Part shown: in pieces, positions 1 to 64,000 of the stretch
Layout: every line of letters begins with the position of its first letter
How positions within the stretch are numbered: position 1 is the first letter of the stretch
Assembly (NCBI GenBank): GCA_947632455.1
Contig: CANRPK010000003.1
Location: 2,476 to 66,475, forward strand
From: an uncultured Bacilli bacterium
GTDB taxonomy: Bacteria > Bacillota_I > Bacilli_A > RF39 > UBA660
Direction of reading: 5' to 3'
Length of the DNA stretch: 64,000 nucleotides
Program-made: the position numbers and the translations under genes
The notes under the pieces: model-generated
What the model saw: the letters and a program-made list of their open reading frames with translations, nothing else
Databases searched by the model: none
Told to the model about the DNA's origin: nothing

Positions 1-9788: not shown

Positions 9789-12611
9789 ATGAATACATTA
9801 GAAATAGAAAAAAAATGGCAAAATATTTGGCAAGAAAATCACTATTTTGAAGCCAAAAACAATAGTGATAAACCAAAATATTATATCCTAGTAGAATTTC
9901 CTTATCCATCAGGATCTGGACTTCATGTTGGTCATGTAAGAAGTTATTCTGCACTAGATGCTATGGCTCGTATGAAAAGAATGCAAGGTTATAATGTGTT
10001 ATTTCCTATGGGTTGGGATGCTTTTGGAGCTCCAGCCGAACAATACGCCATCAAAAATCATATTTACCCAGCTGATGCAGTTAAAGAAAATATCAAAACT
10101 TTTAAAGGTCAAATTCAATCTTTAGGAATGTCTTTTGATTGGTCTAGAGAGTTTTCAACTACTGATCCAGAATATTATAAATGGACCCAATGGCAATTCT
10201 TACAATTTGTCAAAAAAGGCATGGCCTATAAAGCTGCTAAAGAAATAAATTGGTGTCCAAATTGTAAAACAGGGTTATCCAATGAAGATGCTGCCGGAGG
10301 AGTATGTGAAAGATGTGGAACTCCCGTAACTAAAAAATTAAAAAATCAATGGCTTTTAAAAATGAGTTCATATGCTGATAGATTATTAGATGGTCTAAAA
10401 GATACTGAATTTGAAGAAAGAATTAAAGTTGCGCAAATAAATTGGATAGGAAAAAGTATAGGTGCAGAAGTAAATTTCCAAGTAAAAGATACCGATTATT
10501 TATTAAAAGTTTTTACTACTCGTTGTGATACTTTATTTGGTGTAACCTTTATGGTTATTTCTCCAGAACATGAATTATTAACAAAATATGCCTCTAAAAT
10601 TAAAAATATTGAAGAAGTAAAAGAATATCAAGAACAAGCTAAAAATAAAAATGAAATTGAAAGAACCGATGTAACTAAAGAAAAAACTGGTGTTAGATTA
10701 GAAGGCCTAATGGCTATTAACCCTGTTAATAATACCGAAATTCCTATATATATTAGTGATTATGTTTTATCATCTTATGGAACTGGTGCTATTATGGCTG
10801 TTCCTGCTCATGATGAAAGAGATTATGATTTTGCTAAAAAATATAATATTCCTATAATTCAAGTTTTAGAAGAAACTACTGGTACTCCTAAAGAAGAAGA
10901 AACCAAAAAGAATTCTATAGTCGCGATTGTTTATGATCGAAAAAAAGATCAATACTTAACAATTAATTGGAATGAATTAGGTGGTCGTCTCTTTATTGGT
11001 GGTACTATTAAAGAAGGGGAAACTCCTCTTGAATGTGCTCTAAGAGAAATAAAAGAAGAAACAGGATATAAAAATTTAACTTTAAAATATACTCTACCTA
11101 TGATAAATCACCATTATTATGCTTATAATAAAGATAAATATTTTAATATCAATTCGACTGGCTTATATTTTGAACTAAATAATTATGATCAAGATTCTCA
11201 AGCCTTAGATAATGATGAAAAATTCACTGTTGAATGGATAGATAAATCTACCATATTAAATGAAGTAAAAGATGAATTACATGCTAAAACTTTTGCTTAT
11301 GCCTTAACGCCTGGCGCTATGGTCGGAGATGGAATACATATTAATTCTGAATTTCTTAATGGGTTAAATAAAGAAGATGCTATAAATAAAATGCTTGAAT
11401 TTTTAAGTTCTAACAATTTAGGTAAACAAGCGACAAATTATCGTTTACAAGATTGGATTTTCTCTCGTCAAAGATTCTGGGGTGAACCAATTCCAATGAT
11501 TTATTGCGATACTTGTGGTTGGGTTCCTGTTCCTGAAGAAGATCTTCCTGTATTACTTCCAACTGTAGCTAATTATGAACCTACTGATACTGGAGAATCT
11601 CCTCTTGCAAATATTACCGATTGGGTAAATACTACTTGTCCAAAATGTGGTAAACCTGCTCAAAGAGAAACTGATACTATGCCAAACTGGGCTGGTTCAA
11701 GTTGGTATTGGTTAAGATATATGGATGCCCATAATGATCAAGAATTTGTTGGTCGTGATGCCTTAAATTATTGGGGTATGGTAGATTATTATAATGGTGG
11801 TATGGAACATGCAACAAGACATTTATTATATGCAAGATTTTGGCATCAATTCTTATACGATCAAGGTTTAGTTCCAACCAAAGAACCATTTAAAAAACGT
11901 GTCGCGCATGGTATGATTTTAGGAGCTAATGGCGAAAAAATGAGTAAAAGTAAAGGAAATGTCATTAATCCTGATGATATGGTTAAACTTTATGGCGCTG
12001 ATGCTCTTCGTTGCTATGAATTATTTATTGGTGACTATGAAAAAGATGCTGCTTGGTCTGATAATGGTCTAAAAGGCTGTAGAAGATTTTTAGATCGTGT
12101 TGAAAGATTAAAAGAAAGAGTAATAGAAGGGGAAAATTATAGTTCATCTCTAGAAAATATTATTCATAAAACTATTAAAAAAGTTACTAATGATTTAGCC
12201 ACTATGAAATATAATACGGCAGTATCAAGTTTAATGATTTTAACTAATGCTTATGAAGAACAAGAAAATATAACTAAAAAAGATTATCAAACTTTATTAA
12301 TTCTTTTAAATCCTATTGCTCCTCATATAACTGAAGAACTAAATGAACAAATAGAATATACTACTAAAATTGTTGAAACTCCATGGCCAAGTTATGATGA
12401 AGCAAAAACTATCGACGATGAAGTAACTATTGGTATCCAAGTAAATGGCAAACTTCGTGGTGAAATTACGATTGAACCTGATGAAGAAGAGGAAAGTGTT
12501 AAAACTAAAGCTCTAGCCAATGAAAATGTTAAAAAACATATAGAAGGTAAAGAAATAATAAAAATAATTGTTATAAAAGGTAAAATTGTCAACATAGTCA
12601 TCAAACCTTAA
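9789..12611 (+). CDS. leuS: Leucyl-tRNA synthetase carrying an inserted Nudix domain
   Basis: Class I motifs HVGHVRSY and KMSKSKGN, and the CP1 editing domain. An ATG at 9789 with a purine-rich RBS is preferred over the GTG at 9780. There is an extra insertion of about 140 aa (see findings). Confidence 0.95.
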   Translation: MNTLEIEKKWQNIWQENHYFEAKNNSDKPKYYILVEFPYPSGSGLHVGHVRSYSALDAMARMKRMQGYNVLFPMGWDAFGAPAEQYAIKNHIYPADAVKENIKTFKGQIQSLGMSFDWSREFSTTDPEYYKWTQWQFLQFVKKGMAYKAAKEINWCPNCKTGLSNEDAAGGVCERCGTPVTKKLKNQWLLKMSSYADRLLDGLKDTEFEERIKVAQINWIGKSIGAEVNFQVKDTDYLLKVFTTRCDTLFGVTFMVISPEHELLTKYASKIKNIEEVKEYQEQAKNKNEIERTDVTKEKTGVRLEGLMAINPVNNTEIPIYISDYVLSSYGTGAIMAVPAHDERDYDFAKKYNIPIIQVLEETTGTPKEEETKKNSIVAIVYDRKKDQYLTINWNELGGRLFIGGTIKEGETPLECALREIKEETGYKNLTLKYTLPMINHHYYAYNKDKYFNINSTGLYFELNNYDQDSQALDNDEKFTVEWIDKSTILNEVKDELHAKTFAYALTPGAMVGDGIHINSEFLNGLNKEDAINKMLEFLSSNNLGKQATNYRLQDWIFSRQRFWGEPIPMIYCDTCGWVPVPEEDLPVLLPTVANYEPTDTGESPLANITDWVNTTCPKCGKPAQRETDTMPNWAGSSWYWLRYMDAHNDQEFVGRDALNYWGMVDYYNGGMEHATRHLLYARFWHQFLYDQGLVPTKEPFKKRVAHGMILGANGEKMSKSKGNVINPDDMVKLYGADALRCYELFIGDYEKDAAWSDNGLKGCRRFLDRVERLKERVIEGENYSSSLENIIHKTIKKVTNDLATMKYNTAVSSLMILTNAYEEQENITKKDYQTLLILLNPIAPHITEELNEQIEYTTKIVETPWPSYDEAKTIDDEVTIGIQVNGKLRGEITIEPDEEEESVKTKALANENVKKHIEGKEIIKIIVIKGKIVNIVIKP

Positions 12612-12639
12612 AACATTAATAATTTAATAATTTAATAAT

Positions 12640-12668
12640 TTGACATTATAATGTAAATCTGTTATAAT
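12640..12668 (+). promoter_or_regulatory. sigma-A-type promoter
   Basis: TTGACA (12640-12645), 17-nt spacer, TATAAT (12663-12668). Confidence 0.55.
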
Positions 12669-12679
12669 ATCCCCTAAGT

Positions 12680-13144
12680 TTGGGGGAAAATGTTTTGGTT
12701 AATAAATTAATTAGTGAAAGAATATATGAAATATGCCTTGTACTTATTATGGTTGCTATAACTATTCCTGTATGGAATAATTTTGCTAAACATATAAGCC
12801 AAGCTGAATTAACAACCCTAGATGATTATAACTTAGAATTTAATCTAAAAAATAATTTATATTCTGAACAAATAGAGGTAAATAATCCTTATACTATCAA
12901 TAAAAACTATAAAATATATTTAAAAGTAAATAAAGATATTATTGTTGATAATTCCATCTTAAAAATTAATGAACAAGAACATTCTTTAAATGAATTTAAC
13001 TGTCAAGAAAAGAAAGATTATTATCTTTATACCATAATTGCAGATAATATTATATTGAGTAATAAAAGTTATTTTATAGAACCAATGTTAAGAGGAAATT
13101 CCATTAATTATTCTTATATTTTTGAAGAACAGACTATTTTTTAA
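12680..13144 (+). CDS. Hypothetical membrane-anchored protein (true start possibly TTG 12695)
   Basis: N-terminal TM ICLVLIMVAITIPVW followed by a beta-rich region. No family recognised. Confidence 0.4.
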   Translation: MGENVLVNKLISERIYEICLVLIMVAITIPVWNNFAKHISQAELTTLDDYNLEFNLKNNLYSEQIEVNNPYTINKNYKIYLKVNKDIIVDNSILKINEQEHSLNEFNCQEKKDYYLYTIIADNIILSNKSYFIEPMLRGNSINYSYIFEEQTIF

Positions 13145-13211
13145 AAAAGTATAAAAATACTATTGTAATTTACTCTTTTTTTATGGTATTATTATAATAT
13201 GGTGAGAGTAT

Positions 13212-13796
13212 ATGAAAGTAAAGGATATTATTAAAAAGCAAACAACCATAATTGCTGTTGCCGTTGTACTTGTTGTGGTAGCGACAATAAGTGTTAGTTA
13301 TGCCATATTTTTCGATGTAAAATCTAATGAACAAAATCAAGTCATAAAAGCAGGGACCTTAAAACTTAATCTAAAAAAATTTACAGCTTTAAATTTAGAA
13401 ACTGCAATAAGCACTTCAGAAGGTTTAGAAACTGATGCAATAGAATACGATATTACTAATGATGGTGATCTACCGGCTACATATTCACTTTACATATATG
13501 CTACAAAAGAAAATAACATTCCAATAAAAGCTATCAAATTTTCAATCGATGGAACCGCCGAAAAAGGCACAACTGCTACAAATTTAAACGAAGAGTTAAT
13601 TGATGCTAATATGCCAGAAAATACAAATGAAGATGGTATCAAATATTACAAAATCGATACTGGTAATGTTGAAGCTAAAAACAAGACAACATCTAAATAT
13701 TTAAGAGTATGGGTCGATGAAGATGGCTTAACTGAAGAAATTGAAGCAGGTAAACTTGAATTAAAACTATATCTTGTAAGTGAAGTTCAAGAATAA
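13212..13796 (+). CDS. Secreted/anchored protein with TasA/camelysin-like N-terminus
   Basis: Signal-anchor TTIIAVAVVLVVVATISVSYAIFFDVKS followed by AGTLKLNL. This resembles SipW-type signal peptides and TasA/CalY starts. Confidence 0.45.
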   Translation: MKVKDIIKKQTTIIAVAVVLVVVATISVSYAIFFDVKSNEQNQVIKAGTLKLNLKKFTALNLETAISTSEGLETDAIEYDITNDGDLPATYSLYIYATKENNIPIKAIKFSIDGTAEKGTTATNLNEELIDANMPENTNEDGIKYYKIDTGNVEAKNKTTSKYLRVWVDEDGLTEEIEAGKLELKLYLVSEVQE

Positions 13797-13932
13797 GGAT
13801 GCCAAAAAGCATCTTTTTTTATTTATACTAAAAATACAAATTTAAATAAAATTTAAGCTAAATTCTCATAAATTATCTAATTTTATTAGCAAATTTATCT
13901 AATTTTGCTAACAGATTTACATAATTTGATTT

Positions 13933-13961
13933 TTGACAGCCTCTATTATTTATAGTATGAT
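13933..13961 (+). promoter_or_regulatory. sigma-A-type promoter
   Basis: TTGACA (13933-13938), 17-nt spacer, TATGAT (13956-13961). Preceded by the direct repeat TTATCTAATTTT twice. Confidence 0.5.
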
Positions 13962-13985
13962 TATATCATAGAAAGAGGCGAACAA

Positions 13986-14330
13986 ATGTATAAAGAAGAA
14001 CTAGAGAATATAGAAATATGTTTCTTATATAAAAAAAGGGGAAAAGAATTAATCAAAACCAAATATAATCCTAAAACAAATATTCATTATTGGTATTTTA
14101 ATACTAAATTATGTTATTTATCTTGGAAAGACGATTTTAAGGATTTAAATTTAAAACCATTAGCAAAAAATTTAATAACTATCGCAGCGAGCAATTATAT
14201 TCTTTATAAACTAGAAAATAAAGATTATAAAAATTCTCAAGAAAAAGATATCTTATATAACGATATTTTAAAAATAGAACCAGAAATAACTAAAATAATG
14301 AAAGAAAATGAAATAATATTAAAAATGTAA
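13986..14330 (+). CDS. Hypothetical protein
   Basis: 114-aa ORF with RBS AAGAGG. No recognisable motifs. Confidence 0.4.
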   Translation: MYKEELENIEICFLYKKRGKELIKTKYNPKTNIHYWYFNTKLCYLSWKDDFKDLNLKPLAKNLITIAASNYILYKLENKDYKNSQEKDILYNDILKIEPEITKIMKENEIILKM

Positions 14331-14366
14331 ATAAATATGCTATAATACATAGCAGGTGATTTTAAA

Positions 14367-15383
14367 ATGGCAAAATATTTAAATTTAACAAATGAATATA
14401 ATAAAGTTTCTTTAAAAGAAGCCGCATCCTATATCAATAATGGCAAATTAGTTTTATTTCCAACTGAAACAGTTTATGGGATAGGTGCCGATGGCTTAAA
14501 TGAACAAGCAGTCAAAAATATTTTTATAGCTAAAGGAAGAGCTTCAGATAATCCTTTAATTCTTCATATATCATCTATAGAAATGTTAGATAATATAGCA
14601 AATATTACCGATCCTCTTGAAGAAGAACTAATAAAAGCATTTTTTCCAGGACCATTAACTATTGTTTTACAAAGAAAAAGCATTGTACCTAACGCTGTTA
14701 CCGCTAATCTTGATACAGTTGGCATTCGTATGCCAGAAAATAAAATAGCTCATGATTTAATTGAATTAGCTAACACTCCTATTGCCGCACCTAGTGCTAA
14801 TATTTCTGGTCGTCCGAGTGGTACAAATATTTCTGATATTTTTGATGAGCTAAATGATAAAGTAGATTATATTATTGATGGAGGCGAGACCAAAGTTGGT
14901 TTAGAATCCACAGTAGTAAGAGTTATAAACCATGAAATTCATATTTTAAGACCAGGAAAAATAACTTATGATGATTTAAGTAAATATGGTAAAGTTATTA
15001 TTCCTGAACATATTTTAAGTGAAGTAAATAAAAATGATGTTGTCTTATCACCAGGAATGAAATATAGACATTATGCTCCCAAAACTAAATGTATTTTAGT
15101 TTATAGTGAAAATAAAACTAATTTAATTAAAAAAATTCAAGAATTAGAAACTAATAATACATTAGTTATAACCAATTCTAATAATCTTAAAAACTTTAAA
15201 AATGCCATTAGTTATGGCACTACATTAGAAGAAATATCTCACAATATTTTTAAATTATTGCGAAGTGCTGATAAAGGCCATTATGAGTTAATTATCATAG
15301 AGGGAGTTAAAACAGAAGGTTTAGGCTTAGCAATTATGAATAGATTAATTAGAGCTTGTTCTCATAATTATTTAAAAGTATAA
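14367..15383 (+). CDS. tsaC: L-threonylcarbamoyladenylate synthase (Sua5/YwlC/TsaC type, long form)
   Basis: YrdC-fold motif VLFPTETVYGIGADGLNEQAVKNIFIAKGRASDNPLILH, SANISGRPS, plus a C-terminal Sua5 domain. Confidence 0.9.
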   Translation: MAKYLNLTNEYNKVSLKEAASYINNGKLVLFPTETVYGIGADGLNEQAVKNIFIAKGRASDNPLILHISSIEMLDNIANITDPLEEELIKAFFPGPLTIVLQRKSIVPNAVTANLDTVGIRMPENKIAHDLIELANTPIAAPSANISGRPSGTNISDIFDELNDKVDYIIDGGETKVGLESTVVRVINHEIHILRPGKITYDDLSKYGKVIIPEHILSEVNKNDVVLSPGMKYRHYAPKTKCILVYSENKTNLIKKIQELETNNTLVITNSNNLKNFKNAISYGTTLEEISHNIFKLLRSADKGHYELIIIEGVKTEGLGLAIMNRLIRACSHNYLKV

Positions 15384-15541
15384 ATTAAAAACAAAAACAA
15401 TATTCCTCATTATAAAAATTTGAGACTTATAAATAGTTAAAAAAAATATTTTTTCATAAATTTTTGATTGTAGTTATATGAAAAAAATATAAATTATTGT
15501 ATAATATTTGTAATAAAAATAAAATTAGGGAGTAAGATAAA

Positions 15542-16573
15542 ATGAGTAAATATTACAGTAATATTAGCAAAGAAATAAAAGATTATTTTGAAATTTTAGA
15601 ACCAAAATTTCCCGAATGGTTAAATGAATATATAGATACAAAAGAATTATTATCACAACAATATATTAGTGTTACTTGTGGTACAATTTATTCAGATTTA
15701 TTCGAAAGTGATTTTTTCTTTTCAAGTCTTGATCATTCAGTCGCCGTTGCCCTAATTGTATGGCATTTTACTCACGATAAAAAACAAACTTTATCTGGAT
15801 TATTTCATGATATAGCAACACCAGCATTTAAACATTGTGTAGATTTTTTAAATGGCGATTATATGAATCAAGAATCAACTGAAGATTTAACTACAGAAAT
15901 TATAAAAAATTCTCAAGAAATAATGGCTTTATTAAAAAGAGATAATATTGAAATATCGGAAATAGATAATTATCACCTTTATCCAATCGCGGATAATGAT
16001 ACTCCTAAATTGTCCGCGGATAGATTGGAATATTCTTTATCTAATGCTTTATTTACTTATAAATTATTAGATTTAGAAAGTATTAAAGAAATATATAATG
16101 ATATAGAAATTCAAAAAAATGAAAAAGATGAAATAGAATTAGGTTTTAAAATTAAAAAAATTGCTAGAAATTTTGTCAAAGTTACAAGTAAATTATCTGT
16201 TATATATCGAGAAGATCGAACTAGGTATTCTATGCAATTTATAGCAGATATTTTAAAAAAATTAAGTGATGAAGGTAAAATAACGAAGAAAGATTTATAT
16301 GAATTAAAAGAAAGTGATGTAATAGATATTATTGAATCTTCTAAATATAAAAATATCTTTAATTTATGGAAAACAGCTAAAAAAGTAAAAATATCAAAAG
16401 AAAAACCTGAAAATGTTTATTATGTTCATCATGGAGCAAAAGTTAGATATATTGATCCACTAATTAATGGAATAAGAATTTCTAAATGTTGCAAAATAGC
16501 AAATAAAATGATTGCAGATAATTTATCTTATGATATGAATAGTTATGTATATCTAGATTTCAAAATTGACTAA
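15542..16573 (+). CDS. HD-domain protein
   Basis: LDHSVAVALIV ... LSGLFHDIATPAFKH metal-binding His/Asp pattern. Confidence 0.65.
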   Translation: MSKYYSNISKEIKDYFEILEPKFPEWLNEYIDTKELLSQQYISVTCGTIYSDLFESDFFFSSLDHSVAVALIVWHFTHDKKQTLSGLFHDIATPAFKHCVDFLNGDYMNQESTEDLTTEIIKNSQEIMALLKRDNIEISEIDNYHLYPIADNDTPKLSADRLEYSLSNALFTYKLLDLESIKEIYNDIEIQKNEKDEIELGFKIKKIARNFVKVTSKLSVIYREDRTRYSMQFIADILKKLSDEGKITKKDLYELKESDVIDIIESSKYKNIFNLWKTAKKVKISKEKPENVYYVHHGAKVRYIDPLINGIRISKCCKIANKMIADNLSYDMNSYVYLDFKID

Positions 16574-16626
16574 ATACATAGGCGATGCTAAAACGTTGCC
16601 TTGAAATCGCAAATTGCGAGCTCAAA

Positions 16627-16707
16627 TTATAATAACATTACTTGAACTTCTCTTATTTCATATATCATATTTTCTACATTACTATTAATACTAACAATAT
16701 TTCTCAT
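16627..16707 (-). pseudogene. Remnant of an ORF6N/antirepressor-like gene (only 26 codons)
   Basis: The minus-strand translation MRNIVSINSNVENMIYEIREVQVMLL-stop resembles the start of ORF6N-domain proteins (I..IRG.QVMLD). It stops abruptly. Confidence 0.3.
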
Positions 16708-16790
16708 TTTTACCTAACTTTCTAAAAATAAATTTATAAACATCATTAGTTAAAACTTTATATTATTTTCAAATCCAAAAAACAAATTTT

Positions 16791-16863
16791 TATGAAATTA
16801 GACACCTTTTATTCTTTATGATATAATTTCTAGTAGAATGAAATTATTATTTGTGGAGTATTT
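16791..16863 (+). repeat. Promoter/leader copy A (functional, upstream of 16864 ORF)
   Basis: About 80% identical to 17891-17963. Contains an extended -10, TGATATAAT. Confidence 0.6.
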
Positions 16864-17847
16864 ATGAGTAAAGTAAACAATAAGAAAGATAATATTTTAA
16901 AATCAAAGTTTTTTTTTAAACTATTTGGTATACCAGCTTGTATTTGTATTTATTTATCATTAATGTCTATAAGCAATCTATCTAATTATGCATCCTGGAA
17001 AAAAGCTATGGTTGAAGATTTAATGATTTTAGGACTTTGGTTTGGCATATCATTTTTAATAGCAAAAAGTTATAAAAAGAAACAAGAAAAAGATATAAAA
17101 ATTGGAATAACTCTTGAAAAAAAGGGGAAGGGAAATAGTACATTTAAAAAGATTAGATTTTCCTTAATAATGAGTATAATAACATTTCTTATTGGTATAT
17201 TCTTTGCATACGATTTAATTGGATTTCCTTTAAAAACAAAATTAATAGGGTTATTTGTGGCTTTTATTCCTTTTATGTTATTTATGATAATTTTAATTAT
17301 TATTTACGTAAACAAAGAAAATCAAAAAATATTTTCTATTTCAAAAAAAATTTCAGTAGTTATAACTTATTTATTGCTATTTTACTACTTGATTGCATTG
17401 TTTATTATTGTATTAACTGAAAGCCTTAATCCAATGATAAACCCAAAATATTACAATTTTTATAGACCGGATTTGAACGTTTTTCCTAAAAAAATACCTG
17501 AAGATGTAGAAGATGTTCAATTTTTATATTCACCTGGAATATTGCAAGGTGGAAAAATATATACTTTATATTATATTGATAAAGATATGTCCCTTAATGA
17601 ATTTGATAAAAAATATAAAAAACAAGCTGAATGGGTAGGGCATCTAGAAGATTACAAAGAAAAAAGCGGATTATTAAGTGGAGCTTTTCATTTGATACCT
17701 TCCGAATATGAAAATAAAAATGATTATATAATATATTTAATTAAAGGAAAATGTGATGATAGTGGATATTGTAATCATGGACATTACGTATTGTCAGCAT
17801 TTAATGAAAAAACACATCAAGTTATTTATAAAGCTGAATATTGGTAA
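16864..17847 (+). CDS. Multi-pass membrane protein with a soluble C-terminal domain, hypothetical
   Basis: About 6 hydrophobic helices followed by a 130-aa Cys/His-containing tail (GKCDDSGYCNHGHY). Confidence 0.5.
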   Translation: MSKVNNKKDNILKSKFFFKLFGIPACICIYLSLMSISNLSNYASWKKAMVEDLMILGLWFGISFLIAKSYKKKQEKDIKIGITLEKKGKGNSTFKKIRFSLIMSIITFLIGIFFAYDLIGFPLKTKLIGLFVAFIPFMLFMIILIIIYVNKENQKIFSISKKISVVITYLLLFYYLIALFIIVLTESLNPMINPKYYNFYRPDLNVFPKKIPEDVEDVQFLYSPGILQGGKIYTLYYIDKDMSLNEFDKKYKKQAEWVGHLEDYKEKSGLLSGAFHLIPSEYENKNDYIIYLIKGKCDDSGYCNHGHYVLSAFNEKTHQVIYKAEYW

Positions 17848-17890
17848 TACAAAATAGTGTTGTTCGGTATTTAAGCGATTAATTTCTTTC

Positions 17891-17963
17891 TATGAAATCA
17901 GACGTTCTTTACTTTGTGGCATAATTTCTAGTAGAAAGTAATTATTATTTGTTGGATTTATTT
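17891..17963 (+). repeat. Promoter/leader copy B (orphan, no ORF follows)
   Basis: TATGAAATCAGACG...CATAATTTCTAGTAGAAAGTAATTATTATTTGTTGGA aligns with copy A, but no downstream coding sequence is present. Confidence 0.55.
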
Positions 17964-18257
17964 TTAAATAATGTTTAGTACTTCTTCGTTATGTATGAGT
18001 TCTTGGATTGTTTTAAATTCAAGCATCAAAAATGTTCTCCTTTCTAAAAAAAGAAATTTTTGATTTATATAAAATAAAAATTTACAAATTGTTAAAAGTT
18101 TATAAGTTATATTCAACTGGATAGATCTTGGAAGATATCTAACTTTTGCTTCTAACGATTTGAATATCAATATTTAATAAAAATTTAACATGAAACATCT
18201 CAAATGTCTCTTAAAAATATAAGATTTTATGATAAAATATTACATAGAGGTGATAAA

Positions 18258-18431
18258 ATGCTTAGAAAAATTTTATATGCAGATACAAAAGAACTAGATA
18301 ATTATATTTCTATAATAGATGGGTATTTGTATGATAAACAAAGAAAAATAATTAAGGAAGCAATAGAAGATCATCGAGCAAGCTTAGGAAATAAAACAGA
18401 AAGTAATTATGGAAAAATTATTTCATGCTGA
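18258..18431 (+). pseudogene. Short ORF, probably the 5' fragment of a degraded gene
   Basis: RBS AGAGGTGA plus ATG 18258 gives only 57 codons. The next 120 nt contain stops in all frames. Confidence 0.25.
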
Positions 18432-18567
18432 TAGAAACATATATCAAAGAAATCTGATAATGATATGTCAAAACATATTGCTATGAAAATAATTAGAAGA
18501 TTTTAAAAAGAATGTAGAAAAGAATAAATATGGGTTTGCAGAAAAATATATGGAGGTAAATAGAATT

Positions 18568-19899
18568 ATGGATATTAAAGAAAAAGCAAAGATGTTTGCG
18601 ATACAAGCTCATATGGGACAAGTTAGAAAAAGTGAACCTGATAAACCAATGATAATGCATCCGATTGGAGTTGGACAACTTTTGGAATCATTTGGATACG
18701 ATGATAATGTTGTAGCCGCGGGGTATTTACATGATGTTGTAGAAGATACCAAATATACTATTGAGGATATTGAAAAAGAATTTGGTAATGATATTGCTAA
18801 CTTAGTAATGGGTGCTTCTGAACCTGATAAATCGTTATCTTGGGAAGAAAGAAAAAGACATACGATTGAAGAAGCAAAAACACTTCCACTTAGAAATAAA
18901 TTAGTTATATGTGCTGATAAAATTAACAATTTAGAAGATTTATTTTTAAAATTCGAGAAAAGCGGTAATATAGACTTAAGTGCATTTAAAAGGGGAGAAG
19001 AGTCTCAAAGATGGTATTACACAAGTATCTACGAAAGTTTAATATCGGGCGAAGATAAAGATTTACCAATATTTATAAGATTAAAAGATATTTTAGATAA
19101 AGTATTTTATAAAAAAGAAGATCTATTTTTAAAAGATACAATTTTTGCAGATAACCAAGAATATTATGCAAAATTAAGAAAATTACATGCCGAGAAGATT
19201 GAATTGCAAAGACTAAAATCATTAATAACACTTTCTAAACCTTTTGTTATAGAATTTACAGGTACACCTAGAACAGGAAAAACCACAATAATAAATAATT
19301 TATATGATTTCTTTAAAAAAGGTGGTTTTGAAGTTTCTTTAATAGAAGAGTTTACAACTTCAAAATATTATAAAGAAGAATTAAGAAATAAATTTGATAG
19401 TATGAGCTATTCAGATAGAGACTTAGCAATAATTGAAGAATTATATAAACAATTACAAAATGCTGTTGGGAAAAGAAAAGATTTGATTTTAATTGATAGA
19501 TCTTTAAATGATAGACAAATATGGAATTATAGACGTTTGGTTAGAGGAGATATGCCAGAAGATGTGTATTTAAATGCTAGAGAAAAATATTCTAAACTTT
19601 CTAAACAATTAATTGATTTTTTAGTAGTTACTTATACTGATCCTTTAACCTCATTAAGAAGAGATTACAATTCTAGTTTAGCTTTAGAAAAAAGAAGCTT
19701 TCTAAATGAAACGAATATAAATGAATACAATGCAAGCTTACAGGCATTAAAAGAGTTATTTACCGAAAGTGTAGATTCATTTATTTCGCTAGATACTTCA
19801 AAAATGAGCTTGAATGATGTATCCATAGAAGTTGCATCTCAGGTGTTACCTGCTATAAGAAAAAGATATATAAAAACATTACAGCAAAAGTATTTCTAA
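18568..19899 (+). CDS. RelA/SpoT-type HD (p)ppGpp-hydrolase-like domain fused to a P-loop kinase-like domain
   Basis: AHMGQVRK..MHPIGVGQLL..AAGYLHDVVEDT..FGNDIANLV is the SpoT/Mesh1 hydrolase signature. The C-terminal half has Walker A GTPRTGKTT and Walker B LILIDRS. The ATG at 18568 follows GGAGGT. Confidence 0.65.
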   Translation: MDIKEKAKMFAIQAHMGQVRKSEPDKPMIMHPIGVGQLLESFGYDDNVVAAGYLHDVVEDTKYTIEDIEKEFGNDIANLVMGASEPDKSLSWEERKRHTIEEAKTLPLRNKLVICADKINNLEDLFLKFEKSGNIDLSAFKRGEESQRWYYTSIYESLISGEDKDLPIFIRLKDILDKVFYKKEDLFLKDTIFADNQEYYAKLRKLHAEKIELQRLKSLITLSKPFVIEFTGTPRTGKTTIINNLYDFFKKGGFEVSLIEEFTTSKYYKEELRNKFDSMSYSDRDLAIIEELYKQLQNAVGKRKDLILIDRSLNDRQIWNYRRLVRGDMPEDVYLNAREKYSKLSKQLIDFLVVTYTDPLTSLRRDYNSSLALEKRSFLNETNINEYNASLQALKELFTESVDSFISLDTSKMSLNDVSIEVASQVLPAIRKRYIKTLQQKYF

Positions 19900-19900
19900 A

Positions 19901-19939
19901 ATAACAACCATGACTTTTTTAGATGTGGTTGTTATTTTT
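19901..19939 (+). terminator. Rho-independent terminator
   Basis: Stem ATAACAACCA/TGGTTGTTAT followed by TTTT. Confidence 0.6.
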
Positions 19940-20061
19940 CTTGAAAACGCTAATAAGATTTAATCATATAAAATTCTATATAATGCTAATATCTATTCAT
20001 TTTATAGTTATTTTGTTTTTGACAAACATATAAAAATATTTTAGTGGATTTTTATTTCAAT

Positions 20062-20087
20062 AAAAAAATCATCTCTAATAGAGATGA
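20062..20087 (-). terminator. Terminator downstream of tRNA-Gly
   Basis: On the minus strand, CATCTCT-ATTA-GAGATG followed by ATTTTTTT. Confidence 0.5.
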
Positions 20088-20129
20088 AATATATTTTAAT
20101 GTCCGAAAAGTTCGAACAGATTCGTCACT

Positions 20130-20204
20130 GGAGCAAGTGAGCGGAATCGAACCGCCGTCTCAACCTTGGCAAGGTCGCATACTAACCGCTGTACTACACC
20201 TGCG
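20130..20204 (-). tRNA. tRNA-Gly (GCC)
   Basis: The reverse complement GCAGGTGTAGTACAGCGGTTAGTATGCGACCTTGCCAAGGTTGAGACGGCGGTTCGATTCCGCTCACTTGCTCCA folds as a cloverleaf. Anticodon loop TTGCCAA, encoded CCA. Confidence 0.9.
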
Positions 20205-20298
20205 TACAACAAAATAATATCAAAAACCTAAAAAAAAATCAAGAAAAATTGCAAATTTATTTCATTTATTATATAATTATCAATAAGGGATGTTCATT

Positions 20299-22368
20299 AT
20301 GAAAGAAAAAATAAAATTAGCGTTTCGTAAAAGTCGCAAAAAAATCGTTGAATATATAGCAACTAATCGTTTGTTTTTATCATATGTTGTTATTTCATTA
20401 TTAGGCTTAGTTCTAATTAGAAATTTTACTATTGGTAATATGTTTAGCTATAAAACATTTATTGTTGATTTAGCTTTAGTACTAATAATTGGATCATTAG
20501 GTTATTTGTTAAAACCTAAAAACCAGTATCGGTATTTTTTAATTTTGATAATAATATTTACCATCATGGAAATTGTAAATTCAATATATTATAAATTTTA
20601 TTTTTCCTTTGCTTCTTTTGGGGAATTATCGACCGCTGGGCAAACTGAAACAGTATTTGGATCAATCTTTGAAAAATTGGAAATAACTGATGTAATTTAC
20701 ATAATCTTCCCATTTATCTTTTATTTCATTCATAAAAAATTAATAAGAACTCCATATTATAATTATATGAGTTTAGTTGAAAAGGGTAAAAAGATGTGTG
20801 TTACAACTTTACTAATTGGCTGCATTTTTTTAGCTTATACTTTTGTTACCGCGACTAAACAAGATTATTCTAGATTAGCTAAACAATGGAATAGACCTTA
20901 TGTAGTTCAAAGATTTGGTTTGGTTTTATATCAATGCAATGACTTAATTCAAACATTAACTCCAAAGTTAAGCAGTTTATTTGGCTATGATGAATCTGTT
21001 CAAAAGTTTACCCAATACTTTACATCCGAAGATATTGATAAATATAATAAGAAAAATAAGTATACGAATATTTTAAATGGTTATAACATAATATTTATAC
21101 ACATGGAAGGTATGGAAACATACTTAATGGATTTAGAGTTTAATGGCGTTGAAGCTACACCAAATGTCAATAAATTAGCCAAAGAGGGAATGTTCTTTTC
21201 TAATTTCTATCCTCAAGTAAGTATAGGAACATCAAGTGATACAGAATTTACTTTACTAACTAGTTTAATGCCAGCTCAAAGTGGCGCCGTCTTTACCACT
21301 TATTATGATCGAGAATATATAACTTTACCAAAGCTATTACAAGAAAAAGGTTATTATACCTTTAGTATGCATGGTAATCATGCATCAATGTGGAACCGTA
21401 ATGTTGTTCATAAAAATTTAGGTTATAAAGATATGTATTTTGAAGAAAGTTTTGAATATACTAAAGATGATGTCATAAATTTAGGTATTAATGATAAGTT
21501 ATTTTTTAAAGAAGCTATGCCTATTTTAGAGAATATTGAAAAAACTAACAATAATTATATGGGAACAATTATAACATTATCAAATCACTCACCATTCATC
21601 TTCTTAGATAAATATGGCGAATATGATTTATCTACAACTTTTGAAGATTGCTCTAGTGGTACTTGTGAAACTAAAACAACTGATTTTCTACGTACAGGAA
21701 AAGAAGATTGGCAAAAAGCTGCCGGTAATTATATTACTAGTGCTCATTATGCCGACGCTGCATTAGGAGAGTTCTTTGAATATGTAAACAACTCTGATTG
21801 CTTTAATAATACAGTCTTTGTCTTATATGGCGATCATGATGCTAAATTAACTCGTAAAGAAAAAAATTATTTATATAATTATGATTATAAAACTGGTGAA
21901 TTAAAAGATGAAACAGATCCAACCTATATTGATTATGATTATTATGCCCATGAGTTAAATAAAAGAACACCATTAATTATTTGGACTAAAAATGCTAAAT
22001 TACGTAGTACATTAAATGGTGAAGTAGATTATGTAATGGGTATGTATGATGTTTTACCAACTTTAGGTAATATGTTAGGAATTAGTAATCCTTTTGCTTT
22101 TGGTCATGATATTTTTAATACTAAATATGATAATTTTGTAGTTTTTCCAAATGGTAACTTTGTTACTAATATGATTTATTATAATAATTCCACCGGTAAT
22201 TATAAAATAATTAAAGAAAATGCTGAATTAAGCGCGGATTATATTTCTGATCTTTTAGCTAAAACAGAAAATATTTTGGAAGTTTCTAATGGAATTATTG
22301 TTCATGATTTAATTAATTTAGAAGGGGATAAGGTATTAAGTATTAAAGAAAATGGGGCTGGTGAATAA
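20299..22368 (+). CDS. ltaS: Lipoteichoic acid synthase family protein (sulfatase domain)
   Basis: Five N-terminal TM helices plus an extracellular sulfatase-type domain (FIHMEGMETY, GTSSDTEFT, LSNHSPF, YGDHD). ATG 20299 follows AAGGGA. Confidence 0.85.
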   Translation: MKEKIKLAFRKSRKKIVEYIATNRLFLSYVVISLLGLVLIRNFTIGNMFSYKTFIVDLALVLIIGSLGYLLKPKNQYRYFLILIIIFTIMEIVNSIYYKFYFSFASFGELSTAGQTETVFGSIFEKLEITDVIYIIFPFIFYFIHKKLIRTPYYNYMSLVEKGKKMCVTTLLIGCIFLAYTFVTATKQDYSRLAKQWNRPYVVQRFGLVLYQCNDLIQTLTPKLSSLFGYDESVQKFTQYFTSEDIDKYNKKNKYTNILNGYNIIFIHMEGMETYLMDLEFNGVEATPNVNKLAKEGMFFSNFYPQVSIGTSSDTEFTLLTSLMPAQSGAVFTTYYDREYITLPKLLQEKGYYTFSMHGNHASMWNRNVVHKNLGYKDMYFEESFEYTKDDVINLGINDKLFFKEAMPILENIEKTNNNYMGTIITLSNHSPFIFLDKYGEYDLSTTFEDCSSGTCETKTTDFLRTGKEDWQKAAGNYITSAHYADAALGEFFEYVNNSDCFNNTVFVLYGDHDAKLTRKEKNYLYNYDYKTGELKDETDPTYIDYDYYAHELNKRTPLIIWTKNAKLRSTLNGEVDYVMGMYDVLPTLGNMLGISNPFAFGHDIFNTKYDNFVVFPNGNFVTNMIYYNNSTGNYKIIKENAELSADYISDLLAKTENILEVSNGIIVHDLINLEGDKVLSIKENGAGE

Positions 22369-23003
22369 TGCGTTTGAGATATAAACTAGGATTAGCATTT
22401 ATTATGGTTATATTAATAGGAGTGTGTTTTATAGGTTTAAATCGTTATTTATTAAATGATAAAGAAGAAGAGCAACCTAAACAAGAAGCCGTAGTGGTGT
22501 CTAACATTCCTAAATATGGTTATACCTTAGATGATCGTGATAATAAATACATGAAAGAAATATTTGAAGAACTAGTTAATACTTTAAGCTCCGAAGAAAT
22601 TGTTGAAGAAGATTATGCCGAAATGGTTGCCAAATTATTTATAACTGATTTTTATACTTTAGATAATAAAATAAATAAGTATGATGTTGGGGGCCTTGAA
22701 TATGTTTATTCTCCAAAAAAAGAGGAATTTAATACTAAAGCCCGGGATACAATTTATAAAGATTTAATAGATAATACATATCAAGATAGAATCCAAGATT
22801 TACCTGAAATAACTAATGTAGAAGTGCTAAATATTGAACCAACTAAAATAAAATTAAATGAAGAACAACAAGATGGTTATAAAGTTACTATGAAGTATAC
22901 TTATAAAGAAAACTTAGGATATGATACAGAAGGTACTTGCTATTTAGTAAATAATGATAATAAACTTGAAGTGGCTATGTATACGCCAACAATAGAAAGC
23001 TAG
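22368..23003 (+). CDS. Membrane-anchored hypothetical protein, translationally coupled to ltaS
   Basis: TAATG overlap with ltaS. N-terminal TM LGLAFIMVILIGVCFIGL. Confidence 0.5.
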   Translation: MRLRYKLGLAFIMVILIGVCFIGLNRYLLNDKEEEQPKQEAVVVSNIPKYGYTLDDRDNKYMKEIFEELVNTLSSEEIVEEDYAEMVAKLFITDFYTLDNKINKYDVGGLEYVYSPKKEEFNTKARDTIYKDLIDNTYQDRIQDLPEITNVEVLNIEPTKIKLNEEQQDGYKVTMKYTYKENLGYDTEGTCYLVNNDNKLEVAMYTPTIES

Positions 23004-23014
23004 GAAGTGAAGAA

Positions 23015-23584
23015 ATGCGGAATTTTGATACCATAGATATATTTTTTATCGCTTTAATAAGTGCTTATTTTATTACCTTATTGTGTATCATTATTACCAT
23101 CATTTATTTAAAGCTATCCAAACTATTTTCTAAAAATAAAACTAATCATAACGAAGAAATAAAAGAAGAAATTAAAAAAGAAGAAAAAATAAAAGAAAAA
23201 ACTAAGAAGGAACCTAAAGAAAAGACTAGTTTAAATCAAAAGTTAGAACAAAATGTTATAATTCGTAAATTATTTATGACTGAAGTAAAAAATAAAGAAC
23301 CACTTGAAGTTGCCAAAGAAATAACTCCAACCATTCCTAAAAAAGAAAATACTAAAAAAGAAAAGCCAACTACTAACAATAATAAAAAGCAAACTCAACC
23401 TAAAAAGACTAAATCAACTTCCAAAAATAATAAGAAAAAAACTTCAAATAATAAGTCTTCTAATAATAAAAATAAAAAATCAAATCAAAACAAATCTAAG
23501 AATAATACTAAAAAGAAAACAAATAATAAACCAAAAAATAAAAAACAACCAACTAAGCATAAAAAGAATTATCAAAAAAAATAA
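23015..23584 (+). CDS. Membrane-anchored Lys/Asn-rich low-complexity protein
   Basis: One TM helix followed by KE- and KN-rich tracts (…KKTSNNKSSNNKNKKSNQNKSKNN…). Confidence 0.45.
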   Translation: MRNFDTIDIFFIALISAYFITLLCIIITIIYLKLSKLFSKNKTNHNEEIKEEIKKEEKIKEKTKKEPKEKTSLNQKLEQNVIIRKLFMTEVKNKEPLEVAKEITPTIPKKENTKKEKPTTNNNKKQTQPKKTKSTSKNNKKKTSNNKSSNNKNKKSNQNKSKNNTKKKTNNKPKNKKQPTKHKKNYQKK

Positions 23585-23659
23585 TTCTTTTTTATTTTTG
23601 GGTAAAAACCTATGCAAAAAAAGGCTATAGCACATAGTATATTTCAGGAGGTAATTGAG

Positions 23660-24088
23660 GTGTTATTTGAAGATAACAATTTTGACATTAATATGTCTTT
23701 ATTTATGCCTAACATAGAACGCAATCCTAATATATTAGATCCTATGGAAGGCTTTTTAAGAGGAAATATGTTCCGAAATGAATATGTGCCTTATAAAAAT
23801 TTAACTTATTTTAAACTAAATCCCAAAACTGAAAAAGAGAAGACATTATATCATATTATGGCTTTATCCTTTGCAATTAATGATTTAAATTTATATTTAG
23901 ATTTACATCCTGAAAATAAAGAAATGTTTGAATTATTTAAAAAATATATAGCTGAGAAAAAAGAGTTAAGTAATAAATATAGTAAGCAATATGGACCTTT
24001 AACTTTAACCAAAACTACTAATCAAAAATATAATTGGGATGATTCTCCATGGCCTTGGGATAATTTAGGAGGTAGTATGTATGTTTAA
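23660..24088 (+). CDS. cotJB: Spore coat protein CotJB with a CotJA-like N-terminal segment
   Basis: ALSFAINDLNLYLDLHPENKEMFELFKKY...YGPL is the CotJB part. The preceding EGFLRGNMFRNEYVPYKN is CotJA-like. A GTG at 23660 follows CAGGAGG. Confidence 0.7.
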   Translation: MLFEDNNFDINMSLFMPNIERNPNILDPMEGFLRGNMFRNEYVPYKNLTYFKLNPKTEKEKTLYHIMALSFAINDLNLYLDLHPENKEMFELFKKYIAEKKELSNKYSKQYGPLTLTKTTNQKYNWDDSPWPWDNLGGSMYV

Positions 24089-24647
24089 ATATGTAAAACA
24101 CACTAATTATCCTATAAATATTCGTAAAAAAGATTTAAAAATGGCTAAATATTTATTATCTCAATTTGGTGGAGCTAATAGTGAACTAGCCGCGGCTTTA
24201 AGATATTTTTCTCAAAAATTTAATATGCCCGATGATTATGGTAAAGCCCTATTAAATGATATTGCAACTGAAGAATTAGGTCATTGTGAAATGATTGCAA
24301 CTATGGTTCATCAATTAACCAAAGACGCTACTGTAAAAGAAATGGAAGAAGCAGGTTTAGGCTCAACTTACACTGAGCATAAAAAAGGTATATATCCAAC
24401 TGATTCTAATGGGGTACCATTTACAGTTACTTATTTTTCTGTAACCGGTGATCCTCTAGCTGATATATCTGAAGATATGGCCGCAGAACAAAAAGCTCGA
24501 GCAATATATGAAAATTTAATTGATTTAACTGATGATGAAGATGTTTTAAGTGTTTTATTATTTTTAAGACAAAGAGAAATTGTTCATTTTAATCGCTTTA
24601 AAGAACTTTATGAATATTATAAGAAAAAAGGATATGATAAAATCTAG
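24081..24647 (+). CDS. cotJC: Spore coat protein CotJC (manganese-catalase family)
   Basis: SELAAALRYFSQ, EELGHCEMIATMV, REIVHFNRF di-metal ligand motifs. Confidence 0.9.
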   Translation: MFKYVKHTNYPINIRKKDLKMAKYLLSQFGGANSELAAALRYFSQKFNMPDDYGKALLNDIATEELGHCEMIATMVHQLTKDATVKEMEEAGLGSTYTEHKKGIYPTDSNGVPFTVTYFSVTGDPLADISEDMAAEQKARAIYENLIDLTDDEDVLSVLLFLRQREIVHFNRFKELYEYYKKKGYDKI

Positions 24648-24668
24648 CATTAATTTGCTAGTTTTTTC
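24644..24668 (+). terminator. Rho-independent terminator after cotJC
   Basis: CTAGCA-TTAATT-TGCTAG followed by TTTTTT. Confidence 0.6.
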
Positions 24669-24732
24669 ATTTGTTAAGTTGCAAAACTTTTCTAATTATG
24701 ATAGACTTATAATAAGAATAGAAAAGGTATAG

Positions 24733-26337
24733 GTGATTAGTATGCATACAGAAATATTTAATAATATAGATATTCTTATGAGTATGGCTAATTCTTCATT
24801 AAATATTGATGAAATAAATACAGAGTTAATAACTTTAGGAAAAAATATTAAAAATAAAAGAAATGAAATCGAAGATTTAAAAAGTCTTATGACTGATAGT
24901 CGATATTTTAATGCCTCTAATGAATTAGTCGATAAAAATATTGAAATAAGTTTAAAAAATAAAATAAATCGCCTAAATCGTAAAATCAAAATTATCAAAG
25001 AAACTCTTGAAGAAATAAAAAGTCGTGAAAAAAGAGTTCATGAAGATATAGATAGTCTAAAAAATAAATTAAGTCTCAATGAAGATTATATAAATACCTT
25101 AGAACATAAAGTAAAAAGTAGCACTACAAATAATTATTATAGTTCTTTATTAGAAAAAGAAAAAGAAAACATGAAAGATTTAAATAAAGAACTTGAAAAT
25201 AAAAATAATATATATAATGATATTCTAAAAGAATTAGAATTAAATAATCAAGCTTATAAAGAAATGACTGATAACTTAAGCACGGAAAAAACTCGGTTAA
25301 ATGATATCTTATCTAACCTTGAAAATCCTAATGCTTATATTGATGAAGACTTAAGAAAATCTGATAATGATAAATTAGCTGATTTAAATGAAGAATTAGA
25401 TAAATTAGAACAAAGAAAATTAGAATTATTAACAGATGCTAATATGATTGGTGCCGATGCTAAAGAGTTAATTATTAATAATGATGTAACCGCGGCTTTA
25501 AATAAAATAAAAGAATTAGTAAGTATTGTTAAAAAACAACCATTTATGGATATAACTTCACCAAGTATATTAGATGAAGAATTAGAAAAAAAAGAAAGCA
25601 TGCGTGAAGAATTATCAACATTAATTGATAATAAAAATTATGCTGAAACTAAAAGTGACGCTATAAGTAAAAGAATAAATTATATTAATAAAACAATTAC
25701 AGAGAATGAACAAAATATTGCTAAATATCAAAATGATATAGGAGCTATTGATGAATTTGTAAATAATTCTTTATCAACTCAAATTACTGATTTAGAAAAT
25801 GAATTATTAGCTTTAGAAAAAAGTCTTACTGATTATCATAATCTTTTAAAAGATCAAAATAAAACTCTTCGTGCTAGAGCTAATTTAGAAAGTACAATAT
25901 CTAAAAAAGAAAAAGAAAAAGAAATTTTAAATAATATATTATTCGCATATAAAGATAATTTATTAACTAAAATATCTAATACTAATAAAATAGAAGAGTA
26001 TATAAATTCTTTAAAAAATGAAAATGAAGAACTAACAACTGAATTAAATAAATTAAGTAAACTATCAATGTTAGATTTAAATACCAAAGATTTAGCTAAC
26101 GAAGAAGAAGATAAAGAAAAACTAAAAAAACTTAATGAAGAAATAAAAGCTATAAAAAAACGTCAAAAATTTACTAAAACTGCGGATGAAATATATGATG
26201 AAATTGATATGGCTTTAGCTAGTATTAATAGTTCAATTCCAAGTGAAAATAAGCCTTCTAAAAAAGAACCAGAAAAAATTAAAGTAATAGAAATAATTCC
26301 GGTTGAAACAATAAAAGCTGAAACTGGAGGTAATTAA
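24733..26337 (+). CDS. Long coiled-coil protein, hypothetical
   Basis: 534 aa, heptad-rich E/K/L/N composition throughout. No enzymatic motif. Confidence 0.55.
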   Translation: MISMHTEIFNNIDILMSMANSSLNIDEINTELITLGKNIKNKRNEIEDLKSLMTDSRYFNASNELVDKNIEISLKNKINRLNRKIKIIKETLEEIKSREKRVHEDIDSLKNKLSLNEDYINTLEHKVKSSTTNNYYSSLLEKEKENMKDLNKELENKNNIYNDILKELELNNQAYKEMTDNLSTEKTRLNDILSNLENPNAYIDEDLRKSDNDKLADLNEELDKLEQRKLELLTDANMIGADAKELIINNDVTAALNKIKELVSIVKKQPFMDITSPSILDEELEKKESMREELSTLIDNKNYAETKSDAISKRINYINKTITENEQNIAKYQNDIGAIDEFVNNSLSTQITDLENELLALEKSLTDYHNLLKDQNKTLRARANLESTISKKEKEKEILNNILFAYKDNLLTKISNTNKIEEYINSLKNENEELTTELNKLSKLSMLDLNTKDLANEEEDKEKLKKLNEEIKAIKKRQKFTKTADEIYDEIDMALASINSSIPSENKPSKKEPEKIKVIEIIPVETIKAETGGN

Positions 26338-26338
26338 A

Positions 26339-26584
26339 ATGGGACTAAAAAGAAATTGTATTATTGTTTTAGAAAATAAAGAGGAATATATTATTTTGAA
26401 TGAAGCTATGTATTATGGCAAAAAATATTTTCTAGCCATGGGATTAAATAAAGATCGAGTTGTAGATAATAAAAATGTCGTAATATTAGAAGAGTATATA
26501 AGTGGATTTGAAACCTATGTTATAAAAGTGGTTGACAGTGAAACTATTCAGATTTTAACTAGAATGTTTAAAGCTCAAAATTAA
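26339..26584 (+). CDS. Small hypothetical protein (DUF1292-like layout)
   Basis: 81 aa, starts 1 nt after the upstream stop (stop 26335-26337, ATG 26339). Weak resemblance only. Confidence 0.4.
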   Translation: MGLKRNCIIVLENKEEYIILNEAMYYGKKYFLAMGLNKDRVVDNKNVVILEEYISGFETYVIKVVDSETIQILTRMFKAQN

Positions 26585-26651
26585 AATCACTTAAAGATAT
26601 AGAATTAAATCCCTTTTTTTGATATAATAAAAAGCAAAGGAAAGTGATAAC

Positions 26652-27467
26652 ATGACATTAAACATGATATGGGAAGTCATCACTAAAATCATTGATATAA
26701 GTGTTGTTTGGCTCGTATTTTATTTTATTTTAAAAAATATTAAAAATAATATCAAAATGGTTTTAATCTTTAAAGGCGTAATATTAATATTAATAATTAA
26801 GCTTTTAAGTGATTTATTAAATTTATACACAGTAGGAATAATTCTCCAATATTGTGTCCAATGGGGACCACTTGCAATTATTGTAATATTCCAACCTGAA
26901 ATTAGAAGTGTATTAGAATCTATTGGTAGAACTCAATTATTAGGTCGTCATAAAATATTAACCATAGATGAACGGGAAAAAGTAGTTTATGAAATAATGA
27001 AAGCTATTGAATATTTTAAACGTAATCGTATAGGAGCTCTAATTGTAATTGAAAGAGAAATATCTTTACAAGAATATATTGAACCAGCGACTAAAATATA
27101 TGCTGATTTATCTAGTGATTTATTAGAGACTATTTTCTTTCCTAATGGACCACTTCATGATGGTGGTGTAATTTTACAAGGTGATAGAATAACGGCGGCT
27201 GGAGCAATATTTAAAACTAGTCTAAATGGAAGTATATCTAAAAGATTAGGAACTCGTCATAGAGCAGCCTTAGGAATTGCTGAAGAAAGTGATGCTGTTG
27301 CCTTAGTTGTATCTGAAGAAACCGGTCGTTTAAGTATCGCTTGTGATGGTGATATAAATTATAACTTAACTTTAGATGAATTTAGAATGTTACTAATTGA
27401 TTCTTTAAATCCTAAACCAGAAGTATTCTATGAAGCTGAAAATAAAGAGAGTGATGGTGAAGAATAA
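26652..27467 (+). CDS. cdaA: Diadenylate cyclase CdaA
   Basis: Three N-terminal TM helices and DAC motifs GALIVIERE, PLHDGGVIL, GTRHRAALG. Confidence 0.9.
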   Translation: MTLNMIWEVITKIIDISVVWLVFYFILKNIKNNIKMVLIFKGVILILIIKLLSDLLNLYTVGIILQYCVQWGPLAIIVIFQPEIRSVLESIGRTQLLGRHKILTIDEREKVVYEIMKAIEYFKRNRIGALIVIEREISLQEYIEPATKIYADLSSDLLETIFFPNGPLHDGGVILQGDRITAAGAIFKTSLNGSISKRLGTRHRAALGIAEESDAVALVVSEETGRLSIACDGDINYNLTLDEFRMLLIDSLNPKPEVFYEAENKESDGEE

Positions 27468-28837
27468 TGAAAACTATTTTAAATTTATTTAAAAAAATTA
27501 TATTAGGTATTTATCGAATTATAGATAAATTATTAATTACTCCTATAAGTAGATTAATATTTAATATCAAAGAATATTTAAAAGCTCATAATATTAAATT
27601 AGATTATATAATTAATCGTCCTAACTTTATAATTTATGTATCTTTAATTTTAGCAGTAGTGGTCTTTCTTTTAATTGATTCTCGTGTAATTGCTTTAGTA
27701 GAATCTGAAGCTGAAGTCTTAACTAATGTTCCTGTTAAAGCCAATTATAATGAAGAAGCTTATGTAGTCGAAGGTATTCCTAAAACTGTTGATATAGTCT
27801 TAATTGGTCGTAAAAGTGATATATATTTAGCTAAGCAATTAGGAACAAATATGGTTATATTAGATTTATCTGATTATACAGCCCGTTCTTCAGCTTATAA
27901 AGTTTATTTATCATATACTAAATCAATAGATTCCATAAATTATAAATTAGATCCATCATATGTTTCTGTAACTATTAAAGATAAAGTTAGTGTAACTAAA
28001 AGTGTAAATTATGATTTAGTAAATGTTGATTACTTAAATGAAAGATTAAGTGTTAAAAGTGTTGAATTAGCTAAAAGTGAAGTAGTTGTAAAGGGTAGTG
28101 AAGATTATTTAGATAATATTGCTACAGTTAAAGCTTTAATTGATTTAAAAGATAATAGCTTAAATGATGCTGGAACTTATGATATAAGTAATATTCCTCT
28201 ATTAGCATATGATAGTAAAGGAAGAATTATTGAAGAAGTAGAAATAGTCCCAACCACCATGACAGCTACAGTTACTTTAGATACTTATTCTAAGAGTGTT
28301 CCAATTAACGTTTTAACTACTGGTAATCTTGTTACGGGAAAATCTATTGCCTCAATTCTTATTAACAATAGTAATACTAAATCAGTTAATATATATGGTG
28401 ATGAAGAAACCATAAATGGAATTACAAGTGTTCCAGTAACTATAAATGTCGCTGGTCAAGGTGGAAATGGAACAAGAACATATAATGTAACTATCAATAA
28501 ACCAAATGGTGTAAGAAGTGTAAGCGAAACTAAAGCTACAATTACAGTTACATTTGGTGATGAAAAACAAAAAGAAGTCAATATATCTAATGTCTCTCAA
28601 CAAAACTTAGCTAGTGGCTTAGTTGCTAATATAGTTGGAACTGATAGTGTTAATGTTATTGTTAAAGGTGTTCAATCTGTAATAGATTCTGTAACTGAAA
28701 ATAATATCAATGCTTATATCGATCTTGAAGGCTATTCAGTGGGTGAATATGATGTTGAAGTCAAAATAGATAATAAAGACCCTCGCATAAAATATGTTGT
28801 TTCATCAACAGTAAAGGTTCGTATCTCAAATGATTAA
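27467..28837 (+). CDS. cdaR: CdaA regulator CdaR (YbbR-like repeats)
   Basis: TAATG overlap with cdaA. One TM followed by repeated YbbR-type beta modules. Confidence 0.8.
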   Translation: MKTILNLFKKIILGIYRIIDKLLITPISRLIFNIKEYLKAHNIKLDYIINRPNFIIYVSLILAVVVFLLIDSRVIALVESEAEVLTNVPVKANYNEEAYVVEGIPKTVDIVLIGRKSDIYLAKQLGTNMVILDLSDYTARSSAYKVYLSYTKSIDSINYKLDPSYVSVTIKDKVSVTKSVNYDLVNVDYLNERLSVKSVELAKSEVVVKGSEDYLDNIATVKALIDLKDNSLNDAGTYDISNIPLLAYDSKGRIIEEVEIVPTTMTATVTLDTYSKSVPINVLTTGNLVTGKSIASILINNSNTKSVNIYGDEETINGITSVPVTINVAGQGGNGTRTYNVTINKPNGVRSVSETKATITVTFGDEKQKEVNISNVSQQNLASGLVANIVGTDSVNVIVKGVQSVIDSVTENNINAYIDLEGYSVGEYDVEVKIDNKDPRIKYVVSSTVKVRISND

Positions 28838-28851
28838 CGAACCTTTTTTTT
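28814..28851 (+). terminator. Terminator at the end of cdaR
   Basis: AAGGTTCGT ... ACGAACCTT followed by a T8 run. The stem spans the cdaR stop codon. Confidence 0.6.
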
Positions 28852-29050
28852 ATTCACATATAGTAATTAATTCTCCAACAGAACAATCTAAATATTTGCA
28901 AAACTCTTCAATATATTTAAACGATATCGAAGTAGTATCACCTCTAATAATTCTATTAATATTTCTAGAAGTAATATTCATTCTTTGACATAACCAATAT
29001 TTAGTTTTACCTTTCTTTTTTAATAATTCTTCAATATTTATTTTAATCAT
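28850..29050 (-). CDS. XRE-family HTH regulator (66 aa), divergent from paralog copy 1
   Basis: KTKYWLCQRMNITSRNINRIIRGDTTSISFKYIEEFCKYLDCSVGELI is a Cro/C1-type HTH. Confidence 0.8.
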   Translation of the reverse strand: MIKINIEELLKKKGKTKYWLCQRMNITSRNINRIIRGDTTSISFKYIEEFCKYLDCSVGELITICE

Positions 29051-29104
29051 CTAAAGTCACCTCTACCAATATTTTATAAAATTAAGAAAATATAAATAAG
29101 GTAC

Positions 29105-29133
29105 TTGCATTACCCATATTTTTGATATATAAT
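29105..29133 (+). promoter_or_regulatory. Promoter of paralog copy 1
   Basis: TTGCAT, 17-nt spacer, TATAAT. Confidence 0.6.
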
Positions 29134-29144
29134 GTAAACATAAG

Positions 29145-29158
29145 TTAGAAATTTCTAA
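29145..29158. promoter_or_regulatory. 14-bp perfect palindrome TTAGAAATTTCTAA (candidate operator)
   Basis: Lies just downstream of the -10 element. An identical copy is at 40605-40618. Confidence 0.5.
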
Positions 29159-29182
29159 TAATATTGAGGAAAGGAAAAAAGA

Positions 29183-30667
29183 ATGAAAATAGAAAGGTTA
29201 GAAATAAGTAATAAAAAAGTAAAGATAGCATTTATAGTAGGAATAGTATTAACAGCAATATTATTTATAATGGTAAATTATTTAGTTACTAAAGCAAAGT
29301 ATCGAAATACAGAAAGCCTAGATTTAGTAAAAGGAACAATTACATATAATAAAGCAGATCTAAACATAATCGCGATGTATCAAGAAAGTAGCTATGGTAC
29401 AAATGGCTATAAACAAATAGATGATGTGCCAACAGAAAAATATACATTAAGTAATAAAAGTTATTGTGAAGTAGGCAGTCAAAAAGTAGAAGATGCTCAA
29501 ATTGAATATAGAGAAGGAGCAATATATGTAGGAAATATCAAAAAAAGAGGAACAAAATGTTATATATATTTTGATTTGGATTATAAGGCAGATGATATGT
29601 TAGCAAAATTAGAAACAATAAAACAAAGTAAATATGAAAAAACAGCAATGCCAAATCCAATCACAGGACCATACGATGCGGATGTAGAAAACCCGGAACA
29701 TAAAGAAAAAATATATACAACCGAAGATAACTACGGAACCAGTTATGTATTTAGAGGCAATAATGATGATGTAAATAACTGGGTAACATTTGCTAATCAT
29801 ACATGGAGGATAATCCGAATAAATGGAGATGGAACATTAAGGTTAATATTCCAATGTGCAGAGCCAAATTGTACAGATACAAAGGGACCAACAACCCAAA
29901 TAGGAAAAAGTGCATATAAATTAGCACCGCTTGATGATAATACCTATGTAGGATATTATTATGGCGAAGCGGGTCAAGACACATATGATAAAACTCATAC
30001 TAATGCTCATCCAAGCGATGTAGCAAAAGCTGTTGATAATTGGTATACCGGTACAGGAAATATGACTTCATATACTAAATATTTAAGTGGAGACACTGGA
30101 TTTTGTAATGATCGAGTAGTAGTTACTAAAGTTTGGAATGATTATGAAGGCAATGGAACAGGACAGTCTGCAACAGGATATGGTCCAGCAGCCAGATTAA
30201 TACTTAATGGCGGATGGAGAAAAAGTCAATACCCAACATTAAAGTGTGGGGTTAATATTGGTGGAGTAAATAAAGAAACATATGATAATTTTGATGTAGA
30301 TCCAACAGCATTAAAAAGAGATTTATTTACTACCAAGAACTCAGGCAGAGGTAACGAAATACTTACATATCCAGTAGGACTTATCACAAGTGATGAAGTT
30401 ACTATGGCTGGACTATTCGGAGGAACAGCATTTGCTGATTACTGGTTATATACAAATCAACATTATTGGACAATGTCTCCTAATTGGTATGATGTCAATA
30501 ATAAGGTGGCTGACGTGTTCCCTGTGCATGAGAATGGCAACTTTTACTACTGCGGCGTTGGTAGCGTTCATGGAGTGCGTCCAGTAATTAATCTTAATGC
30601 CGATATCGAATTTAGTGGAGGTACTGGTAAATCCGATAATCCATTTATCGTAAAAACAAGCAATTAA
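29183..30667 (+). CDS. Membrane-anchored paralog family protein, copy 1 (lectin-like C-terminal module)
   Basis: One N-terminal TM helix. Shares NWVTFANHTWRIIRINGDGTLRLIFQC, YVGYYYG, FCNDR, LKCG, LITSDEV, YWTMSP and GVRPVINLNADIEFSGG with 40641, 42526 and 50091. Confidence 0.85.
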   Translation: MKIERLEISNKKVKIAFIVGIVLTAILFIMVNYLVTKAKYRNTESLDLVKGTITYNKADLNIIAMYQESSYGTNGYKQIDDVPTEKYTLSNKSYCEVGSQKVEDAQIEYREGAIYVGNIKKRGTKCYIYFDLDYKADDMLAKLETIKQSKYEKTAMPNPITGPYDADVENPEHKEKIYTTEDNYGTSYVFRGNNDDVNNWVTFANHTWRIIRINGDGTLRLIFQCAEPNCTDTKGPTTQIGKSAYKLAPLDDNTYVGYYYGEAGQDTYDKTHTNAHPSDVAKAVDNWYTGTGNMTSYTKYLSGDTGFCNDRVVVTKVWNDYEGNGTGQSATGYGPAARLILNGGWRKSQYPTLKCGVNIGGVNKETYDNFDVDPTALKRDLFTTKNSGRGNEILTYPVGLITSDEVTMAGLFGGTAFADYWLYTNQHYWTMSPNWYDVNNKVADVFPVHENGNFYYCGVGSVHGVRPVINLNADIEFSGGTGKSDNPFIVKTSN

Positions 30668-30670
30668 AAA

Positions 30671-30708
30671 CTTGTCTATACTGCTTTCTTATTCCAAGTA
30701 TAGACAAG
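30671..30708 (+). other. Conserved post-stop hairpin, copy 1
   Basis: 12-bp stem CTTGTCTATACT/AGTATAGACAAG with 14-nt loop GCTTTCTTATTCCA. No T-run follows. Confidence 0.7.
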
Positions 30709-30721
30709 ATATATTATCAAA

Positions 30722-30747
30722 AGATAGGGTATACCTATCTTTTTTTA
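30722..30747 (+). terminator. Rho-independent terminator of copy 1
   Basis: AGATAGG-GTATA-CCTATCT followed by TTTTTT. Confidence 0.65.
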
Positions 30748-30941
30748 ACAAAAAATAAAAAGCCCTAAGGCTTCTTTTCAAATAAAAAAACATTTAACTT
30801 TTGCTTGAATTAGTAGAATTTGATATTAGTTAAGTAAAGGAAGTATATCAAAGAATGGAAAAGAATCTTCAAACAAATTAAATGTTCGATTGTGTATACT
30901 ACTACAAAAAATACATTTTGTCAAGCAAAATATTAAAAAAA

Positions 30942-32036
30942 TTAATTTTTTTCTGCTAAAACACCCAAAAACATAAAATAAACAATTATATTAGTACCAC
31001 CATAACTAAGAAAAGGCAAAGGAAGTCCGATAATAGGAAATAAACCTAAGTTCATGCCAATATTTTGAATTTGTGCAAAAATAAACATCATCAGAAATCC
31101 TGCAATAAACATCTTATATTTTGTATTTTTAGTTTTAAATAATTTTACTAAGAAATAAATATCTAAAGCCAAAAAAGCAATTAAGATAAATATTAAACTA
31201 ATAAAACCTAAATTACTAATAGAAAGGGCTACAATAAAATCTGTTGGAGCTTCTGGTATATAAACAAAATGTTTAGTTCCGAGTATATTTGAAGTACCAA
31301 TCGCCATTAAAGCTCTATCTAATTGAAAGGAATCTTTATTAACAAAAGTTAAAATTCGATCAATCCGATAAAAGAAAGAAGTTCCCAAAATACTAATTAA
31401 AGCATCTCTATTAAAATAATATAGATAACCTAAAGTTCCAATTCCCAAACCTAAAACCAGTCCCATCCCTAAATACCAACGCCAATTTATTTTAAAAACT
31501 AATATCATACCTAGCATAATTAATAAATATATAATAATAGCCCCAGTATCGGGCTCTAAAAATACAAATAAAGAGGGGATTAAAGTAAAAAATCCAGCTT
31601 TAAAAAGAAATTTTAATTCACCTTTAAAACCATGCTGTTTTTCTCTGGCTAATATTTGTGCTAAATATAAAGCTAAAGTAAACTTCATAAGTTCACTAGG
31701 TTGAAAAGAGAAGAAATGAAAATCAAACCAAGCTCTTGAACCATTAACCGTTTTACCAACAAAAAGAACTAATATTAATAATAAGACATTAAAATAATAT
31801 AAATATTTACTAAATTTAAAAAATAATCGGGGCTTCACAAATCTAATTAACAAAAATACACCTAAACCTAAAATAAACCAAGTTAATTGTTTATTAAAGT
31901 AACTTTTATAAAAAGTATTATTAATACCTACCATATACATATTAATTAAAGATATAGTAAGTAAACATATAATTGGTATAAATAATAATAAATAATTTTT
32001 TAATTTTTTCTTTTTCATATTTTTATTATGTTTCAA
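30942..32036 (-). CDS. FtsW/RodA/SpoVE-family peptidoglycan polymerase
   Basis: About 10 TM helices. SEDS motifs QPSELMKF and PLPFLSYGGT. Confidence 0.85.
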   Translation of the reverse strand: MKHNKNMKKKKLKNYLLLFIPIICLLTISLINMYMVGINNTFYKSYFNKQLTWFILGLGVFLLIRFVKPRLFFKFSKYLYYFNVLLLILVLFVGKTVNGSRAWFDFHFFSFQPSELMKFTLALYLAQILAREKQHGFKGELKFLFKAGFFTLIPSLFVFLEPDTGAIIIYLLIMLGMILVFKINWRWYLGMGLVLGLGIGTLGYLYYFNRDALISILGTSFFYRIDRILTFVNKDSFQLDRALMAIGTSNILGTKHFVYIPEAPTDFIVALSISNLGFISLIFILIAFLALDIYFLVKLFKTKNTKYKMFIAGFLMMFIFAQIQNIGMNLGLFPIIGLPLPFLSYGGTNIIVYFMFLGVLAEKN

Positions 32037-32078
32037 AATTAAATATATATCATAAAATATTTATAAGAGGTGTACTAA

Positions 32079-32375
32079 ATGAATAAAAATTTACCAAGAG
32101 TATATGTTAATCCTATAAATAAAGAATTAAAAAATAATAAAGATATTTTTTATAGTAAACAAAACGATGTAAGAGGTAATCCCTCAGGTAATATAATGCA
32201 AAAGATTAATGAAATTTTTGCCAATCCCCACCATGTATATAAAAGTAAAGTAAATATTGTAACTAAAGATAATAGTTTTGATACTATTATAGTTGGCAAA
32301 AATAATCGTGATTTACTTACTTTAAATGGTGAGGCCATAAATATAAATGACATCATCGATATTAAAAGAATTTAG
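32079..32375 (+). CDS. Hypothetical small protein
   Basis: 98-aa ORF with RBS AGAGGTG. No family recognised. Confidence 0.4.
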   Translation: MNKNLPRVYVNPINKELKNNKDIFYSKQNDVRGNPSGNIMQKINEIFANPHHVYKSKVNIVTKDNSFDTIIVGKNNRDLLTLNGEAININDIIDIKRI

Positions 32376-32384
32376 CCCCCAAAT

Positions 32385-32413
32385 TTGACTTTTCCTTGAA
32401 GATATGGTAAAAT
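32385..32413 (+). promoter_or_regulatory. sigma-A-type promoter
   Basis: TTGACT, 17-nt spacer, TAAAAT. Confidence 0.5.
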
Positions 32414-32448
32414 TAAAACACTTCGCAAGAAGCAGGGGGTAACAATAA

Positions 32449-33015
32449 ATGAAACAATATTTATTAAAAATGTTTACTTACATTTTTTTAATAAGTTCCG
32501 TTTTAGTTATATATAAAAGTAATCAAAAAGAAAATACAATTCATAATTATATCGTTAATAGTATAGCTTTTCAAAGTGATGTACCACAAAGTCTATATGA
32601 TAATATGATTGTTTATGAAGGTTTAAGTTTAAATGAATTAGGAACAAAAATTGATAGTGTTTTAAATTCTAATTTAGACGGATATGGTAAAACTATTGCT
32701 TCCAAAGCTTTAGAAAATGGTGTAGATCCTTTAATTGCCTCATCTATTATTTTAGTAGAGACAGGTTGTAAATGGAATTGTAGTTATTTAGCTAGAGTAT
32801 GTAATAATATTGGAGGAATGAAAGGCCGTGGATGTGGTTCTTATGCTAAATTTAATAGTTTAGAAGATGGTCTAGATGCCTTTATCTCTAATTTATCTAA
32901 AAACTATTTTCAAAAAGGATTAGATACTCCAGAAAAAATAAATACTAAATATGCTGAAAATCCAAATTGGCATAATGATGTTAATTATTATATTAATCTA
33001 ATAAAAGCAAATTAA
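32449..33015 (+). CDS. Glucosaminidase (GH73-like) domain protein, secreted
   Basis: Signal-like N-terminus. GVDPLIASSIILVETG ... NNIGGMKG ... FNSLEDGLDAFI resembles mannosyl-glycoprotein endo-beta-N-acetylglucosaminidase. Confidence 0.6.
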   Translation: MKQYLLKMFTYIFLISSVLVIYKSNQKENTIHNYIVNSIAFQSDVPQSLYDNMIVYEGLSLNELGTKIDSVLNSNLDGYGKTIASKALENGVDPLIASSIILVETGCKWNCSYLARVCNNIGGMKGRGCGSYAKFNSLEDGLDAFISNLSKNYFQKGLDTPEKINTKYAENPNWHNDVNYYINLIKAN

Positions 33016-33061
33016 ATTGCTTTTTTATTTGTTTTAGAATATAATACTTTTAGGTGATAAT

Positions 33062-34384
33062 ATGTATAATAATAAAAAAATATTTATCTTTGGTATGGCT
33101 AGAAGTGGCTATGAAGTAGCTAAACTATTAGCTAAACAAAATAATGAAATACTAATTGTAGACCAAAAAGATCAAGAAGCTTCTCAAATAGCCGAATTAA
33201 ATAGTCTTGGTATAAAATTTATTAAAAGTAATGAACCAGAAAATATTTTAGATGATACTTTTGATGTCGTAATTAAAAATCCTGCTGTATTTCCTTATCA
33301 CCCATGTATTAGTAAAGCTAAATCTTTAAAAATACCTGTTGTTAATGAAATGGAAGTGGCTTATCATTATTTACCTAAAAATATTAAAATTATTGGAATA
33401 ACTGGTTCTAATGGTAAAACAACCACTACAACTATAATATATGAAGTTTTAAAAAAAGCGGGTATAAATGTAGTATTAGGAGGTAATATTGGTATACCTT
33501 TATCTAAAATTGTAGAGGATGTATCAGAAAATGCTATATTATTATTAGAAATATCTGATCATCAATTAAATGATTTTAAAGATTTTAAAACTGATATTAG
33601 TATTTTAACTAATATTTGTCCAACTCATTTAGATTTTCATGGCTCTTATGAAGCTTATAAAAATACTAAGAAAAAAATATTCCTTCATCATCGTAAAAAT
33701 AATATTGCCATTATTAATAAAGGAAGTATAGATGCTTATGAAATATCAAGTAATATTAAATCTACTAAATATTACTTTAATGATAATCTAAATTATATTA
33801 AAGATGATATAATATATGTTAATAAAGAACCAGTTATTGATACTAAAGATATTCTTTTAAAAGGAACACATAACTATGAAAATATCTTAGCTATGTTAGT
33901 TTTATTAAATATCTTAAAAATAGATTATAAATATGCTAAAGAAGTTTTAAAAGATTTTAAAGGTGTTGAACATCGAATTGAATTTGTAAGATCTCTTAAT
34001 GATGTCGCATATTATAATGATTCTAAATCTACTAATCCCACCGCGACTGTTACTGCTTTAAAAAGCTTTCCATCTAATATTCATTTAATTTTAGGTGGTA
34101 TGGATCGTAATCAAGAATTTACAGAATTAATTCCTTATTTAAATCGTATAACTAAAGTATATGCTATAGGTGAAGTAAGAAATAAAATAATGGAATTTTG
34201 TAAAACTAATCATGTTGCGTGTGAAACTCATGAATTTTTAAAAGATGCTCTAACTAGTATTAATAAAAATGTTAAAGCTCATGATATTGTATTACTTAGT
34301 CCTGCTTCAGCCTCTTGGGATCAATATGCTAAATTTGAAGATCGAGGCACAGAATTTAAAAATATTGTTAATAAGCTTAGTTAA
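33062..34384 (+). CDS. murD: UDP-N-acetylmuramoylalanine--D-glutamate ligase
   Basis: GMARSG Rossmann start, GITGSNGKTTTT P-loop, Mur ligase C-terminal domain (VLLSPASASWDQY). Confidence 0.9.
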   Translation: MYNNKKIFIFGMARSGYEVAKLLAKQNNEILIVDQKDQEASQIAELNSLGIKFIKSNEPENILDDTFDVVIKNPAVFPYHPCISKAKSLKIPVVNEMEVAYHYLPKNIKIIGITGSNGKTTTTTIIYEVLKKAGINVVLGGNIGIPLSKIVEDVSENAILLLEISDHQLNDFKDFKTDISILTNICPTHLDFHGSYEAYKNTKKKIFLHHRKNNIAIINKGSIDAYEISSNIKSTKYYFNDNLNYIKDDIIYVNKEPVIDTKDILLKGTHNYENILAMLVLLNILKIDYKYAKEVLKDFKGVEHRIEFVRSLNDVAYYNDSKSTNPTATVTALKSFPSNIHLILGGMDRNQEFTELIPYLNRITKVYAIGEVRNKIMEFCKTNHVACETHEFLKDALTSINKNVKAHDIVLLSPASASWDQYAKFEDRGTEFKNIVNKLS

Positions 34385-34435
34385 ACTAAACTTTTTGCTT
34401 TCTTTACAAATTATCAGTTTTTTGTTATACTAACT

Positions 34436-35128
34436 TTGGTGATAAACGTGCTAGTATGTGGTAAAAATGTTTTAAAAGAAACCCCAACTAATAAAATTCA
34501 TAAAGTATATTTAAAAGAAAATTTTAAAGATCAAAGTATTATTGATTATCTAAAAGAGCAAAAAATTCATTATGAATTTGTTCCTATTTTTCGTTTAGAT
34601 AAAATGGTTGATGCCAATCATCAAGGAATAGTCATAGATATAGATGATTTTACTTATTCTTCATTAGATGAAATATATGATGAAGATTTTGTTGTCTGTT
34701 TAGATCATTTAGAAGACCCTCATAATTTAGGAGCTATAATTCGAACTTGTGAATGTGCAGGTATTAAAAGTATTATTATTCCTAAAGATCGTAGTATTAG
34801 AGTAAATGAAACAGTAATGAAAATAAGCGCTGGCGCTATTAATAATATTAAAGTAGTATTAGTAAGCAATATTAATAATGCTTTACAAAAACTTCAAGAA
34901 AAATATTTCTTTGTTTATACCGCGGATATGGATGGTAAAGATTATCGTCAAGTTGACTATGCTTCCAAAAAAGTTTTAGTTATTGGTGCCGAAGGAGCCG
35001 GAGTAAGTAAACTAACCCGTAAGATTAGTGATGAAATAATCAGTATTCCTATGTATGGTAAAATAAATTCATTAAATGCTAGTGTTTCCGCGGCTATTTT
35101 AATTTATGGTATGATAAGGGCTAAATAA
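34436..35128 (+). CDS. rlmB: TrmH/SpoU-family 23S rRNA 2'-O-methyltransferase (RlmB-like)
   Basis: LEDPHNLGAIIRT, VLVIGAEGAGVS, IPMYGKINSLNASVSAAILIY. Confidence 0.8.
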   Translation: MVINVLVCGKNVLKETPTNKIHKVYLKENFKDQSIIDYLKEQKIHYEFVPIFRLDKMVDANHQGIVIDIDDFTYSSLDEIYDEDFVVCLDHLEDPHNLGAIIRTCECAGIKSIIIPKDRSIRVNETVMKISAGAINNIKVVLVSNINNALQKLQEKYFFVYTADMDGKDYRQVDYASKKVLVIGAEGAGVSKLTRKISDEIISIPMYGKINSLNASVSAAILIYGMIRAK

Positions 35129-35694
35129 TGACAAAAACAAATGAACAAATAGATGAATTATATGAAAAATATAAATATATAGTTGATATATTAATGCATA
35201 AATATCGTAATAGTGCTTTAAAATATTCCGTTGATTTAAAAGAATTAGAACAAGAAGCTTATTATGCTTTCGCGGATGCTCTAAAAAATTTTGATCAAAA
35301 TAAAAATACTTTAATAAGTACTTTCATTTCTTTATGTGTAGATCGCCGTATTCAAAAAATTATCAAAAAATATAGTGGTAAAAAAGCTCAAACCCTAAAT
35401 AATACTTATTCTCTAGATTATGATTATAATGAAGAGGGGATGACTTTAAAAGATATTATAAGTGATGATTATGAATTTGAACCTTTAAATAATTTAACTT
35501 TAAAAGAAAATTATGAAGAATTACTTCAAAAAATAAAAGAAAATCTTTCTTTAACTGAATATGAAGTTTTCTGTTATATGATTAATGGTTTTGATTATCA
35601 AACAGTGGCTCTTTTAACTAATCGTGAACCTAAACAAATAGATAATACTATTCAAAGAATTAAACATAAAATAAGAGATATTATTAAGGAATAA
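35128..35694 (+). CDS. sigH: Sigma-70-family sigma factor, SigH-like by synteny with rlmB
   Basis: A region 2-like segment (ELEQEAYYAFADALKNFD) and a region 4 HTH (YQTVALLTNREPKQIDNTIQRIKHKI). TAATG coupling to rlmB. Confidence 0.6.
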   Translation: MTKTNEQIDELYEKYKYIVDILMHKYRNSALKYSVDLKELEQEAYYAFADALKNFDQNKNTLISTFISLCVDRRIQKIIKKYSGKKAQTLNNTYSLDYDYNEEGMTLKDIISDDYEFEPLNNLTLKENYEELLQKIKENLSLTEYEVFCYMINGFDYQTVALLTNREPKQIDNTIQRIKHKIRDIIKE

Positions 35695-36598
35695 CCTTAT
35701 CTCCTTGAAAAATATCTCTTTTTTTCATTTCTTTATCAATATCATTTAATACCCCAAATTTTTTAATTAACCATTTTGGCTCAATTAATTCTTGAATTAA
35801 AGGATCTCCGGTAATTCGCATTATTACTATATTTTCATTTAAATACTCTAATTGTTCACAAACTATATCAATATATTCTTCTTTAGTTAAAAGATGAAAA
35901 GGTTGATTTAAATACATTTGCGCTATTTTAGTATTTTTAGGAATATAAAGCATATGAATTTTAATTCCATCTATGCCTAATTTATTTAAATATTTAGCTG
36001 TTTCAATCATCATTTCTTTAGTTTCATTCGGAAGCCCATTAATAATATGAACCACGACCATAATTCCTAAAGCTTTTAATTTTTTTACTGCTTCTTCAAA
36101 GTTTTTTACATCATGACCCCGATTAATTAATTTTAAAGTTTCATCATGGCTTGATTGTAAACCTAATTCTACCATTAAAAAAGTTCTTTTATTAAGTTCA
36201 CTTAAATAATCTACTACTTCATCACTTAAACAATCACTTCTAGTCGCAATATCAAGTCCTATTACATTAGGAATATTTAAAGCTCTTTCATATTTTTCTT
36301 TTAAAACTTCTATAGGCGCATAAGTATTTGCATTAGCTTGAAAATAAGCAATATATTTTGAATTAGGCCATTTCTTATCTAAAGGTATTTTAACTATATT
36401 AAATTGTTCTTCTAAAGATTTATTTTCTAAATGATTACCACTTCCACCATTACAAAAAATACAACCTGAACCATCTTTAAAATTAGGACAAGAAAAATTA
36501 CCATTTAAACTTACTTTAAAAACTTTACTTCCAAATTTATTTTTAAAAAAATAATTTAACGTATGATATCTTTTATTATCTAAAGTATATTTAAACAT
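35684..36598 (-). CDS. TIGR01212-family radical SAM protein (YtqA-like)
   Basis: N-terminal FSCPNFKDGSGCIFC cluster region and a TIM-barrel-like remainder. Confidence 0.8.
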   Translation of the reverse strand: MFKYTLDNKRYHTLNYFFKNKFGSKVFKVSLNGNFSCPNFKDGSGCIFCNGGSGNHLENKSLEEQFNIVKIPLDKKWPNSKYIAYFQANANTYAPIEVLKEKYERALNIPNVIGLDIATRSDCLSDEVVDYLSELNKRTFLMVELGLQSSHDETLKLINRGHDVKNFEEAVKKLKALGIMVVVHIINGLPNETKEMMIETAKYLNKLGIDGIKIHMLYIPKNTKIAQMYLNQPFHLLTKEEYIDIVCEQLEYLNENIVIMRITGDPLIQELIEPKWLIKKFGVLNDIDKEMKKRDIFQGDKVIP

Positions 36599-36683
36599 AA
36601 TTACCTCCGTAAGTATTATAACATGAACTAAAAATAAGTGTTAAATTTATTTATCTAACATATATTTATTTAGGAGGCTTATA

Positions 36684-39284
36684 ATGTATCAAGGATTAAA
36701 GAAAACAGAAGTAGAAAAAAATCGCCGTCTTTATGGTAATAATAGTATTAGTAATGTTAAGAAAAATAGTTTTTTAAAATTACTTTTAGAATCCTTAGGC
36801 GATCCTATAATAAAAATATTGTTAGTCGCATTAACTGTAAAAGTAGTTTTTTTATTTCGTGATTTTGATTATTTTGAAACTTTAGGTATCCTAATTGCTA
36901 TTTTTTTAGCATCTTTTATCTCGACTATCTCTGAATATGGAAGTGAAGCTGCTTTTAGACGTCTACAAGAAGAATCATCCCAAATTTTAGTTAAAGTCTT
37001 AAGAGATAATAAAATAAATCAAATACCCATCGATGAAGTAGTAGTAAATGATATAGTTATCCTAAATAGTGGAGATAAAATACCCGCGGATGGTTATTTA
37101 TTAAATGGGAGTATTACTGTTGATGAATCCAGTTTAAATGGTGAGACTAAAGAAGCATCTAAATATCCTCCGCTAAATATTCATAATTTACAAGATAATA
37201 ATAAAATATATCGTGGCTCAGTCGTATATAATGGTAATGCTTATATGCAAGTAACGAAAGTAGGTAATCAAACTGTGTATGGTGCTCTAGCTCAAGAAGT
37301 CGCTGAAGCATCTCCCACATCACCCTTAAAACTACGGTTGCAAGGCTTAGCTAAATTTATTAGTCGTATTGGTTATGTTGGCGCGGCTTTAGTAACTATT
37401 TCTTATCTTTTTTCCGTAATAGTTTTAGAAAATAATTTTGATGGAGCAAAAATATTAGATACAATTACTAATTTTCGTTTAATGATGGATCATCTTATTT
37501 ATGCCCTAACTTTAAGTGTTACCATAATTGTCGTCGCTGTCCCTGAAGGTCTACCTATGATGATAACTTTGGTTTTATCTAGTAATATGAAAAAAATGCT
37601 TAAAAATAATGTTTTAGTAAGAAGATTAGTAGGCATAGAAACTGCCGGTAATATTAACGTTTTATTAACTGATAAAACCGGAACTTTAACTAAAGGCCAA
37701 TTAGAAGTAAGTGAAATTATCACAGGAGATAATCTGCATTATAAAACTTTAAATGCTATTCCTAATTCTAAATATTATGAATTATTATATAAAAATCTAT
37801 ATTATAATAATGAAAGTAAAATATCTTTTAATAAAGAAATTGTAGGCGGAAACTCTACTGATAAAGCTTGTTTAAGTTTTATAAAACCAAATCCTAATAT
37901 TAATAATAAAGTTTTAAATAAATTAGTTTTTAATAGTAAAAATAAATATAGTATGACTAAATTAGATGATAATATTACTTATTTTAAAGGTGCTCCAGAA
38001 AAGTTATTAGAATGTACAACCAAATATTTAACTAAAAATGGAGAAGAAAAATTAATACTAAATAAAAAATTACTTAATAATAATATTGAACTATTAACTA
38101 AAAGAGGTATTAGACTAATAGCGTTGTGCTATAATAGCCATAATGAAGCTTTAGAAAATCTTACTTTAATTGGCTTAGTTGCTATAAAAGATGAACTACG
38201 AAAAGAAACTAAACAAGGAGTTAATTTAATAAAAAGTGCGGGCATAAATATTATAATGATTACTGGTGATGCTAAATCTACCGCATGCGCTATAGCTAAA
38301 GAATCCGGTATTTATGAAGAAAATGATTTAGTGTTAACTAGTGAAGAATTTAATAAATTAAGTGATGATGAAGTAAAGAAAAGAATAAGTAAATTAAAAG
38401 TAATTTCTCGGGCCTTACCTCAAGATAAATCTCGTTTAGTTCGCCTTTTAGAAGAAATGGATTTAGTCGTCGGTATGACTGGCGATGGAGTAAATGACGC
38501 TCCTGCATTAAAAAAAGCAAATGTTGGTTTTGCAATGGGCTCAGGCACTGAAGTTGCTAAAGAAGCTAGTGATATTGTAATTTTAGATGATAATATTTTA
38601 TCAATAAGTAAAGCTATTTTATATGGTCGAACCATCTTTAAAAGTATTAGAAAGTTTATTATATATCAATTAACAGTCAATATGTGTGCTTTAATATTAT
38701 CTATTGTTGGTCCTTTTATAGGGATAAATACTCCCATTACTATTATTCAAATGTTGTGGCTTAATATGATTATGGATACTTTTGCTGGTTTAGCTTTTTC
38801 TTTTGAACCAGCCCTTGAAAGTTATATGCATGAACCACCCAAAACTAAAGATGAACCTATAATTAATTCTTATATGTTAGGCGAAGTATTATTTACTGGC
38901 CTTTATTCAGCCATTATTTGTATTCTTTTTCTAAAATTACCTATTATTAGAACTTTCATTAGAGTAGGGGATAATTATAAATATTTAATGACTGCTTATT
39001 TTGCTTTATTTATCTTTATGGGTGTTTTCAATTCCTTTAATGCTCGCAGTGAAAGAATAAATATCTTTGCTAATTTATCTAAAAATAAAGTATTTATATT
39101 TATTATAGCCTTTATCATTATTGTTCAAATTTATTTAATTTATTATGGTGGAGATCTATTCCGTACTTATGGTTTAATGGCTAAAGAATTTTTTATAGTT
39201 CTATTACTAGCCGCTAGTGTTTTTCCTATTGATTTTATTCGTAAAATCTACTTGCGTAAACATCATTTAAAAACTGGAGTATAA
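36684..39284 (+). CDS. P-type Ca2+-transporting ATPase (type IIA/IIB-like)
   Basis: DKTGTLT phosphorylation site, PEGLP, MITGDA, MTGDGVNDAPALKKA, about 10 TM helices. Confidence 0.9.
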   Translation: MYQGLKKTEVEKNRRLYGNNSISNVKKNSFLKLLLESLGDPIIKILLVALTVKVVFLFRDFDYFETLGILIAIFLASFISTISEYGSEAAFRRLQEESSQILVKVLRDNKINQIPIDEVVVNDIVILNSGDKIPADGYLLNGSITVDESSLNGETKEASKYPPLNIHNLQDNNKIYRGSVVYNGNAYMQVTKVGNQTVYGALAQEVAEASPTSPLKLRLQGLAKFISRIGYVGAALVTISYLFSVIVLENNFDGAKILDTITNFRLMMDHLIYALTLSVTIIVVAVPEGLPMMITLVLSSNMKKMLKNNVLVRRLVGIETAGNINVLLTDKTGTLTKGQLEVSEIITGDNLHYKTLNAIPNSKYYELLYKNLYYNNESKISFNKEIVGGNSTDKACLSFIKPNPNINNKVLNKLVFNSKNKYSMTKLDDNITYFKGAPEKLLECTTKYLTKNGEEKLILNKKLLNNNIELLTKRGIRLIALCYNSHNEALENLTLIGLVAIKDELRKETKQGVNLIKSAGINIIMITGDAKSTACAIAKESGIYEENDLVLTSEEFNKLSDDEVKKRISKLKVISRALPQDKSRLVRLLEEMDLVVGMTGDGVNDAPALKKANVGFAMGSGTEVAKEASDIVILDDNILSISKAILYGRTIFKSIRKFIIYQLTVNMCALILSIVGPFIGINTPITIIQMLWLNMIMDTFAGLAFSFEPALESYMHEPPKTKDEPIINSYMLGEVLFTGLYSAIICILFLKLPIIRTFIRVGDNYKYLMTAYFALFIFMGVFNSFNARSERINIFANLSKNKVFIFIIAFIIIVQIYLIYYGGDLFRTYGLMAKEFFIVLLLAASVFPIDFIRKIYLRKHHLKTGV

Positions 39285-39358
39285 AAAAAGTTATATGACC
39301 GACATCATTCGACAATTTTTTTACTTTTATTATGATATTATGCTAATAGGTGATTAAT

Positions 39359-39778
39359 ATGCGAACATTTTATATATTTAATATAAATAAAGAATTTTAT
39401 AATTTAATGAAAAATAATCCATATCATTTATTTAGAGCTATGGAAGATATTCATAACTTTGATAATAAAGATGTAACTTTAGCTTATGATCTATTTATGC
39501 AAATAGTAAGTCCTTTTGATAAAAGCAAAATAAATAATAAAATATTTAATGAATCTAAAGAAAATGATTTTTATACTAAATTTCATAATGTCCATCGTAT
39601 TAAAAATAAATATATTCCTGAAGATTCTATGCTTGTCGTAAATAAAGCTTTTCTTTTATTAGAAAGTAATATTTTAAAACCAACTTTCTTAAATGAATTA
39701 AAAGAATATCATAACCTTTTTGTCTGTGATTTTAAAAATAAAGATTATTTTTGGTTAAATGAATTAGTATACTTGTAA
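39359..39778 (+). CDS. sirA: Sporulation inhibitor of replication SirA-like
   Basis: The N-terminus RTFYIFNINKEF and C-terminus FVCDFKNKDYFWLNE resemble B. subtilis SirA/YneE. It is immediately upstream of yneF, as in Bacillus. Confidence 0.55.
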   Translation: MRTFYIFNINKEFYNLMKNNPYHLFRAMEDIHNFDNKDVTLAYDLFMQIVSPFDKSKINNKIFNESKENDFYTKFHNVHRIKNKYIPEDSMLVVNKAFLLLESNILKPTFLNELKEYHNLFVCDFKNKDYFWLNELVYL

Positions 39779-39824
39779 AAAATAATAGTTTATAGTAAGA
39801 TATTATTTAAAGGAGAGTGCTCTT

Positions 39825-40034
39825 ATGTGGGGAGAAATTCTTTGGTGTTTAATTGGTTTAATTGTTGGCTTATTAGTTGGCTTTTTCTTATCTAAACATT
39901 TAATGCAAAAATATTTAAAGAAAAATCCACCAATTAATGAAAAAATGGTGGAAGTTATGATGAGTAGTATGGGTAGAAAACCAAGCAAGAAACAAGTTAA
40001 TCAAGTAATGCAACAAATGAATAGATTTATGTAA
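39825..40034 (+). CDS. yneF: UPF0154 membrane protein YneF
   Basis: Single TM plus [34 protein letters not shown]. Confidence 0.8.
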
Positions 40035-40058
40035 GAAGCAAAAAATGCTTCTTTTTTT

Positions 40059-40508
40059 TTAACTTATTCTCCCAAGTAAATAATCCGCGGATATATTATA
40101 TCTTTTACATATTTCATATAAAAAAGAAGTTGAAATAAGATATCTTCCTCTCTCATAATCTGCAATAACTGAATGAGTAGTATTTAAAATATCTGCTAAT
40201 CTCTCTTGAGTAAGCTTATTATCTTTTCTAAATTTTTTTAATCTTTCTCCCAGTAATTCTTTTTTATATTGTTTTTCACTTTTTTTAAATTGTTTATTAT
40301 CAGTAAAACTAAATATATAATCTAAAGAAACATTAAAGTAATCACATAAATTAATTAAATGTTTTAAAGGCATGATAGTATATTCTGTTTCATACTGATT
40401 ATATGTTCCTTTATATATTTCTAATAAATCTGCCACTTCATATTGTTTTAAGTTTTTACTTTCTCTTAGTTCAATTAATCTTTTGCTATACATTGTATTC
40501 ACCAACAT
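40059..40508 (-). CDS. XRE-family regulator with two HTH domains (149 aa), divergent from copy 2
   Basis: Two Cro/C1 HTH units: LKQYEVADLLEIYKGTYNQYE and LTQERLADILNTTHSVIADYERG. Confidence 0.8.
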   Translation of the reverse strand: MLVNTMYSKRLIELRESKNLKQYEVADLLEIYKGTYNQYETEYTIMPLKHLINLCDYFNVSLDYIFSFTDNKQFKKSEKQYKKELLGERLKKFRKDNKLTQERLADILNTTHSVIADYERGRYLISTSFLYEICKRYNISADYLLGRIS

Positions 40509-40564
40509 AATTGTCTCATAAAAAAAATCTTAAAAATTTTTATCCTAAAATGCCGACATTTTTC

Positions 40565-40593
40565 TTGACTTTAATAATATCAAAGTATATAAT
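40565..40593 (+). promoter_or_regulatory. Promoter of paralog copy 2
   Basis: TTGACT, 17-nt spacer, TATAAT. Confidence 0.6.
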
Positions 40594-40604
40594 TTAACTA
40601 TAAG

Positions 40605-40618
40605 TTAGAAATTTCTAA
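40605..40618. promoter_or_regulatory. Palindrome TTAGAAATTTCTAA (candidate operator), second copy
   Basis: Identical to 29145-29158 and at the same distance from the -10 element. Confidence 0.5.
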
Positions 40619-40640
40619 TAATATTGAGGAAAGGAAAGAT

Positions 40641-42110
40641 ATGAAGATAGAAAAAATAGGGGAAACAAATAAATATAAATGGATAATAATAGGCTTTATC
40701 ATTTGTGCCAGTTTATTTGTTATGATAAATTACCTAATAACCAAAGCAAAATACCGAAATACAGAAAGTGTAGATTTAGTAAAAGGAACAATTACCTATA
40801 ATAAAGCAGATCTAAACATAATAGCGATGTATCAAGAAAGCAGTTATGGTACAAATGGGTATAAACAAATAGATGATGTACCAACTGAAAAATATACATT
40901 AAGTAATAAAAGTTATTGTGAAGTAGAAGGACAAAAAGTAGAAGAAGCCCAAATAACATATGAAGAAGGGTATATAAGTGTAAGTAAAATAAATAAAAGA
41001 GGAACAAAATGCTATATCTATTTTGACTTAGATTATACATCAGAAGATATGTTAGCAAAGTTAGAAGAAACAAAACAAAGTACATATGAAAAAACAACAA
41101 TGCCAAATCCAATCACAGGACCATATGATGAGCAAAAAGAAAATCCAGAACATAAAGAGAAACTATATACAACCGAAGATAATTATGGAACCAGTTATGT
41201 ATTTAGAGGAAACAATGAAGATGTAAATAACTGGGTAACATTTGCTAACCATACATGGAGGATAATCCGAATAAATGGAGATGGAACATTAAGAATGATA
41301 TTCCAATGTGCAACTCCAGGATGTACAGATACAGAAGGGTCAATAACCACAATAGGTAATAGTGCATATAAATTAGCCCCATTTGATGATAATGCATATG
41401 TCGGATATTATTACGGCGAAGCAGGACAAGACACATATGATAAAACTCACACCAATGCTTATCCGAGTAAAGTATCAGAAACCATAAAAGAGTGGTATAA
41501 CAAAAATGACAATATGACTAATTATACTAAATATTTAAGTGGAGATACAGGATGGTGTAATGATCGAGTAGTGGTTCAAAATCTTTGGGAAAGTGCTAAA
41601 GGCGATGGATCCAATAAATCCACTACAATTTATGGTCCAGCAAATAGACAAAAATTAAATAATGTTTGGAGAAAAGAACAATATGCAAATTTAAAATGTG
41701 GAACAATTTATGCTAATGATTTAAGTACTTTTTCATATAATGAGAAAGTAATGGAAAGGGATTTATTTACAACAGAAGGATCAATTCAAGGAAATGGAAA
41801 ACTCCCGGTTCCAGCCGCGTTAATCACAAGTGATGAAGCCTTGATGGTTGGAGGCTTTGGAGGAACAGCAAGCACAAATCATTGGCTATACACCAACCAA
41901 AATTATTGGACAATGTCTCCTTTTTGGTACGATGGAAATATGAATTGGGCCGTAATGTTTGCTATAAAAAGTGATGGTAGTGTTTATCATGAAAAAATAG
42001 GAATAACCAATAATGGAGTTCGCCCCGTAATTAATTTAAATGCTGATATAGAATTTAGCGGAGGAGACGGAAAATCATCTAATCCATTTATCGTAAAAAC
42101 AAACATATAA
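40641..42110 (+). CDS. Membrane-anchored paralog family protein, copy 2
   Basis: Same architecture and conserved blocks as copy 1. The 5' ~185 nt are about 94% identical to copy 1. Confidence 0.85.
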   Translation: MKIEKIGETNKYKWIIIGFIICASLFVMINYLITKAKYRNTESVDLVKGTITYNKADLNIIAMYQESSYGTNGYKQIDDVPTEKYTLSNKSYCEVEGQKVEEAQITYEEGYISVSKINKRGTKCYIYFDLDYTSEDMLAKLEETKQSTYEKTTMPNPITGPYDEQKENPEHKEKLYTTEDNYGTSYVFRGNNEDVNNWVTFANHTWRIIRINGDGTLRMIFQCATPGCTDTEGSITTIGNSAYKLAPFDDNAYVGYYYGEAGQDTYDKTHTNAYPSKVSETIKEWYNKNDNMTNYTKYLSGDTGWCNDRVVVQNLWESAKGDGSNKSTTIYGPANRQKLNNVWRKEQYANLKCGTIYANDLSTFSYNEKVMERDLFTTEGSIQGNGKLPVPAALITSDEALMVGGFGGTASTNHWLYTNQNYWTMSPFWYDGNMNWAVMFAIKSDGSVYHEKIGITNNGVRPVINLNADIEFSGGDGKSSNPFIVKTNI

Positions 42111-42114
42111 AAAA

Positions 42115-42152
42115 TTTGACTATACTGCTTTCTTATTCCAAGTATAGTCAAA
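42115..42152 (+). other. Conserved post-stop hairpin, copy 2
   Basis: Stem TTTGACTATACT/AGTATAGTCAAA with the identical loop GCTTTCTTATTCCA. A separate terminator hairpin lies at 42156-42179. Confidence 0.7.
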
Positions 42153-42177
42153 AATAATAGGCTCAATAAGCCTATTT

Positions 42178-42387
42178 TTATTTACTAGTTTCTTTTATAA
42201 ATTTAATTATTTCCGTATCGGGAATTTTTAAAATCGTAAGTAATTTAGCAATAGTTTCAAATTTAGCATATCTATAATTACCATTTTCTATTCTAAATAA
42301 ATTTCTCCATGAAATATCACATAATTCAGCTAATTCTTCTAAAGTATAATTATTTTTAATTCTATACTCCTTTAACATACATATCAC
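42178..42387 (-). CDS. XRE-family HTH regulator (69 aa), divergent from copy 3
   Basis: YTLEELAELCDISWRNLFRIENG is a Cro/C1 HTH. Confidence 0.8.
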   Translation of the reverse strand: MICMLKEYRIKNNYTLEELAELCDISWRNLFRIENGNYRYAKFETIAKLLTILKIPDTEIIKFIKETSK

Positions 42388-42389
42388 CT

Positions 42390-42405
42390 ATGACAATTAT
42401 GTCAT
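42390..42405. promoter_or_regulatory. Palindrome ATGACA-ATTA-TGTCAT (candidate operator)
   Basis: Directly upstream of the XRE start codon. Related to 42448-42461. Confidence 0.45.
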
Positions 42406-42446
42406 TAAAAAGAATATAAAAGTATGACGCAAATGGCAATTTATAT

Positions 42447-42475
42447 ATTGACATAAATGTCATAAAATATTATAA
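42447..42475 (+). promoter_or_regulatory. Promoter of copy 3 with an overlapping palindrome TGACAT-AA-ATGTCA
   Basis: TTGACA, 17-nt spacer, TATAAT. The palindrome at 42448-42461 covers the -35 element. Confidence 0.6.
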
Positions 42476-42525
42476 TTTAAGCATAAGTTAGAATTATTTA
42501 ATATAATTGAGGAAAGGGAAAAAGA

Positions 42526-44034
42526 ATGAAAATAGAAAGGTTAGATATTGATAGTAAAAGAAATAAGACAATATTTGTAGTAGGATTTATATTAGCAATA
42601 ATATTAGTAATAGTAATAAACTATATAACCAGTCTAGCAAGATATAGGAATACAGAAAGTATAGAACTAGCAAGTGGTAATATAAACTACAATAAGGCAG
42701 ATTTGAATATAATCGCTATGTATCAAGAAAAAGATGATAGTACATCTGAAGAGAAAGAATATATAAATATAAATAAGATACCCACAATAGGATATAAATT
42801 AAGTGAAGATAGTTATTGTGAAATAAATGGAGAGCCAATAGAAGAAGTAGAGATAGAATATAAAAATAGTGCAATATATGTAGGAAATATAACAGAAAAA
42901 GGAACAAAATGTTATATATATTTTGATAGTTTAGTAAAAGAAATGTTAGGTAAATTAGAAACCTCAAAGGGAAGTAAATATACCATAGATGAAATGCCAA
43001 ATCCAATCACAGGACCATATGATGAAAGTACAGAAAATCCTGAAGGAGAAGAAAAATTATATACCAGTCCAGATAATTATGGAACCAGTTATGTCTTTAG
43101 AGGAAATAATGATGACGTAAATAACTGGGTAACTTTTGCTAATCATACATGGAGAATAATCAGAATAAATGGAGATGGAACATTAAGGTTAATATTCCAA
43201 TGTGCAACTGAAAATTGTACTGATGCAATCGGTGAAAATACCCAAATAGGAAAAAGTGCTTATAAATCTAAACCGTTTGATGATAATACCTATGTAGGAT
43301 ATTATTATGGAACAGCACACACAGATGAAAAACCAAGTCCAAGTTATGAAGAAGCACATTCAAACTCTACGATAGCTAAAGCAATAAATAATTGGTACAG
43401 TGGTACAGGAGCAATGACAGATTACACCAATTATTTAGAGGGAAGCACAGGATTTTGTAATGATCGAGTAGTAGTAAAAAATGTTTTGAATACGTTTGAA
43501 GGCGATGGTGCCGCACAAAGTTCAACAGGTTATGCACCAGCCGCCAGATTAATTTCAACTAGCGTACGGAGAACAAAACAATATCCAACATTAAAGTGTG
43601 GAGTTGTAATGCCAGAAATAAGCCCATCAAATGATGTAGGATTTAATAGTTTTGATGAGATAGATACTACCGCATTAAAAAGAGACTTATTCACAGTAGA
43701 AGGTTCAGATAGAGGAAATGCAAAGCTTCCAGTGCCAGTAGGGCTTATCACTAGTGATGAAGTAGCAATGGCTGGAGGCTTTGGAAGAACAGTCTCTACT
43801 GATTACTGGTTATATACAAATCAAGATTATTGGACAATGTCTCCACGAGACTATGATGCTTCGGTTAAGTGGGCTAATGTGTTCGCTGTTCGTGAAGATG
43901 GCACCCTCAACAGTTGGAGCATTAGAGATAGTCGTAGTGGAATGCGTCCAGTCATCAACTTAAAAGCTGATATTGAATTTAGTGGAGGAGCTGGAAAATC
44001 ATCTAATCCATTTATTGTAAATACAAGTAATTAA
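42526..44034 (+). CDS. Membrane-anchored paralog family protein, copy 3
   Basis: Same conserved blocks. Tandem to copy 2. Confidence 0.85.
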   Translation: MKIERLDIDSKRNKTIFVVGFILAIILVIVINYITSLARYRNTESIELASGNINYNKADLNIIAMYQEKDDSTSEEKEYININKIPTIGYKLSEDSYCEINGEPIEEVEIEYKNSAIYVGNITEKGTKCYIYFDSLVKEMLGKLETSKGSKYTIDEMPNPITGPYDESTENPEGEEKLYTSPDNYGTSYVFRGNNDDVNNWVTFANHTWRIIRINGDGTLRLIFQCATENCTDAIGENTQIGKSAYKSKPFDDNTYVGYYYGTAHTDEKPSPSYEEAHSNSTIAKAINNWYSGTGAMTDYTNYLEGSTGFCNDRVVVKNVLNTFEGDGAAQSSTGYAPAARLISTSVRRTKQYPTLKCGVVMPEISPSNDVGFNSFDEIDTTALKRDLFTVEGSDRGNAKLPVPVGLITSDEVAMAGGFGRTVSTDYWLYTNQDYWTMSPRDYDASVKWANVFAVREDGTLNSWSIRDSRSGMRPVINLKADIEFSGGAGKSSNPFIVNTSN

Positions 44035-44079
44035 AAACATGCCTATACTGCTTTCTTATTCCAAGTATGGGCATGTTTT
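44032..44079 (+). other. Conserved post-stop hairpin, copy 3 (also terminator-like)
   Basis: 17-bp stem AAAAACATGCCTATACT/AGTATGGGCATGTTTTT (one G-T pair) with the identical loop GCTTTCTTATTCCA. Confidence 0.7.
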
Positions 44080-44207
44080 TAATATCTAATAAATACTCAT
44101 ATTTAATTATCTAATATATTTATAAAAAGAATAAAATTTATCATTTTTTCTTGATTTTGAAATATATATATGATAGACTTATTAATAGAATAAAAGGTGG
44201 TGTAAGG

Positions 44208-45149
44208 ATGGACTTCCTTAATAAATTATATGAAAGCAATTACTTCGGCATAAGTTTATTTGCCGTTATATCCTTTTTAGTTGTAACATTTTTAGTAGTG
44301 TTATTCTTTGGTAAAAGAGATGAAAAGCAAACTAAATTAAATGAAGAAAATAAAACAAATAATATAGATAATAATGAAATAGATACATTTAAGGAAATAA
44401 ATGAACCAGTTCATTTAGAAACTCCAGTTGCACCTGTAGAAGAGCCTACAATTATACCAGTAGCTCCAGCACAAACAATTAGTGAACCTGTTGAGACACC
44501 AGTTACTCCGGTTGCTCCAGTCACACCAATTAATTATGAAATTCCTGAACCAACACCAATGCCAGTTGAAGAGGAAAAAGTACCAGAGCCAATATCTTTA
44601 GAAGAAATACCAACACCTATAATTAGTGAACCAGTAATAACTCCAATCGAGACAATCGAACCAACATCATTTGCTCCAGAGCAAACAATTAGTGAACCTG
44701 TTGAAGCTTTAGATGTACCACCAATAGAAGAAAAGGTTGAAGAGTTACCAACATTTGAACCAAATATTCCAAAAGTTATGGAACCAACCAAAATTGATTT
44801 AAATCCTGTACCAGAAGTACAAGATGAACCAATAAGTGAACCAAGACCAACAATTATAGAAGAACCTGAAATTGTTGCTCCATATTATAAACCAGTTGAA
44901 CCTACTAAAATACCTGAGGTGAAAATACCAAATATTGATTATGATACTCTAGCAAAATCAATATCTGATGAATTAGATGAATTAGAAAAGCAAACACCAA
45001 CGATTAATCCTACTAAACCAACTAATGACACATCTAATTTAAGATCATTTAGTTCAGTATATGTAGATACCCCAAATAGACCAGAACCAAAAGCTGAGCC
45101 TATTGACTTACCTAAAAAAATAGATTTACCAAAAAAAATTGATAGATAA
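44208..45149 (+). CDS. Membrane-anchored Pro/Glu/Val-rich repeat protein
   Basis: ATG 44208 follows AAGGTGGTG. One TM followed by PxxP-rich repeats (QTISEPVE twice; terminal IDLPKKIDLPKKID). Confidence 0.55.
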   Translation: MDFLNKLYESNYFGISLFAVISFLVVTFLVVLFFGKRDEKQTKLNEENKTNNIDNNEIDTFKEINEPVHLETPVAPVEEPTIIPVAPAQTISEPVETPVTPVAPVTPINYEIPEPTPMPVEEEKVPEPISLEEIPTPIISEPVITPIETIEPTSFAPEQTISEPVEALDVPPIEEKVEELPTFEPNIPKVMEPTKIDLNPVPEVQDEPISEPRPTIIEEPEIVAPYYKPVEPTKIPEVKIPNIDYDTLAKSISDELDELEKQTPTINPTKPTNDTSNLRSFSSVYVDTPNRPEPKAEPIDLPKKIDLPKKIDR

Positions 45150-45314
45150 AGCTAAAAATAATAGCTTTTTTCTTTTTTATCCCTAAAATATCGTAAAAAA
45201 ATTTAAAAAATACGAAAAAATCTTGATTTTATGGGAAGTTTTTGATATGTTTAATATGTAAGGTAAATGGCCTTATAAAAACCAAAATAGTTTTTGAAAG
45301 GGAGGTATATATTA

Positions 45315-45587
45315 ATGTCAAAAACTGAACTAGTAGAATTTGTAGCTGCTGATGCTGGAATGTCTAAAGCTGAAGCTGGTCGTGCCTTAGATGCTGTATT
45401 AAAAGGTATTCAAGCAGGTTTAAAAAAAGAAGGCAAAGTAGCTTTAGTTGGATTTGGAACATTCAGTGCAAAAAAACGTCCTGCACGTGAAGGTATCAAC
45501 CCATTAACTAAAGAAGCTATCAAAATTCCTGCTAAGACTGTTGCTTCATTCAAAGCTGGAAGCAAATTAAAAGATGCTTTAAACTAA
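45315..45587 (+). CDS. hup: DNA-binding protein HU
   Basis: KTELVEFVA..., GFGTFSAKKRPAREGINPLTKEAIKIPA. The ATG follows GGGAGG. Confidence 0.95.
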   Translation: MSKTELVEFVAADAGMSKAEAGRALDAVLKGIQAGLKKEGKVALVGFGTFSAKKRPAREGINPLTKEAIKIPAKTVASFKAGSKLKDALN

Positions 45588-45608
45588 AAACTAAATAGCT
45601 TTCTAAAA

Positions 45609-45637
45609 AGATAGATACTAACAAGTATCTATTTTTC
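45609..45637 (+). terminator. Terminator after hup
   Basis: ATAGATAC-TAACAA-GTATCTAT followed by TTTT. Confidence 0.6.
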
Positions 45638-45703
45638 TTTTCTAAAGATAAAAAGTGTGTTATAATTAGCAGTATGCAAATAAAATAAAATGGAGGTAAA
45701 AAA

Positions 45704-47908
45704 TTGAAAAATAAAAGTTTTTTAAGAATGTTTATATTTCCTACAATAGTTATTGTAAGTTTATTAATAGTTCAAGCATTTTGTGATTTGGAATTACCCG
45801 AATATACTTCAAATATAATTAATAATGGTATTCAATCAAGTGGTATAACATCTAGTGTACCAGAAGTTATTCCCGAAAGTATTTATAATAATTTACATAA
45901 AATAAGTAATCATAATATTGGTTTAGAAGCTAGTTATGATTTAATTATAAAAGATCATTTAAATTCTCAAGACTTTAAAGAACTTTCTGAAAAATATCCA
46001 ATTTTAAAAGAAGAGAATATATATCTTTTAACTAAATTAAATTCTAAAGAAGAAGCTCAATTAGAAAAACAAATAATAAAACCATTAATTATTACAATGT
46101 TATTAGAAACTAATAATGAAGCTATTTTAAAATCATTAAATATATCTTTAAATAATGATGAAAAATTAATAGATATGCTAAACACTTTAGATCCTGAAAC
46201 TTATAATAATATTATCAGTAGTGCACTTTCATCTTTAGATAAAATTGATAATTCTATGTTATCTGAATATGGTCATTTAAGTGTTAAAGAAATATATGAG
46301 ATAACTGGTATTAACATGAATAAATATCAAATAAATTATATTATTCATGAAGGTTTAATCATGTTAGGAATTGCCGCTATAGGTATGCTAGTTGCTATTG
46401 GAGTAGGTTATTTAACTAGTAAGTTAGCCTCAAGAGTAAGTTATTTCTTAAGATATAAAGTTGTAAGTAAAATCTTAGCTTTTTCTTCTAAAGAATTTAA
46501 AGAATTTGGAGCATCAAGCTTAATTACTCGTGCCACTAATGATATTGAACAAATAAAAATGTTTACAATTATGCTTTTAAGAACTGTAGTATTTGCGCCA
46601 ATCATGGGAATAGGAGCTTTTATCAAAGTTTATGATAATCCCCTAAATTGGTTAATAGCTATTGCTATTATTGCTGTCTTAGTCTTAATTAGTATTTTAT
46701 TTAGCTTTGCAATGCCTAAGTTTAAAAGTATGCAAAAATTAATCGATAAAATGAATTTAGTTTCCCGTGAGATAGTGACAGGTATGCCTGTTATTAGAAC
46801 TTTTCATACAGAAGAATTTGAAGAGAAACGTTTTGATGAAGCCAATAATCAATTAACTAAAACAAATTTATTTATTAATCGTTTAATGAGTATTATGATG
46901 CCATCTATGATGTTAGTCATGAATATAATCAGTATTTTAATTGTTTGGTTTGGAGCTAAACAAATTGATTTAGGTACTTTACAAGTAGGAACTCTTTTAG
47001 CATTTATTACTTATACTATGCAAATAATAATGTCTTTCTTAATGATTTCTATGGTATCCGTTATGTTACCACGAGCTATTGTCTCAGTAAAAAGAATTAA
47101 AGAAATTCTAAAAAAAGAGATAACTATAAAAGAACCTACTAATCCTGAACCATTTAATGAAAAAGAAAAAGGTGTCATTGAATTTAAAGATGTAAGTTTC
47201 CAATATCCTGATGCTGATGAAGCTATGTTAAAAAATATTTCCTTTAAAGCAACCCCAGGAACAACTACTGCTTTTATAGGTTCTACTGGATCAGGTAAAT
47301 CAACATTAATTAATCTTATTCCTCGCTTTTTTGACGTAACAAAAGGATCTATCTTTGTCGATGGCGTAGATATAAGGAAAGCAAACCTTGAAGAATTGCG
47401 TAATAAAATTGGTTATGTTCCTCAAAAGGGTACATTATTTTCTGGAACTATTGAATCCAATTTAAAATTAGGTAATGATAATTTAAGTGCTAATCAAATG
47501 GAAGAATGTGCCAAAATAAGCCAATCTCTAGAATTTATAAATACTAAAGAGAAAAAATATCAAAGTCCAATTTCTCAAGGTGGAACTAATGTCAGTGGTG
47601 GTCAAAAACAAAGGCTATCCATTGCTCGTGCTATTGCTAAAAATCCTGAAATATATATATTTGATGATTCCTTTAGTGCTTTAGATTTTAAAACTGATGC
47701 TGCACTACGTTCAGCTCTCCAAGATGCAGCTAAGGATGCTACAATTTTAATTGTTGCGCAAAGAATAAGTACGATAATGAATGCTGATAATATAATTGTT
47801 TTAAATGAAGGAGAAATAATTGGGGCAGGTACTCATAAAGAATTATTAAAAAAATGCCCAATATATAAAGAAATTGCTCTTTCTCAATTAAAGGAGGAGG
47901 AACTATAA
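45704..47908 (+). CDS. ABC exporter permease/ATPase fusion (partner 1) with a ~190-aa extracytoplasmic insert after TM1
   Basis: Walker A GSTGSGKST, signature VSGGQKQRLSIARA, Walker B IYIFDDSFSALD. Confidence 0.9.
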   Translation: MKNKSFLRMFIFPTIVIVSLLIVQAFCDLELPEYTSNIINNGIQSSGITSSVPEVIPESIYNNLHKISNHNIGLEASYDLIIKDHLNSQDFKELSEKYPILKEENIYLLTKLNSKEEAQLEKQIIKPLIITMLLETNNEAILKSLNISLNNDEKLIDMLNTLDPETYNNIISSALSSLDKIDNSMLSEYGHLSVKEIYEITGINMNKYQINYIIHEGLIMLGIAAIGMLVAIGVGYLTSKLASRVSYFLRYKVVSKILAFSSKEFKEFGASSLITRATNDIEQIKMFTIMLLRTVVFAPIMGIGAFIKVYDNPLNWLIAIAIIAVLVLISILFSFAMPKFKSMQKLIDKMNLVSREIVTGMPVIRTFHTEEFEEKRFDEANNQLTKTNLFINRLMSIMMPSMMLVMNIISILIVWFGAKQIDLGTLQVGTLLAFITYTMQIIMSFLMISMVSVMLPRAIVSVKRIKEILKKEITIKEPTNPEPFNEKEKGVIEFKDVSFQYPDADEAMLKNISFKATPGTTTAFIGSTGSGKSTLINLIPRFFDVTKGSIFVDGVDIRKANLEELRNKIGYVPQKGTLFSGTIESNLKLGNDNLSANQMEECAKISQSLEFINTKEKKYQSPISQGGTNVSGGQKQRLSIARAIAKNPEIYIFDDSFSALDFKTDAALRSALQDAAKDATILIVAQRISTIMNADNIIVLNEGEIIGAGTHKELLKKCPIYKEIALSQLKEEEL

Positions 47909-49692
47909 TGCCAAGAATGCGTACAGTCGAAAAAGTAAAAGATTTCAAGGGAACTGTTAAAAGATTATATAAAAGAATATCTAAATATAAATTTTTAATT
48001 ATATTAGCTTTCCTTTTTGCTATTGGAAGTACAGTTTTTGCTATCATATCTCCAAAGATATTAGGAAATGCTACAACTGAGATTTATACTGGCCTAATTG
48101 CCAAAATAAATGGAGTAGGCACCATTAATTTCCAAAGAATTTCTCATATTTTAATTACTTTAGCCATCCTTTATATTATTAGTGCTTTATTTAGTTATAT
48201 TCAAAGTTTAATAATGACAAGTGTATCTCAAAAAGCTAGTTATGAATTACGAAAAGAAGTATCTGTAAAACTAAATAATTTACCTATGAAATATTATGAT
48301 AAACAATTAACAGGTGATATTTTATCTATAATTACTAATGATATAGATACATTACAAATAAGTTTAAATGGTTCACTAACCCAAATAGTTAGTGCTATAG
48401 TTACTATTATTGGAATATTTATTATGATGCTATCAATTAATGTATCTCTAGCTATTATAACGGCTTTAGTTTTACCATTTGCTTCTTTAATTGTTTTATT
48501 AATTGTTAGTAAAAGTCAAAAACATTTCGTAGCTCAACAAAAATATCTTGCTGAAGTAGATGCTGAAGTAGAAGAAATGATAAGTGGATATACAGTCATA
48601 AAAGCTTTTAATGCTGAAGAAAAAACTTTAAATAAATTTAATGAAGATAATTTAAAACTTCAAGATGCCGGTTTTAAATCTCAATTCTTATCTGGTCTAA
48701 TGCATCCAATTATGAATTTTGTAGGTAATTTAAATTATGCAATAATTGCTATAATTGGTTCATTGTATGCGATAAAAGGTAAAATAACTGTTGGTAATAT
48801 TCAAAGTTTTATTCAATATTCTCGTCAATTTACTAATCCTATTGCTCAATTAGCTCAAATTTCTAATCAAATTCAATCTATGCTAGCTGCTAGTGAAAGA
48901 GTATTTAACTTCTTAAGTGAAGAAGAACAAATAGATGAAGGTACTCTTAGTGCTAACAAAGTAGAGGGAAATATTGAATTTAAGAATGTTAAATTTGGAT
49001 ATAATCCTAATAAAATTATTATCAAAGATTTTAACGCTAAAGTAAAAAAAGGGGAAAAGATTGCCATTGTAGGTCCAACCAGTGCTGGAAAAACTACTAT
49101 TGTCAAATTATTAATGCGTTTTTATGAATTAAATAGTGGAGAAATCTTACTTGATGGTAAAAATATTACTGAATATAAACGTAGTGAATTAGAGAGTGTT
49201 TTCGCTATGGTTTTACAAGATACCTGGTTATTTAATGGTACTATCATGGATAACTTAAGATATGGAAACTTAAATGCCTCTGATAAAGAAGTAATAGCCG
49301 CGGCTAAAACAGCTAGTGCAGATTATTTTATTCATACTTTACCAGAAGGATATAATATGGTTTTAAATGAAGAAACAAGTAATATTAGTGGAGGTCAAAA
49401 ACAATTATTAACTATTGCAAGAGCAATATTAGCTAATCCCAAAGTTTTAATATTAGATGAAGCCACTTCAAACGTTGATACCAGAACTGAAGAATTAATT
49501 CAAAAAGCCATGGATAAAGTCATGGAAGGAAGAACTTCATTTATTATTGCCCATCGTTTATCTACCATTAAAAATGCTGATCTAATTTTAGTTATGAATG
49601 AAGGAGATATAGTAGAAGTAGGAAAACATGAAGAATTGTTAAAGAAAAATGGTTTCTATGCTACTATATATAATTCTCAATTTGAAAAATAA
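47908..49692 (+). CDS. ABC exporter permease/ATPase fusion (partner 2)
   Basis: ATAATG coupling. Walker A GPTSAGKTT, signature ISGGQKQLLTIARA, Walker B VLILDEATSNVD. Confidence 0.9.
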   Translation: MPRMRTVEKVKDFKGTVKRLYKRISKYKFLIILAFLFAIGSTVFAIISPKILGNATTEIYTGLIAKINGVGTINFQRISHILITLAILYIISALFSYIQSLIMTSVSQKASYELRKEVSVKLNNLPMKYYDKQLTGDILSIITNDIDTLQISLNGSLTQIVSAIVTIIGIFIMMLSINVSLAIITALVLPFASLIVLLIVSKSQKHFVAQQKYLAEVDAEVEEMISGYTVIKAFNAEEKTLNKFNEDNLKLQDAGFKSQFLSGLMHPIMNFVGNLNYAIIAIIGSLYAIKGKITVGNIQSFIQYSRQFTNPIAQLAQISNQIQSMLAASERVFNFLSEEEQIDEGTLSANKVEGNIEFKNVKFGYNPNKIIIKDFNAKVKKGEKIAIVGPTSAGKTTIVKLLMRFYELNSGEILLDGKNITEYKRSELESVFAMVLQDTWLFNGTIMDNLRYGNLNASDKEVIAAAKTASADYFIHTLPEGYNMVLNEETSNISGGQKQLLTIARAILANPKVLILDEATSNVDTRTEELIQKAMDKVMEGRTSFIIAHRLSTIKNADLILVMNEGDIVEVGKHEELLKKNGFYATIYNSQFEK

Positions 49693-49722
49693 AAAGTCGC
49701 TTTTAAAGCGACTAATTTTTTT
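49691..49722. terminator. Bidirectional terminator shared by the ABC operon and the convergent XRE gene
   Basis: AGTCGCTT-TTA-AAGCGACT flanked by an A-run and a T-run. Confidence 0.6.
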
Positions 49723-49957
49723 GTATTAATTTATCTAAACTTACATCTAAAGCAATAGAAATTCTATATAAAGTATCTACCGAAAAAGTATTAGCAACTT
49801 TTTCACTTTCAATTTGGCGAATAAAATCATGAGATAAATCTACTAATTCCGCCAGTTGAGCCGCCGTCATTCCTTTTTCTTTTCGATATTTTTTTATATT
49901 TTTTCGAATGGTTCCATAAATATCCGTATCAAATTGCAATTTCTTCAAACTAACCAC
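49712..49957 (-). CDS. XRE-family HTH regulator (81 aa), divergent from copy 4
   Basis: MTAAQLAELVDLSHDFIRQIESEK is a Cro/C1 HTH. Confidence 0.8.
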   Translation of the reverse strand: MVSLKKLQFDTDIYGTIRKNIKKYRKEKGMTAAQLAELVDLSHDFIRQIESEKVANTFSVDTLYRISIALDVSLDKLIQKN

Positions 49958-49994
49958 CTTTAATTTAATTGTAAGCTATTGCCTAACAGAAATA

Positions 49995-50013
49995 TGTGAT
50001 TGAATAAATCACA
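49995..50013. promoter_or_regulatory. Inverted repeat TGTGATT-N5-AATCACA (candidate operator)
   Basis: Located in the divergent intergenic region. ATATGTGA occurs twice. Confidence 0.4.
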
Positions 50014-50030
50014 AAAAAATATGTGAACTA

Positions 50031-50059
50031 TTGACTTACAAATTAGTTTATGCTAATAT
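50031..50059 (+). promoter_or_regulatory. Promoter of copy 4
   Basis: TTGACT, 17-nt spacer, TAATAT. Confidence 0.5.
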
Positions 50060-50090
50060 AAAATTATCATAGAAACGGAGAATACGATAT

Positions 50091-52040
50091 ATGACAAAAA
50101 ATCGCATATTAATTGCAATAGTAAGTGTATTGCTTATTGGGGTAGGAATAAGTATGGCATATTTTGCCGCAAAGGTAAGTAGTACAGGTGGAGGAATAAG
50201 TACAGAAGTAACAACCGCTAAAATAGGCGATGTAACAATAGAGATGTATGGAAAATTAGATTTAGATGTTGAAGATATGTATCCAGGACATTCAGATGTA
50301 TCAAGATTAGATGTAAAAGCTACGGGAGATAATAGATTAGTCGCATATAATTTAGTGTGGGCAGGAACAAATAGCCTACAAACAAAAATAGAATATATAG
50401 TATATAGAGTAACAAATACTTTAGAAGTAAGTAGTGCTTGTGAAGTAAAAACAAAAATAATAGAAGAAGGACAAGCCGTATATGAAGAATGTAAAATAAA
50501 TAATATAGATAAATTAGGAAGTCCAGTAGGAAGTGGAACAATAGAGACTGGCGAAGAAATATTAGTAGAGGATGAATTTATAAATGCTAGTCCAACCGGA
50601 GAAGAAATCCATTATTATGTGGTATTAACATATCCAAATAAAGAAGAAGATCAAGATTATGATAGAACAGGGGAATTTAGTGGCGAGATAAAAATAACCA
50701 ATAGTGATGCTAAACCAGATATAACAATCTTAGCCGCATATGTAGAAGATGAAAAGACAGGTAAGTTTAATGAAGCAAAGAAGATACCTGAAGGAGAATA
50801 TAAACTAAATAATAGAAGTACATGTACAAATGGAGCAACCCCAATATGGGATACAAATAATAAAGGATTATTAGTTGCAAATTTAACAGAAACAGGAACT
50901 AGTTGTGTTTTATATTTTGAAAAGAAATATGCATCAGATGATATGTTAGCAAAACTAGAGGCAGCAAGACAAGCAAAATTCAATATCGAAAAGATGCCAA
51001 ATCCCCTCACCGGACCATATAGTGGCGATGCTAGTTCTGATCAACCAATAGCGAATGATAAATTATATACAAGTCCAGATAATTATGGAAGAAGTTATGT
51101 ATTTAGAGGAAACAATTATGATGTTCACAACTGGGTAACATTCGCAGGACATACATGGAGAATAATCAGAATAAATGGAGATGGCACATTAAGATTAATA
51201 TATCAATGTGCTACCCCAGGATGTACAACAACTGAAGGAGAAGGAACTCACATAGGAACAAGTATATATAAGTCAGAAGCAATAGATGATAATACCTATG
51301 TAGGATATTATTATGGAGAACCAGGACAAGAAACATATGATGCCACTCATACAAATGCTCATCAAAGTACTATAGCTAAATATATTTCAGATTGGTATAG
51401 TGGAACAGGAGCAATGACAAATTATACTAAATATTTAAGTGGAGATACAGGATGGTGTAATGACCGAACAGCAGTTAAAAATTTTTTGAATGGATATGAA
51501 GGTGATGGTACGGGTAAAACTTTAACAGGATATGCGCTATCAACAAGACTAATTGCAAAAGGCGGAGCCTGGAGATTAAAACAATATCCGACCTTAAAAT
51601 GTGGAGCGGTAATGCCAGAAGAAAATCCAACAGAAGAAGAAGGAGCAAAATATTTTAGCAATTTTGAAGTAGACAATACTGCTTTAAAAAGAGATTTATA
51701 TACAACAATAGGTTCTAGTAATGGAAATAAAGTATTAGATGTTCCAGCAGCCTTAGTTACAACTGATGAAGTAGCTATGGCAGGAGGCTTTGGAGGTACA
51801 GCTTCTACAAATTATTGGCTATATACAAATCAATATTATTGGGCAATGTCTTCTTGGGGTTATTTTTCAGAAGGCTTTGCTCGTGCGTGGGTTACACAGG
51901 AGGGTGGTGCCTTATGGGGTGCCTGGGAAGTACGTCGTAGTTACGGTGTCCGCCCAGTAATAAATTTAAATGCTGATGTAACATTTAGTGGAGGAACAGG
52001 TACATCAAGTAATCCATTTGTAGTAAATACAAGTAATTAA
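50091..52040 (+). CDS. Paralog family protein, copy 4, with an extra TasA/camelysin-like N-terminal domain
   Basis: N-terminus ILIAIVSVLLIGVGISMAYFAAKVSS and MYPGHSDVSRLDVKATG (TasA-like), followed by the shared core from DDMLAKLEAARQ to GVRPVINLNADVTFSGG. Confidence 0.85.
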   Translation: MTKNRILIAIVSVLLIGVGISMAYFAAKVSSTGGGISTEVTTAKIGDVTIEMYGKLDLDVEDMYPGHSDVSRLDVKATGDNRLVAYNLVWAGTNSLQTKIEYIVYRVTNTLEVSSACEVKTKIIEEGQAVYEECKINNIDKLGSPVGSGTIETGEEILVEDEFINASPTGEEIHYYVVLTYPNKEEDQDYDRTGEFSGEIKITNSDAKPDITILAAYVEDEKTGKFNEAKKIPEGEYKLNNRSTCTNGATPIWDTNNKGLLVANLTETGTSCVLYFEKKYASDDMLAKLEAARQAKFNIEKMPNPLTGPYSGDASSDQPIANDKLYTSPDNYGRSYVFRGNNYDVHNWVTFAGHTWRIIRINGDGTLRLIYQCATPGCTTTEGEGTHIGTSIYKSEAIDDNTYVGYYYGEPGQETYDATHTNAHQSTIAKYISDWYSGTGAMTNYTKYLSGDTGWCNDRTAVKNFLNGYEGDGTGKTLTGYALSTRLIAKGGAWRLKQYPTLKCGAVMPEENPTEEEGAKYFSNFEVDNTALKRDLYTTIGSSNGNKVLDVPAALVTTDEVAMAGGFGGTASTNYWLYTNQYYWAMSSWGYFSEGFARAWVTQEGGALWGAWEVRRSYGVRPVINLNADVTFSGGTGTSSNPFVVNTSN

Positions 52041-52043
52041 ATA

Positions 52044-52076
52044 CATGCCTATAATGCTTATTCATTTATAGGCATG
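52044..52076 (+). other. Conserved post-stop hairpin, copy 4
   Basis: Stem CATGCCTATAA/TTATAGGCATG with the related loop TGCTTATTCAT. Confidence 0.6.
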
Positions 52077-52105
52077 AGGCCAACCCTTTACCGGCCTAAC
52101 ATATT

Positions 52106-52131
52106 AGAATGAAGATTTCTTCATTCTTTTT
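52106..52131 (+). terminator. Rho-independent terminator of copy 4
   Basis: AGAATGAAGA/TCTTCATTCT followed by TTTT. Confidence 0.6.
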
Positions 52132-52184
52132 AGTATTTAAAATTAAAATAATAAATGTTATAATAAATTAAGAGGTGTTAACTA

Positions 52185-52706
52185 ATGAATAAAAAAAATA
52201 TTGTTGATTTAATTACAAATATTGCTTTATTAATTCTATCTTGTGTTATTCTTTTATTTCCAAATTTAAAAATAGTAAATATTAAACTAGTTTTAGGTTT
52301 ATTATTTGGCTTTTCAACTATTTTTAAATTAACAAGTTTTATTATAGTCTTTAAAGAAAAAGATTATGAAAGCCTATTTACTAGTATTATATCCGCGGCT
52401 GGTTTAATTTCTATTTTCTTTTTAGAATTAACTACAAAAAATATTGCTTTAATTTTATTAATATGGTTAGCTTTAATGTGTATAATAAAATTAAAAAAAG
52501 CAGATTATTATCATGATCGAAAAAATAAAATGTGGATATTTCAAATTTTTAATTTAATTGCGTTTTTAACTATTAATTTAATTTTATGTTTAAACTTAAT
52601 GTATAAAAATGAAATTCAAATTTTAATAATAAGCTTCTATTTTATAATTAATTATTTATTAGATAGTTTAGCTCCTTTAGTAAGTTATTTAATGGAGAGT
52701 AAATAA
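52185..52706 (+). CDS. Multi-pass membrane protein, hypothetical
   Basis: 173 aa with about 6 hydrophobic helices. Confidence 0.5.
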   Translation: MNKKNIVDLITNIALLILSCVILLFPNLKIVNIKLVLGLLFGFSTIFKLTSFIIVFKEKDYESLFTSIISAAGLISIFFLELTTKNIALILLIWLALMCIIKLKKADYYHDRKNKMWIFQIFNLIAFLTINLILCLNLMYKNEIQILIISFYFIINYLLDSLAPLVSYLMESK

Positions 52707-53572
52707 TGACAATAATAAATGATTTTGAAGAATATAAAATTCTTGATATGGCTAATGGTCAAAAATTAGAGAAGTGGGGTAATTATATTTTATCAAGACC
52801 AGATCCTCAAATTATATGGCCAGAAAAAAGTACTAATCTTTGGGAAAATGCCCACGCTATATATGAAAGAAGTAAAACAGGAGGGGGAGCTTGGAATATA
52901 AAAAAGAAGCTACCTAATTCTTGGGTAATAAATTATCAAGATTTAAAGTTTAATTTAAAATTAATGGGCTTTAAACATACAGGCTTATTTCCAGAACAAG
53001 CTTATAATTGGAATTTAATTCGTCAAAAAATAAAGCAAGCTAATCGTCAAGTAAAAGTTTTAAATCTTTTTGCCTATACTGGAGCCGCCTCAATCGCTGC
53101 TTTAAAAGAAGGCGCACAAGTAGTTCATGTAGACTCCTCTCGGGGCATGATTGATTGGGCTAAAGAAAATGTTAAAATAAATAATTTAGAACAAGAAGAA
53201 ATTCATTTTTTAGTTGATGATGTTCGCAAATTTGTCAAAAGAGAAATAAGAAGGGGGAATAAATATGACATTATTATTATGGACCCACCATCATTTGGTC
53301 GAGGCAGTAAAAATGAAGTATGGAATATTGAAAATGATTTAGCCTCCCTTATATCTGATACATCATTATTATTGAGCGACAACCCTTTACTATTTATTGT
53401 CAATTCCTATACAACCGGCTTAAGCCAAATAGTTATTGAAAACTTATTAAATATTTACATAATGCCTAAATATCAAGGTAAAGTTATGAGTACTGAACTT
53501 GTTTTACCAATGGAAAATTCATCTTTAGTATTACCTTGTGGTTCAACAATTAGATGGGAAAATAATTTTTAG
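52706..53572 (+). CDS. Class I SAM-dependent methyltransferase (RlmI/YwbD-like catalytic domain)
   Basis: VLNLFAYTGAASIAA (SAM motif I) and IIIMDPPSFGRG (motif IV). Confidence 0.75.
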   Translation: MTIINDFEEYKILDMANGQKLEKWGNYILSRPDPQIIWPEKSTNLWENAHAIYERSKTGGGAWNIKKKLPNSWVINYQDLKFNLKLMGFKHTGLFPEQAYNWNLIRQKIKQANRQVKVLNLFAYTGAASIAALKEGAQVVHVDSSRGMIDWAKENVKINNLEQEEIHFLVDDVRKFVKREIRRGNKYDIIIMDPPSFGRGSKNEVWNIENDLASLISDTSLLLSDNPLLFIVNSYTTGLSQIVIENLLNIYIMPKYQGKVMSTELVLPMENSSLVLPCGSTIRWENNF

Positions 53573-53628
53573 TCTAAAATTAAAATAGCTTACATATATT
53601 TAATTAGAAAGTTGAGGAAATTAAATAT

Positions 53629-53889
53629 ATGGAAATATTAAAAGTATCTAGTAAATCAAATCCTAGTAAAGTCGCGGGTGCGATTGCCAACATTTTTCGA
53701 GAAAAGGGCAATGTAGAAATCCAAACAATCGGTGCTGGAGCATTAAATCAAGCAATTAAAGGTATAGCTATAGCGCGAGGATTTGTTGCACCTAGTGGTG
53801 ATAATTTAGTAGTTATACCAGCCTTTAATGATGTAGTAATTAATGGCGAAGATAAAACCGCGATGAAATTAATAGTAACCAAAAAGTAA
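53629..53889 (+). CDS. spoVS: Stage V sporulation protein S
   Basis: 86 aa. LKVSSKSNPSKVAGAIANIFRE..IQTIGAGALNQAIKGIAIARGF. Confidence 0.9.
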   Translation: MEILKVSSKSNPSKVAGAIANIFREKGNVEIQTIGAGALNQAIKGIAIARGFVAPSGDNLVVIPAFNDVVINGEDKTAMKLIVTKK

Positions 53890-53956
53890 ATAATAATATT
53901 TACTTTTTTTAATTGCCTTTATATTCTAAATCTTATATAATTATAATGGTGATACT

Positions 53957-54196
53957 ATGAACAATGTTATATTAACTGATATTGATGGCAATAAATATAA
54001 AGCCGAAATTGTTTTTACTCATTTTGATTATTCATATAATAAAGATTATATAGTTTATATGATTGATAATGACTTGCTAGCTTCTTCCTATGAAAAAGTA
54101 GACAATAAATATATTATCAATAATGATTTAACAAGTGGGGAATATGATATGCTAGATAAGATGATAGAAAGAAAAATGAGTGAGTTAAATGCCTAG
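53957..54196 (+). CDS. DUF1292-family small protein
   Basis: TDIDGNKYKAEIVFTHFD...YIVYMIDND layout. Confidence 0.5.
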   Translation: MNNVILTDIDGNKYKAEIVFTHFDYSYNKDYIVYMIDNDLLASSYEKVDNKYIINNDLTSGEYDMLDKMIERKMSELNA

Positions 54197-55454
54197 ATAT
54201 TATTTTGAACTAACTGAAAATGGTCGAAAATACTATAAAATTGATCAAACAAGTACCAAATCTTTATCACCTGAAGAATTAAAAACTATTATAGACGCTA
54301 TGACAACCAGTAAAATATTTGATATAGCGCCTCTTAATGATAATACCATTAATATAACATTTACCAACACAATGGAACTAATACTAGATAAAAATTTCTT
54401 TCATTACAAAGAATACAATCCTGAAGTTGAAGCTCTAAGAAATAAAATAATTGCTTACACAACTGAATTAGAAAAAACAAGATTAGAAAATTTTTCTAAA
54501 AGATATAATGGATATGTACCCCAAATTAATCGTCATAAAAGTAAAAATAGAAAACCAATGTTTGTGGCAATCTCTTTAGCCGGAGCAATATTTATTACCG
54601 GTTTAGGTATAAGCCTAGCTAAAAATTCCAAAAATAATCAAGCCGAAAAAGAACAAATAATAATCTCTAGTGAAAATCCCGAAGAACCAACATATATTGC
54701 TGATAATGTATTAAGTGACATTGAACCTTCTTTTGAAGTTGCTTCTGAAGAAATAATTGAAGAACCAATAAATACTGAACCTAATATCATCATCGATTAC
54801 AGTTTTAAAAATATTTCTCAAGATGGTAAATTAGCTACTACTGAAGAATATTTAGGAGATTATATTTCTTATTATAGTGCTAGATGGGGCTTACCAACTG
54901 ACTTAGTTTTAGCCCAAATAACTCAAGAAAGACCAAGTATTGTTGATGGAAATTGTAAAAATCCATGTCAAATAACTTATAGATATTTTATTGGCGAAAC
55001 TTTTAAAATGCCAGTTTATGATGCTAATGGTTTTACTGGAACATATGATGAATTTACTGTTAGTGAAGCATCATTAAATAGTAATGAAGGCAATATTATG
55101 GCTGGTATAGCTTATCTACGCAAATGTATTGATAGTACTAAAAGTTTATTTACCGGCTTATATTTATATAATCAAGGAGAGCCATCATTAAGACAAGCAT
55201 GTAAATATTATAATTATAATATAGATGATTATAAAGGCGATGCTAATTCTCTAGCAGCCTGTGAATTAATAACAACATATAATAGGGAAGTTCATGGTCA
55301 AAATTATGGTGATTACAATTATTTAGCTAATGTTTTTCGATATTTACCAACTTCAGATCGTGGTAATGAAGTTTTAAGTTATTATTCTGGCGAAGAAAAA
55401 ATAAATATTGAACTAAATAATACTTTATTATATAATAGCGAACTATCGAGGTGA
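54189..55454 (+). CDS. Membrane-anchored protein with a C-terminal lysozyme/SLT-like domain
   Basis: Central TM MFVAISLAGAIFITGLGISL. The C-terminus has WGLPTDLVLAQITQE, AGIAYLRKC and LYLYNQGE, reminiscent of lytic transglycosylase motifs. Confidence 0.4.
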   Translation: MPRYYFELTENGRKYYKIDQTSTKSLSPEELKTIIDAMTTSKIFDIAPLNDNTINITFTNTMELILDKNFFHYKEYNPEVEALRNKIIAYTTELEKTRLENFSKRYNGYVPQINRHKSKNRKPMFVAISLAGAIFITGLGISLAKNSKNNQAEKEQIIISSENPEEPTYIADNVLSDIEPSFEVASEEIIEEPINTEPNIIIDYSFKNISQDGKLATTEEYLGDYISYYSARWGLPTDLVLAQITQERPSIVDGNCKNPCQITYRYFIGETFKMPVYDANGFTGTYDEFTVSEASLNSNEGNIMAGIAYLRKCIDSTKSLFTGLYLYNQGEPSLRQACKYYNYNIDDYKGDANSLAACELITTYNREVHGQNYGDYNYLANVFRYLPTSDRGNEVLSYYSGEEKINIELNNTLLYNSELSR

Positions 55455-55458
55455 TAAT

Positions 55459-64000: not shown

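Follow-up and report, generated by a model that had tools for sequence, protein, structure and literature searches.

Four XRE-paired cassettes look like a variable surface-protein repertoire in an uncultured gut bacterium

Four paralogous genes (A to D), all on the forward strand of the 64,000-nt stretch of DNA that we analysed (the window), are mosaic divergence islands between conspecific strains, a result absent from the preliminary description of this DNA. Our best explanation, held with moderate confidence, is that they belong to a repertoire of surface binding proteins that recombines and in which every member has a regulator at its own locus. Taken as a whole and at that same strength, the explanation would make each cassette an autonomous two-gene chromosomal unit in a gut Bacilli lineage that is uncultured and forms spores. 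The four cassettes look like an uncharacterised variable surface-protein repertoire of an uncultured gut bacterium.

An ORF check placed all four genes where the preliminary description had put them (Table 1), with pairwise amino-acid identities of 49–69%; tblastn detected no fifth paralog in the window. The other parts of the cassettes were likewise as described: a divergent small gene lies upstream of each ORF, ~132–138 bp from the paralog start in 4/4 cassettes, and encodes an XRE-type HTH according to Pfam, and a related hairpin with an 11-bp stem begins 3–4 nt past each stop codon. Cassettes B and C abut. The genes found between cassettes are of a housekeeping kind, in agreement with the claim that the cassettes are interleaved with core genes; they encode CdaA, YbbR, HU and FtsW/RodA, together with a glucosaminidase, a Mur ligase, a SpoU methylase, two ABC exporters, a P-type ATPase and a radical SAM protein. 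A sigH-like assignment for ORF 35128-35694 was not reproduced, because that ORF has no Pfam hit.

Table 1 Features of the four cassettes, in window coordinates
Feature	Position	Strand	Description
xA	28850..29050	-	single-HTH XRE, 66 aa; Pfam HTH_26, 1.9e-13
Cassette A intergenic control region	29051..29182	+	-10 box, palindrome, SD
Paralog A	29183..30667	+	494 aa; AlphaFold2 model pLDDT 87.4
Hairpin 1, cassette A	30671..30708	+	CTTGTCTATAC / 16-nt loop starting TGCT / GTATAGACAAG
Second hairpin and T7 run, cassette A	30719..30750	+	RNAfold; probable intrinsic terminator
xB	40059..40508	-	double-HTH XRE, 149 aa; Pfam HTH_3 twice, 1.3e-24
Cassette B promoter	40565-40593	+	TTGACT-17-TATAAT; 11/12 consensus positions
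Paralog B	40641..42110	+	489 aa; equals database protein P0008
Hairpin 1, cassette B	42115..42152	+	outer stem TTTGAC/GTCAAA, compensated relative to A
Bidirectional intrinsic terminator, gene B/xC	42156..42176	.	lies between the two genes
xC	42178..42387	-	single-HTH XRE, 66-69 aa; Pfam HTH_19 and HTH_3
Cassette C promoter	42448-42476	+	TTGACA-17-TATAAT; perfect consensus, 12/12
Paralog C	42526..44034	+	502 aa; equals database protein P0032
Hairpin 1, cassette C	44038..44075	+	one U.G wobble; T5 run directly after
xD	49712..49957	-	single-HTH XRE, 78-81 aa; Pfam HTH_3, 1.1e-11
Cassette D control region	49995..50059	+	palindrome and promoter
Paralog D	50091..52040	+	649 aa; common module from aa ~192 on
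Hairpin 1 variant, cassette D	52044-52076	+	11-nt loop
Second hairpin, cassette D	52077-52097	+	abuts hairpin 1
Terminator-like hairpin, cassette D	52106-52127	+	

In contigs of conspecific strains, which are metagenome assemblies in which paralog repeats can yield chimeras, the flanks, XRE genes and promoters are 95–100% identical to the window, whereas the four paralog genes are only 48–90% identical. Substitution rates tell the paralogs apart from their neighbours in the same way: dS is 0.24–0.68 and dN/dS 0.23–0.46 in the paralog genes, as against 0.036–0.042 and 0.03–0.06, respectively, in the ABC transporter genes alongside. The strain differences affect the whole head and include indels, and along strain alleles the best-matching paralog (A, B, C or D) changes from segment to segment; the locus A allele of strain contig L084, for example, is 93–100% identical to paralog B over ~600 nt. 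L084 is a single contig; exact agreement was seen between contigs L086 and L087, which come from two samples. For B, C and D, the divergence between strains stops within the 3′ coding tail rather than at the hairpin. On L084, synteny with the window breaks exactly at the 3′ end of hairpin 1 of cassette A, and the contig then enters another cassette. The mosaic pattern points to recombination among the paralogs.

The large gene product is predicted to be anchored in the membrane and to face outwards. In paralog A, the TM helix claimed earlier lies at ~aa 14–36, and AlphaFold2 places a helix at residues 10–39 that spans this hydrophobic stretch; sequences and model leave a cytoplasmic tail of only ~13 residues. 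The model continues with a beta stalk (aa 61–132, containing C95 and C126) and an expanded DUF6273-like head (~aa 150–494). Paralog D has an additional N-terminal beta domain of ~150 aa (a low-confidence model), for which no homologs were found. Visual inspection shows a likeness between the juxtamembrane motif, A-K-Y-R-N-T-E-S..G-T-I, and SipW signal regions of the TasA/CalY type. The motif blocks quoted in the preliminary description are present in the translations, and many correspond to invariant or near-invariant columns of an alignment of 71 sequences, which include WRIIRINGDG, YVGYYYG, CNDR, LKCG, L-I-T-x-D-E, YWTMSP and GVRPVINL. Two cysteine pairs, C95/C126 and C308/C355, are invariant in this alignment and suggest an extracellular location. 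Eleven polar residues are also invariant over the 71 diverse members (N199, R209, R212, N214, R220, D380, T383, N391, D404, E405 and R466). Variability peaks at aa 311–350 and 434–460; the most variable loop (aa 434–462, nt 30482-30568 in paralog A) is separated from the stop codon by a conserved tail of ~31 codons.

None of the four large proteins has a direct match in Pfam, NCBIfam, PADLOC or PDB. Among the 71 family members, however, 34 match Pfam DUF6273, weakly, and no other family recurs; the matches fall on the YW..S/GVRP end of the profile (positions 57–171 in one case). A Foldseek search of BFVD with the AlphaFold2 model retrieved DUF6273 phage proteins at E 2.5e-5 to 1e-3, the five matches with E ≤ 0.001 having probabilities of 0.69–1.0 and low TM-scores (0.13–0.42). 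There were weak matches to DUF1566 phage proteins as well; nothing in the PDB was significant, with C-type lectins matched at probability ≤ 0.15. One characterised protein has DUF6273 fused to an M64 IgA protease. DUF6273 has been reported to be C-type-lectin-like, with a receptor-binding role, and is a known DGR target whose variable region is at the C-terminus (PMC10743442; bioRxiv 2024.10.15.618418). The lectin-like lead of the preliminary description was thus right in kind, given the 34 DUF6273 matches and those in BFVD, but its DUF1566 component is weak: in sequence searches Lcl_C (DUF1566) gave single matches in relatives (E 0.0014 and 0.08), below the Pfam threshold. On the model, and as part of our best explanation, the head is plausibly a much-expanded, insertion-rich relative of DUF6273. 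Missed earlier was the extent of the family: the core module has not been curated and is very widespread, with 11,274 clusters at 50% identity that include giant proteins carrying tandem arrays of up to 27 modules, and it co-occurs with VWA, Listeria-Bacteroides repeat and InlB B-repeat domains.

The Pfam matches of the four XREs (HTH_3, HTH_26 or HTH_19) have E values of 1e-10 to 1e-24, and the proteins have no mutual relationship past the HTH. They also match generic PADLOC HTH models (HTH_VI, RmrA, capH and C-protein). xA is 99–100% identical in a conspecific strain, with a 66-aa ortholog in the same synteny. Orthologs of xC and xD were annotated with lengths of 66 and 78 aa, so the real starts of these two genes are likely a few codons within the listed GTG starts. 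xB is 57–63% identical to XREs adjoining family genes of other species, whereas those family genes are only 35–40% identical; on these comparisons the double-HTH XRE is better conserved than its partner gene. In relatives, 43 of 64 adjacent XREs are of xB size, and by this measure the double-HTH type is the canonical partner of the family.

A census of many gut Bacilli MAGs found a divergent XRE gene within 700 bp of 64 of the 78 family copies and no adjacent XRE for the other 14, with at least 11 copies in some MAGs. The preliminary reading would have been overturned by a core matching a well-characterised family of known regulation, or by a multi-copy state and XRE pairing that fail to persist in relatives; neither was found, both features are conserved, and the cassettes lie among core genes. 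That reading is partly supported, with individual repression of each copy as a possibility. Identical proteins occur on up to 157 contigs. Clusters at 90% identity contain uncommon block-mosaic members and no C-terminal point hypervariation, and the cassette content of a given locus varies between close relatives.

In cassette A, the control region contains a -10 box (TATAAT, 29128-29133), the palindrome TTAGAAATTTCTAA (29145-29158) and the SD sequence GAGGAAAGG; the leader from -10 box to ATG is common to B, C and many relatives. The palindrome is identical in B (40605-40618), although xA and xB are unrelated, and is weak as RNA (-3.5 kcal/mol, z -0.9). The cassette C promoter is overlapped by an inverted repeat, TATATATTGACAT/ATGTCATAAAATA (42442-42469), and a second palindrome, ATGACA..TGTCAT, lies near the xC start. 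Cassette D has a palindrome, TGTGATT-N5-AATCACA (~49995-50013), and a promoter, TTGACT-17-TAATAT with an upstream TG (50031-50059).

The 3′ hairpin is a conserved, covarying element that is specific to the family, properties that the preliminary description had not reported. It occurs only behind family genes; a core of 28 nt is identical in A, B and C (chance expectation, 0 matches), and folding z-scores are -4.8 to -7.5. Across the family, the loop is 11–20 nt long, extrahelical bases do not interrupt the perfect stems, the outer arms are conserved as CTTGYC/GRCAAG and the inner stem covaries. Compensatory changes are present on both sides in 9/11 base pairs of the hairpin, an analysis in which the paired fraction is partly circular because the hairpins were chosen for pairing; non-Watson-Crick pairs comprise 12 G.U versus 2 A.C. 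In relatives, an element similar to the second hairpin of cassette A, GATAGRG..CYCTATC+T(n), follows hairpin 1. In cassette C, hairpin 1 may itself terminate transcription, because a T5 run lies directly behind it.

Together, these features suggest the following scheme. Transcription would start at a strong sigma-A-type promoter, and the divergent XRE, which shares a ~130-bp control region with palindromes, would regulate itself and gate its neighbour locally, as repressor or activator, judging by position alone; the 14 of 78 copies that lack an adjacent XRE, and the palindrome common to A and B, count against such a role. The mRNA would end in the conserved 11-bp stem-loop and terminator, the stem-loop presumably acting as a 3′-end stabilising or termination element. 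The product would consist of one N-terminal TM anchor, an external two-cysteine beta stalk and a large head that may be an adhesin or receptor, ligand binding being deduced from the fold and from the domains that accompany the module in other proteins. Specificity would reside in near-C-terminal loops, the position mutated by DGRs in phage DUF6273 receptor-binding proteins. Diversity would come from a germline paralog repertoire and segmental recombination rather than from a retroelement, and hence the mosaic, deeply divergent alleles in near-identical conspecific genomes. Together with the 5′ leader and the conserved 3′ end of the coding sequence, the stem-loop may also offer anchoring homology for exchange between paralogs.

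The invariant polar residues could equally mark an active site, in which case the head might be an extracellular hydrolase or modifying enzyme, acting on cell wall or host glycans and expanded into isozymes. Some members of the C-lec fold class are enzymes, formylglycine-generating enzymes among them, and the M64 fusion is a further point in favour. However, the head resembles no catalytic family in Pfam, NCBIfam or PDB, its variability is greatest in the surface loops where phage homologs bind receptor, and the long arrays are typical of binding repeats; we consider an enzyme unlikely. Slightly less likely still is a role in defence or exclusion, in which an XRE-controlled membrane protein senses or blocks phage (by abortive infection, superinfection exclusion or as a decoy for phage receptor-binding proteins) and phage drive its diversification. 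XRE and effector gene pairs are common in defence islands, the XREs match the generic PADLOC models, the head fold is common to phage receptor-binding proteins, and strain-level hypervariability is typical of phage-host interfaces. Yet the large proteins match nothing in PADLOC or PHROG save weak PHROGs of unknown function, have no evident effector or signalling part because of the short cytoplasmic tail, share their module with giant multi-repeat proteins typical of adhesins, and are encoded among housekeeping genes rather than in a defence island.

Two further alternatives concern the source of the diversity. The 3′ hairpin could be an attC-like or other single-strand recombination site at which a dedicated recombinase inserts, deletes or swaps cassettes. 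Its plan of conserved outer arms, covarying inner stem and variable-length loop resembles attC logic, L084 leaves the window exactly at the hairpin, B and C abut, and locus content differs between close relatives. That breakpoint is a single example and may reflect a repeat at which the assembly was joined; neither integrase nor transposase genes were found within or beside any cassette, the perfect stems have no extrahelical bases, the 12:2 bias of G.U over A.C is as expected of an mRNA element, as is the sense orientation, and the divergence of B, C and D ends in the coding tail. We regard mobile cassettes as very unlikely. The paralogs could instead be remote targets of a DGR encoded elsewhere, with the stretch before GVRP as VR and the hairpin as the target-recognition hairpin. 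DUF6273 is a known target with a C-terminal VR, the loop at aa 434–462 is at the VR position, and in DGR targets the VR is known to be followed by a hairpin or cruciform. This reading is not supported and seems highly improbable: the window contains no reverse transcriptase and no template-like repeat, and the QGAPTSP motif of the sole RT seen close to a relative is one that we take to be retron-like, not DGR-like. The identical proteins on many contigs, the 90% clusters free of C-terminal point hypervariation, the strain differences with indels, whole-head extent and very high dS, the ~31 conserved codons after the loop, and a hairpin loop of 11–20 nt rather than 3–5 nt all argue against it.

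A recombining paralog repertoire thus remains our preferred reading, and it can be set beside several known systems. The C-terminal domain of Lcl (DUF1566, Pfam PF07603), C-type-lectin-like, has the same YW..S...GVRP-type ending; the window proteins do not match it, and any relation is at best at superfamily level. DUF6273 (Pfam PF19789), of gut-phage RBPs ('tentaclins', Mtd-like DGR targets) and Firmicutes surface proteins, is matched by 34/71 members and has a motif order in common with them, W-R-[IV]-[IL].., ..W[YL].., L-[IL]-[ST]-x-x-E, YW..S, GVRP (the order that we take to be canonical); the variable region of the phage proteins lies where the window family has its most variable loop. 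The four window proteins nevertheless fall under every Pfam threshold, their ~340-aa domain, about twice as long as the 172-position profile, contains large insertions as well as two conserved cysteine pairs of disulfide-like character, and they are cellular proteins with an N-terminal TM anchor whose diversity apparently comes from paralogy and recombination, no DGR having been seen.

In Bacillus subtilis, SinR/SlrR of the XRE family control the tapA-sipW-tasA matrix operon, a case of a small XRE-type repressor beside genes whose product is a structural protein, secreted or on the surface. The window likewise places an XRE gene beside a putative surface protein gene, and xC and xD match SlrR weakly (E 0.016 and 2.3e-7, far under the 250-bit cut-off). 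Unlike that system, the window has no sipW that we could see and no NCBIfam or Pfam match for TasA, camelysin or SipW-type signals, and the family XREs are mostly double-HTH, with no SinR-like tail shown; we treat the resemblance as a lead. Mycoplasma genitalium MgPa/MgPar, Neisseria pilE/pilS and Borrelia vlsE are multigene families of variable surface proteins in which segmental gene conversion creates diversity. Whereas those have silent donors feeding one expression site, each copy here is complete: promoter, SD and terminator are its own, and so, usually, is the regulator. Switching within a sample was not seen, and the protein fold is unrelated. The likeness lies in small genomes that each carry many paralogs, in alleles that are mosaic although the strains are otherwise near-identical, in dS far over the genomic background, and in conserved ends around variable interiors.

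The preliminary description had read four large open reading frames in the window as paralogs, and comparison of their products (A–D) bore this out, with 49–69% amino acid identity among them; a tblastn search of the window detected no fifth copy. The motif blocks on which that reading relied are present in the translations. Aligning 71 sequences, relatives included, shows that many of these blocks vary little or not at all and that four cysteines (C95, C126, C308 and C355, numbered as in A) are invariant. As described, a small XRE gene (xA–xD) precedes each large gene on the opposite strand, 132–138 bp upstream, and encodes a clear Cro/C1-type helix-turn-helix (HTH); all four score above the Pfam gathering scores for HTH_3, HTH_19 or HTH_26, and xB has two HTH domains. 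Likewise, a related hairpin with an 11-bp stem (hairpin 1) lies 3–4 nt past each stop codon. We refer to each gene pair with its 3′ hairpin as a cassette. Ordinary chromosomal genes separate the cassettes, in keeping with the earlier statement that they are interleaved with core genes; these encode CdaA, YbbR, FtsW/RodA, a glucosaminidase, a Mur ligase, a SpoU methylase, a radical SAM protein, a P-type ATPase, a SirA-like protein, UPF0154, HU and two ABC exporters. Exact-protein look-ups for A, P0031, P0008 (the database protein equal to B) and the FtsW ORF returned no match.

Large genes of the four cassettes and the promoters assigned to them
Feature	Position or sequence	Strand	Remarks
Paralog A, 494 aa	29183-30667	+	
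Paralog B, 489 aa	40641-42110	+	
Paralog C, 502 aa	42526-44034	+	
Paralog D, 649 aa	50091-52040	+	Module shared from ~residue 192; extra N-terminal region
Promoter B	TTGACT-17-TATAAT	+	Near-perfect sigma-70-type
Promoter C	TTGACA-17-TATAAT	+	Perfect sigma-70-type
Promoter D	TTGACT-17-TAATAT	+	TG upstream

A–D match no model in Pfam or NCBIfam and nothing meaningful in PHROGs, and neither phmmer with a single sequence nor a profile search found a sequence relative in the PDB. The AlphaFold2 model of A (pLDDT 87.4, pTM 0.80; 71 homologs as input) predicts an N-terminal helix (residues 10–39) over the hydrophobic stretch, followed by a juxtamembrane linker that is poorly ordered, then a small beta domain (61–132; the stalk) and a large mixed domain (~150–494; the head). 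Foldseek comparison of this model with the PDB gave nothing significant, the few C-type lectin domains retrieved having probabilities ≤0.15; it provided no structural match to solved C-type-lectin-like domain (CTLD) structures. The best matches in BFVD, a library of predicted viral protein structures, are gut-phage proteins with DUF6273, a C-type-lectin-like domain according to published work (E 2.5e-5 to 1e-3). The five with E ≤ 0.001 have probabilities of 0.69–1.0 over 300–470 aligned columns, and TM-scores of 0.13–0.42 that are low because of large insertions; by this Foldseek comparison with BFVD, the pLDDT-87 model has the same fold as DUF6273.

Profile searches of relatives agree with the modelled fold. 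When the 71 aligned family members are scanned, DUF6273 (PF19789) is the only family matched repeatedly: 34 members match it at E ≤ 0.1, the lowest E-value being 2.6e-5. Several relatives exceed the Pfam gathering score of 23.5 bits, mostly over profile positions 127–171 only, and two cover positions 57–171 or 59–171; relatives at 33–40% identity match weakly, at the YW..S/GVRP end of the profile. The kinship of the head to DUF6273 is thus backed by the fold and by half of the family, while A–D themselves fall below the profile threshold, with no match even at E ≤ 1. For Lcl_C/DUF1566 (PF07603; gathering score 34.9 bits), the best relative reaches only 19.4 bits (E 0.0014), and A–D have no match. 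The lectin-like resemblance noted in the preliminary description was therefore right in kind, as a likeness to DUF6273; the Foldseek and profile searches suggested there yield DUF6273 phage proteins as fold kin, and nothing usable from the PDB in sequence or structure. Because the weak profile matches of relatives and the BFVD fold agree, the core of A–D is best described as a predicted DUF6273-like head that is expanded, insertion-rich and very divergent.

The core module is not restricted to proteins of this size. An exhaustive profile search assigned it to 11,274 clusters at 50% identity (E ≤ 1e-3), or 3,150 at E ≤ 1e-30, and giant proteins hold up to 27 matched stretches. It can therefore be repeated as a unit within very large proteins, which are presumably located at the surface. 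Four such metagenomic proteins, P0163 (4905 aa), P0164 (3528 aa), P0168 and P0238, have 8–27 stretches. Other domains found alongside the module are of the VWA, Listeria-Bacteroides repeat, InlB B-repeat and ALK/LTK glycine-rich types, which are usual companions of extracellular binding modules. This very large module family, lacking a curated model, a solved structure or a described function, is specific to uncultured gut lineages, and its expansion is massive in gut Bacilli never yet grown in culture.

Paralog D carries, within residues 1–200 (window 50091–50690), an extra domain after a TM/signal segment ending ..SMAYFAAK. This domain is all-beta in a low-confidence AlphaFold2 model (pLDDT 25–55), and a word-index search of 5.8 billion proteins returned no homolog; residues 110–144 are faintly like the stalk of A and B (E 0.002–0.02). 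By eye only, AKYRNTES..GTI in A–C and AYF in D resemble a TasA/SipW-type signal; TasA/camelysin (Peptidase_M73) and SipW-cognate signal models in Pfam and NCBIfam have no match in A–D at E ≤ 1.

A scan of one genome per species detected at least 573 encoded relatives. The best 80 of these all lie in gut MAGs, deposited as uncultured Bacilli, Tenericutes, Mycoplasmatota, 'Mycoplasma sp. CAG:776', Candidatus Caccenecus and, once, Ruminococcus sp.; two MAGs supply 11 loci each. We pooled the window with 83 related loci (~0.55 Mb), in which 78 family genes have upstream sequence. A divergent XRE gene lies within 700 bp of 64 of them, and nearly all XRE-like ORFs in the pooled sequence are cassette partners. 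The census called for by the preliminary description thus finds both the multi-copy state and the XRE pairing kept in relatives. Double-HTH proteins of 144–181 aa, similar to xB, make up 43 of the 64 partners. Since these are 57–63% identical across species and their partner surface genes only 35–40%, the regulator is the better-conserved half of the pair. Within the window, xA–xD are mutually unrelated beyond the HTH.

Some MAGs carry family genes in tandem (L042 2359–5836, L072 4–3209, L083 631–4266), the second gene starting a few bases from the end of the first, or overlapping it, with no XRE gene or hairpin between. The lineage also has sporulation-associated genes, namely those for CotJB, CotJC (a Mn catalase) and the SirA-like protein in the window (23612–24647, 39350–39778) and SpoVG, YabP, DivIC, YabG and SpoVS in relatives (L085 7148–9777; L086 13531–13791), as well as peptidoglycan genes (FtsW, Mur ligase, glucosaminidase). 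Despite their sporulation genes, relatives have been deposited as Tenericutes, Mycoplasmatota or 'Mycoplasma sp.'.

We compared the window with three contigs of the same species from other samples (L084, L086 and L087). In L084, the 8 kb flank upstream of A, including xA and the whole control region, is 97–100% identical to the window, but identity falls to 66–87% from the start codon of A to its end. L086 and L087 cover the B, C and D cassettes, with XRE genes, promoters and housekeeping genes 95–100% identical to the window, whereas the B, C and D genes are only 48–90% identical; the drop is sharpest after the CNDR motif, where amino acid identity is 53–66%. The hypervariability is thus confined to the large genes. 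Values of dS are 0.24–0.68 in A–D (up to 1.07 in the head-encoding part), as against 0.036–0.042 in adjacent ABC transporter genes, an excess of 6–17 times background over whole genes and up to ~25 times in the head-encoding part; dN/dS is 0.23–0.46, as against 0.03–0.06. Such high dS cannot have arisen by point mutation in place on the time scale of the flanks; recombination must have brought in old, divergent sequence.

The strain alleles are mosaics, matching best now one and now another of window A, B, C and D. The first ~600 nt of the L084 allele at locus A are 93–100% identical to window paralog B, with the left junction between the Shine-Dalgarno sequence and the ATG; the same allele is 98–100% identical to its own strain's B-locus gene for ~300 nt, and then diverges. 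In D, variable blocks (72–80% identity) alternate with blocks of ~100% identity and sit after WRIIRINGDG, after CNDR, and between YW.MS and GVRP, two of them coinciding with the most variable loops of the family (aa 311–350 and 434–460). Divergence in B, C and D stops within the conserved 3′ coding tail, just 5′ of the hairpin. A search for recent gene conversion among the four copies of the window turned up no identical stretch longer than 44 nt. At L084 9536–10123, collinearity with the window stops precisely where hairpin 1 of cassette A ends (window 30708). Beyond this point, the place of the terminator and ftsW is taken by a different double-HTH XRE gene, 72% identical to xB, with a cassette promoter; either an additional cassette has been inserted at the hairpin, or the assembly was joined at a repeat. 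A contig from a further sample (L121) has the same arrangement as the window. The strain contigs are short-read metagenome assemblies, in which paralog repeats can yield chimeric joins, and L084 is a single contig; L086 and L087, however, originate in two samples and show no difference over the aligned B locus, which argues against chimeric joins for the B–D region. This strain-level mosaic variation is a new observation, and it provides a clean natural case of recombination-driven surface variation, with near-identical regulators and flanks around mosaic genes.

Directly after cassette C lies a 332-aa ORF (44151–45149, plus strand) without a Pfam match, which has 75–94% nucleotide identity between conspecific strains, as against 97–100% in surrounding genes, and may be another variable surface protein.

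Variation of a DUF6273-like head raises the question of a diversity-generating retroelement (DGR), since DGRs classically target DUF6273, the variable loop of the family lies at the canonical position of the variable region (VR), and a hairpin follows each large gene. However, the window contains no reverse transcriptase homolog and no template-like repeat, and none of the 3′ ends recurs in it. Point hypervariation confined to a VR is likewise not seen: three 90% clusters show no hypervariable C-terminus, with identical proteins on up to 157 contigs; variation within clusters is sparse, the few deviant members being block mosaics; and the strain differences include indels and high dS. The data therefore do not support the cassettes as DGR targets, and a DGR encoded elsewhere in the genome is considered very unlikely. 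A 310-aa reverse transcriptase is encoded beside ychF on a related locus (L001 13967–14899), 4.5 kb downstream of a family gene (P0110). Its QGAPTSP and YSDD motifs mark it as retron-like rather than DGR-type; as far as tested, it is unrelated to the cassettes.

The 3′ hairpin could also be the attC-like site of a mobile, integron-type unit, but neither the window neighbourhood nor the related loci examined yielded an integrase, and the cassettes are dispersed, each with its own promoter, rather than forming an array linked to a tyrosine recombinase. As to a defence or exclusion module, another rival, A–D match no PADLOC defence-system model at E ≤ 0.01, and xA–xD hit generic HTH models only. 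An enzymatic head is a further rival to the binding role favoured here, in which the head would act in the manner of phage C-lec-type receptor-binding domains.

The 28-nt core of hairpin 1 is identical in A, B and C (chance expectation, 0 matches), D having a variant with a shorter loop, and the 3′ regions of the cassettes fold with z-scores of −4.8 to −7.5. We scanned the window and all related-locus sequence for an 11-bp stem with a loop starting TGC (or CGC). All convincing instances lie 3–40 nt past the stop codon of family genes, on the sense strand, so the element is family-specific. A stricter search, confined to the first 110 nt downstream of family genes, yielded 25 hairpins (22 distinct), in which the outer stem CTTGYC/GRCAAG and the loop start TGCT are conserved. 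The inner stem covaries, with 9 of 11 pairs changed on both sides in 46 cells (0 of 500 shuffles as high); the percentage paired is partly circular, as the hairpins were picked for pairing. Non-Watson-Crick pairs comprise 12 G.U and 2 A.C, which the filter treats alike, and this excess of G.U favours a sense-strand element, such as RNA. The hairpin is not the site of a private XRE, because A and B have identical inner stems and different XREs. A second hairpin follows in A, B and D, that of A and B being a more canonical terminator with a T-run; D has a third, terminator-like one, and in C a T5 run directly follows hairpin 1. We read hairpin 1 as a probable stabilising or termination element at the mRNA 3′ end; a recombination site is a minority alternative. 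A first hairpin scan of the JGI metagenome collection gave 0 matches and a second gave 33 chance matches, one with a fully complementary inner stem and none near a family gene; organisms of this lineage appear to be absent from that collection.

Upstream, promoter A has a good −10 box and a weak −35 box, and A, B and C have a common leader from −10 box to ATG (TATAAT..ATAAGTTAGAAATTTCTAAT..GAGGAAAGG). The palindrome TAGAAATTTCTA occupies the same leader position in many relatives. As RNA it forms no significant structure (z −0.2 to −0.9), and we therefore favour a DNA operator, as its position suggests. The candidate site TTAGAAATTTCTAA is common to A and B. Because A and B share the palindrome yet have unrelated XREs, it may belong to a common regulator rather than the neighbouring XRE. 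The palindromes around the promoters of C (ATGACA..TGTCAT and the inverted repeat 42442–42469) and D (TGTGATT-N5-AATCACA) would, by position, fit private operators. No Rfam family matches the hairpin or the leader, the window's matches being tRNAs only. The window has a five-tRNA cluster (57518–57949, plus strand) and a lone tRNA (20132–20203, minus strand).

Two other upstream arrangements occur in related loci. A longer conserved leader class, TATAAGCTAGGAAAC..(TATCATA..TATGATA inner palindrome)..AAATGAAGCCTAGCATCATG, lies ~100–130 nt upstream of the family gene (L014, L018, L019, L021, L027, L038, L048, L049, L058, L060, L065, L067); its GCTAGG/CCTAGC segments are complementary, and it may act as a structured leader RNA or else as a compound operator. 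Another motif, TTGACAAGTTTTGTCGAA..AATGAAAT, with the inverted repeat TTGACAA/TTGTCGAA, is found mostly in copies without an adjacent XRE gene (L024, L026, L034, L042, L046, L055, L059, L073, L080, L083), suggesting from sequence a different, unlinked regulator.

Taken together, we class the family among the variable surface-protein multigene families, built on a branch of DUF6273 that is uncurated, and we infer its function and regulation as follows. The large proteins would be N-terminally anchored, surface-exposed binding proteins, with specificity probably residing in the variable head loops. Judging from position, the XREs would act locally on the shared control region, as repressors or activators, and hairpin 1 would act at the mRNA 3′ end. 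The hairpin, the conserved leader and the 3′ coding tail may together serve as a homology anchor for exchange. If the proteins are surface receptors or adhesins, they would be prime candidates for attachment to host, mucus or partner cells, and for targets of phage and immune recognition. Two regulatory features are concrete and testable, namely the private XRE that accompanies nearly every copy and the 3′ stem-loop with its covarying pairs. It is also conceivable, though we consider it improbable, that the cassettes together act as a system of new design for programmed surface variation, in which the conserved 5′ leader and the family-specific 3′ stem-loop delimit and promote, in cis, the exchange of coding segments among complete, separately regulated units, possibly with cassette insertion at the hairpin, and the XREs set which copies are expressed. 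In that case, an uncultured gut Bacilli lineage with a small genome would own a combinatorial repertoire of lectin-like receptors. The repertoire would be a chromosomal counterpart, based on recombination, of the DGR diversification that the same fold undergoes in phages.

Our literature search found nothing relevant on a described system in RF39-like bacteria, and no published description of the family, its XRE pairing or its hairpin. Phages diversify the same fold by retroelements, in contrast to the recombination seen here. The population pattern of A–D is like that of the gene-conversion surface families of mycoplasma, Neisseria and Borrelia; unlike in those families, however, every copy is complete, separately promoted and usually accompanied by its own regulator.

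Follow-up and report, generated by a model that had tools for sequence, protein, structure and literature searches.

The window analysed here, that is, the whole stretch of 64 kb of DNA, is a Firmicute chromosomal stretch with a base composition of 27% G+C. A tblastn search revealed four paralogous genes in it, referred to as c1 to c4, which are 52-70% identical. The other genes of the window include those for FtsW, a Mur ligase, SirA, CotJB and SpoVS, as well as a five-tRNA cluster. Paralog c1 (29183..30667, plus strand), defined by its open reading frame and translation, encodes a protein of 494 amino acids which, according to its structural model, begins with a transmembrane anchor at the N-terminus, continues with a beta-rich domain and ends with a large DUF6273-like (C-lectin-like) domain. 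In the AF2 model (pLDDT 88.8) residues 11-38 form a helix, followed by a small beta domain and then by the large C-terminal domain.

The best matches of this model in a Foldseek search against BFVD were DUF6273 phage proteins (E 4e-6, probability 0.99-1.0). Comparison of the full-length c1 model with the PDB, also by Foldseek, rendered short C-lectin matches only, none of them significant, and a profile search of the PDB sequences gave no match. Look-ups of the exact protein sequences of c1, P0008 and P0031 retrieved no entry. None of c1-c4 matched any Pfam family; in the case of DUF6273 (PF19789), none of the four paralogs of the window matched at E<=1, and the gathering score was not reached. 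Distant homologs scored 23.4-32.4 bits against DUF6273, the cutoff being 23.5, and aligned only to its positions 127-171 of 172 (the last 45), over the variable segment described below. Because the paralogs are below the Pfam cutoff, the link of c1 with DUF6273 is one of remote homology plus structural similarity. DUF6273 is a C-lectin-like domain targeted by DGRs in phages of gut Firmicutes, with the variable region (VR) at the C-terminal end (PMC10743442, PMC11792537, bioRxiv 10.1101/2024.10.15.618418). The matches of the relatives to DUF6273 positions 127-171, together with those in BFVD, likewise place the VR of the c1 family within a C-type-lectin-like fold, in the C-terminal part of the protein.

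The divergence among the paralogs is packed into about 30 codons between the motifs YW[TA]MS[PS] and G[VM]RPVINL. In c1, the 5' border of this region (30464..30481, plus strand) reads TAT TGG ACA ATG TCT CCT and encodes YWTMSP, which was invariant or nearly so across 107 homologs. The homology of c1 to the template repeats (TRs) of its relatives starts at TGTCTCC, and the template elements begin with TGTCTCCG. The variable region itself comprises the 30 codons between YWTMSP and GVRPVINL (30482..30571, plus strand), and is followed by a G+C-rich 3' border, GGAGTGCGTCCA, which encodes G-V-R-P (30572..30583, plus strand). This border is the counterpart of the 3' end of the template homology in relatives (GGTGTGCGCCCA), whose template-VR alignments stop immediately past CGCCCA; residues R466, P467 and V468 were invariant in the set of 107 homologs. 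The border of c1 is likely an IMH-like boundary, with a putative function as an IMH. Directly 3' of the c1 stop codon there is an inverted repeat, CTTGTCTATACT...AGTATAGACAAG (30671..30708, plus strand), evident in the sequence as well as in the aligned 3' ends of the four genes, which is kept downstream of c1, c2 and c3 and probably acts as a transcription terminator.

The sequence-only reading of this DNA had pointed to positions 30482-30571 as a hypervariable segment with 40/90 G+C (44%), rising to 35/67 (~52%) from 30505 onward, and these counts, as well as the coordinates and the frame, were right. It had also described a run of twelve consecutive NNY codons. The run is real, but it starts at 30533 and is 13 codons long (AAT GGC AAC TTT TAC TAC TGC GGC GTT GGT AGC GTT CAT). 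The segment is in frame with the open reading frame 29183-30667, and 24 of its 30 codons are NNY; codons ending in A are absent (0/30), as compared with 219/464 outside (p=2e-8), and the A fraction is 0.23 vs 0.42. GC3 is 16/30 (0.53), whereas the remainder of the gene has 0.16. The same trait was evident at synonymous positions: in four-fold codon boxes the third base was A in 0/11 codons of the segment vs 115/178 outside, and among the two-fold Y-ending amino acids the C:T ratio was 7:9 in the segment vs 18:126 outside (p=0.004). The scaffold codons of the segment (GCT, GTG, TTC, GTG and GGC) lack adenine.

When these features were set against shuffled nulls, the G+C shift proved strongly significant, the GC3 of c1 being reached in 0/20,000 synonymous shuffles. 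The probability of an NNY run of at least 13 codons was 0.0125 under full codon shuffling and 0.005 under synonymous shuffling, and the run is therefore only moderately unusual. Among the ~17,000 windows of 30 codons from all the open reading frames of the 64 kb, a GC3 of at least 0.5 was found only in the c1 segment and in a false open reading frame over the tRNA cluster. Gene c1 thus carries a DGR-type footprint, namely adenine depletion, NNY bias and adenine-free codons at invariant residues; the proven VRs of the relatives L083 and L087 (see below) belong to the same composition class.

The other three paralogs are encoded on the same (plus) strand. The VR of c2 (gene, 40641..42110; VR, 41922-42014) has an A fraction of 0.38, a GC3 of 0.23 and 9 NNA codons, and that of c3 (gene, 42526..44034; VR, 43846-43938) has an A fraction of 0.24 and a GC3 of 0.39. 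Paralog c4 (50091..52040), a protein of 649 amino acids with a different N-terminal extension, has its VR at 51855-51944, with an A fraction of 0.16 and 53% G+C (0.53). As compared with 0.42, the A fractions of c3 and c4 are shifted as in c1, and that of c2 is not; the whole-gene GC3 peak windows of c1, c3 and c4 all fall in the variable segment. A tabulation of third-position usage across the paralogs, as the sequence-only reading had proposed, rendered a pooled count of third-position A in four-fold boxes of 7/48 in the VRs vs 499/760 outside (p=2e-12). The ordinary composition of the c2 VR suggests that it is decayed or was never written; the ortholog of c2 in L090 has an adenine-poor VR with the codon skeleton of c1 (see below). 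Paralog c2 was ruled out as the template of c1, the differences between both not being adenine-specific, and the VRs of c1-c4 have too few positions in common for one shared template.

More than 3,000 homologs of c1 were found, and scans of metagenome and genome collections led us to 157 family loci. A first scan of genome contigs, carried out with patterns from the four-paralog alignment that were too specific, retrieved no relatives, a result implying that the species of the window is not among the GTDB representatives. The family records of the genome collection, 31-44% identical to c1, came from MAGs of uncultured gut Bacilli and of 'Mycoplasmatota', among them 'Mycoplasma sp. CAG:776' and isolates from rabbit ('Lapin'). 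Three relatives are located on viral contigs, in tail-fibre-like regions, and neither a TR nor an RT was found near them.

The compositional shift extends to the family. In 86 unique family VRs the mean GC3 was 0.36 vs 0.18 outside (the VR exceeding its gene in 69/86), the mean A fraction was 0.24 vs 0.39 (lower in the VR in 83/86), and third-position A in four-fold boxes amounted to 255/1145 inside vs 6405/10972 outside (p=3e-124). The composition of these VRs looks two-class: about one third to one half are almost devoid of A-ending codons (27 of the 76 VRs from genome MAGs have an NNA fraction <= 0.07), and the rest resemble ordinary coding sequence, like c2. Syntenic orthologs in a sister species were 23-33% identical at the amino acid level in the VR vs 75-88% elsewhere; the individual values were 33% vs 79% for the c1 ortholog in L089, 27% vs 80% for that of c3 and 23% vs 88% for that of c4. 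Among the ortholog pairs whose VRs are adenine-depleted, codon position 3 accounted for 0.46-0.54 of the differences outside the VR and for 0.26-0.30 inside it, a shift toward positions 1 and 2.

Templates were sought by an adenine-tolerant scan, which allows, at each position, either a template base identical to that of the VR or a template A. In L083, the VR (~851-966) and the TR (~2408-2523) showed 0 non-adenine mismatches in 111 nt. In L087, where the TR lies 360 nt downstream of the VR (~2577-2675) and is followed on its 3' side by a bAvd-like open reading frame, the ~27 mismatches all corresponded to template adenines; the TR-VR pair of L174 has ~27 adenine-site mismatches as well. A complete cassette is present in L174 and L175, comprising the target (7893-9524), the TR, bAvd (10001-10342) and an RT (10329-11606) which, in L174, carries the motifs YMDD and IGCLSNQ. 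L087 and L174 have the same TR and different VRs, and since the differences between these VRs are confined to template adenines, the L087/L174 element is active in diversification. At the sequence level, the segment equivalent to that of c1 is proven to be a DGR variable region in these family members. A further RT, encoded near the family gene of L008, was discarded as a DGR enzyme as it is a retron RT (Ec107-like, PADLOC E 5.5e-118).

The c1 segment resembles these templates at the DNA level. An nhmmer DNA profile built from eight TR elements of relatives matched the VR of c1 at 30470-30598 (E 6.8e-10) and that of c3 at 43834-43952 (E 7e-6); no match was obtained on c2 and c4. When c1 was compared with heterologous templates, the mismatch at adenine sites was 55% vs 34% (p=0.056), a trend that is not decisive. 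The VRs of c1, of a paralog in L004 and of the c2 ortholog in L090 share the skeleton TAT GAT GNC AAT NAT AAG GTG GCT NNN RTG TTC NNT GTG .. GGC. This skeleton includes rare adenine-free codons, and the three VRs differ mainly at the first and second codon positions.

Relatives also harbor stand-alone TR elements, made up of a TATAAT box, an AAY-rich TR, a conserved ~200-nt 3' domain and a terminator. Upstream of target genes, as many as five such elements are arrayed together, in some cases interleaved with genes for YhcG-like PD-(D/E)xK nucleases, and no DGR RT or Avd was found within 10 kb of the arrays. The stand-alone TRs pair with VRs located on different contigs within one MAG, with 14-18 adenine-site and 5-6 non-adenine mismatches. 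In the lineage of the window itself, a sister species carries a TR-plus-3'-domain element (L092:11768-12032) beside paralog P0051, the single TR-type element found in this lineage. Its template showed 10 non-adenine mismatches to the adjacent VR and 11 in 80 nt to c1, and it was ruled out as an adenine-only template for every VR compared, that of c1 included.

The observation in the sequence-only reading that no RT or template repeat is visible holds for the whole 64-kb window on both strands. A cognate template of c1 was detected on neither strand by blastn-short, by the adenine-tolerant ungapped scan or by the TR profile; the adenine-tolerant scan, run with the four VRs and their flanks, retrieved A-rich noise only from both strands. 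Within the window there were no further copies of the c1 segment, no TR-type element recognised by the TR profile, no RT motif in the six frames, and no RVT_1 or bAvd/Avd Pfam matches among the open reading frames. In the syntenic loci L001, L089 and L090, which cover 20-54 kb of the window, the called genes likewise included neither RT nor Avd. The VR of c1 was identical in an independent metagenome contig (L001) and the VRs of related orthologs were invariant over >150 contigs, so no ongoing diversification was seen. The sole divergent allele among the latter contigs (P0140) has its 3' end swapped with the tail of a paralog. Promoterless partial copies of the segment differing at all base types, of the pilE/pilS or vlsE-like kind, were not found in the window; the non-coding copies of the relatives are AAY-rich and differ from the VRs almost solely at adenines.

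Together, these results favor the view that 30482-30571 is a DGR-written variable region of c1, to which we assign a probability of roughly 0.8. That the adenines of AAY template codons were randomised had been proposed in the sequence-only reading, and this idea is supported by the location of the segment at the VR position of DUF6273 / C-lectin-like DGR targets, by the adenine-only templates of relatives and by the match to the TR profile. The compositional footprint of the segment, its homology to proven VRs and TRs and its hypervariability between orthologs are direct observations. We infer that a DGR wrote c1 itself, with the TR and the RT residing elsewhere in the genome; DGR targets >100 kb away from the RT have been documented (PMC5758913). 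That c1 is still a competent DGR target has, in our estimation, marginally less than an even chance.

According to the mechanism proposed, an AAY-rich TR RNA would be copied by the DGR reverse transcriptase and its Avd partner, the enzyme would misincorporate opposite template adenines, and the resulting cDNA would replace the VR enclosed by the borders TGTCTCC and GTGCGYCCA. NNY codons would then arise because the randomised codons keep their third base, and the raised G+C in a 27% G+C genome because the constant residues use adenine-free codons (GTG, GGC, GCT, TTC, TGG); the mechanism would account for the adenine depletion of c1 as well. As modelled, the c1 product is a surface protein anchored in the membrane, whose C-lectin-like ligand-binding domain includes the VR.

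The alternative that survives best differs from the DGR-written reading only in present-day activity. It holds that the VR of c1 is a fossil, written by a DGR in an ancestor, whose working RT or cognate template is gone and whose sequence is drifting to A+T, with c2 as the end state; we consider it a serious contender, though somewhat less probable than its opposite. The lack of a TR, RT or Avd in the 64-kb window would be accounted for in this way, as would the identity of the c1 VR in a second assembly, the invariance of related VRs over >150 contigs, the seemingly bimodal composition of the family VRs (NNA <= 0.07 in 27/76 MAG VRs, with many of the remainder resembling their own genes) and the 10 non-adenine mismatches between the L092 template and its own VR. 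The reported retention of DUF6273 targets in phages without a DGR (bioRxiv 10.1101/2024.10.15.618418) was also counted in its favor. However, the complete absence of A-ending codons among the 30 of the segment, in a genome with 27% G+C, argues for recent writing; the TR elements of relatives keep their promoters, 3' domains and terminators, which suggests ongoing use; and remote targets are normal for chromosomal DGRs.

A second alternative dispenses with the retroelement altogether: the segment would be a ligand-binding loop under diversifying selection that paralogs exchange through recombination or gene conversion, and its richness in Tyr, Ser, Gly, Asn and Asp would give rise to the NNY bias. 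Even though the amino acids of binding sites are mostly NNY-encoded, the NNY run taken alone has a P of only ~0.01, positive selection would also concentrate the changes at codon positions 1 and 2, and the natural variant P0140 shows a 3'-end swap with the tail of a paralog, this explanation seems improbable to us. It does not account for the avoidance of adenine at synonymous sites (0/11 vs 115/178 in four-fold boxes), for the rare adenine-free codons at conserved scaffold residues, for the DNA-level likeness to non-coding AAY-rich templates or for the adenine-only template mismatches of family members. A patch from a G+C-richer donor, or a chance fluctuation in composition, might be suspected from the local G+C of 44-52% against 27% for the window, but is hardly credible given that c3, c4 and dozens of homologs from different species show the shift over these very 30 codons (GC3 was raised in 69/86 VRs and A lowered in 83/86), that the borders of the segment coincide with conserved protein motifs and that the GC3 of c1 was never attained in 20,000 synonymous shuffles.

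As a DGR-written region, the c1 segment can be compared with known systems. Like the DUF6273 DGR targets of gut Firmicute phages (tentaclins, Mtd-like proteins, a Faecalibacterium prophage and Toutatisvirus; PMC10743442, PMC11792537, bioRxiv 10.1101/2024.10.15.618418), it is placed at the C-terminal end of a DUF6273-like fold and is flanked by a Y-W-x-x-S-P-type motif and by G-V-R-P. The phage targets and the c1 family also have in common AAY-rich templates, several targets per element and some targets with no DGR nearby. In contrast to the phage proteins, the members of the c1 family are chromosomal, membrane-anchored proteins of ~500 amino acids from uncultured gut Bacilli, with at least four dispersed paralogs, and c1 has neither a phage context nor an RT or TR within 64 kb.

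The DGR of Treponema denticola (TvpA plus seven remote targets; PMC4891356, PMC5758913) is similar in that it is chromosomal and acts on dispersed paralogous genes for surface proteins, far from the RT and with VRs in C-lectin folds. However, in Treponema one TR serves all the targets and the non-adenine positions are common to them, whereas the VRs of c1-c4 are too different for one template and the relatives of c1 carry several stand-alone TR elements. [quoted passage not shown] Unlike BPP-1, where all the parts lie within ~3 kb, the window contains the target alone, with a putative IMH. DGR VRs in C-lectin and DUF6273 folds, and targets far from the RT, are thus already known; what is new is the finding of c1 in an unannotated family of uncultured gut Bacilli.

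The stand-alone TR arrays with no nearby RT or Avd are the more unusual observation, and were made in relatives and not in the window. Such arrays of template RNAs are missed by standard DGR finders because these anchor on the RT. They raise a tentative idea, which we regard as rather unlikely, namely that a distributed DGR network with multiple templates may operate in uncultured gut Bacilli, a network in which up to five independently transcribed TR-plus-3'-domain RNA genes would make up each array and an RT-Avd pair located elsewhere would act in trans on at least 12 dispersed paralogous surface-protein genes, with c1, c3 and c4 as remote targets. In a more radical form of this idea, TR arrays may persist and act in genomes that have no DGR RT of their own, relying, for instance, on a borrowed phage or retron-type enzyme.

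In summary, a DGR-written VR is recognisable from sequence alone even where the retroelement is distant or gone, by its depletion of adenine at synonymous sites, its adenine-free scaffold codons and its NNY codons. For the annotation of the window, this would mean that c1, c3 and c4 contain DGR-type variable regions and c2 a decayed one. Furthermore, our work identifies as DGR targets a large family of C-lectin-like surface proteins, membrane-anchored and unannotated, with >3,000 homologs and from several to more than 10 paralogs per genome, in the uncultured gut Bacilli of human, rabbit and chicken.

Relatives of the window organism carry stand-alone template repeat (TR) elements, ~330 nt long, of a putative diversity-generating retroelement (DGR) system. 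Each is built from a TATAAT box, a leader (TTGGTTAATCTA) and an AAY-rich TR, followed by a ~200-nt conserved 3' domain and a terminator hairpin. The elements lie 1.5-4 kb upstream of genes of the DUF6273-like family, singly or in tandem arrays, and no gene for a DGR reverse transcriptase (RT) or for its partner Avd was found within 10 kb of them in these genomes. Stand-alone TR elements with no RT or Avd nearby constitute an unusual DGR architecture. Elements of this kind were located at the relatives' loci L008 (6790-7150 and 8135-8420), L011 (5965-6320, 7050-7400 and 8395-8680), L111 (five copies, 6899-9358) and L164 (5756-6330 and 9250-9529), and also at L170, L146, L108, L042, L044 and L030.

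At some of these loci the TR elements alternate with genes encoding YhcG/DUF1016 PD-(D/E)xK nucleases, identified by PADLOC as candidate PDC-S02 with E 2.6e-75 (L008:7209-8135; L011:6285-7028 and 7472-8395), which are absent from others, such as the L111 array. An RT gene at L008 (15967-16899) was considered as the DGR RT and rejected, since it encodes an Ec107-like retron RT (PADLOC E 5.5e-118), also present at L009, L010, L012 and L021. This retron RT gene is preceded by ~240 nt of non-coding sequence; its neighbours are ychF and the parAB region, and a family gene lies about 4.5 kb away.

The window organism's sister species likewise has a TR with its 3' domain (L092:11768-12032), flanked by the S10 ribosomal operon on one side and by paralog P0051 on the other. 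This copy differs from the adjacent variable region (VR) by 10 non-adenine mismatches and, because of them, it may be decaying or may be the template for a different target.

Regarding the window itself, paralogs c2 (40641-42110), c3 (42526-44034) and c4 (50091-52040) were each 100% identical to database proteins whose longest recorded contig, from NCBI, is 68,818 bp; the exact c1 protein (29183-30667) was absent from the protein and contig indexes, and the same strain's ENA metagenome contigs are broken within the paralogs. A G+C-rich ORF at 57597-57872 (-) was discarded as an artefact of a five-tRNA cluster (Val, Thr, Tyr, Gln and Lys; 57518-57952); a single tRNA-Gly is found at 20129-20203. 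Separately, a hit to the NUDIX domain (E 2.9e-11) spans residues 380-499 of the leucyl-tRNA synthetase ORF (9780-12611), as an insertion that follows the editing domain.

The VR of c2 (41922-42014) has an ordinary A-rich composition, whereas that of its ortholog in the sister species (L090:9393-9482) is adenine-poor and has a skeleton in common with window c1. The VR state therefore changes between paralogs and between close species. In the natural allele P0140, compared with the related proteins P0110 and P0086, the VR and the C-terminal tail are swapped for sequence matching a paralog tail. This tail replacement indicates that paralogs undergo gene conversion or recombination on top of any DGR action.

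Immediately upstream of almost every family gene lies a divergent gene for an XRE-type HTH regulator, as seen in the window (40059-40508 (-) and 49712-49957 (-)) and at the loci L089 (9670-9870 (-)), L092 (8956-9828 (-)) and L093 (9399-9860 (-)). This recurrent arrangement suggests that each paralog is under its own dedicated transcriptional control.

Follow-up and report, generated by a model that had tools for sequence, protein, structure and literature searches.

The window, the whole 64,000-nt stretch of DNA analysed here, holds four paralogous genes whose stop codons are each followed by a stem-loop, and the question raised by the locus is what these stem-loops do. An earlier note, made from the sequence alone, had set them apart from the terminators and had proposed two connections, one with the hairpins of DGR targets and one with the ribosome-binding sites (RBS) of the same genes. 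The paralogs, their stem-loops and the terminators beyond them, the latter two as seen in RNA folds, are as follows:

29183..30667, plus strand: paralog copy 1, 494 aa, with an N-terminal membrane anchor, a C-terminal lectin-like domain and a DGR-type variable region ending 84 nt before the stop
30671..30708, plus strand: post-stop stem-loop of copy 1, with a 12-bp stem at 30671-30682/30697-30708 (CTTGTCTATACT/AGTATAGACAAG) and a 14-nt loop at 30683-30696 (GCTTTCTTATTCCA); covariance-model match of 57.7 bits (G000:C3:33146-33183)
30719..30750, plus strand: separate intrinsic terminator of copy 1, AAGATAGGGTATACCTATCTT followed by a T-run
40641..42110, plus strand: paralog copy 2, 489 aa, with a variable region of background (AT-rich) composition; the hairpin is kept, with its own compensated stem
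42115..42152, plus strand: post-stop stem-loop of copy 2, with a stem at 42115-42126/42141-42152 (TTTGACTATACT/AGTATAGTCAAA) that differs from the copy 1 stem by two compensatory pair changes, and the loop GCTTTCTTATTCCA; 55.6 bits
42156..42185, plus strand: separate intrinsic terminator of copy 2, AATAGGCTCAATAAGCCTATT followed by a T-run
42526..44034, plus strand: paralog copy 3, 502 aa, a paralog of copy 1
44030..44083, plus strand: post-stop stem-loop of copy 3, with a core stem at 44038-44049/44064-44075 that includes one U.G pair, the loop GCTTTCTTATTCCA, an AAAAA/TTTTT extension and a U-run (UUUUU) directly 3′; 59.1 bits
50091..52040, plus strand: paralog copy 4, 649 aa, with a longer N-terminus
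52044..52076, plus strand: post-stop stem-loop of copy 4, with a copy-3-type stem (CATGCCTATAA/TTATAGGCATG) and a shorter, related loop, TGCTTATTCAT, that contains CTTATTC; 40.6 bits
52077..52135, plus strand: second hairpin after copy 4 (AGGCC...GGCCT) and a canonical terminator (52106-52127, then a T-run)

All four stem-loops lie where the earlier note had placed them, with the sequences that it gave. Each starts 2–6 nt beyond the stop codon, and their RNA folds had z-scores of −6.0 to −7.6, with none of 200 shuffles folding equally well. The further observations that copies 1–3 share one identical 14-nt loop on stems differing by compensatory changes, and that copy 4 has a related loop, were borne out in the sequence; likewise, the fold contained a separate canonical terminator after copies 1, 2, and 4. 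In copy 3, a U-run comes right after the hairpin, which probably doubles as the terminator there. Sequence similarity among the four window loci breaks off at the 3′ edge of the hairpin, and the hairpin of copy 4 is identical in two other strains.

The proteins encoded by the window paralogs (52–70% identity to copy 1) belong to what looks like a large family of fast-varying, lectin-like surface proteins, in which the variable segment appears to be written by a DGR. In the source assembly (G000; 1.54 Mb in 126 contigs, 30% G+C), 36 of 38 paralogs have 84 nt between the end of the variable region and the stop. The genes of the family have their own promoters and regulators and are dispersed among housekeeping genes, and XRE regulator genes adjoin many of the paralogs. 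All 24 other genomes of the genus that were sampled for the protein contained it, with 14–70 matches each; genome contigs searched with the paralog alignment gave no match, and metagenome contigs searched with copy 1 gave a single distant relative and nothing more.

At the 5′ ends of these genes, a perfect palindrome (TTAGAAATTTCTAA or TTAGGAATTTCTAA) was observed at positions 29145–29158 and 40605–40618 of the window and in most paralog leaders genome-wide, just 3′ of a consensus TTGACT-17-TATAAT promoter and beside XRE-type regulator genes; it is probably an operator. A comparison of the copy 4 locus with two other strains (L170/L171) found the 5′ half of the gene ∼99% identical, dense block differences at 51200–51970 (the last ∼750 nt to the end of the variable region), and near identity in the last 84 coding nucleotides, the hairpin, and the downstream region. 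This pattern of sequence differences indicates a putative mosaic replacement of the C-terminal domain.

To assess the distribution of the hairpin, a covariance model was built from 22 distinct hairpins and searched against the genome and its relatives, a check that the earlier note had suggested. In G000, it returned 35 strong matches (E ≤ 6e-8), all directly after paralog stop codons and none after an unrelated gene. The hairpin was thus present at 35 of the 38 paralog 3′ ends of the genome, so that the claim of a hairpin after every paralog stands for the four copies of the window and for most, rather than all, of the paralogs genome-wide. Over 300 further matches were obtained from 34 of the 43 other genomes of the genus, very unevenly: ten of the 44 genus genomes, G000 included, had 11–38 matches each, and the others had 0–6. 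In six other genera of the same family there was no match, and ∼100 genomes of the class yielded a single, chance-level match. The hairpin is therefore peculiar to this gene family and confined to the genus. It is missing from many paralogs of the other species in the genus and is consequently not essential to the gene family.

The arrangement around the hairpin is regular. The gap from the stop codon is 2–8 nt in G000 and 0–14 nt in most copies overall, and the usual order on the 3′ side is an AU-rich linker followed by a separate terminator, in keeping with the proposal that the element belongs to the 3′UTR and is distinct from the canonical terminator. In an Rfam search of the window, only tRNAs reached the gathering threshold; the best sub-threshold scores around the hairpin were 24.6 bits for STnc370 (threshold 54) and 23.6 bits for LhrC (threshold 110). 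REP/BIME-type repeats and integron attC sites are likewise multi-copy imperfect palindromes found just after genes, and attC sites also combine a conserved outer stem with a variable center. However, the hairpin is confined to one gene family, with 0 of 35 copies elsewhere, unlike REP/BIME repeats, and the earlier reading of it as something other than a generic REP-like repeat held up accordingly. The attC core sites R″ (RYYYAAC) and R′ (GTTRRRY) are absent, and the ends are instead CTTGCC...GGCAAG throughout the genus.

The stem-loop structure is under selection. In the alignment of the 22 hairpins, 95.4% of the cells were paired, with compensatory change on both sides in nine of the 12 pairs; 0 of 500 shuffles reached any of the measures, and slid registers were only 22–48% paired. 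Among the 11 outer pairs of 54 distinct hairpins from >30 genomes, we counted 553 Watson-Crick pairs, 33 G·U, 4 A·C, and 4 others, although the hairpins share ancestry and the independent events are therefore fewer than these counts. When a transition arises in duplex DNA, either strand is equally likely to be the one with G·T, its partner then having A·C, and the neutral ratio of G·U to A·C is thus 1:1. The observed bias of 33:4 therefore shows that selection acts on the fold of a single strand of sense (mRNA) polarity. Strand asymmetry and position are the two grounds on which we infer that the molecule which folds is RNA and not single-stranded DNA of the sense strand, and a hairpin in single-stranded DNA would give an equal asymmetry. 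A U-run lies directly 3′ of the hairpin in copy 3 of the window, on contigs C11 and C21 of G000, and at a locus of another strain (L169), implying that the hairpin of these copies forms in nascent RNA.

The same pair counts bear on whether the inverted repeat could instead be an operator, recognized in duplex DNA by a dimeric regulator such as one of the neighboring XRE proteins. Conservation of the outer half-sites, CTTGCC/GGCAAG, extends across the genus, XRE genes flank many paralogs, and some loops contain YTCTAW, like a half-site of the promoter palindrome, possibly by coincidence. However, the two arms change together and complementarily among copies inside one genome, and the mismatches favor G·T over A·C by 33 to 4, which is a signature of base pairing and not of a protein reading two half-sites; furthermore, the variable 11–19 bp spacer is unlike that of such operators. 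We regard an operator as extremely unlikely.

Stems across the set are 11–12 bp long, and whole hairpins have a G+C content of 26–53%; the outer stem is the conserved part, and the inner pairs co-vary. The loops measure 11–19 nt, start with GC(U), end with YA, and are 76% pyrimidine (52% T, 24% C, 17% A, and 6% G). Two loop classes were distinguished in G000: class A, with the identical 14-nt loop GCTTTCTTATTCCA in 28 copies, and class B, with GTCTTCTTCTTATTCTAA in nine copies; the heptamer CTTATTC is common to both classes and to the loop of copy 4. The loop is fixed within a genome and differs between clades or species groups. The CTTATTC type occurs in G000, G002, G055, and G016, TTATCTCTA in G017, CTCTAACTTTT in G023, G006, and G053, and TTTTCCTTTA in about eight more distant species, and the CTTATTC core is kept across species whose proteins are only 40–50% identical.

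Sequence constraint is stronger on the loop than on the stem. When G000 was searched for the class A loop with one or two mismatches, no such variant lay within a hairpin. Among 25 copies picked by their exact loop, diversity was 0.19 in the stem arms, compared with 0.38 at the third positions of codons in the final 84 coding nucleotides; the zero diversity of the loop in these copies is circular, since they were chosen by it, and the non-circular evidence is the mismatch search.

Two DNA- and RNA-level alternatives have to be weighed against this pattern. The first treats the hairpin as a recombination element, in which gene conversion would be anchored or initiated by a site prone to hairpin formation together with 26 nt of identity (TATACT + loop + AGTATA). 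Similarity among paralogs does stop at the hairpin, and a hybrid hairpin on contig C31 of G000, whose 5′ arm reads CATGCC and whose 3′ arm reads GGCAAG, resembles and suggests a possible crossover inside the loop. Yet the blocks that diverge between strains stop where the variable region itself ends on its 3′ side, 84 nt upstream, and not at the hairpin; a homology anchor also needs neither a stem nor compensatory changes, and a G·U bias on the sense strand is not expected of a duplex-DNA homology block. Such an element is very unlikely in our judgment.

The second alternative is that two intrinsic terminators lie in tandem and the hairpin is simply the first and leaky one, or else a barrier to 3′ exonucleases, with the loop kept by shared descent and gene conversion. 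A U/A-rich tract often lies 3′ of the hairpin (UUUAUUAUUUUU, UUAUAUUUUUAUUAC), the hairpin is the sole terminator-like structure in several copies, and the strain comparison indicates that gene conversion among paralogs is frequent. Like Rho-independent terminators, the element is a stable hairpin near the gene end, with a U-run in some copies. In contrast to them, it has a large loop of conserved sequence, 11–19 nt being atypical for terminators, and is mostly followed by an AU-rich tract, with the canonical terminator 8–20 nt further on. The loop is more conserved than both the stem and the neighboring codons, whereas conversion would homogenize the stems too, and its pyrimidine richness and avoidance of G are kept genus-wide even where the loop sequence has changed. 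This explanation is considered unlikely.

The reading that we prefer, and to which we give roughly an even chance, is that the hairpin is a new cis-acting RNA element of the 3′UTR, specific to this gene family, whose loop would be read by a putative genome-specific partner and which would affect 3′-end formation or the stability of the message. The element would be transcribed with the paralog gene and would fold into the 11–12-bp stem, thereby presenting an 11–19-nt, pyrimidine-rich loop almost without G; it lies after the stop codon and before the true intrinsic terminator, and its location upstream of the terminator is directly visible in the sequence. In the minority of copies with a U-run right after it, the hairpin may double as the terminator. 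Its most likely role would be that of a docking site, in which a putative trans-acting factor reads the loop sequence and the stem only displays the loop; that factor may then set the 3′-end processing or the stability, and hence the expression, of all messages of the family together. Both the partner and the effect on stability or processing are postulated here.

Several candidates for such a mechanism were tried and rejected. In a search of the assembly for sites complementary to the loop with ≤2 mismatches, none was found elsewhere, and the best match, on C18, fell within a coding frame and was discarded as a trans RNA partner. Genes for Hfq and CsrA were not found in G000. An antisense terminator, an internal promoter, and an in-frame read-through extension were dismissed by eye, as the spacings and flanks are not conserved.

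A more specific RNA-level mechanism had been put forward in the earlier note, which saw partial complementarity between the loop and the purine-rich RBS of copies 1–3. According to this explanation, the loop would mimic an anti-Shine-Dalgarno sequence and repress translation, pairing either with the leader of its own message, thus circularizing it through its 5′ and 3′ UTRs, or, as a small RNA derived from the 3′UTR, with other leaders of the family. In Staphylococcus aureus, an element in the 3′UTR of icaR pairs with the RBS of its own mRNA. The hairpin shares with icaR and with Listeria LhrC (RF00616) a pyrimidine-rich, single-stranded loop on a hairpin upstream of a terminator, and the leaders of the family in G000 are purine-rich, with purine runs of 9–20 nt compared with a genome mean of 6.8. 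The layout of CU-rich-loop hairpin, AU-rich linker, and terminator is also like that of small RNAs such as LhrC, although the LhrC score of the element, 23.6 bits against a threshold of 110, is below threshold and not significant.

Pairing between loops and leaders was examined with RNAduplex, using shuffled loops, the leaders of other species, 905 gene starts, and different leader types within genomes. The class A loop paired with leader A (GGAAAGGAAAG) at 10 of 11 positions (−11.4 kcal/mol), in the top 1.9% of the 905 other gene starts, and with leader B over a perfect 9 bp (GGAAUAAGA/UCUUAUUCC; −13.5 kcal/mol), in the top 0.3%. Against shuffled loops, however, only class A of G000 was nominally significant (p ∼0.03–0.04), and class B and 11 pairs from other species were not. 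Cognate pairs were no better than non-cognate ones among 13 loop/leader pairs from 10 species (P = 0.80), and the length of the leader purine run did not track the hairpin (mean 9.8 with and 8.7 without): G017 has 31 hairpins and ordinary leaders, whereas G007 has no hairpin and purine runs of 19–21. Within each of G017, G021, and G002, moreover, a single loop type occurs with several unrelated 5′UTR types. The complementarity is therefore marginal and limited to G000; in contrast to icaR and LhrC, there is no co-variation of loop and leader across species or within genomes, and the hairpin is not tied to purine-rich leaders. A specific loop/leader interaction was rejected on the shuffled-loop, cognate versus non-cognate, and leader-type comparisons, and the anti-Shine-Dalgarno explanation is accordingly held to be very unlikely, as a recombination element also is.

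The remaining alternative is that the hairpin is the target-site hairpin of a DGR. The variable regions of the window do have machinery in the genome, in the form of an MSL-Avd-RT cassette and arrays of template repeats on other contigs:

G000:C29:4464-6325 (locus L002 545-2406), outside the window: DGR cassette with a MutS-domain-I-like ORF (MSL, 140 aa), an Avd-like ORF (117 aa), and a reverse transcriptase (RT, 372 aa; IGxxxSQ motif present as IGNMSSQ)
C20:22560-26118: array of 12 template units, running to the contig end
C35:220-1570: array of template units
C9:30400-31300: array of template units
C37:1700-2230: array of template units
C10: array of template units
C38:60-330: array of template units

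The MSL-Avd-RT order on C29 is the ‘architecture D’ of Wu et al., and ∼1.2 kb upstream of the cassette there are two hairpin-bearing paralogs, separated from it by one unrelated gene. A template repeat adjoining this RT was rejected: short-word BLAST found none beside it, and the templates are in arrays on other contigs. G000 contains 26 template-repeat units, on C6, C9, C10, C20, C35, C37, and C38, of which 25 are stand-alone ∼300-bp units in arrays, found by their junction motif, and one more follows the paralog on C6. Each array unit consists of a promoter-like box, GGTTAATCT, a GC-rich ∼110-nt homolog of the variable region ending in GTGCGTCCA, and a conserved 3′ handle, and the template units have no hairpin. 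Read from the sequence, this amounts to a many-template, many-target DGR layout. For most variable regions of G000, the mismatches to every template involve all four bases; the adenine bias is clearest between the C6 (33604) paralog and C20+23310, where 12 mismatches are at adenines and six are not, and this paralog is one of the three in G000 without the hairpin. Across the genus, an RT ortholog was found in 36 of the 43 other genomes, 73–82% identical where intact and pseudogenized in several species, and template units in 15 of the 43. Three high-G+C contigs of the assembly (C36, C42, and C90) carry other reverse transcriptases and phage-like genes and look like contamination of the bin by another organism.

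As a non-canonical target site, the hairpin would form in sense-strand DNA 3′ of the variable region, mark the paralogs as recipients, and promote the integration of cDNA. The paralogs are indeed DGR-type targets, with the RT cassette adjoining two hairpin-bearing members and 26 template units in the genome; the paralogs carry the hairpin and the template units do not; and the site just past the stop is the first non-coding position 3′ of the variable region. At the hairpin-bearing copy 4 locus, the variable region has been rewritten between strains. The target hairpin of mtd in the Bordetella phage BPP-1 similarly lies beyond the 3′ end of the variable region, near or past the stop, and is absent from the template repeats, and its stem is constrained in structure and its loop in sequence, a pattern of free stem sequence and fixed loop sequence that the hairpins here match (PMC3240598).

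The details nevertheless differ. Known DGR target hairpins have a GC-rich 7–10-bp stem and a 4-nt GRNA loop on the sense strand and lie 4–34 bp after the variable region (Guo et al. 2011, PMC3240598), and enlarging the BPP-1 loop by 2 nt abolished function (PMC3240598). Here, the stem is AT-rich and 12 bp long (11–12 bp across the set), the loop is 11–19 nt, pyrimidine-rich, and 6% G, and the distance from the variable region is ∼87–92 nt, so that the hairpin departs from the known one in stem, loop, and distance alike.

The comparison of genomes also counts against the hairpin being required by the DGR. In G043, the RT is intact and there are 18 template units and 68 matches to the paralogs, yet no hairpin match was obtained, an absence confirmed on the 3′ ends of six paralogs by eye and of 20 more scanned with the model; G048, G056, G005, and G018 likewise have an intact RT and no hairpin match. 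Conversely, G016, in which no RT or template unit was detected, has 11 hairpins with compensatory differences among them, and hairpins persist in G012, G049, and G009 although their RT genes have become pseudogenes. In a set of 112 paralogs drawn from 13 genomes, GC-rich ‘written’ variable regions occurred at similar rates with the hairpin (41 of 67) and without it (22 of 45). The best adenine-biased template/variable pair of G000 lacks the hairpin, as described above, and copy 2 of the window, whose variable region has background composition, has a hairpin with two private compensatory changes. Judged from these sequence comparisons, the presence of the hairpin is decoupled from the RT across genomes and does not depend on the DGR, the link to which is only contextual. 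The earlier suggestion of a DGR-target hairpin is thus not upheld, and we consider a non-canonical target-site role an unlikely explanation. A pairing of the hairpin or its loop with the handle of the template units was also rejected, as inspection by eye revealed nothing consistent across units.

Several 3′ structures near templates were observed in passing. Downstream of the C6 paralog (minus strand, from 32069, ∼450 nt), there is a different and very stable 3′ structure, GGTGAG...CTCACC around two hairpins (−37.6 kcal/mol), and the template unit belonging to this paralog lies ∼230 nt beyond it; the same element (…TTCAAGGAGTGT…) also occurs after a paralog sub-family in G013 and G016. At two loci of the sister species G043 (L060 and L085), adenine-rich template units with runs of AAC codons directly follow the paralog genes, and the adjacent variable regions are AT-rich and unrelated to the template.

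Returning to the preferred reading, that of a cis-acting RNA element of the 3′UTR, the hairpin has good support as a candidate new family of structured RNA: it covaries strongly, matches nothing in Rfam, and numbers over 300 instances across 35 genomes. It is tied exclusively to a very large, variable family of lectin-like surface proteins in small-genome, uncultured gut Bacilli. Should the loop be read by a dedicated partner, it would show post-transcriptional control of such a repertoire; should the hairpin act in DGR homing instead, the accepted definition of a DGR target site would widen. A bolder proposal, which we offer tentatively and think unlikely, is that the loop is a genome-specific address tag, with all 15–40 hairpin-bearing messages of the family in a cell exposing the same pyrimidine loop, which would co-evolve with one trans-acting partner, or else that the hairpin is a long-range, large-loop DGR target hairpin serving a many-template, many-target chromosomal DGR. 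For an address tag, candidates for the partner would include a protein, a short purine-rich RNA, and 3′UTR fragments of the expressed copy acting on the other copies; a surface-protein repertoire diversified by the DGR would then be controlled post-transcriptionally as a whole family, for instance through mutual exclusion.

The possibility that hairpins mark both ends of a mobile XRE-paralog cassette was rejected, because inspection of the left boundary of these cassettes revealed no hairpin. A contig from another strain (L169; ENA ERZ27249167), syntenic with positions 27467–30800 of the window, contains a different mosaic paralog after cdaR and a 66-aa XRE gene. This paralog combines a copy-2-like N-terminus and a different variable region with the hairpin of copy 1, which is followed directly by a T-run, and next to it is a 150-aa double-HTH gene in place of the ftsW-like gene of the window, showing that the slot occupied by copy 1 has been rearranged between strains.

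Follow-up and report, generated by a model that had tools for sequence, protein, structure and literature searches.

Diversity-generating retroelements (DGRs) rewrite part of a target gene. A dedicated reverse transcriptase (RT) and an accessory protein, Avd, copy the RNA of a template repeat (TR) with errors at its adenines, and the resulting cDNA replaces the variable region (VR) of the target between fixed borders. The reference for this mechanism is the DGR of Bordetella phage BPP-1 (Mtd, TR, Avd and Brt), a compact single phage cassette with one template and one target. DGR targets with a DUF6273 domain, which is described as C-type-lectin-like, have been published with the VR at the C-terminal end (PMC10743442, PMC11792537, bioRxiv 10.1101/2024.10.15.618418). 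Those of human-gut phages comprise tentaclins and Mtd-like second targets (PMC10743442) as well as the targets of Faecalibacterium prophages (PMC11792537) and of Toutatisvirus (bioRxiv 10.1101/2024.10.15.618418). Remote DGR targets are also documented (PMC5758913), and cellular remote-target DGRs are known from Treponema denticola (the TvpA family), Legionella and cyanobacteria (PMC5758913, PMC4891356, PMC7517822). Standard DGR surveys miss remote targets, because a VR is required next to the reverse transcriptase (PMC8144416).

The window, that is, the whole 64-kb stretch of DNA that was analysed, contains four paralogous genes, referred to as copies 1 to 4 (Table 1). In a preliminary description, positions 43845-43937 of copy 3 had been singled out as a G+C-rich hypervariable segment equivalent to segments in the other copies. 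On the strength of its composition, the homology of its position and borders with TR-VR pairs of relatives, its scaffold codons, its A-biased divergence from templates and the fold, we consider it likely that this segment is the VR of a DGR target gene, which would encode a membrane-anchored surface protein with a C-terminal DUF6273-type domain. Copy 3 itself would then have been written by retrohoming, its template and enzyme would lie elsewhere in the same genome, making copy 3 a remote target, and the system would be active now or have been so recently.

Table 1. Features of copy 3 and its paralogues in the window
Feature	Position	Strand	Basis or properties
Copy 3 gene, 502 aa, >2,300 homologues	42526..44034	+	ORF list
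Putative VR of copy 3, 31 codons (RDYDASVKWANVFAVREDGTLNSWSIRDSRS)	43846..43938	+	Composition, entropy, borders, template mismatches, model
Conserved 5' border of copy 3 VR, TGGACAATGTCTCCA (W-T-M-S-P)	43831..43845	+	
Conserved G+C-rich 3' border of copy 3 VR, GGAATGCGTCCAGT (G-M-R-P-V)	43939..43952	+	
Terminator-like hairpin after copy 3 stop codon	44017..44096	+	Inverted repeat; loop CTGCTTTCTTATTCCAAG
Small XRE-type helix-turn-helix (HTH)-like gene, 69 aa, divergent, upstream of copy 3	42178..42387	-	ORF
Copy 1 gene	29183..30667	+	VR 30482-30571: G+C 0.44, third-position G+C 0.53, A 0.23
Copy 2 gene	40641..42110	+	VR 41922-42014: G+C 0.30, third-position G+C 0.23, A 0.38
Copy 4 gene, 649 aa, N-terminal extension	50091..52040	+	VR 51855-51944: G+C 0.53, A 0.16
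Small HTH-like ORF upstream of a paralogue	28850-29050		
Small HTH-like ORF upstream of a paralogue	40059-40508		
Small HTH-like ORF upstream of a paralogue	49712-49957		

Copy 3 resembles the gut-phage DUF6273 targets in its domain type and in a C-terminal VR that is predicted to be a surface beta hairpin. As in those systems, more than one target per element is possible, and some genomes carry targets without a DGR. Unlike the gut-phage targets, the window genes are chromosomal, located among housekeeping genes and membrane-anchored, they form a large family in which every gene is preceded by a separate small HTH gene, and they have no nearby template or RT and fall below detection by the Pfam DUF6273 profile. 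The resemblance to cellular remote-target DGRs lies in scattered paralogous targets, far from the RT, that are presumed to be surface or ligand-binding proteins. However, all targets of a remote-target DGR match one template at non-A positions, whereas the VRs of the window are too different from one another for one template, and numerous template cassettes, separate from each other, are present in relatives. The remote targets also have the FGE-sulfatase or DUF1566 fold, rather than the DUF6273 type of the window copies. With BPP-1 the family shares adenine-specific TR-to-VR substitution, a fixed G+C-rich 3' border, a spacer RNA after the template, and a VR near the C-terminus that serves as the binding surface, the adenine-specific substitution and the binding being predictions for copy 3. 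In contrast to BPP-1, the copy 3 VR ends ∼30 codons before the stop codon and no hairpin directly follows it. A cruciform hairpin of the BPP-1 kind was sought immediately 3' of the VR, but the sole hairpin there is the terminator, ∼80 nt downstream.

The G+C content of ∼47% given in the preliminary description was reproduced, as 44 of the 93 nt (47.3%) at 43845-43937 are G or C. The mean for all 93-nt windows of the 64-kb stretch is 27.3% (sd 6.8%) and only 0.8% of them reach the copy 3 value. In 20 other genes, 9,903 in-frame windows of 93 nt were examined and not one is as G+C-rich; the third-position G+C of the segment, 0.387, is reached by only 0.06% of them. These counts confirm that the 93-base G+C anomaly in copy 3 is real. 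In the reading frame, position 43845 is the last base of a CCA codon and the variable codons begin at 43846, the variable stretch being codons 441-471 of the ORF. For this stretch the third-position G+C was compared with the value expected from its own amino acids and the background codon usage, giving 0.39 observed and 0.18 expected (p=0.0008). Its A content is lowered from 0.42 to 0.24, and T is not lowered. The anomaly is thus specifically one of A depletion with raised third-position G+C, the mark of mutation or templating, and does not stem from the amino acids encoded.

Codon usage in the segment had been described as foreign to the remainder of the gene, and the codon counts agree. The single CTC among the 24 Leu codons of copy 3 and the single TCG among its 43 Ser codons are both inside the segment, and CGN accounts for 3/4 of the Arg codons within it versus 3/16 elsewhere in the gene. 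The codons CGA, TCG, ACC, CTC and AGC listed for the segment are all present in frame; CGT, which was said to occur three times, is found twice in frame inside the segment, and its third occurrence belongs to the 3' flank (ATG CGT CCA), beyond the variable segment. Raw G+C lacks the power to single out this segment because a patch just 5' of it (43734-43793), conserved among the copies, is equally G+C-rich (∼48%), with a third-position G+C of ∼0.2 by hand count. It is third-position G+C together with A depletion, rather than raw G+C, that marks out the variable segment.

A local G+C of 47% and codon usage foreign to the gene are also what a piece acquired horizontally from a higher-G+C organism would bring, but we regard such an origin as highly improbable. 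The anomaly covers 93 nt, in frame, and on both sides the gene continues as typical coding sequence of low G+C. Copies 1 and 4, and many relatives with genomes of 25-35% G+C, have the anomaly in the same place, with identical borders everywhere.

The four copies are not alike in composition. In the VR of copy 1 the observed and expected third-position G+C are 0.53 and 0.15, respectively. For copy 4 the amino acids account for most of the G+C excess (0.48 expected, 0.53 observed). The copy 2 VR has an ordinary A+T-rich composition, so that the anomaly is not common to all four copies. Copy 2 appears to carry a decayed variable region in which rewriting would have ended, and may serve as an internal control. 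What the preliminary description states, a bounded segment with foreign codons that is read alike in copies 1, 3 and 4, thus survives in a refined form, with A depletion and third-position G+C as its marks and copy 2 as the exception.

The existence of a discrete hypervariable segment, equivalent across the paralogues, was borne out by alignment and by column entropy. When entropy was calculated in 10-residue blocks for 35 close homologues, the three blocks spanning 441-470 gave the highest values of the protein, 2.2-2.7 bits, with values of 2.0 or less elsewhere. Conservation of the flanks, as described earlier, holds in full for the 5' side, where TGGACAATGTCTCCA is present in the four copies with 0, 1, 1 and 3 mismatches. 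On the 3' side it holds at the base level only with copy 1, the sole copy in which GGAATGCGTCCAGT recurs at ≤3 mismatches, and at the protein level with copies 2 and 4, whose flanks have 4 base differences from GGAATGCGTCCAGT yet retain G-V-R-P-V (hand count and alignment). The 3' border of copy 3 has the position expected of an IMH-like element and may have a role in homing. The edges of the VR are also visible in a BLAST alignment of copy 4 with a same-species strain, which is interrupted at 51851/51947.

The four VRs, and also the VRs of two strains, differ by one-codon indels and at more positions than the adenines of one template permit. More than one template, or else recombination, must play a part as well, and one common template for the four copies was ruled out by the number of variable positions and the indels. 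An alternative without any retroelement is a binding loop under strong diversifying selection that is shuffled among many paralogues by gene conversion, its G+C being raised by favoured loop residues (W, G, R and A) and by a G+C bias of gene conversion where recombination is frequent. This fits with the identity by codon position, which is equal over the three positions in the VR (0.46, 0.48 and 0.47, compared with 0.79, 0.81 and 0.64 in the remaining gene), with the mosaic pattern of orthologue comparisons, in which the domain has further patches, beyond the VR, that vary between strains and carry indels, and with the mostly amino-acid-explained G+C excess of copy 4. We nevertheless find this explanation improbable. 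The composition of copies 1 and 3 is not accounted for by their amino acids (p<0.001), the loss affects A specifically and not A and T together, and the copy 2 protein is equally variable with no G+C excess. It also has to contend with the templates found in relatives, in which non-coding sequences from other genera contain the same synonymous scaffold codons, the VRs diverge from them in an A-biased manner, and the VR borders are exactly the template borders.

These templates come from several relatives. One locus (L073) has bAvd, an RVT_1 reverse transcriptase (IGNMTSQ...YMDD) and a target with its VR between W-T-M-S-P and G-A-R-P, and this VR differs from its TR at 10/25 template adenines but at 3/88 of the remaining bases. 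A clean TR-VR pair in Tenericutes UMGS1172 has mismatches of 22/33 at A versus 5/72 at others, and Mycoplasma sp. CAG:776 is another genome with clean pairs. The gene order target, TR, Avd was seen in two further loci (L086 and L077), and a relative that is 40% identical over the full length (L008) has stand-alone templates that are rich in Asn codons, with homology running from ATGTCTCC to GGTGTGCGCCC. Template homology spans (A)TGTCTCC to GGTG.CCGCCC, which are the conserved flanks in the window, and in both position and borders the copy 3 VR has its homologues in the demonstrated TR-VR pairs of L073, L008 and the L099/L097 pair. The templates of this family are themselves ∼45% G+C, and copy 3 has a common scaffold with them, reading GTG TTC ... 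GGC ACC CTC AAC where the templates read GTG TTC ... GGC AAC CTC AAC. A template cassette consists of the leader GGTTAATCTA, the template and a spacer. Leaders and spacers are highly conserved in related genomes, the spacers too much so for covariation to show, and a search of the cassettes against Rfam matched no family.

In the DGR reading, the VR of the copy 3 family would be replaced between the 5' border ATGTCTCC and the 3' border GG.(G/A)T.CG.CC. Its G+C would have two sources, the fixed scaffold codons (GTG TTC ... GGC AAC CTC AAC) copied faithfully from the G+C-rich templates, and the mutagenesis of adenines, which would deplete A. In a genome of 27% G+C, such a segment would return to A+T by drift once rewriting stopped, as copy 2 seems to have done.

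Mismatch rates per template base were pooled across 66 unique templates, all of them heterologous to the window. For copy 3 the rates were A 0.52, C 0.37, G 0.38 and T 0.30, for copy 4 they were A 0.73, C 0.54, G 0.30 and T 0.37, and for copy 1 they were A 0.49, C 0.37, G 0.29 and T 0.27. The rates for copy 2 (A 0.32, C 0.59, G 0.46 and T 0.33) show what looks like G+C-to-A+T decay and not an A bias. Even the best heterologous templates have 25 differences from copy 3 at 77-78 non-A positions. The copy 3 VR combines A depletion with a retained non-A scaffold that includes synonymous sites (GTG TTC, GGC and CTC AAC). The evidence favours a DGR variable region, and argues against a horizontal origin or diversifying selection by itself as the principal cause.

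The copy 3 protein begins with a membrane anchor (helix 11-39), which is followed by a beta-rich domain and, at the C-terminus, by a large DUF6273-like domain. AlphaFold models had a pLDDT of 87.9 for the full length and 94.2 for residues 150-502. The VR is placed by the model in a three-stranded beta hairpin region (strands 435-444, 449-455 and 461-465), and its 31 residues most likely form an exposed beta hairpin, the predicted ligand-binding tip. When the domain model (residues 150-502) was compared with the PDB, the only solved structure confidently matched was 9qa6 (probability 1.00, E = 2.7e-5, 366 aligned columns), at a sequence identity of 12% and with low TM-scores of 0.33 and 0.16. 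This is the Thomasclavelia ramosa IgA peptidase ThomasA, the N-terminal domain of which is annotated DUF6273 (PMC12402451); unlike the domain of copy 3, it is non-variable and part of a secreted peptidase, and has no established function. The full-length model also matched several phage 'DUF6273 domain-containing protein' entries with a probability of up to 0.94. Thus, the modelled C-terminal fold matches the DUF6273 type, a known DGR target domain.

A lectin-like nature of the copy 3 domain would follow from the literature on DUF6273; C-type lectin matches in the fold searches were weak and non-significant, with E above 2. Mtd and TvpA were retrieved by neither of the two copy 3 fold searches against the PDB, and a PDB sequence search gave only chance matches to antibody light chains. 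The window copies had zero matches to Pfam DUF6273 (PF19789) even at E up to 10. Homologues at 33-41% identity scored 28.6 (P0070), 23.6 (P0078), 23.4 (P0085) and 19.1 bits (L008) against this profile, for which the curated cut-off is 23.5 bits, and the matches cover profile positions 126-172, corresponding to the VR stretch.

A template was sought in the 64-kb window by an ungapped two-strand scan with the four VRs, allowing ≤45% mismatches, which returned only the four VRs, and by nhmmer with VR and cassette profiles, which added nothing to them. The conserved spacer motif had no match in the window at ≤3 mismatches, and Rfam identified tRNAs only. Motif expressions and phmmer searches with the RT and Avd of L073 found neither protein in the window or in six contig stretches of the same species (L001-L003 and L129-L131), and the Pfam annotations listed for five others (L132-L136; annotations only) include neither RVT_1 nor bAvd. 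Neither the window nor these 11 same-species stretches yielded a cognate template of copy 3, and the sole template cassette in the stretches is that of L129, a contig from the same sample as L001, which is 98% identical to the backbone of the window. This cassette lies directly 3' of a paralogue, and its mismatches with the VR of that neighbour are 16/26 at A and 29/90 (32%) at other bases (p=0.007). Against the copy 3 VR they are 12/26 at A and 34/93 at other bases, which rules this cassette out as the copy 3 cognate. A search for the family protein motif in GTDB representative genomes gave matches judged to be at chance level only.

Avd-RT loci adjoin family members in L073 and in related species from the same sample series (L137 and L139), the latter two having no template. 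Two RT candidates (P0380 and P0373) led to such Avd-RT loci, of related but different species, with the template absent from both and a family gene ∼38% identical to the family of the window. A reverse transcriptase beside another family gene (L033) is a group II intron maturase and not a DGR enzyme.

The family has four members in the window, and in one metagenome sample of the same species it has at least eight, spread over four contigs. Sixteen same-species paralogues fall into two VR classes, one G+C-rich with GTG TTC, GGC and CTC, and the other A+T-rich with ATA TTT, GGT and CTT. Among near-identical allele pairs (≥90% identity) the VR is identical in 7 of 9; of the remaining pairs, one has 3 VR residue differences (V/N, L/N and S/T) and one has 18, and in one further pair the VR was not located. 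For one relative, nine cluster members have a single VR sequence in common, and one of these members was seen on 148 contigs. Variation limited to the VR was not seen among near-identical alleles and, since these mostly have the same VR, ongoing activity is unproven. The allele comparison bears on present activity, not on the origin of the VR.

These fixed VRs are in keeping with a DGR relic, in which writing is past, the enzyme or templates have been lost or silenced, and present diversity comes from recombination among paralogues and ordinary mutation. The absence of RT, Avd and TR from the window, the decayed VRs of copy 2 and several same-species paralogues, and the loose fit of the L129 template to its neighbouring VR point the same way. 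We consider a relic unlikely, though, as a third-position G+C of 0.39-0.59 persists where the genes of this genome average 0.13, which argues for recent writing, and as the conservation of cassette leaders and spacers in related genomes and the Avd-RT loci of related species in the same sample series also speak against it.

Within the preferred reading of a DGR target, it is possible, and we propose it only tentatively, that the clade has a split, multiplexed DGR. Such a system would comprise a template-less Avd-RT locus, many stand-alone cassettes and a dozen or so surface-protein genes, each with an HTH gene, with the four copies as remote targets and with swapping of templates. Each cassette would have its own promoter, the conserved leader, the template, a conserved spacer of ∼150-170 nt and a terminator, and template swapping would account for the VR differences beyond adenine positions.

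If the DGR reading is true, a retroelement acting in trans rewrites the binding tips of a whole family of surface receptors in an uncultured gut bacterium of low G+C, and the four window copies are remote targets. Taken alone, the window offers an informed annotation and no new principle. Its composition signature, a short in-frame island of A depletion and raised third-position G+C within a conserved DUF6273-type domain, may cheaply flag orphan targets in A+T-rich genomes. The organisation in the relatives, with many independent template cassettes per genome and template-less RT loci, has been counted but is uncharacterised in the DGR literature covered.

Two features adjoin the genes of this family. 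Every paralogue in the window has a small HTH-like ORF upstream, and a Pfam HTH_3 match within the window was seen only for that of copy 2; in six same-species stretches (L001, L129, L130, L132, L134 and L136) an HTH_3 gene is located upstream of each paralogue. The small HTH gene may have a regulatory link to the adjoining paralogue. The terminator loop CTGCTTTCTTATTCCAAG recurs after copies 1, 2 and 3 and in related loci, and the stems vary in sequence between copies with their pairing kept.

The segment at 43845-43937 in copy 3 contains 44 G+C in 93 nt (47.3%), as the preliminary description had counted, against a window mean of 27%; this value is attained by just 0.8% of all 93-nt windows and by none of the 9903 in-frame 93-nt windows of 20 other genes. 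Among the same in-frame windows, its third-position G+C of 0.387 is attained by 0.06%, and an A content as low by 1.1%. Relative to an expectation built from the segment's own amino acids and background codon usage, G+C was 0.47 versus 0.38 (p<0.0002) and third-position G+C was 0.39 versus 0.18 (p=0.0008); copy 1 departs even further, with third-position G+C of 0.53 versus 0.15 expected. The A content falls from 0.42 to 0.24 in the variable region (VR) of copy 3, 0.23 in copy 1 and 0.16 in copy 4, with T undiminished. The G+C island is real and non-random, and its composition bears the signature of mutation or templating. The foreign codon cluster described earlier stands with one correction: the gene's sole CTC and sole TCG lie here and CGN supplies 3/4 Arg codons versus 3/16 elsewhere in the gene, but CGT occurs twice in the segment, not three times. 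Two other G+C-rich spots of the window are a five-tRNA cluster (57518-57949, +) and a lone tRNA (20132-20203, −).

Coordinates of the four paralogous genes and associated features
Feature	Position	Strand	Description
Copy 1 gene	29183..30667	+	paralogue
Copy 2 gene	40641..42110	+	paralogue
Copy 3 gene	42526..44034	+	paralogue, 502 aa
Copy 4 gene	50091..52040	+	paralogue
Copy 3 variable segment	43846-43938	+	codons 441-471 of the copy 3 ORF
Small divergent ORFs upstream of copies 1-4	28850-29050, 40059-40508, 42178-42387, 49712-49957	all −	66-149 aa, some double helix-turn-helix
3′ hairpins of copies 1-4	30667-30710, 42110-42155, 44034-44096, 52040-52075		one at the end of each copy
L129 diverged template cassette	11767-12031 (of L129)		flanked by a family paralogue and by the rpsJ ribosomal protein operon

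The segment was rightly called hypervariable: across 35 close homologues, variability along the protein is greatest at residues 441-470. Its flanks, said to be conserved with the other copies, are only partly so at the DNA level; the 5′ flank is present in all four copies, but the 3′ flank is closely matched only in copy 1, being common to all four as protein (G-[VM]-R-P-V). The full-length copy 3 model (pLDDT 87.9) comprises a membrane helix at residues 11-39, a domain rich in beta structure, and a large C-terminal domain; residues 435-465 of the latter fold into three strands. A model of residues 150-502 (pLDDT 94.2) matched PDB 9qa6, a Thomasclavelia ramosa IgA peptidase structure, with probability 1.00; DUF6273 is the annotation given to the 9qa6 N-terminal domain (PMC12402451). 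Several phage DUF6273 proteins were matched by the full-length model, and neither Mtd nor TvpA was among the fold-search matches of the copy 3 models. DUF6273 is already known as a target of diversity-generating retroelements (DGRs), with the VR at the C-terminal end (PMC10743442, PMC11792537, bioRxiv 10.1101/2024.10.15.618418).

Templates and enzymes were found in relatives. A metagenome scan yielded 80 loci with members of this family, which numbers >2300. The relative's locus L073 carries the accessory protein bAvd, a reverse transcriptase (RT) (RVT_1; IGNMTSQ...YMDD) and a family member whose stretch bounded by W-T-M-S-P and G-A-R-P recurs downstream, where at least seven template-like copies form an array; VR and first copy mismatch at 10/25 template A and 3/88 other bases. 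A clean VR/template pair in UMGS1172, drawn from two 8-kb stretches that were fetched separately from a single contig, mismatches at 22/33 A and 5/72 other bases. Locus L008 has a full-length homologue (40% identity) and three stand-alone cassettes encoding Asn-rich peptides (e.g. MSPYNFNNGNANVFYVNSNGNLNNNNVDWTEPGVRP), whose homology to the gene runs from ATGTCTCC to GGTGTGCGCCC. Eight such cassettes on five contigs share the order TATAAT box, conserved leader GGTTAATCTA, template, conserved ∼150-170-nt spacer and terminator-like end. A spacer motif search of GTDB genomes gave 42 stretches, several per genome, in uncultured Bacilli, 'Mycoplasma sp. CAG:776', Tenericutes UMGS1172 and Ca. Caccenecus. 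The cassettes in the fetched DNA numbered 76; stand-alone ones lie in L008 (5965-8675), L013, L043, L083, L016 and L087-L128, with several to a genome in uncultured gut Bacilli, and no Rfam family matched them. Two YhcG/DUF1016 PD-(D/E)XK nuclease genes (6285-7028, 7472-8395) alternate with the three L008 cassettes.

Copy 3 reads ... GCT AAT GTG TTC GCT GTT CGT GAA GAT GGC ACC CTC AAC AGT ... and the template ... GCT AAC GTG TTC xxT GTG AAT TCG AAT GGC AAC CTC AAC AAC ...; since the two read alike, the unusual synonymous codons flagged in the preliminary description are the template scaffold.

Mismatch rates by template base, pooled across all 66 unique templates without selection
Copy	A	C	G	T
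1	0.49	0.37	0.29	0.27
2	0.32	0.59	0.46	0.33
3	0.52	0.37	0.38	0.30
4	0.73	0.54	0.30	0.37

As the best explanation, the copy 3 segment is probably a remote variable region of a DGR, carried by a surface protein of DUF6273 type. The main rival is that it is a relic of such a system. No cognate template or enzyme of copy 3 was seen for the source genome in the window and same-species loci. The copy 2 VR (41922-42014) has ordinary A+T-rich composition (G+C 0.30, third-position G+C 0.23, A 0.38) and protein divergence equal to that of the other segments; it departs from the template family chiefly at C and G, a pattern that would be expected of G+C-to-A+T decay, and looks like a variable region no longer rewritten. 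Present-day DGR activity at these VRs is unproven, because the VR is the same in 7/9 near-identical allele pairs and is fixed in one relative, the P0090 protein cluster related to the L008 target, where it is identical in all nine members compared though Asn-rich templates lie 1.5-4 kb away. One P0090 cluster member was seen on 148 contigs.

VRs of the four copies, and likewise of two strains, differ at up to ∼65% of positions plus one-codon indels, and template adenines are ∼28% of template bases; the differences exceed what one template's adenines could produce, and several templates, inter-paralogue recombination, or both must contribute. Non-VR patches of the same domain likewise differ between strains. 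The same-species locus L001 is syntenic with the window at 97.8-98.7% backbone identity, the alignment being interrupted at the variable parts; in copy 4 the breakpoints 51851/51947 are the VR edges. Compared with L001, a strain ∼98% identical elsewhere, copy 4 has three further strongly divergent patches of the same domain outside the VR (51212-51280, 51450-51700, 51750-51770), one with indels, for which a ∼100-nt template cannot account. Sixteen same-species paralogues fall into a G+C-rich VR class (third-position G+C 0.37-0.59, scaffold GTG TTC / GGC / CTC) and an A+T-rich class (0.07-0.30, scaffold ATA TTT / GGT / CTT).

A split, multi-template DGR organisation, as in relatives, is a tentative possibility. 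L129 shares its sample with L001 and has similar coverage; directly 3′ of a paralogue it carries a template cassette made up of leader, template and spacer (E = 5e-22). Mismatches between this cassette and the adjoining VR fall at 16/26 A and 29/90 other bases (p=0.007), a fit too loose for a clean cognate. Screening of the window and of loci L001-L003 and L129-L131 gave no RT or Avd, and neither is among the listed Pfam annotations of L132-L136. Gene order is target, template, Avd in the relatives' loci L086 and L077. In L137-L140, which belong to related species sampled in the same series, Avd-RT loci adjoin family genes; no template was found at these locus types (on contig in L137 and L139), which fits an organisation with templates unlinked from the enzyme. 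The Avd-RT loci (L137 9271-11117; L139 2063-3909; L073 6889-8793) include a small 125-135-aa ORF with a weak MutS domain I match (L139/L140, L073).

Neighbours of the four copies are housekeeping genes (P-type ATPase, SirA, HU, ABC transporters, enolase, LeuRS); the enolase shares 80-81% identity with its counterparts in a 'Bacilli bacterium' MAG and in 'Mycoplasma sp. CAG:776'. The leucyl-tRNA synthetase ORF (9780-12611, 943 aa) has a NUDIX domain match at residues 380-499, immediately past the editing domain. The copy 2 upstream ORF is confirmed to encode a helix-turn-helix protein, and a small divergent gene is likewise paired with 12/12 paralogues in same-species loci; these genes may provide copy-specific regulation. 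Copy 4 alone has an additional ∼150-residue N-terminal stretch (50091-50540) with its own hydrophobic start. The hairpin loop CTGCTTTCTTATTCCAAG is identical 3′ of copies 1, 2 and 3, and the stems vary yet remain paired (GTCTATAC/GTATAGAC, GACTATAC/GTATAGTC, GCCTATAC/GTATGGGC); a loop variant lies 3′ of family genes in L137 and L139, despite only ∼38-44% protein identity.

Follow-up and report, generated by a model that had tools for sequence, protein, structure and literature searches.

Copy 4, one of four paralogous surface-protein genes in the window (the 64,000-nucleotide stretch of DNA from an uncultured Bacilli bacterium that was analysed here), carries close to its 3' end a short adenine-poor, G+C-rich patch, which is probably the variable region of a gene of the type targeted by diversity-generating retroelements (DGRs), now fossil or rarely rewritten. 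To our knowledge, DGRs are the only prokaryotic system for targeted hypermutation of proteins. Judged by homology, copy 4 belongs to a family of DGR targets, with its segment aligned to the variable region proven in relatives. The adenine-depletion footprint, which extends to synonymous sites and is not accompanied by depletion of T, equals that of proven variable regions. An earlier note on this DNA had read the patch as resembling a DGR variable region; this reading stood for the type of segment, by homology to proven targets and by composition, and found no support as regards ongoing diversification.

The four copies are dispersed, and each has its own HTH gene (Table 1). As claimed earlier, the segment between YW(T/A)MS(P/S) and G(V/M)RPVINL is of near-fixed length (30, 31, 31 and 30 codons in copies 1-4), and the block that follows it, GGNGTNCGNCCAGT, is found in 4/4 copies with 0-1 mismatch.

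Table 1. Features of the window that bear on the copy 4 segment (strand given as + or -)
Feature	Position	Strand	Description
Copy 1 gene	29183..30667	+	Variable-region-type segment 30482-30571; G+C 0.44; third codon position without A
Copy 2 gene	40641..42110	+	Equivalent segment 41922-42014; native composition, G+C 0.30, A 0.38
Copy 3 gene	42526..44034	+	Variable-region-type segment 43846-43938; G+C 0.47, third-position A 0.10
Copy 4 gene, 649 aa	50091..52040	+	ORF; N-terminal membrane helix, beta-sandwich domains, C-terminal divergent DUF6273-type domain of ~350 aa
Variable-region-type segment of copy 4	51855..51944	+	30 codons; A 0.16, G+C 0.53; positional homology to proven DGR variable regions
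Conserved G+C-rich 3' block GGTGTCCGCCCAGT	51945..51958	+	Codons for GVRPV
Small HTH (XRE-type) gene, divergent from copy 4	49712..49957	-	ORF; orthologs carry Pfam HTH_3
Equivalent HTH genes preceding copies 1, 2, 3	28850-29050, 40059-40508, 42178-42387	-, -, -	
ABC exporter gene pair upstream of copy 4	45704..49692	+	Synteny anchor with DGR-bearing locus L213
Spacer after copy 4, 144 nt	52041..52184		Site of template repeat, Avd and RT in L202 and L213-L215; none here

Base composition of the segments

The hand counts made earlier for positions 51855-51944 proved exact on recount, as did the coordinates: G+C is 0.533 (48/90) and A is 0.156 (14/90), in a window with a G+C content of 0.273. 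Outside the segment, the A content of copy 4 is 0.42; T is 0.31 in the segment versus 0.25 outside, and third-position T is 0.43 versus 0.35-0.37. In a sliding-window comparison, the patch ranks among the rarest 90-nt windows, those as rich in G+C and as poor in A making up 0.05% of all across the 64 kb. Other spots with G+C of at least 0.5 are confined to six tRNA genes, the C-terminal regions of copies 1-3 and the stretch 53070-53162; in copies 1 and 3 the spot coincides with the segment, in copy 2 with conserved sequence immediately upstream of it.

The codon-usage shift reported earlier holds at synonymous sites: of the codons for which an A ending is possible, 6/22 have one in the copy 4 segment versus 70% in the remaining gene (Fisher p = 7e-5). 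It is no peculiarity of copy 4, as the patch had been presented, because copies 1 (0/14 A-ending codons, p = 2e-7) and 3 (3/21, p = 1.5e-6) and most sister-strain paralogs show it, whereas copy 2 (9/16, not significant) does not; pooled over copies 1, 3 and 4, the synonymous A deficit reaches a Fisher p of 1e-15. Across 14 paralog segments of the species group, G+C ranges from 0.30 to 0.59. Since T in the copy 4 segment is not depleted, the shift concerns coding-strand A specifically, and since copy 2 uses native codons on the same scaffold, it is not required by the protein.

The edges of the copy 4 island are sharp and the region is recombinogenic, as would be expected had the patch come in from a relative with higher G+C or been produced, at a hotspot of recombination, by gene conversion biased towards G+C. 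Such an origin is nevertheless barely credible: A and T should then fall together, but T is raised in the segment, also at third positions; moreover, all recovered relatives, including those with proven cassettes, come from loci of 21-33% G+C, and no higher-G+C donor is seen among them.

Protein family and DGR cassettes in relatives

The paralogs belong to a large family of surface proteins of A+T-rich gut Firmicutes with a divergent DUF6273 domain and >1,400 database relatives; in GenBank phages, the family has no match by tblastn. The AF2 model of copy 4 has a pLDDT of 88.7 over its full length and of 93.8 for the C-terminal 349 aa. The latter has a single significant PDB match, to the T. 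ramosa IgA peptidase (9qa6; prob 0.97, E = 2e-4), whose N-terminal domain is annotated as DUF6273, and a DUF6273 phage protein in BFVD also matches it (prob 0.99, TMt 0.52); the query-normalised TM-score is low (0.31), so that the fold match covers only part of the domain. A fold search with the full-length model is dominated by the N-terminal beta-sandwiches and yields diphtheria-toxin-like matches with TM ~0.1. In a Pfam search, all four copies lack a match at E <= 1, including to DUF6273 (PF19789), and do not reach the gathering score; PF19789 is matched by 21/79 family members at E <= 0.01 (best 1e-5), and the target of locus L142 scores 20.0 bits against a cut-off of 23.5. A homolog search with the C-terminal 130 aa returned 17 short fragment ORFs of <=58% identity and no sibling variable regions, the parent protein itself being absent from the returns.

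Within the family, no part of the protein varies more than the segment, which has a column entropy of 2.2-2.5 bits versus ~1 elsewhere (54-member alignment). Over 86 family members, its mean A content is 0.23 versus 0.40 in the gene, and third-position A is 0.12 versus 0.42. The ~30 residues before GVRPVINL would be the diversified segment and probably form the ligand-binding surface.

In several relatives on human-gut metagenome contigs, the homologous segment is a proven variable region within a working cis cassette (loci L202/L194, L213-L215 and L212). At L202, the target gene (9254-10888) with its variable region (10722-10831) is followed by a template (11080-11189), bAvd (PF22296) and a reverse transcriptase (RT; PF00078), and 17/20 mismatches between template and variable region fall on template A. 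L194 combines the L202 template with a different variable region (21/24 mismatches at template A); L213, L214 and L215 have one common template and variable regions that differ between the three samples (20/21, 18/19 and 17/17); and at L212 the count is 16/16. The template-adenine share of mismatches across the proven loci is thus 85-100%. The L202 RT has 964 relatives, of which two that were examined (P0250, P0160), in other species, served as positive controls.

Copy 4 and the L202 target share 37% identity over 349 aa (E = 5e-50), the patch lying opposite the proven variable region; identity between copy 4 and the L213 target is 32.5% over 375 aa (E = 8e-42); copy 3 is 39% identical to the L142 target over the full length (E = 2e-94). 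The cis cassette loci thus share with the window a homologous target (32-37%), the position of the variable region, the 3' block (GTCCGCCCNGTA) and the base composition, proven variable regions having A of 0.12-0.16, G+C of 0.48-0.58 and T of 0.29-0.36. The bases equivalent to the 3' block of copy 4 form in these relatives the common 3' end of template and variable region: at L213 both end in GTCCGCCCGGTA, and the copy 4 equivalent is GTCCGCCCAGTA. L213 also resembles the window in having an ABC-transporter pair upstream of the target (order ABC-ABC-small ORF-target-TR-Avd-RT), the two genes sharing 50% and 56% identity with those that precede copy 4.

The likeness has limits. Third-position A in the copy 4 segment is 0.20, versus 0-0.04 in proven variable regions; five TGG and three other NNG codons of the patch are not derivable from AAY template codons; and several family-conserved scaffold residues (V, F, V, D) are replaced in it. 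Unlike the window, the cis cassette loci have template, bAvd and RT directly downstream of the target, and variation of their variable regions from sample to sample is restricted to template adenines and to codon positions 1-2 (differences over the three positions of 11/12/0 and 11/9/0 in the L213-L215 positive controls).

Stasis and recombination

Wherever alleles could be compared, the segment was static across strains, the outcome that the earlier note had named as speaking against its reading, and ongoing diversification is accordingly not supported. A second assembly (L001) has the identical copy 4 sequence, although the two records may represent one population. In 7/9 pairs of close alleles, the segment differs by 0-1 aa versus 1-20 elsewhere, and in a further close pair 2/44 differences lie inside the segment. 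Compared with its positional ortholog, copy 4 has an unrelated segment, differing at 57/90 bases (18/20/19 over the codon positions), inside a wider mosaic. None of these comparisons shows variation that is limited to the segment and, within it, to template-A sites and codon positions 1-2.

Between strains that share 99% identity in the flanking genes, the paralogs form recombination mosaics in their C-terminal halves, and in one 90% cluster entire C-terminal cassettes have been swapped. The earlier note had reasoned that the differences among the copies, not being confined to A positions, could not all derive from one template. This conclusion stands, on other grounds: the products of one template may differ from each other by any base pair at template-A sites, but the paralog segments differ in length (30 vs 31 codons), and the 57/90 differences between copy 4 and its positional ortholog are spread evenly over codon positions.

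The same mosaics and cassette swaps, together with the even spread over codon positions and the TGG and NNG codons incompatible with AAY templating, would fit an account in which no retroelement was ever involved: a surface loop rich in W, G, R and A residues would be under diversifying selection and shuffled by paralog recombination, and its composition would simply follow. We regard this as very unlikely. Synonymous sites are shifted, both in copy 4 and in the pooled copies; A alone is lost and T increases, and amino-acid selection does not predict such a strand asymmetry; in several relatives the homolog of the segment, equal to it in composition, is a proven DGR variable region; and native codons are tolerated on this scaffold, as seen in copy 2.

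Search for a template, Avd and reverse transcriptase

The claim of the earlier note that the window lacks RT, Avd and template was borne out by ORF, phmmer/tblastn and template scans. The window contains no ORF with a YxDD motif, RVT_1 is absent among the called genes, and the RT and Avd of L202, L211 and L213, used as phmmer/tblastn queries, have no match in either the window or ~90 kb of sister-strain loci. Full-length and 42-nt scans of both strands, as well as blastn, detected no template-compatible sequence in the window, in L002, in L125 or in the other sister loci, nor does the spacer downstream of copy 4 hold any such sequence or, by tblastn, remnants of Avd or RT. In a scan of the genome collection with a recoded form of the copy 4 segment (G->R, C->M, T->W, A->A), the matches listed comprised only poly-A/T runs. 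Copy 2 was considered as a template for the other copies and ruled out, as it is not among the best compatible sites. In total, no template for these segments was found within the ~155 kb of the species group covered; the descent of the copy 4 segment from a template, its writing by a DGR and the time at which this would have happened are therefore what we infer.

It is possible, but in our view unlikely, that copy 4, and perhaps other paralogs, is a remote trans target of a DGR still active elsewhere in the genome, which may use stand-alone template-plus-spacer RNA genes. Remote targets >100 kb from the RT are documented (PMC5758913), the sequence examined from the species group amounts to the same ~155 kb, and most of the A-depleted family segments in the metagenome loci have no RT within 10 kb. 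Furthermore, a homolog of a stand-alone template-plus-spacer RNA gene is present in a sister strain (L125:11796-12037; covariance model 108 bits, E = 5e-18), the spacer structure of which is preserved via compensatory changes. Its template-like stretch, however, is only 21% A and fits 0/14 segments with A-only mismatches (35-48% of mismatches at A), and the window contains no template-spacer RNA gene (covariance model, best E = 0.71). Close alleles with differences elsewhere have identical segments, whereas cis targets vary from sample to sample; the paralog segments are of different lengths and too divergent for a single template.

The stand-alone elements have no match in Rfam, and a spacer 18-mer gave five chance matches in IMG/VR, 0 of which fit the covariance model. 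As direct templates of variable regions at the same locus, those of L142, L152, L135, L162, L178 and L125 were rejected, with ~40-65% of mismatches at A plus indels. In L142 and L152, template-spacer copies alternate with genes for YhcG/DUF1016 nucleases; beside other copies these genes are absent, and they were therefore not treated as part of the system. A more far-reaching model, which we judge quite unlikely, would have this clade of gut Firmicutes run a distributed DGR: self-standing RNA genes, each with a promoter, a ~115-nt template repeat, a ~140-nt conserved structured spacer and a terminator, would lie far from any RT, sometimes in arrays, and would supply different templates to >10 dispersed, HTH-paired surface-protein paralogs, with copy 4 as a rarely rewritten trans target.

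Proposed origin of the copy 4 segment

If the segment is a fossil or rarely rewritten variable region, as we think probable, it could have arisen by the mechanism at work in this family. There, an AAY-rich template repeat is copied by an RT with bAvd, with misincorporation opposite template adenines, and the segment is then overwritten by the cDNA. Coding-strand A is thereby lost at all three codon positions to G, C or T, and T and the non-A scaffold bases are retained; in a genome of 27% G+C, this replacement results in an A-poor island of ~50% G+C. Copy 4 would have received its segment sequence by such rewriting and would now stand without an adjacent cassette and without detectable rewriting, either because the cassette beside it was lost or because the gene, or its 3' half alone, stems from duplication or recombination of a diversified copy. 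Slight drift since the rewriting would explain the 20% A at third positions, and recombination between paralogs reshuffles the C-terminal halves.

Relation to known systems and significance

DGR variable regions at the C-terminus of DUF6273 domains have been described (PMC11792537, PMC10743442). The DUF6273 targets of gut Firmicutes phages and prophages (Faecalibacterium phages Lelie, Roos and Pioen; 'tentaclins') belong to the same domain superfamily as the copy 4 family and have in common with it a variable region at the C-terminal end of the domain, directly before a conserved (G)VRP motif, and adenine-directed diversification (PMC11792537, PMC10743442). The phage targets are tail genes, whereas the window copies are chromosomal, beside housekeeping loci, with many dispersed paralogs that each have an HTH gene; the copy 4 domain is also expanded to ~350 aa and falls below the Pfam threshold, and the window copies lack an adjacent cassette.

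Another relevant system is that of Treponema denticola TvpA, the domain of which is of the FGE-sulfatase type. Its DGR is a precedent for one element serving several non-adjacent chromosomal surface-protein paralogs in trans (PMC5758913); there, each remote variable region matches a single template except at adenines, whereas the segments of the window do not derive from one template, and none was found. The Bacteroides DGRs that act on the tip adhesins of type V pili resemble the present case in involving a gut commensal and a cell-surface, probably adhesive protein, and differ from copy 4 in phylum, target fold and pilus system (bioRxiv 10.1101/2024.11.15.621889).

The known DGR target families are thus joined by a large chromosomal surface-protein family of A+T-rich gut Firmicutes with many paralogs per genome. 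In a low-G+C genome, a short island at a gene's 3' end, poor in A and rich in G+C, can mark a variable region even without a retroelement. If functional, the stand-alone template-spacer RNA genes would widen the DGR architecture known so far. Targets adjacent to a cassette vary between human samples, whereas dispersed paralogs keep frozen variable regions, a contrast that suggests a route by which products of hypermutation may be fixed as a multigene repertoire.

Composition of the segment in the four paralogs

In all four paralogous surface-protein genes (copies 1–4), a segment of 30–31 codons lies between YW(T/A)MS(P/S) and G(V/M)RPVINL and is directly followed by the block GGNGTNCGNCCAGT, with 0–1 mismatch. 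The copy 4 segment contains 14/90 A and 48/90 G+C in a window of 27.3% G+C, and just 0.05% of the 90-nt windows of the whole 64 kb are as adenine-poor and G+C-rich. Nearly all windows with G+C ≥ 0.5 correspond to six tRNA genes and the C-terminal regions of the paralogs; the spots remaining besides this patch are the tRNA genes, the C-terminal regions of copies 1–3 and a stretch at 53070–53162. The base counts and the invariant G+C-rich block of the earlier note were reproduced; the patch, described there as a feature of copy 4, is real in that gene but not unique to it, copies 1 and 3 having it too.

The shift extends to synonymous sites, which the earlier note had singled out as a check: where an A-ending synonym is possible, A-ending codons make up 6/22 in the copy 4 segment versus 70% in the remainder of the gene (p = 7e-5), 0/14 in the copy 1 segment and 3/21 in that of copy 3. 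T is not depleted in copy 4 (0.31 versus 0.25). Owing to the counts, the synonymous shift and the undepleted T, the patch is real, non-random and strand-asymmetric, with loss of A from the coding strand; amino-acid content alone fails to account for the composition. Among 14 paralogs of the species group, segment G+C ranges from 0.30 to 0.59, and third-position A is 0–0.29 in the segment versus 0.44–0.49 elsewhere. The copy 2 segment is unshifted, its A-ending synonymous codons (9/16) matching its background; either rewriting never reached it or its composition has returned fully to equilibrium, and it shows that the scaffold can do without G+C-rich codons.

Coordinates of the paralogs, DGR components and associated features
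Feature	Locus	Position	Strand	Remark
Copy 1 gene	window	29183–30667		
Copy 2 gene	window	40641–42110		
Copy 2 equivalent segment	window	41922–42014		native composition: G+C 0.30, A 0.38
Copy 3 gene	window	42526–44034		
Copy 4 gene	window	50091–52040		
Copy 4 segment	window	51855–51944		
HTH gene, copy 1	window	28850–29050	minus	
HTH gene, copy 2	window	40059–40508	minus	
HTH gene, copy 3	window	42178–42387	minus	
HTH gene, copy 4	window	49712–49957	minus	
Five-tRNA cluster	window	57518–57952		Val, Thr, Tyr, Gln, Lys
tRNA-Gly	window	20129–20203		single
DGR target gene	L202	9254–10888		
Variable region	L202	10722–10831		17/20 mismatches at template A
Template	L202	11080–11189		
Diversified region	L213	9001–9107		
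Diversified region	L214	6653–6759		
Diversified region	L215	9001–9107		
Template-spacer unit	L125	11796–12037		
Template-spacer units	L142	6640–6888, 7985–8230		
Template-spacer units	L152	5825–6074, 6910–7163, 8255–8509		
Template-spacer unit	L135	9540–9793		
Template-spacer unit	L162	5545–5809		
Template-spacer unit	L178	4708–4960	minus	
DUF1016/YhcG PDDEXK-nuclease gene	L142	7020–7946		alternates with template-spacer copies
DUF1016/YhcG PDDEXK-nuclease genes	L152	6114–6857, 7301–8224		alternate with template-spacer copies

Relatives with diversity-generating retroelements

Scanning of metagenome contigs for relatives of the family yielded 79 loci (L-numbers), many labelled human gut, in which canonical cassettes of diversity-generating retroelements (DGRs) were detected by self-comparison for repeats with mismatches at the adenines of one copy. 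In L202, the template is followed by an Avd gene (PF22296, 1.8e-5) and a reverse transcriptase (RT) gene (PF00078, 1.3e-14). L194 has the same template and a different variable region, with 21/24 mismatches at template A; in L212 the count is 16/16. Three loci reached via the RT, L213, L214 and L215, represent one species (27–28% G+C) in three human-gut samples and have an identical template, at whose adenines 20/21, 18/19 and 17/17 of the variable-region mismatches fall. Between sibling regions, differences are confined to codon positions 1 and 2 (11/12/0 and 11/9/0 by position); here the protein family is clearly seen to undergo DGR diversification in nature.

In every cassette, the stretch flanked by YW.M.P and G.R(P/S)V, homologous to the copy 4 segment, constitutes the variable region; over 349 aa, copy 4 and the L202 target share 37% identity (E = 5e-50). 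Base fractions in proven variable regions are A 0.12–0.16, G+C 0.48–0.58 and T 0.29–0.36, and their templates have A 0.29–0.36; the copy 4 patch (A 0.16, G+C 0.53, T 0.31) is compositionally indistinguishable from a proven variable region. The likeness suspected in the earlier note is supported by both homology and composition.

The gene order in L213–L215 is ABC exporter, ABC exporter, small ORF, target, template, Avd, RT. Their ABC proteins share 50% and 56% identity with the window pair at 45704–49692, which is followed by an HTH gene and then copy 4; copy 4 thus sits in the place of the cis target, the gene adjoining its own cassette. One base separates its 3' block GTCCGCCCAGTA from GTCCGCCCGGTA, the 3' end that template and variable region have in common in L213. 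Downstream of copy 4, just 144 nt precede an unrelated membrane-protein gene. An ORF of 332 aa (44151–45149), located after copy 3 and before the ABC genes, encodes a membrane helix as well as an extended Pro/Glu/Val-rich low-complexity region of repeated PV/EP motifs; this ORF is kept in the sister strain (L002:4132–5058).

Machinery and stability of the segment

No template-compatible sequence for any segment was found in the window, L002, L125, L207, L209, L210 or L221, no RT or Avd gene, intact or decayed, in the window or the sister-strain loci; RVT_1 is likewise missing from the called genes. The earlier statement that the window holds no RT, Avd or template stands. A segment static across strains, combined with a genome lacking RT and template, had been named in the earlier note as evidence against a DGR; the segment is static wherever close alleles exist. 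The copy 4 sequence is identical in a second assembly, and within nine clusters at 90% identity the segment shows 0–1 amino-acid difference in seven pairs, versus 1–20 elsewhere. Differences in these clusters concentrate in residues ~50–200. Among the members listed for a 24-member cluster from a more distant relative, 13/15 have one segment in common, and two have a swapped C-terminal cassette reaching beyond the segment. That copy 4 is the target of an active remote DGR is unlikely, given the missing cassette and the static segment; this verdict is based on ~155 kb of the species group and on allele comparisons.

In L002, the syntenic sister-strain locus, flanking genes are 99% identical to the window, whereas its three paralogs reach just 75–87% identity with the window copies: comparison of window 40641–44034 and 50091–52040 with L002:529–3959 and 10001–11941 revealed near-identical N-terminal parts and mosaic C-terminal halves. 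The segment of the positional ortholog of copy 2 (L002:529–2022) resembles that of copy 1. These patterns indicate that gene conversion between the paralogs is frequent. The segments of copy 4 and its positional ortholog are mismatched at 57/90 bases, evenly across codon positions, too many for two products of one ~30%-A template; this suggests that paralogs or alleles have recombined.

Stand-alone template-spacer units

Template-like repeats without an RT within 10 kb occur in L142 (2 copies), L152 (3), L135, L158, L162, L178, L181 and L125, the last belonging to the sister strain of the window organism. The aligned units, arranged in arrays at some loci, share a TATAAT box, a ~115-nt template rich in AAC/AAT codons, a ~140-nt conserved spacer and a T-rich end. 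The spacer is predicted to fold with 30 pairs, 10/30 of them with compensatory changes; a covariance model of the spacer recovers all copies at E ≤ 5e-18 and has no match in the window (best E = 0.71) or the cis cassettes, and the units have none in Rfam. No stand-alone template has an A-only fit to the variable region of its own locus (~40–65% of mismatches at A, plus indels), and the L125 copy has just 21% A. The units are putative trans templates or relics. DUF1016/YhcG nuclease genes accompany them in two or three genomes; since these genes are absent beside other copies, they possibly form a module that hitch-hikes or duplicates.

Origin of the copy 4 segment

Past writing by adenine-directed mutagenic retrohoming is the best explanation for the segment, because A alone is lost from the coding strand, synonymous sites included, and because of homology, composition and cis-target position. 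Some features of copy 4 speak against a clean DGR origin: (i) five TGG and three other NNG codons; (ii) a third-position A of 0.20 versus 0–0.04 in proven variable regions; and (iii) replacement of several scaffold residues. These anomalies could stem from drift after freezing, from an unusual template design or from a non-DGR history. The unusual scaffold codons GCT nnn GTG TTC nnT GTG ... GGC of the L142 template-like element recur in copies 1 and 3 and in several sister-strain segments, which ties these copies and segments more directly to a template lineage. A frozen or orphan state is likelier than current activity in trans, as the cassette is missing and the segment static; that the segment was written by a DGR in the past and is now frozen or orphan is, on the whole, the probable reading.

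Gene family and regulation

The four window proteins match neither Pfam nor NCBIfam entries; the family has at least 1,486 relatives at E ≤ 1e-3, and 21/79 aligned members match PF19789 (DUF6273) at E ≤ 0.01. An AF2 model of the C-terminal 349 residues of copy 4 (pLDDT 93.8) has a sole significant PDB match, the Thomasclavelia ramosa IgA peptidase 9qa6 (prob 0.97), whose N-terminal domain is annotated DUF6273 (PMC12402451); a phage DUF6273 protein is matched in BFVD (prob 0.99), and C-type lectins appear among weak structure matches only. In gut phages, DGR variable regions have been described at the DUF6273 domain C-terminus (PMC11792537, PMC10743442). In a 54-member alignment, the segment far exceeds the rest of the protein in variability (column entropy 2.2–2.5 bits versus ~1); it is traversed by the conserved scaffold xxYDxxxxWAxVFxVxxDGxL....GVRPV.

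Genes for sporulation (SpoVS, SpoVG, SpoIID and Spo0A), located on the contigs that carry the paralogs, place the organism among spore-forming Firmicutes. The paralogs are scattered and adjoin housekeeping genes (S10 operon, aminoacyl-tRNA synthetases, glycolysis genes), and upstream of every paralog, as in all sister-strain and L142/L152 loci, lies a small, divergently transcribed XRE-type HTH gene, which suggests copy-specific regulation of the repertoire.
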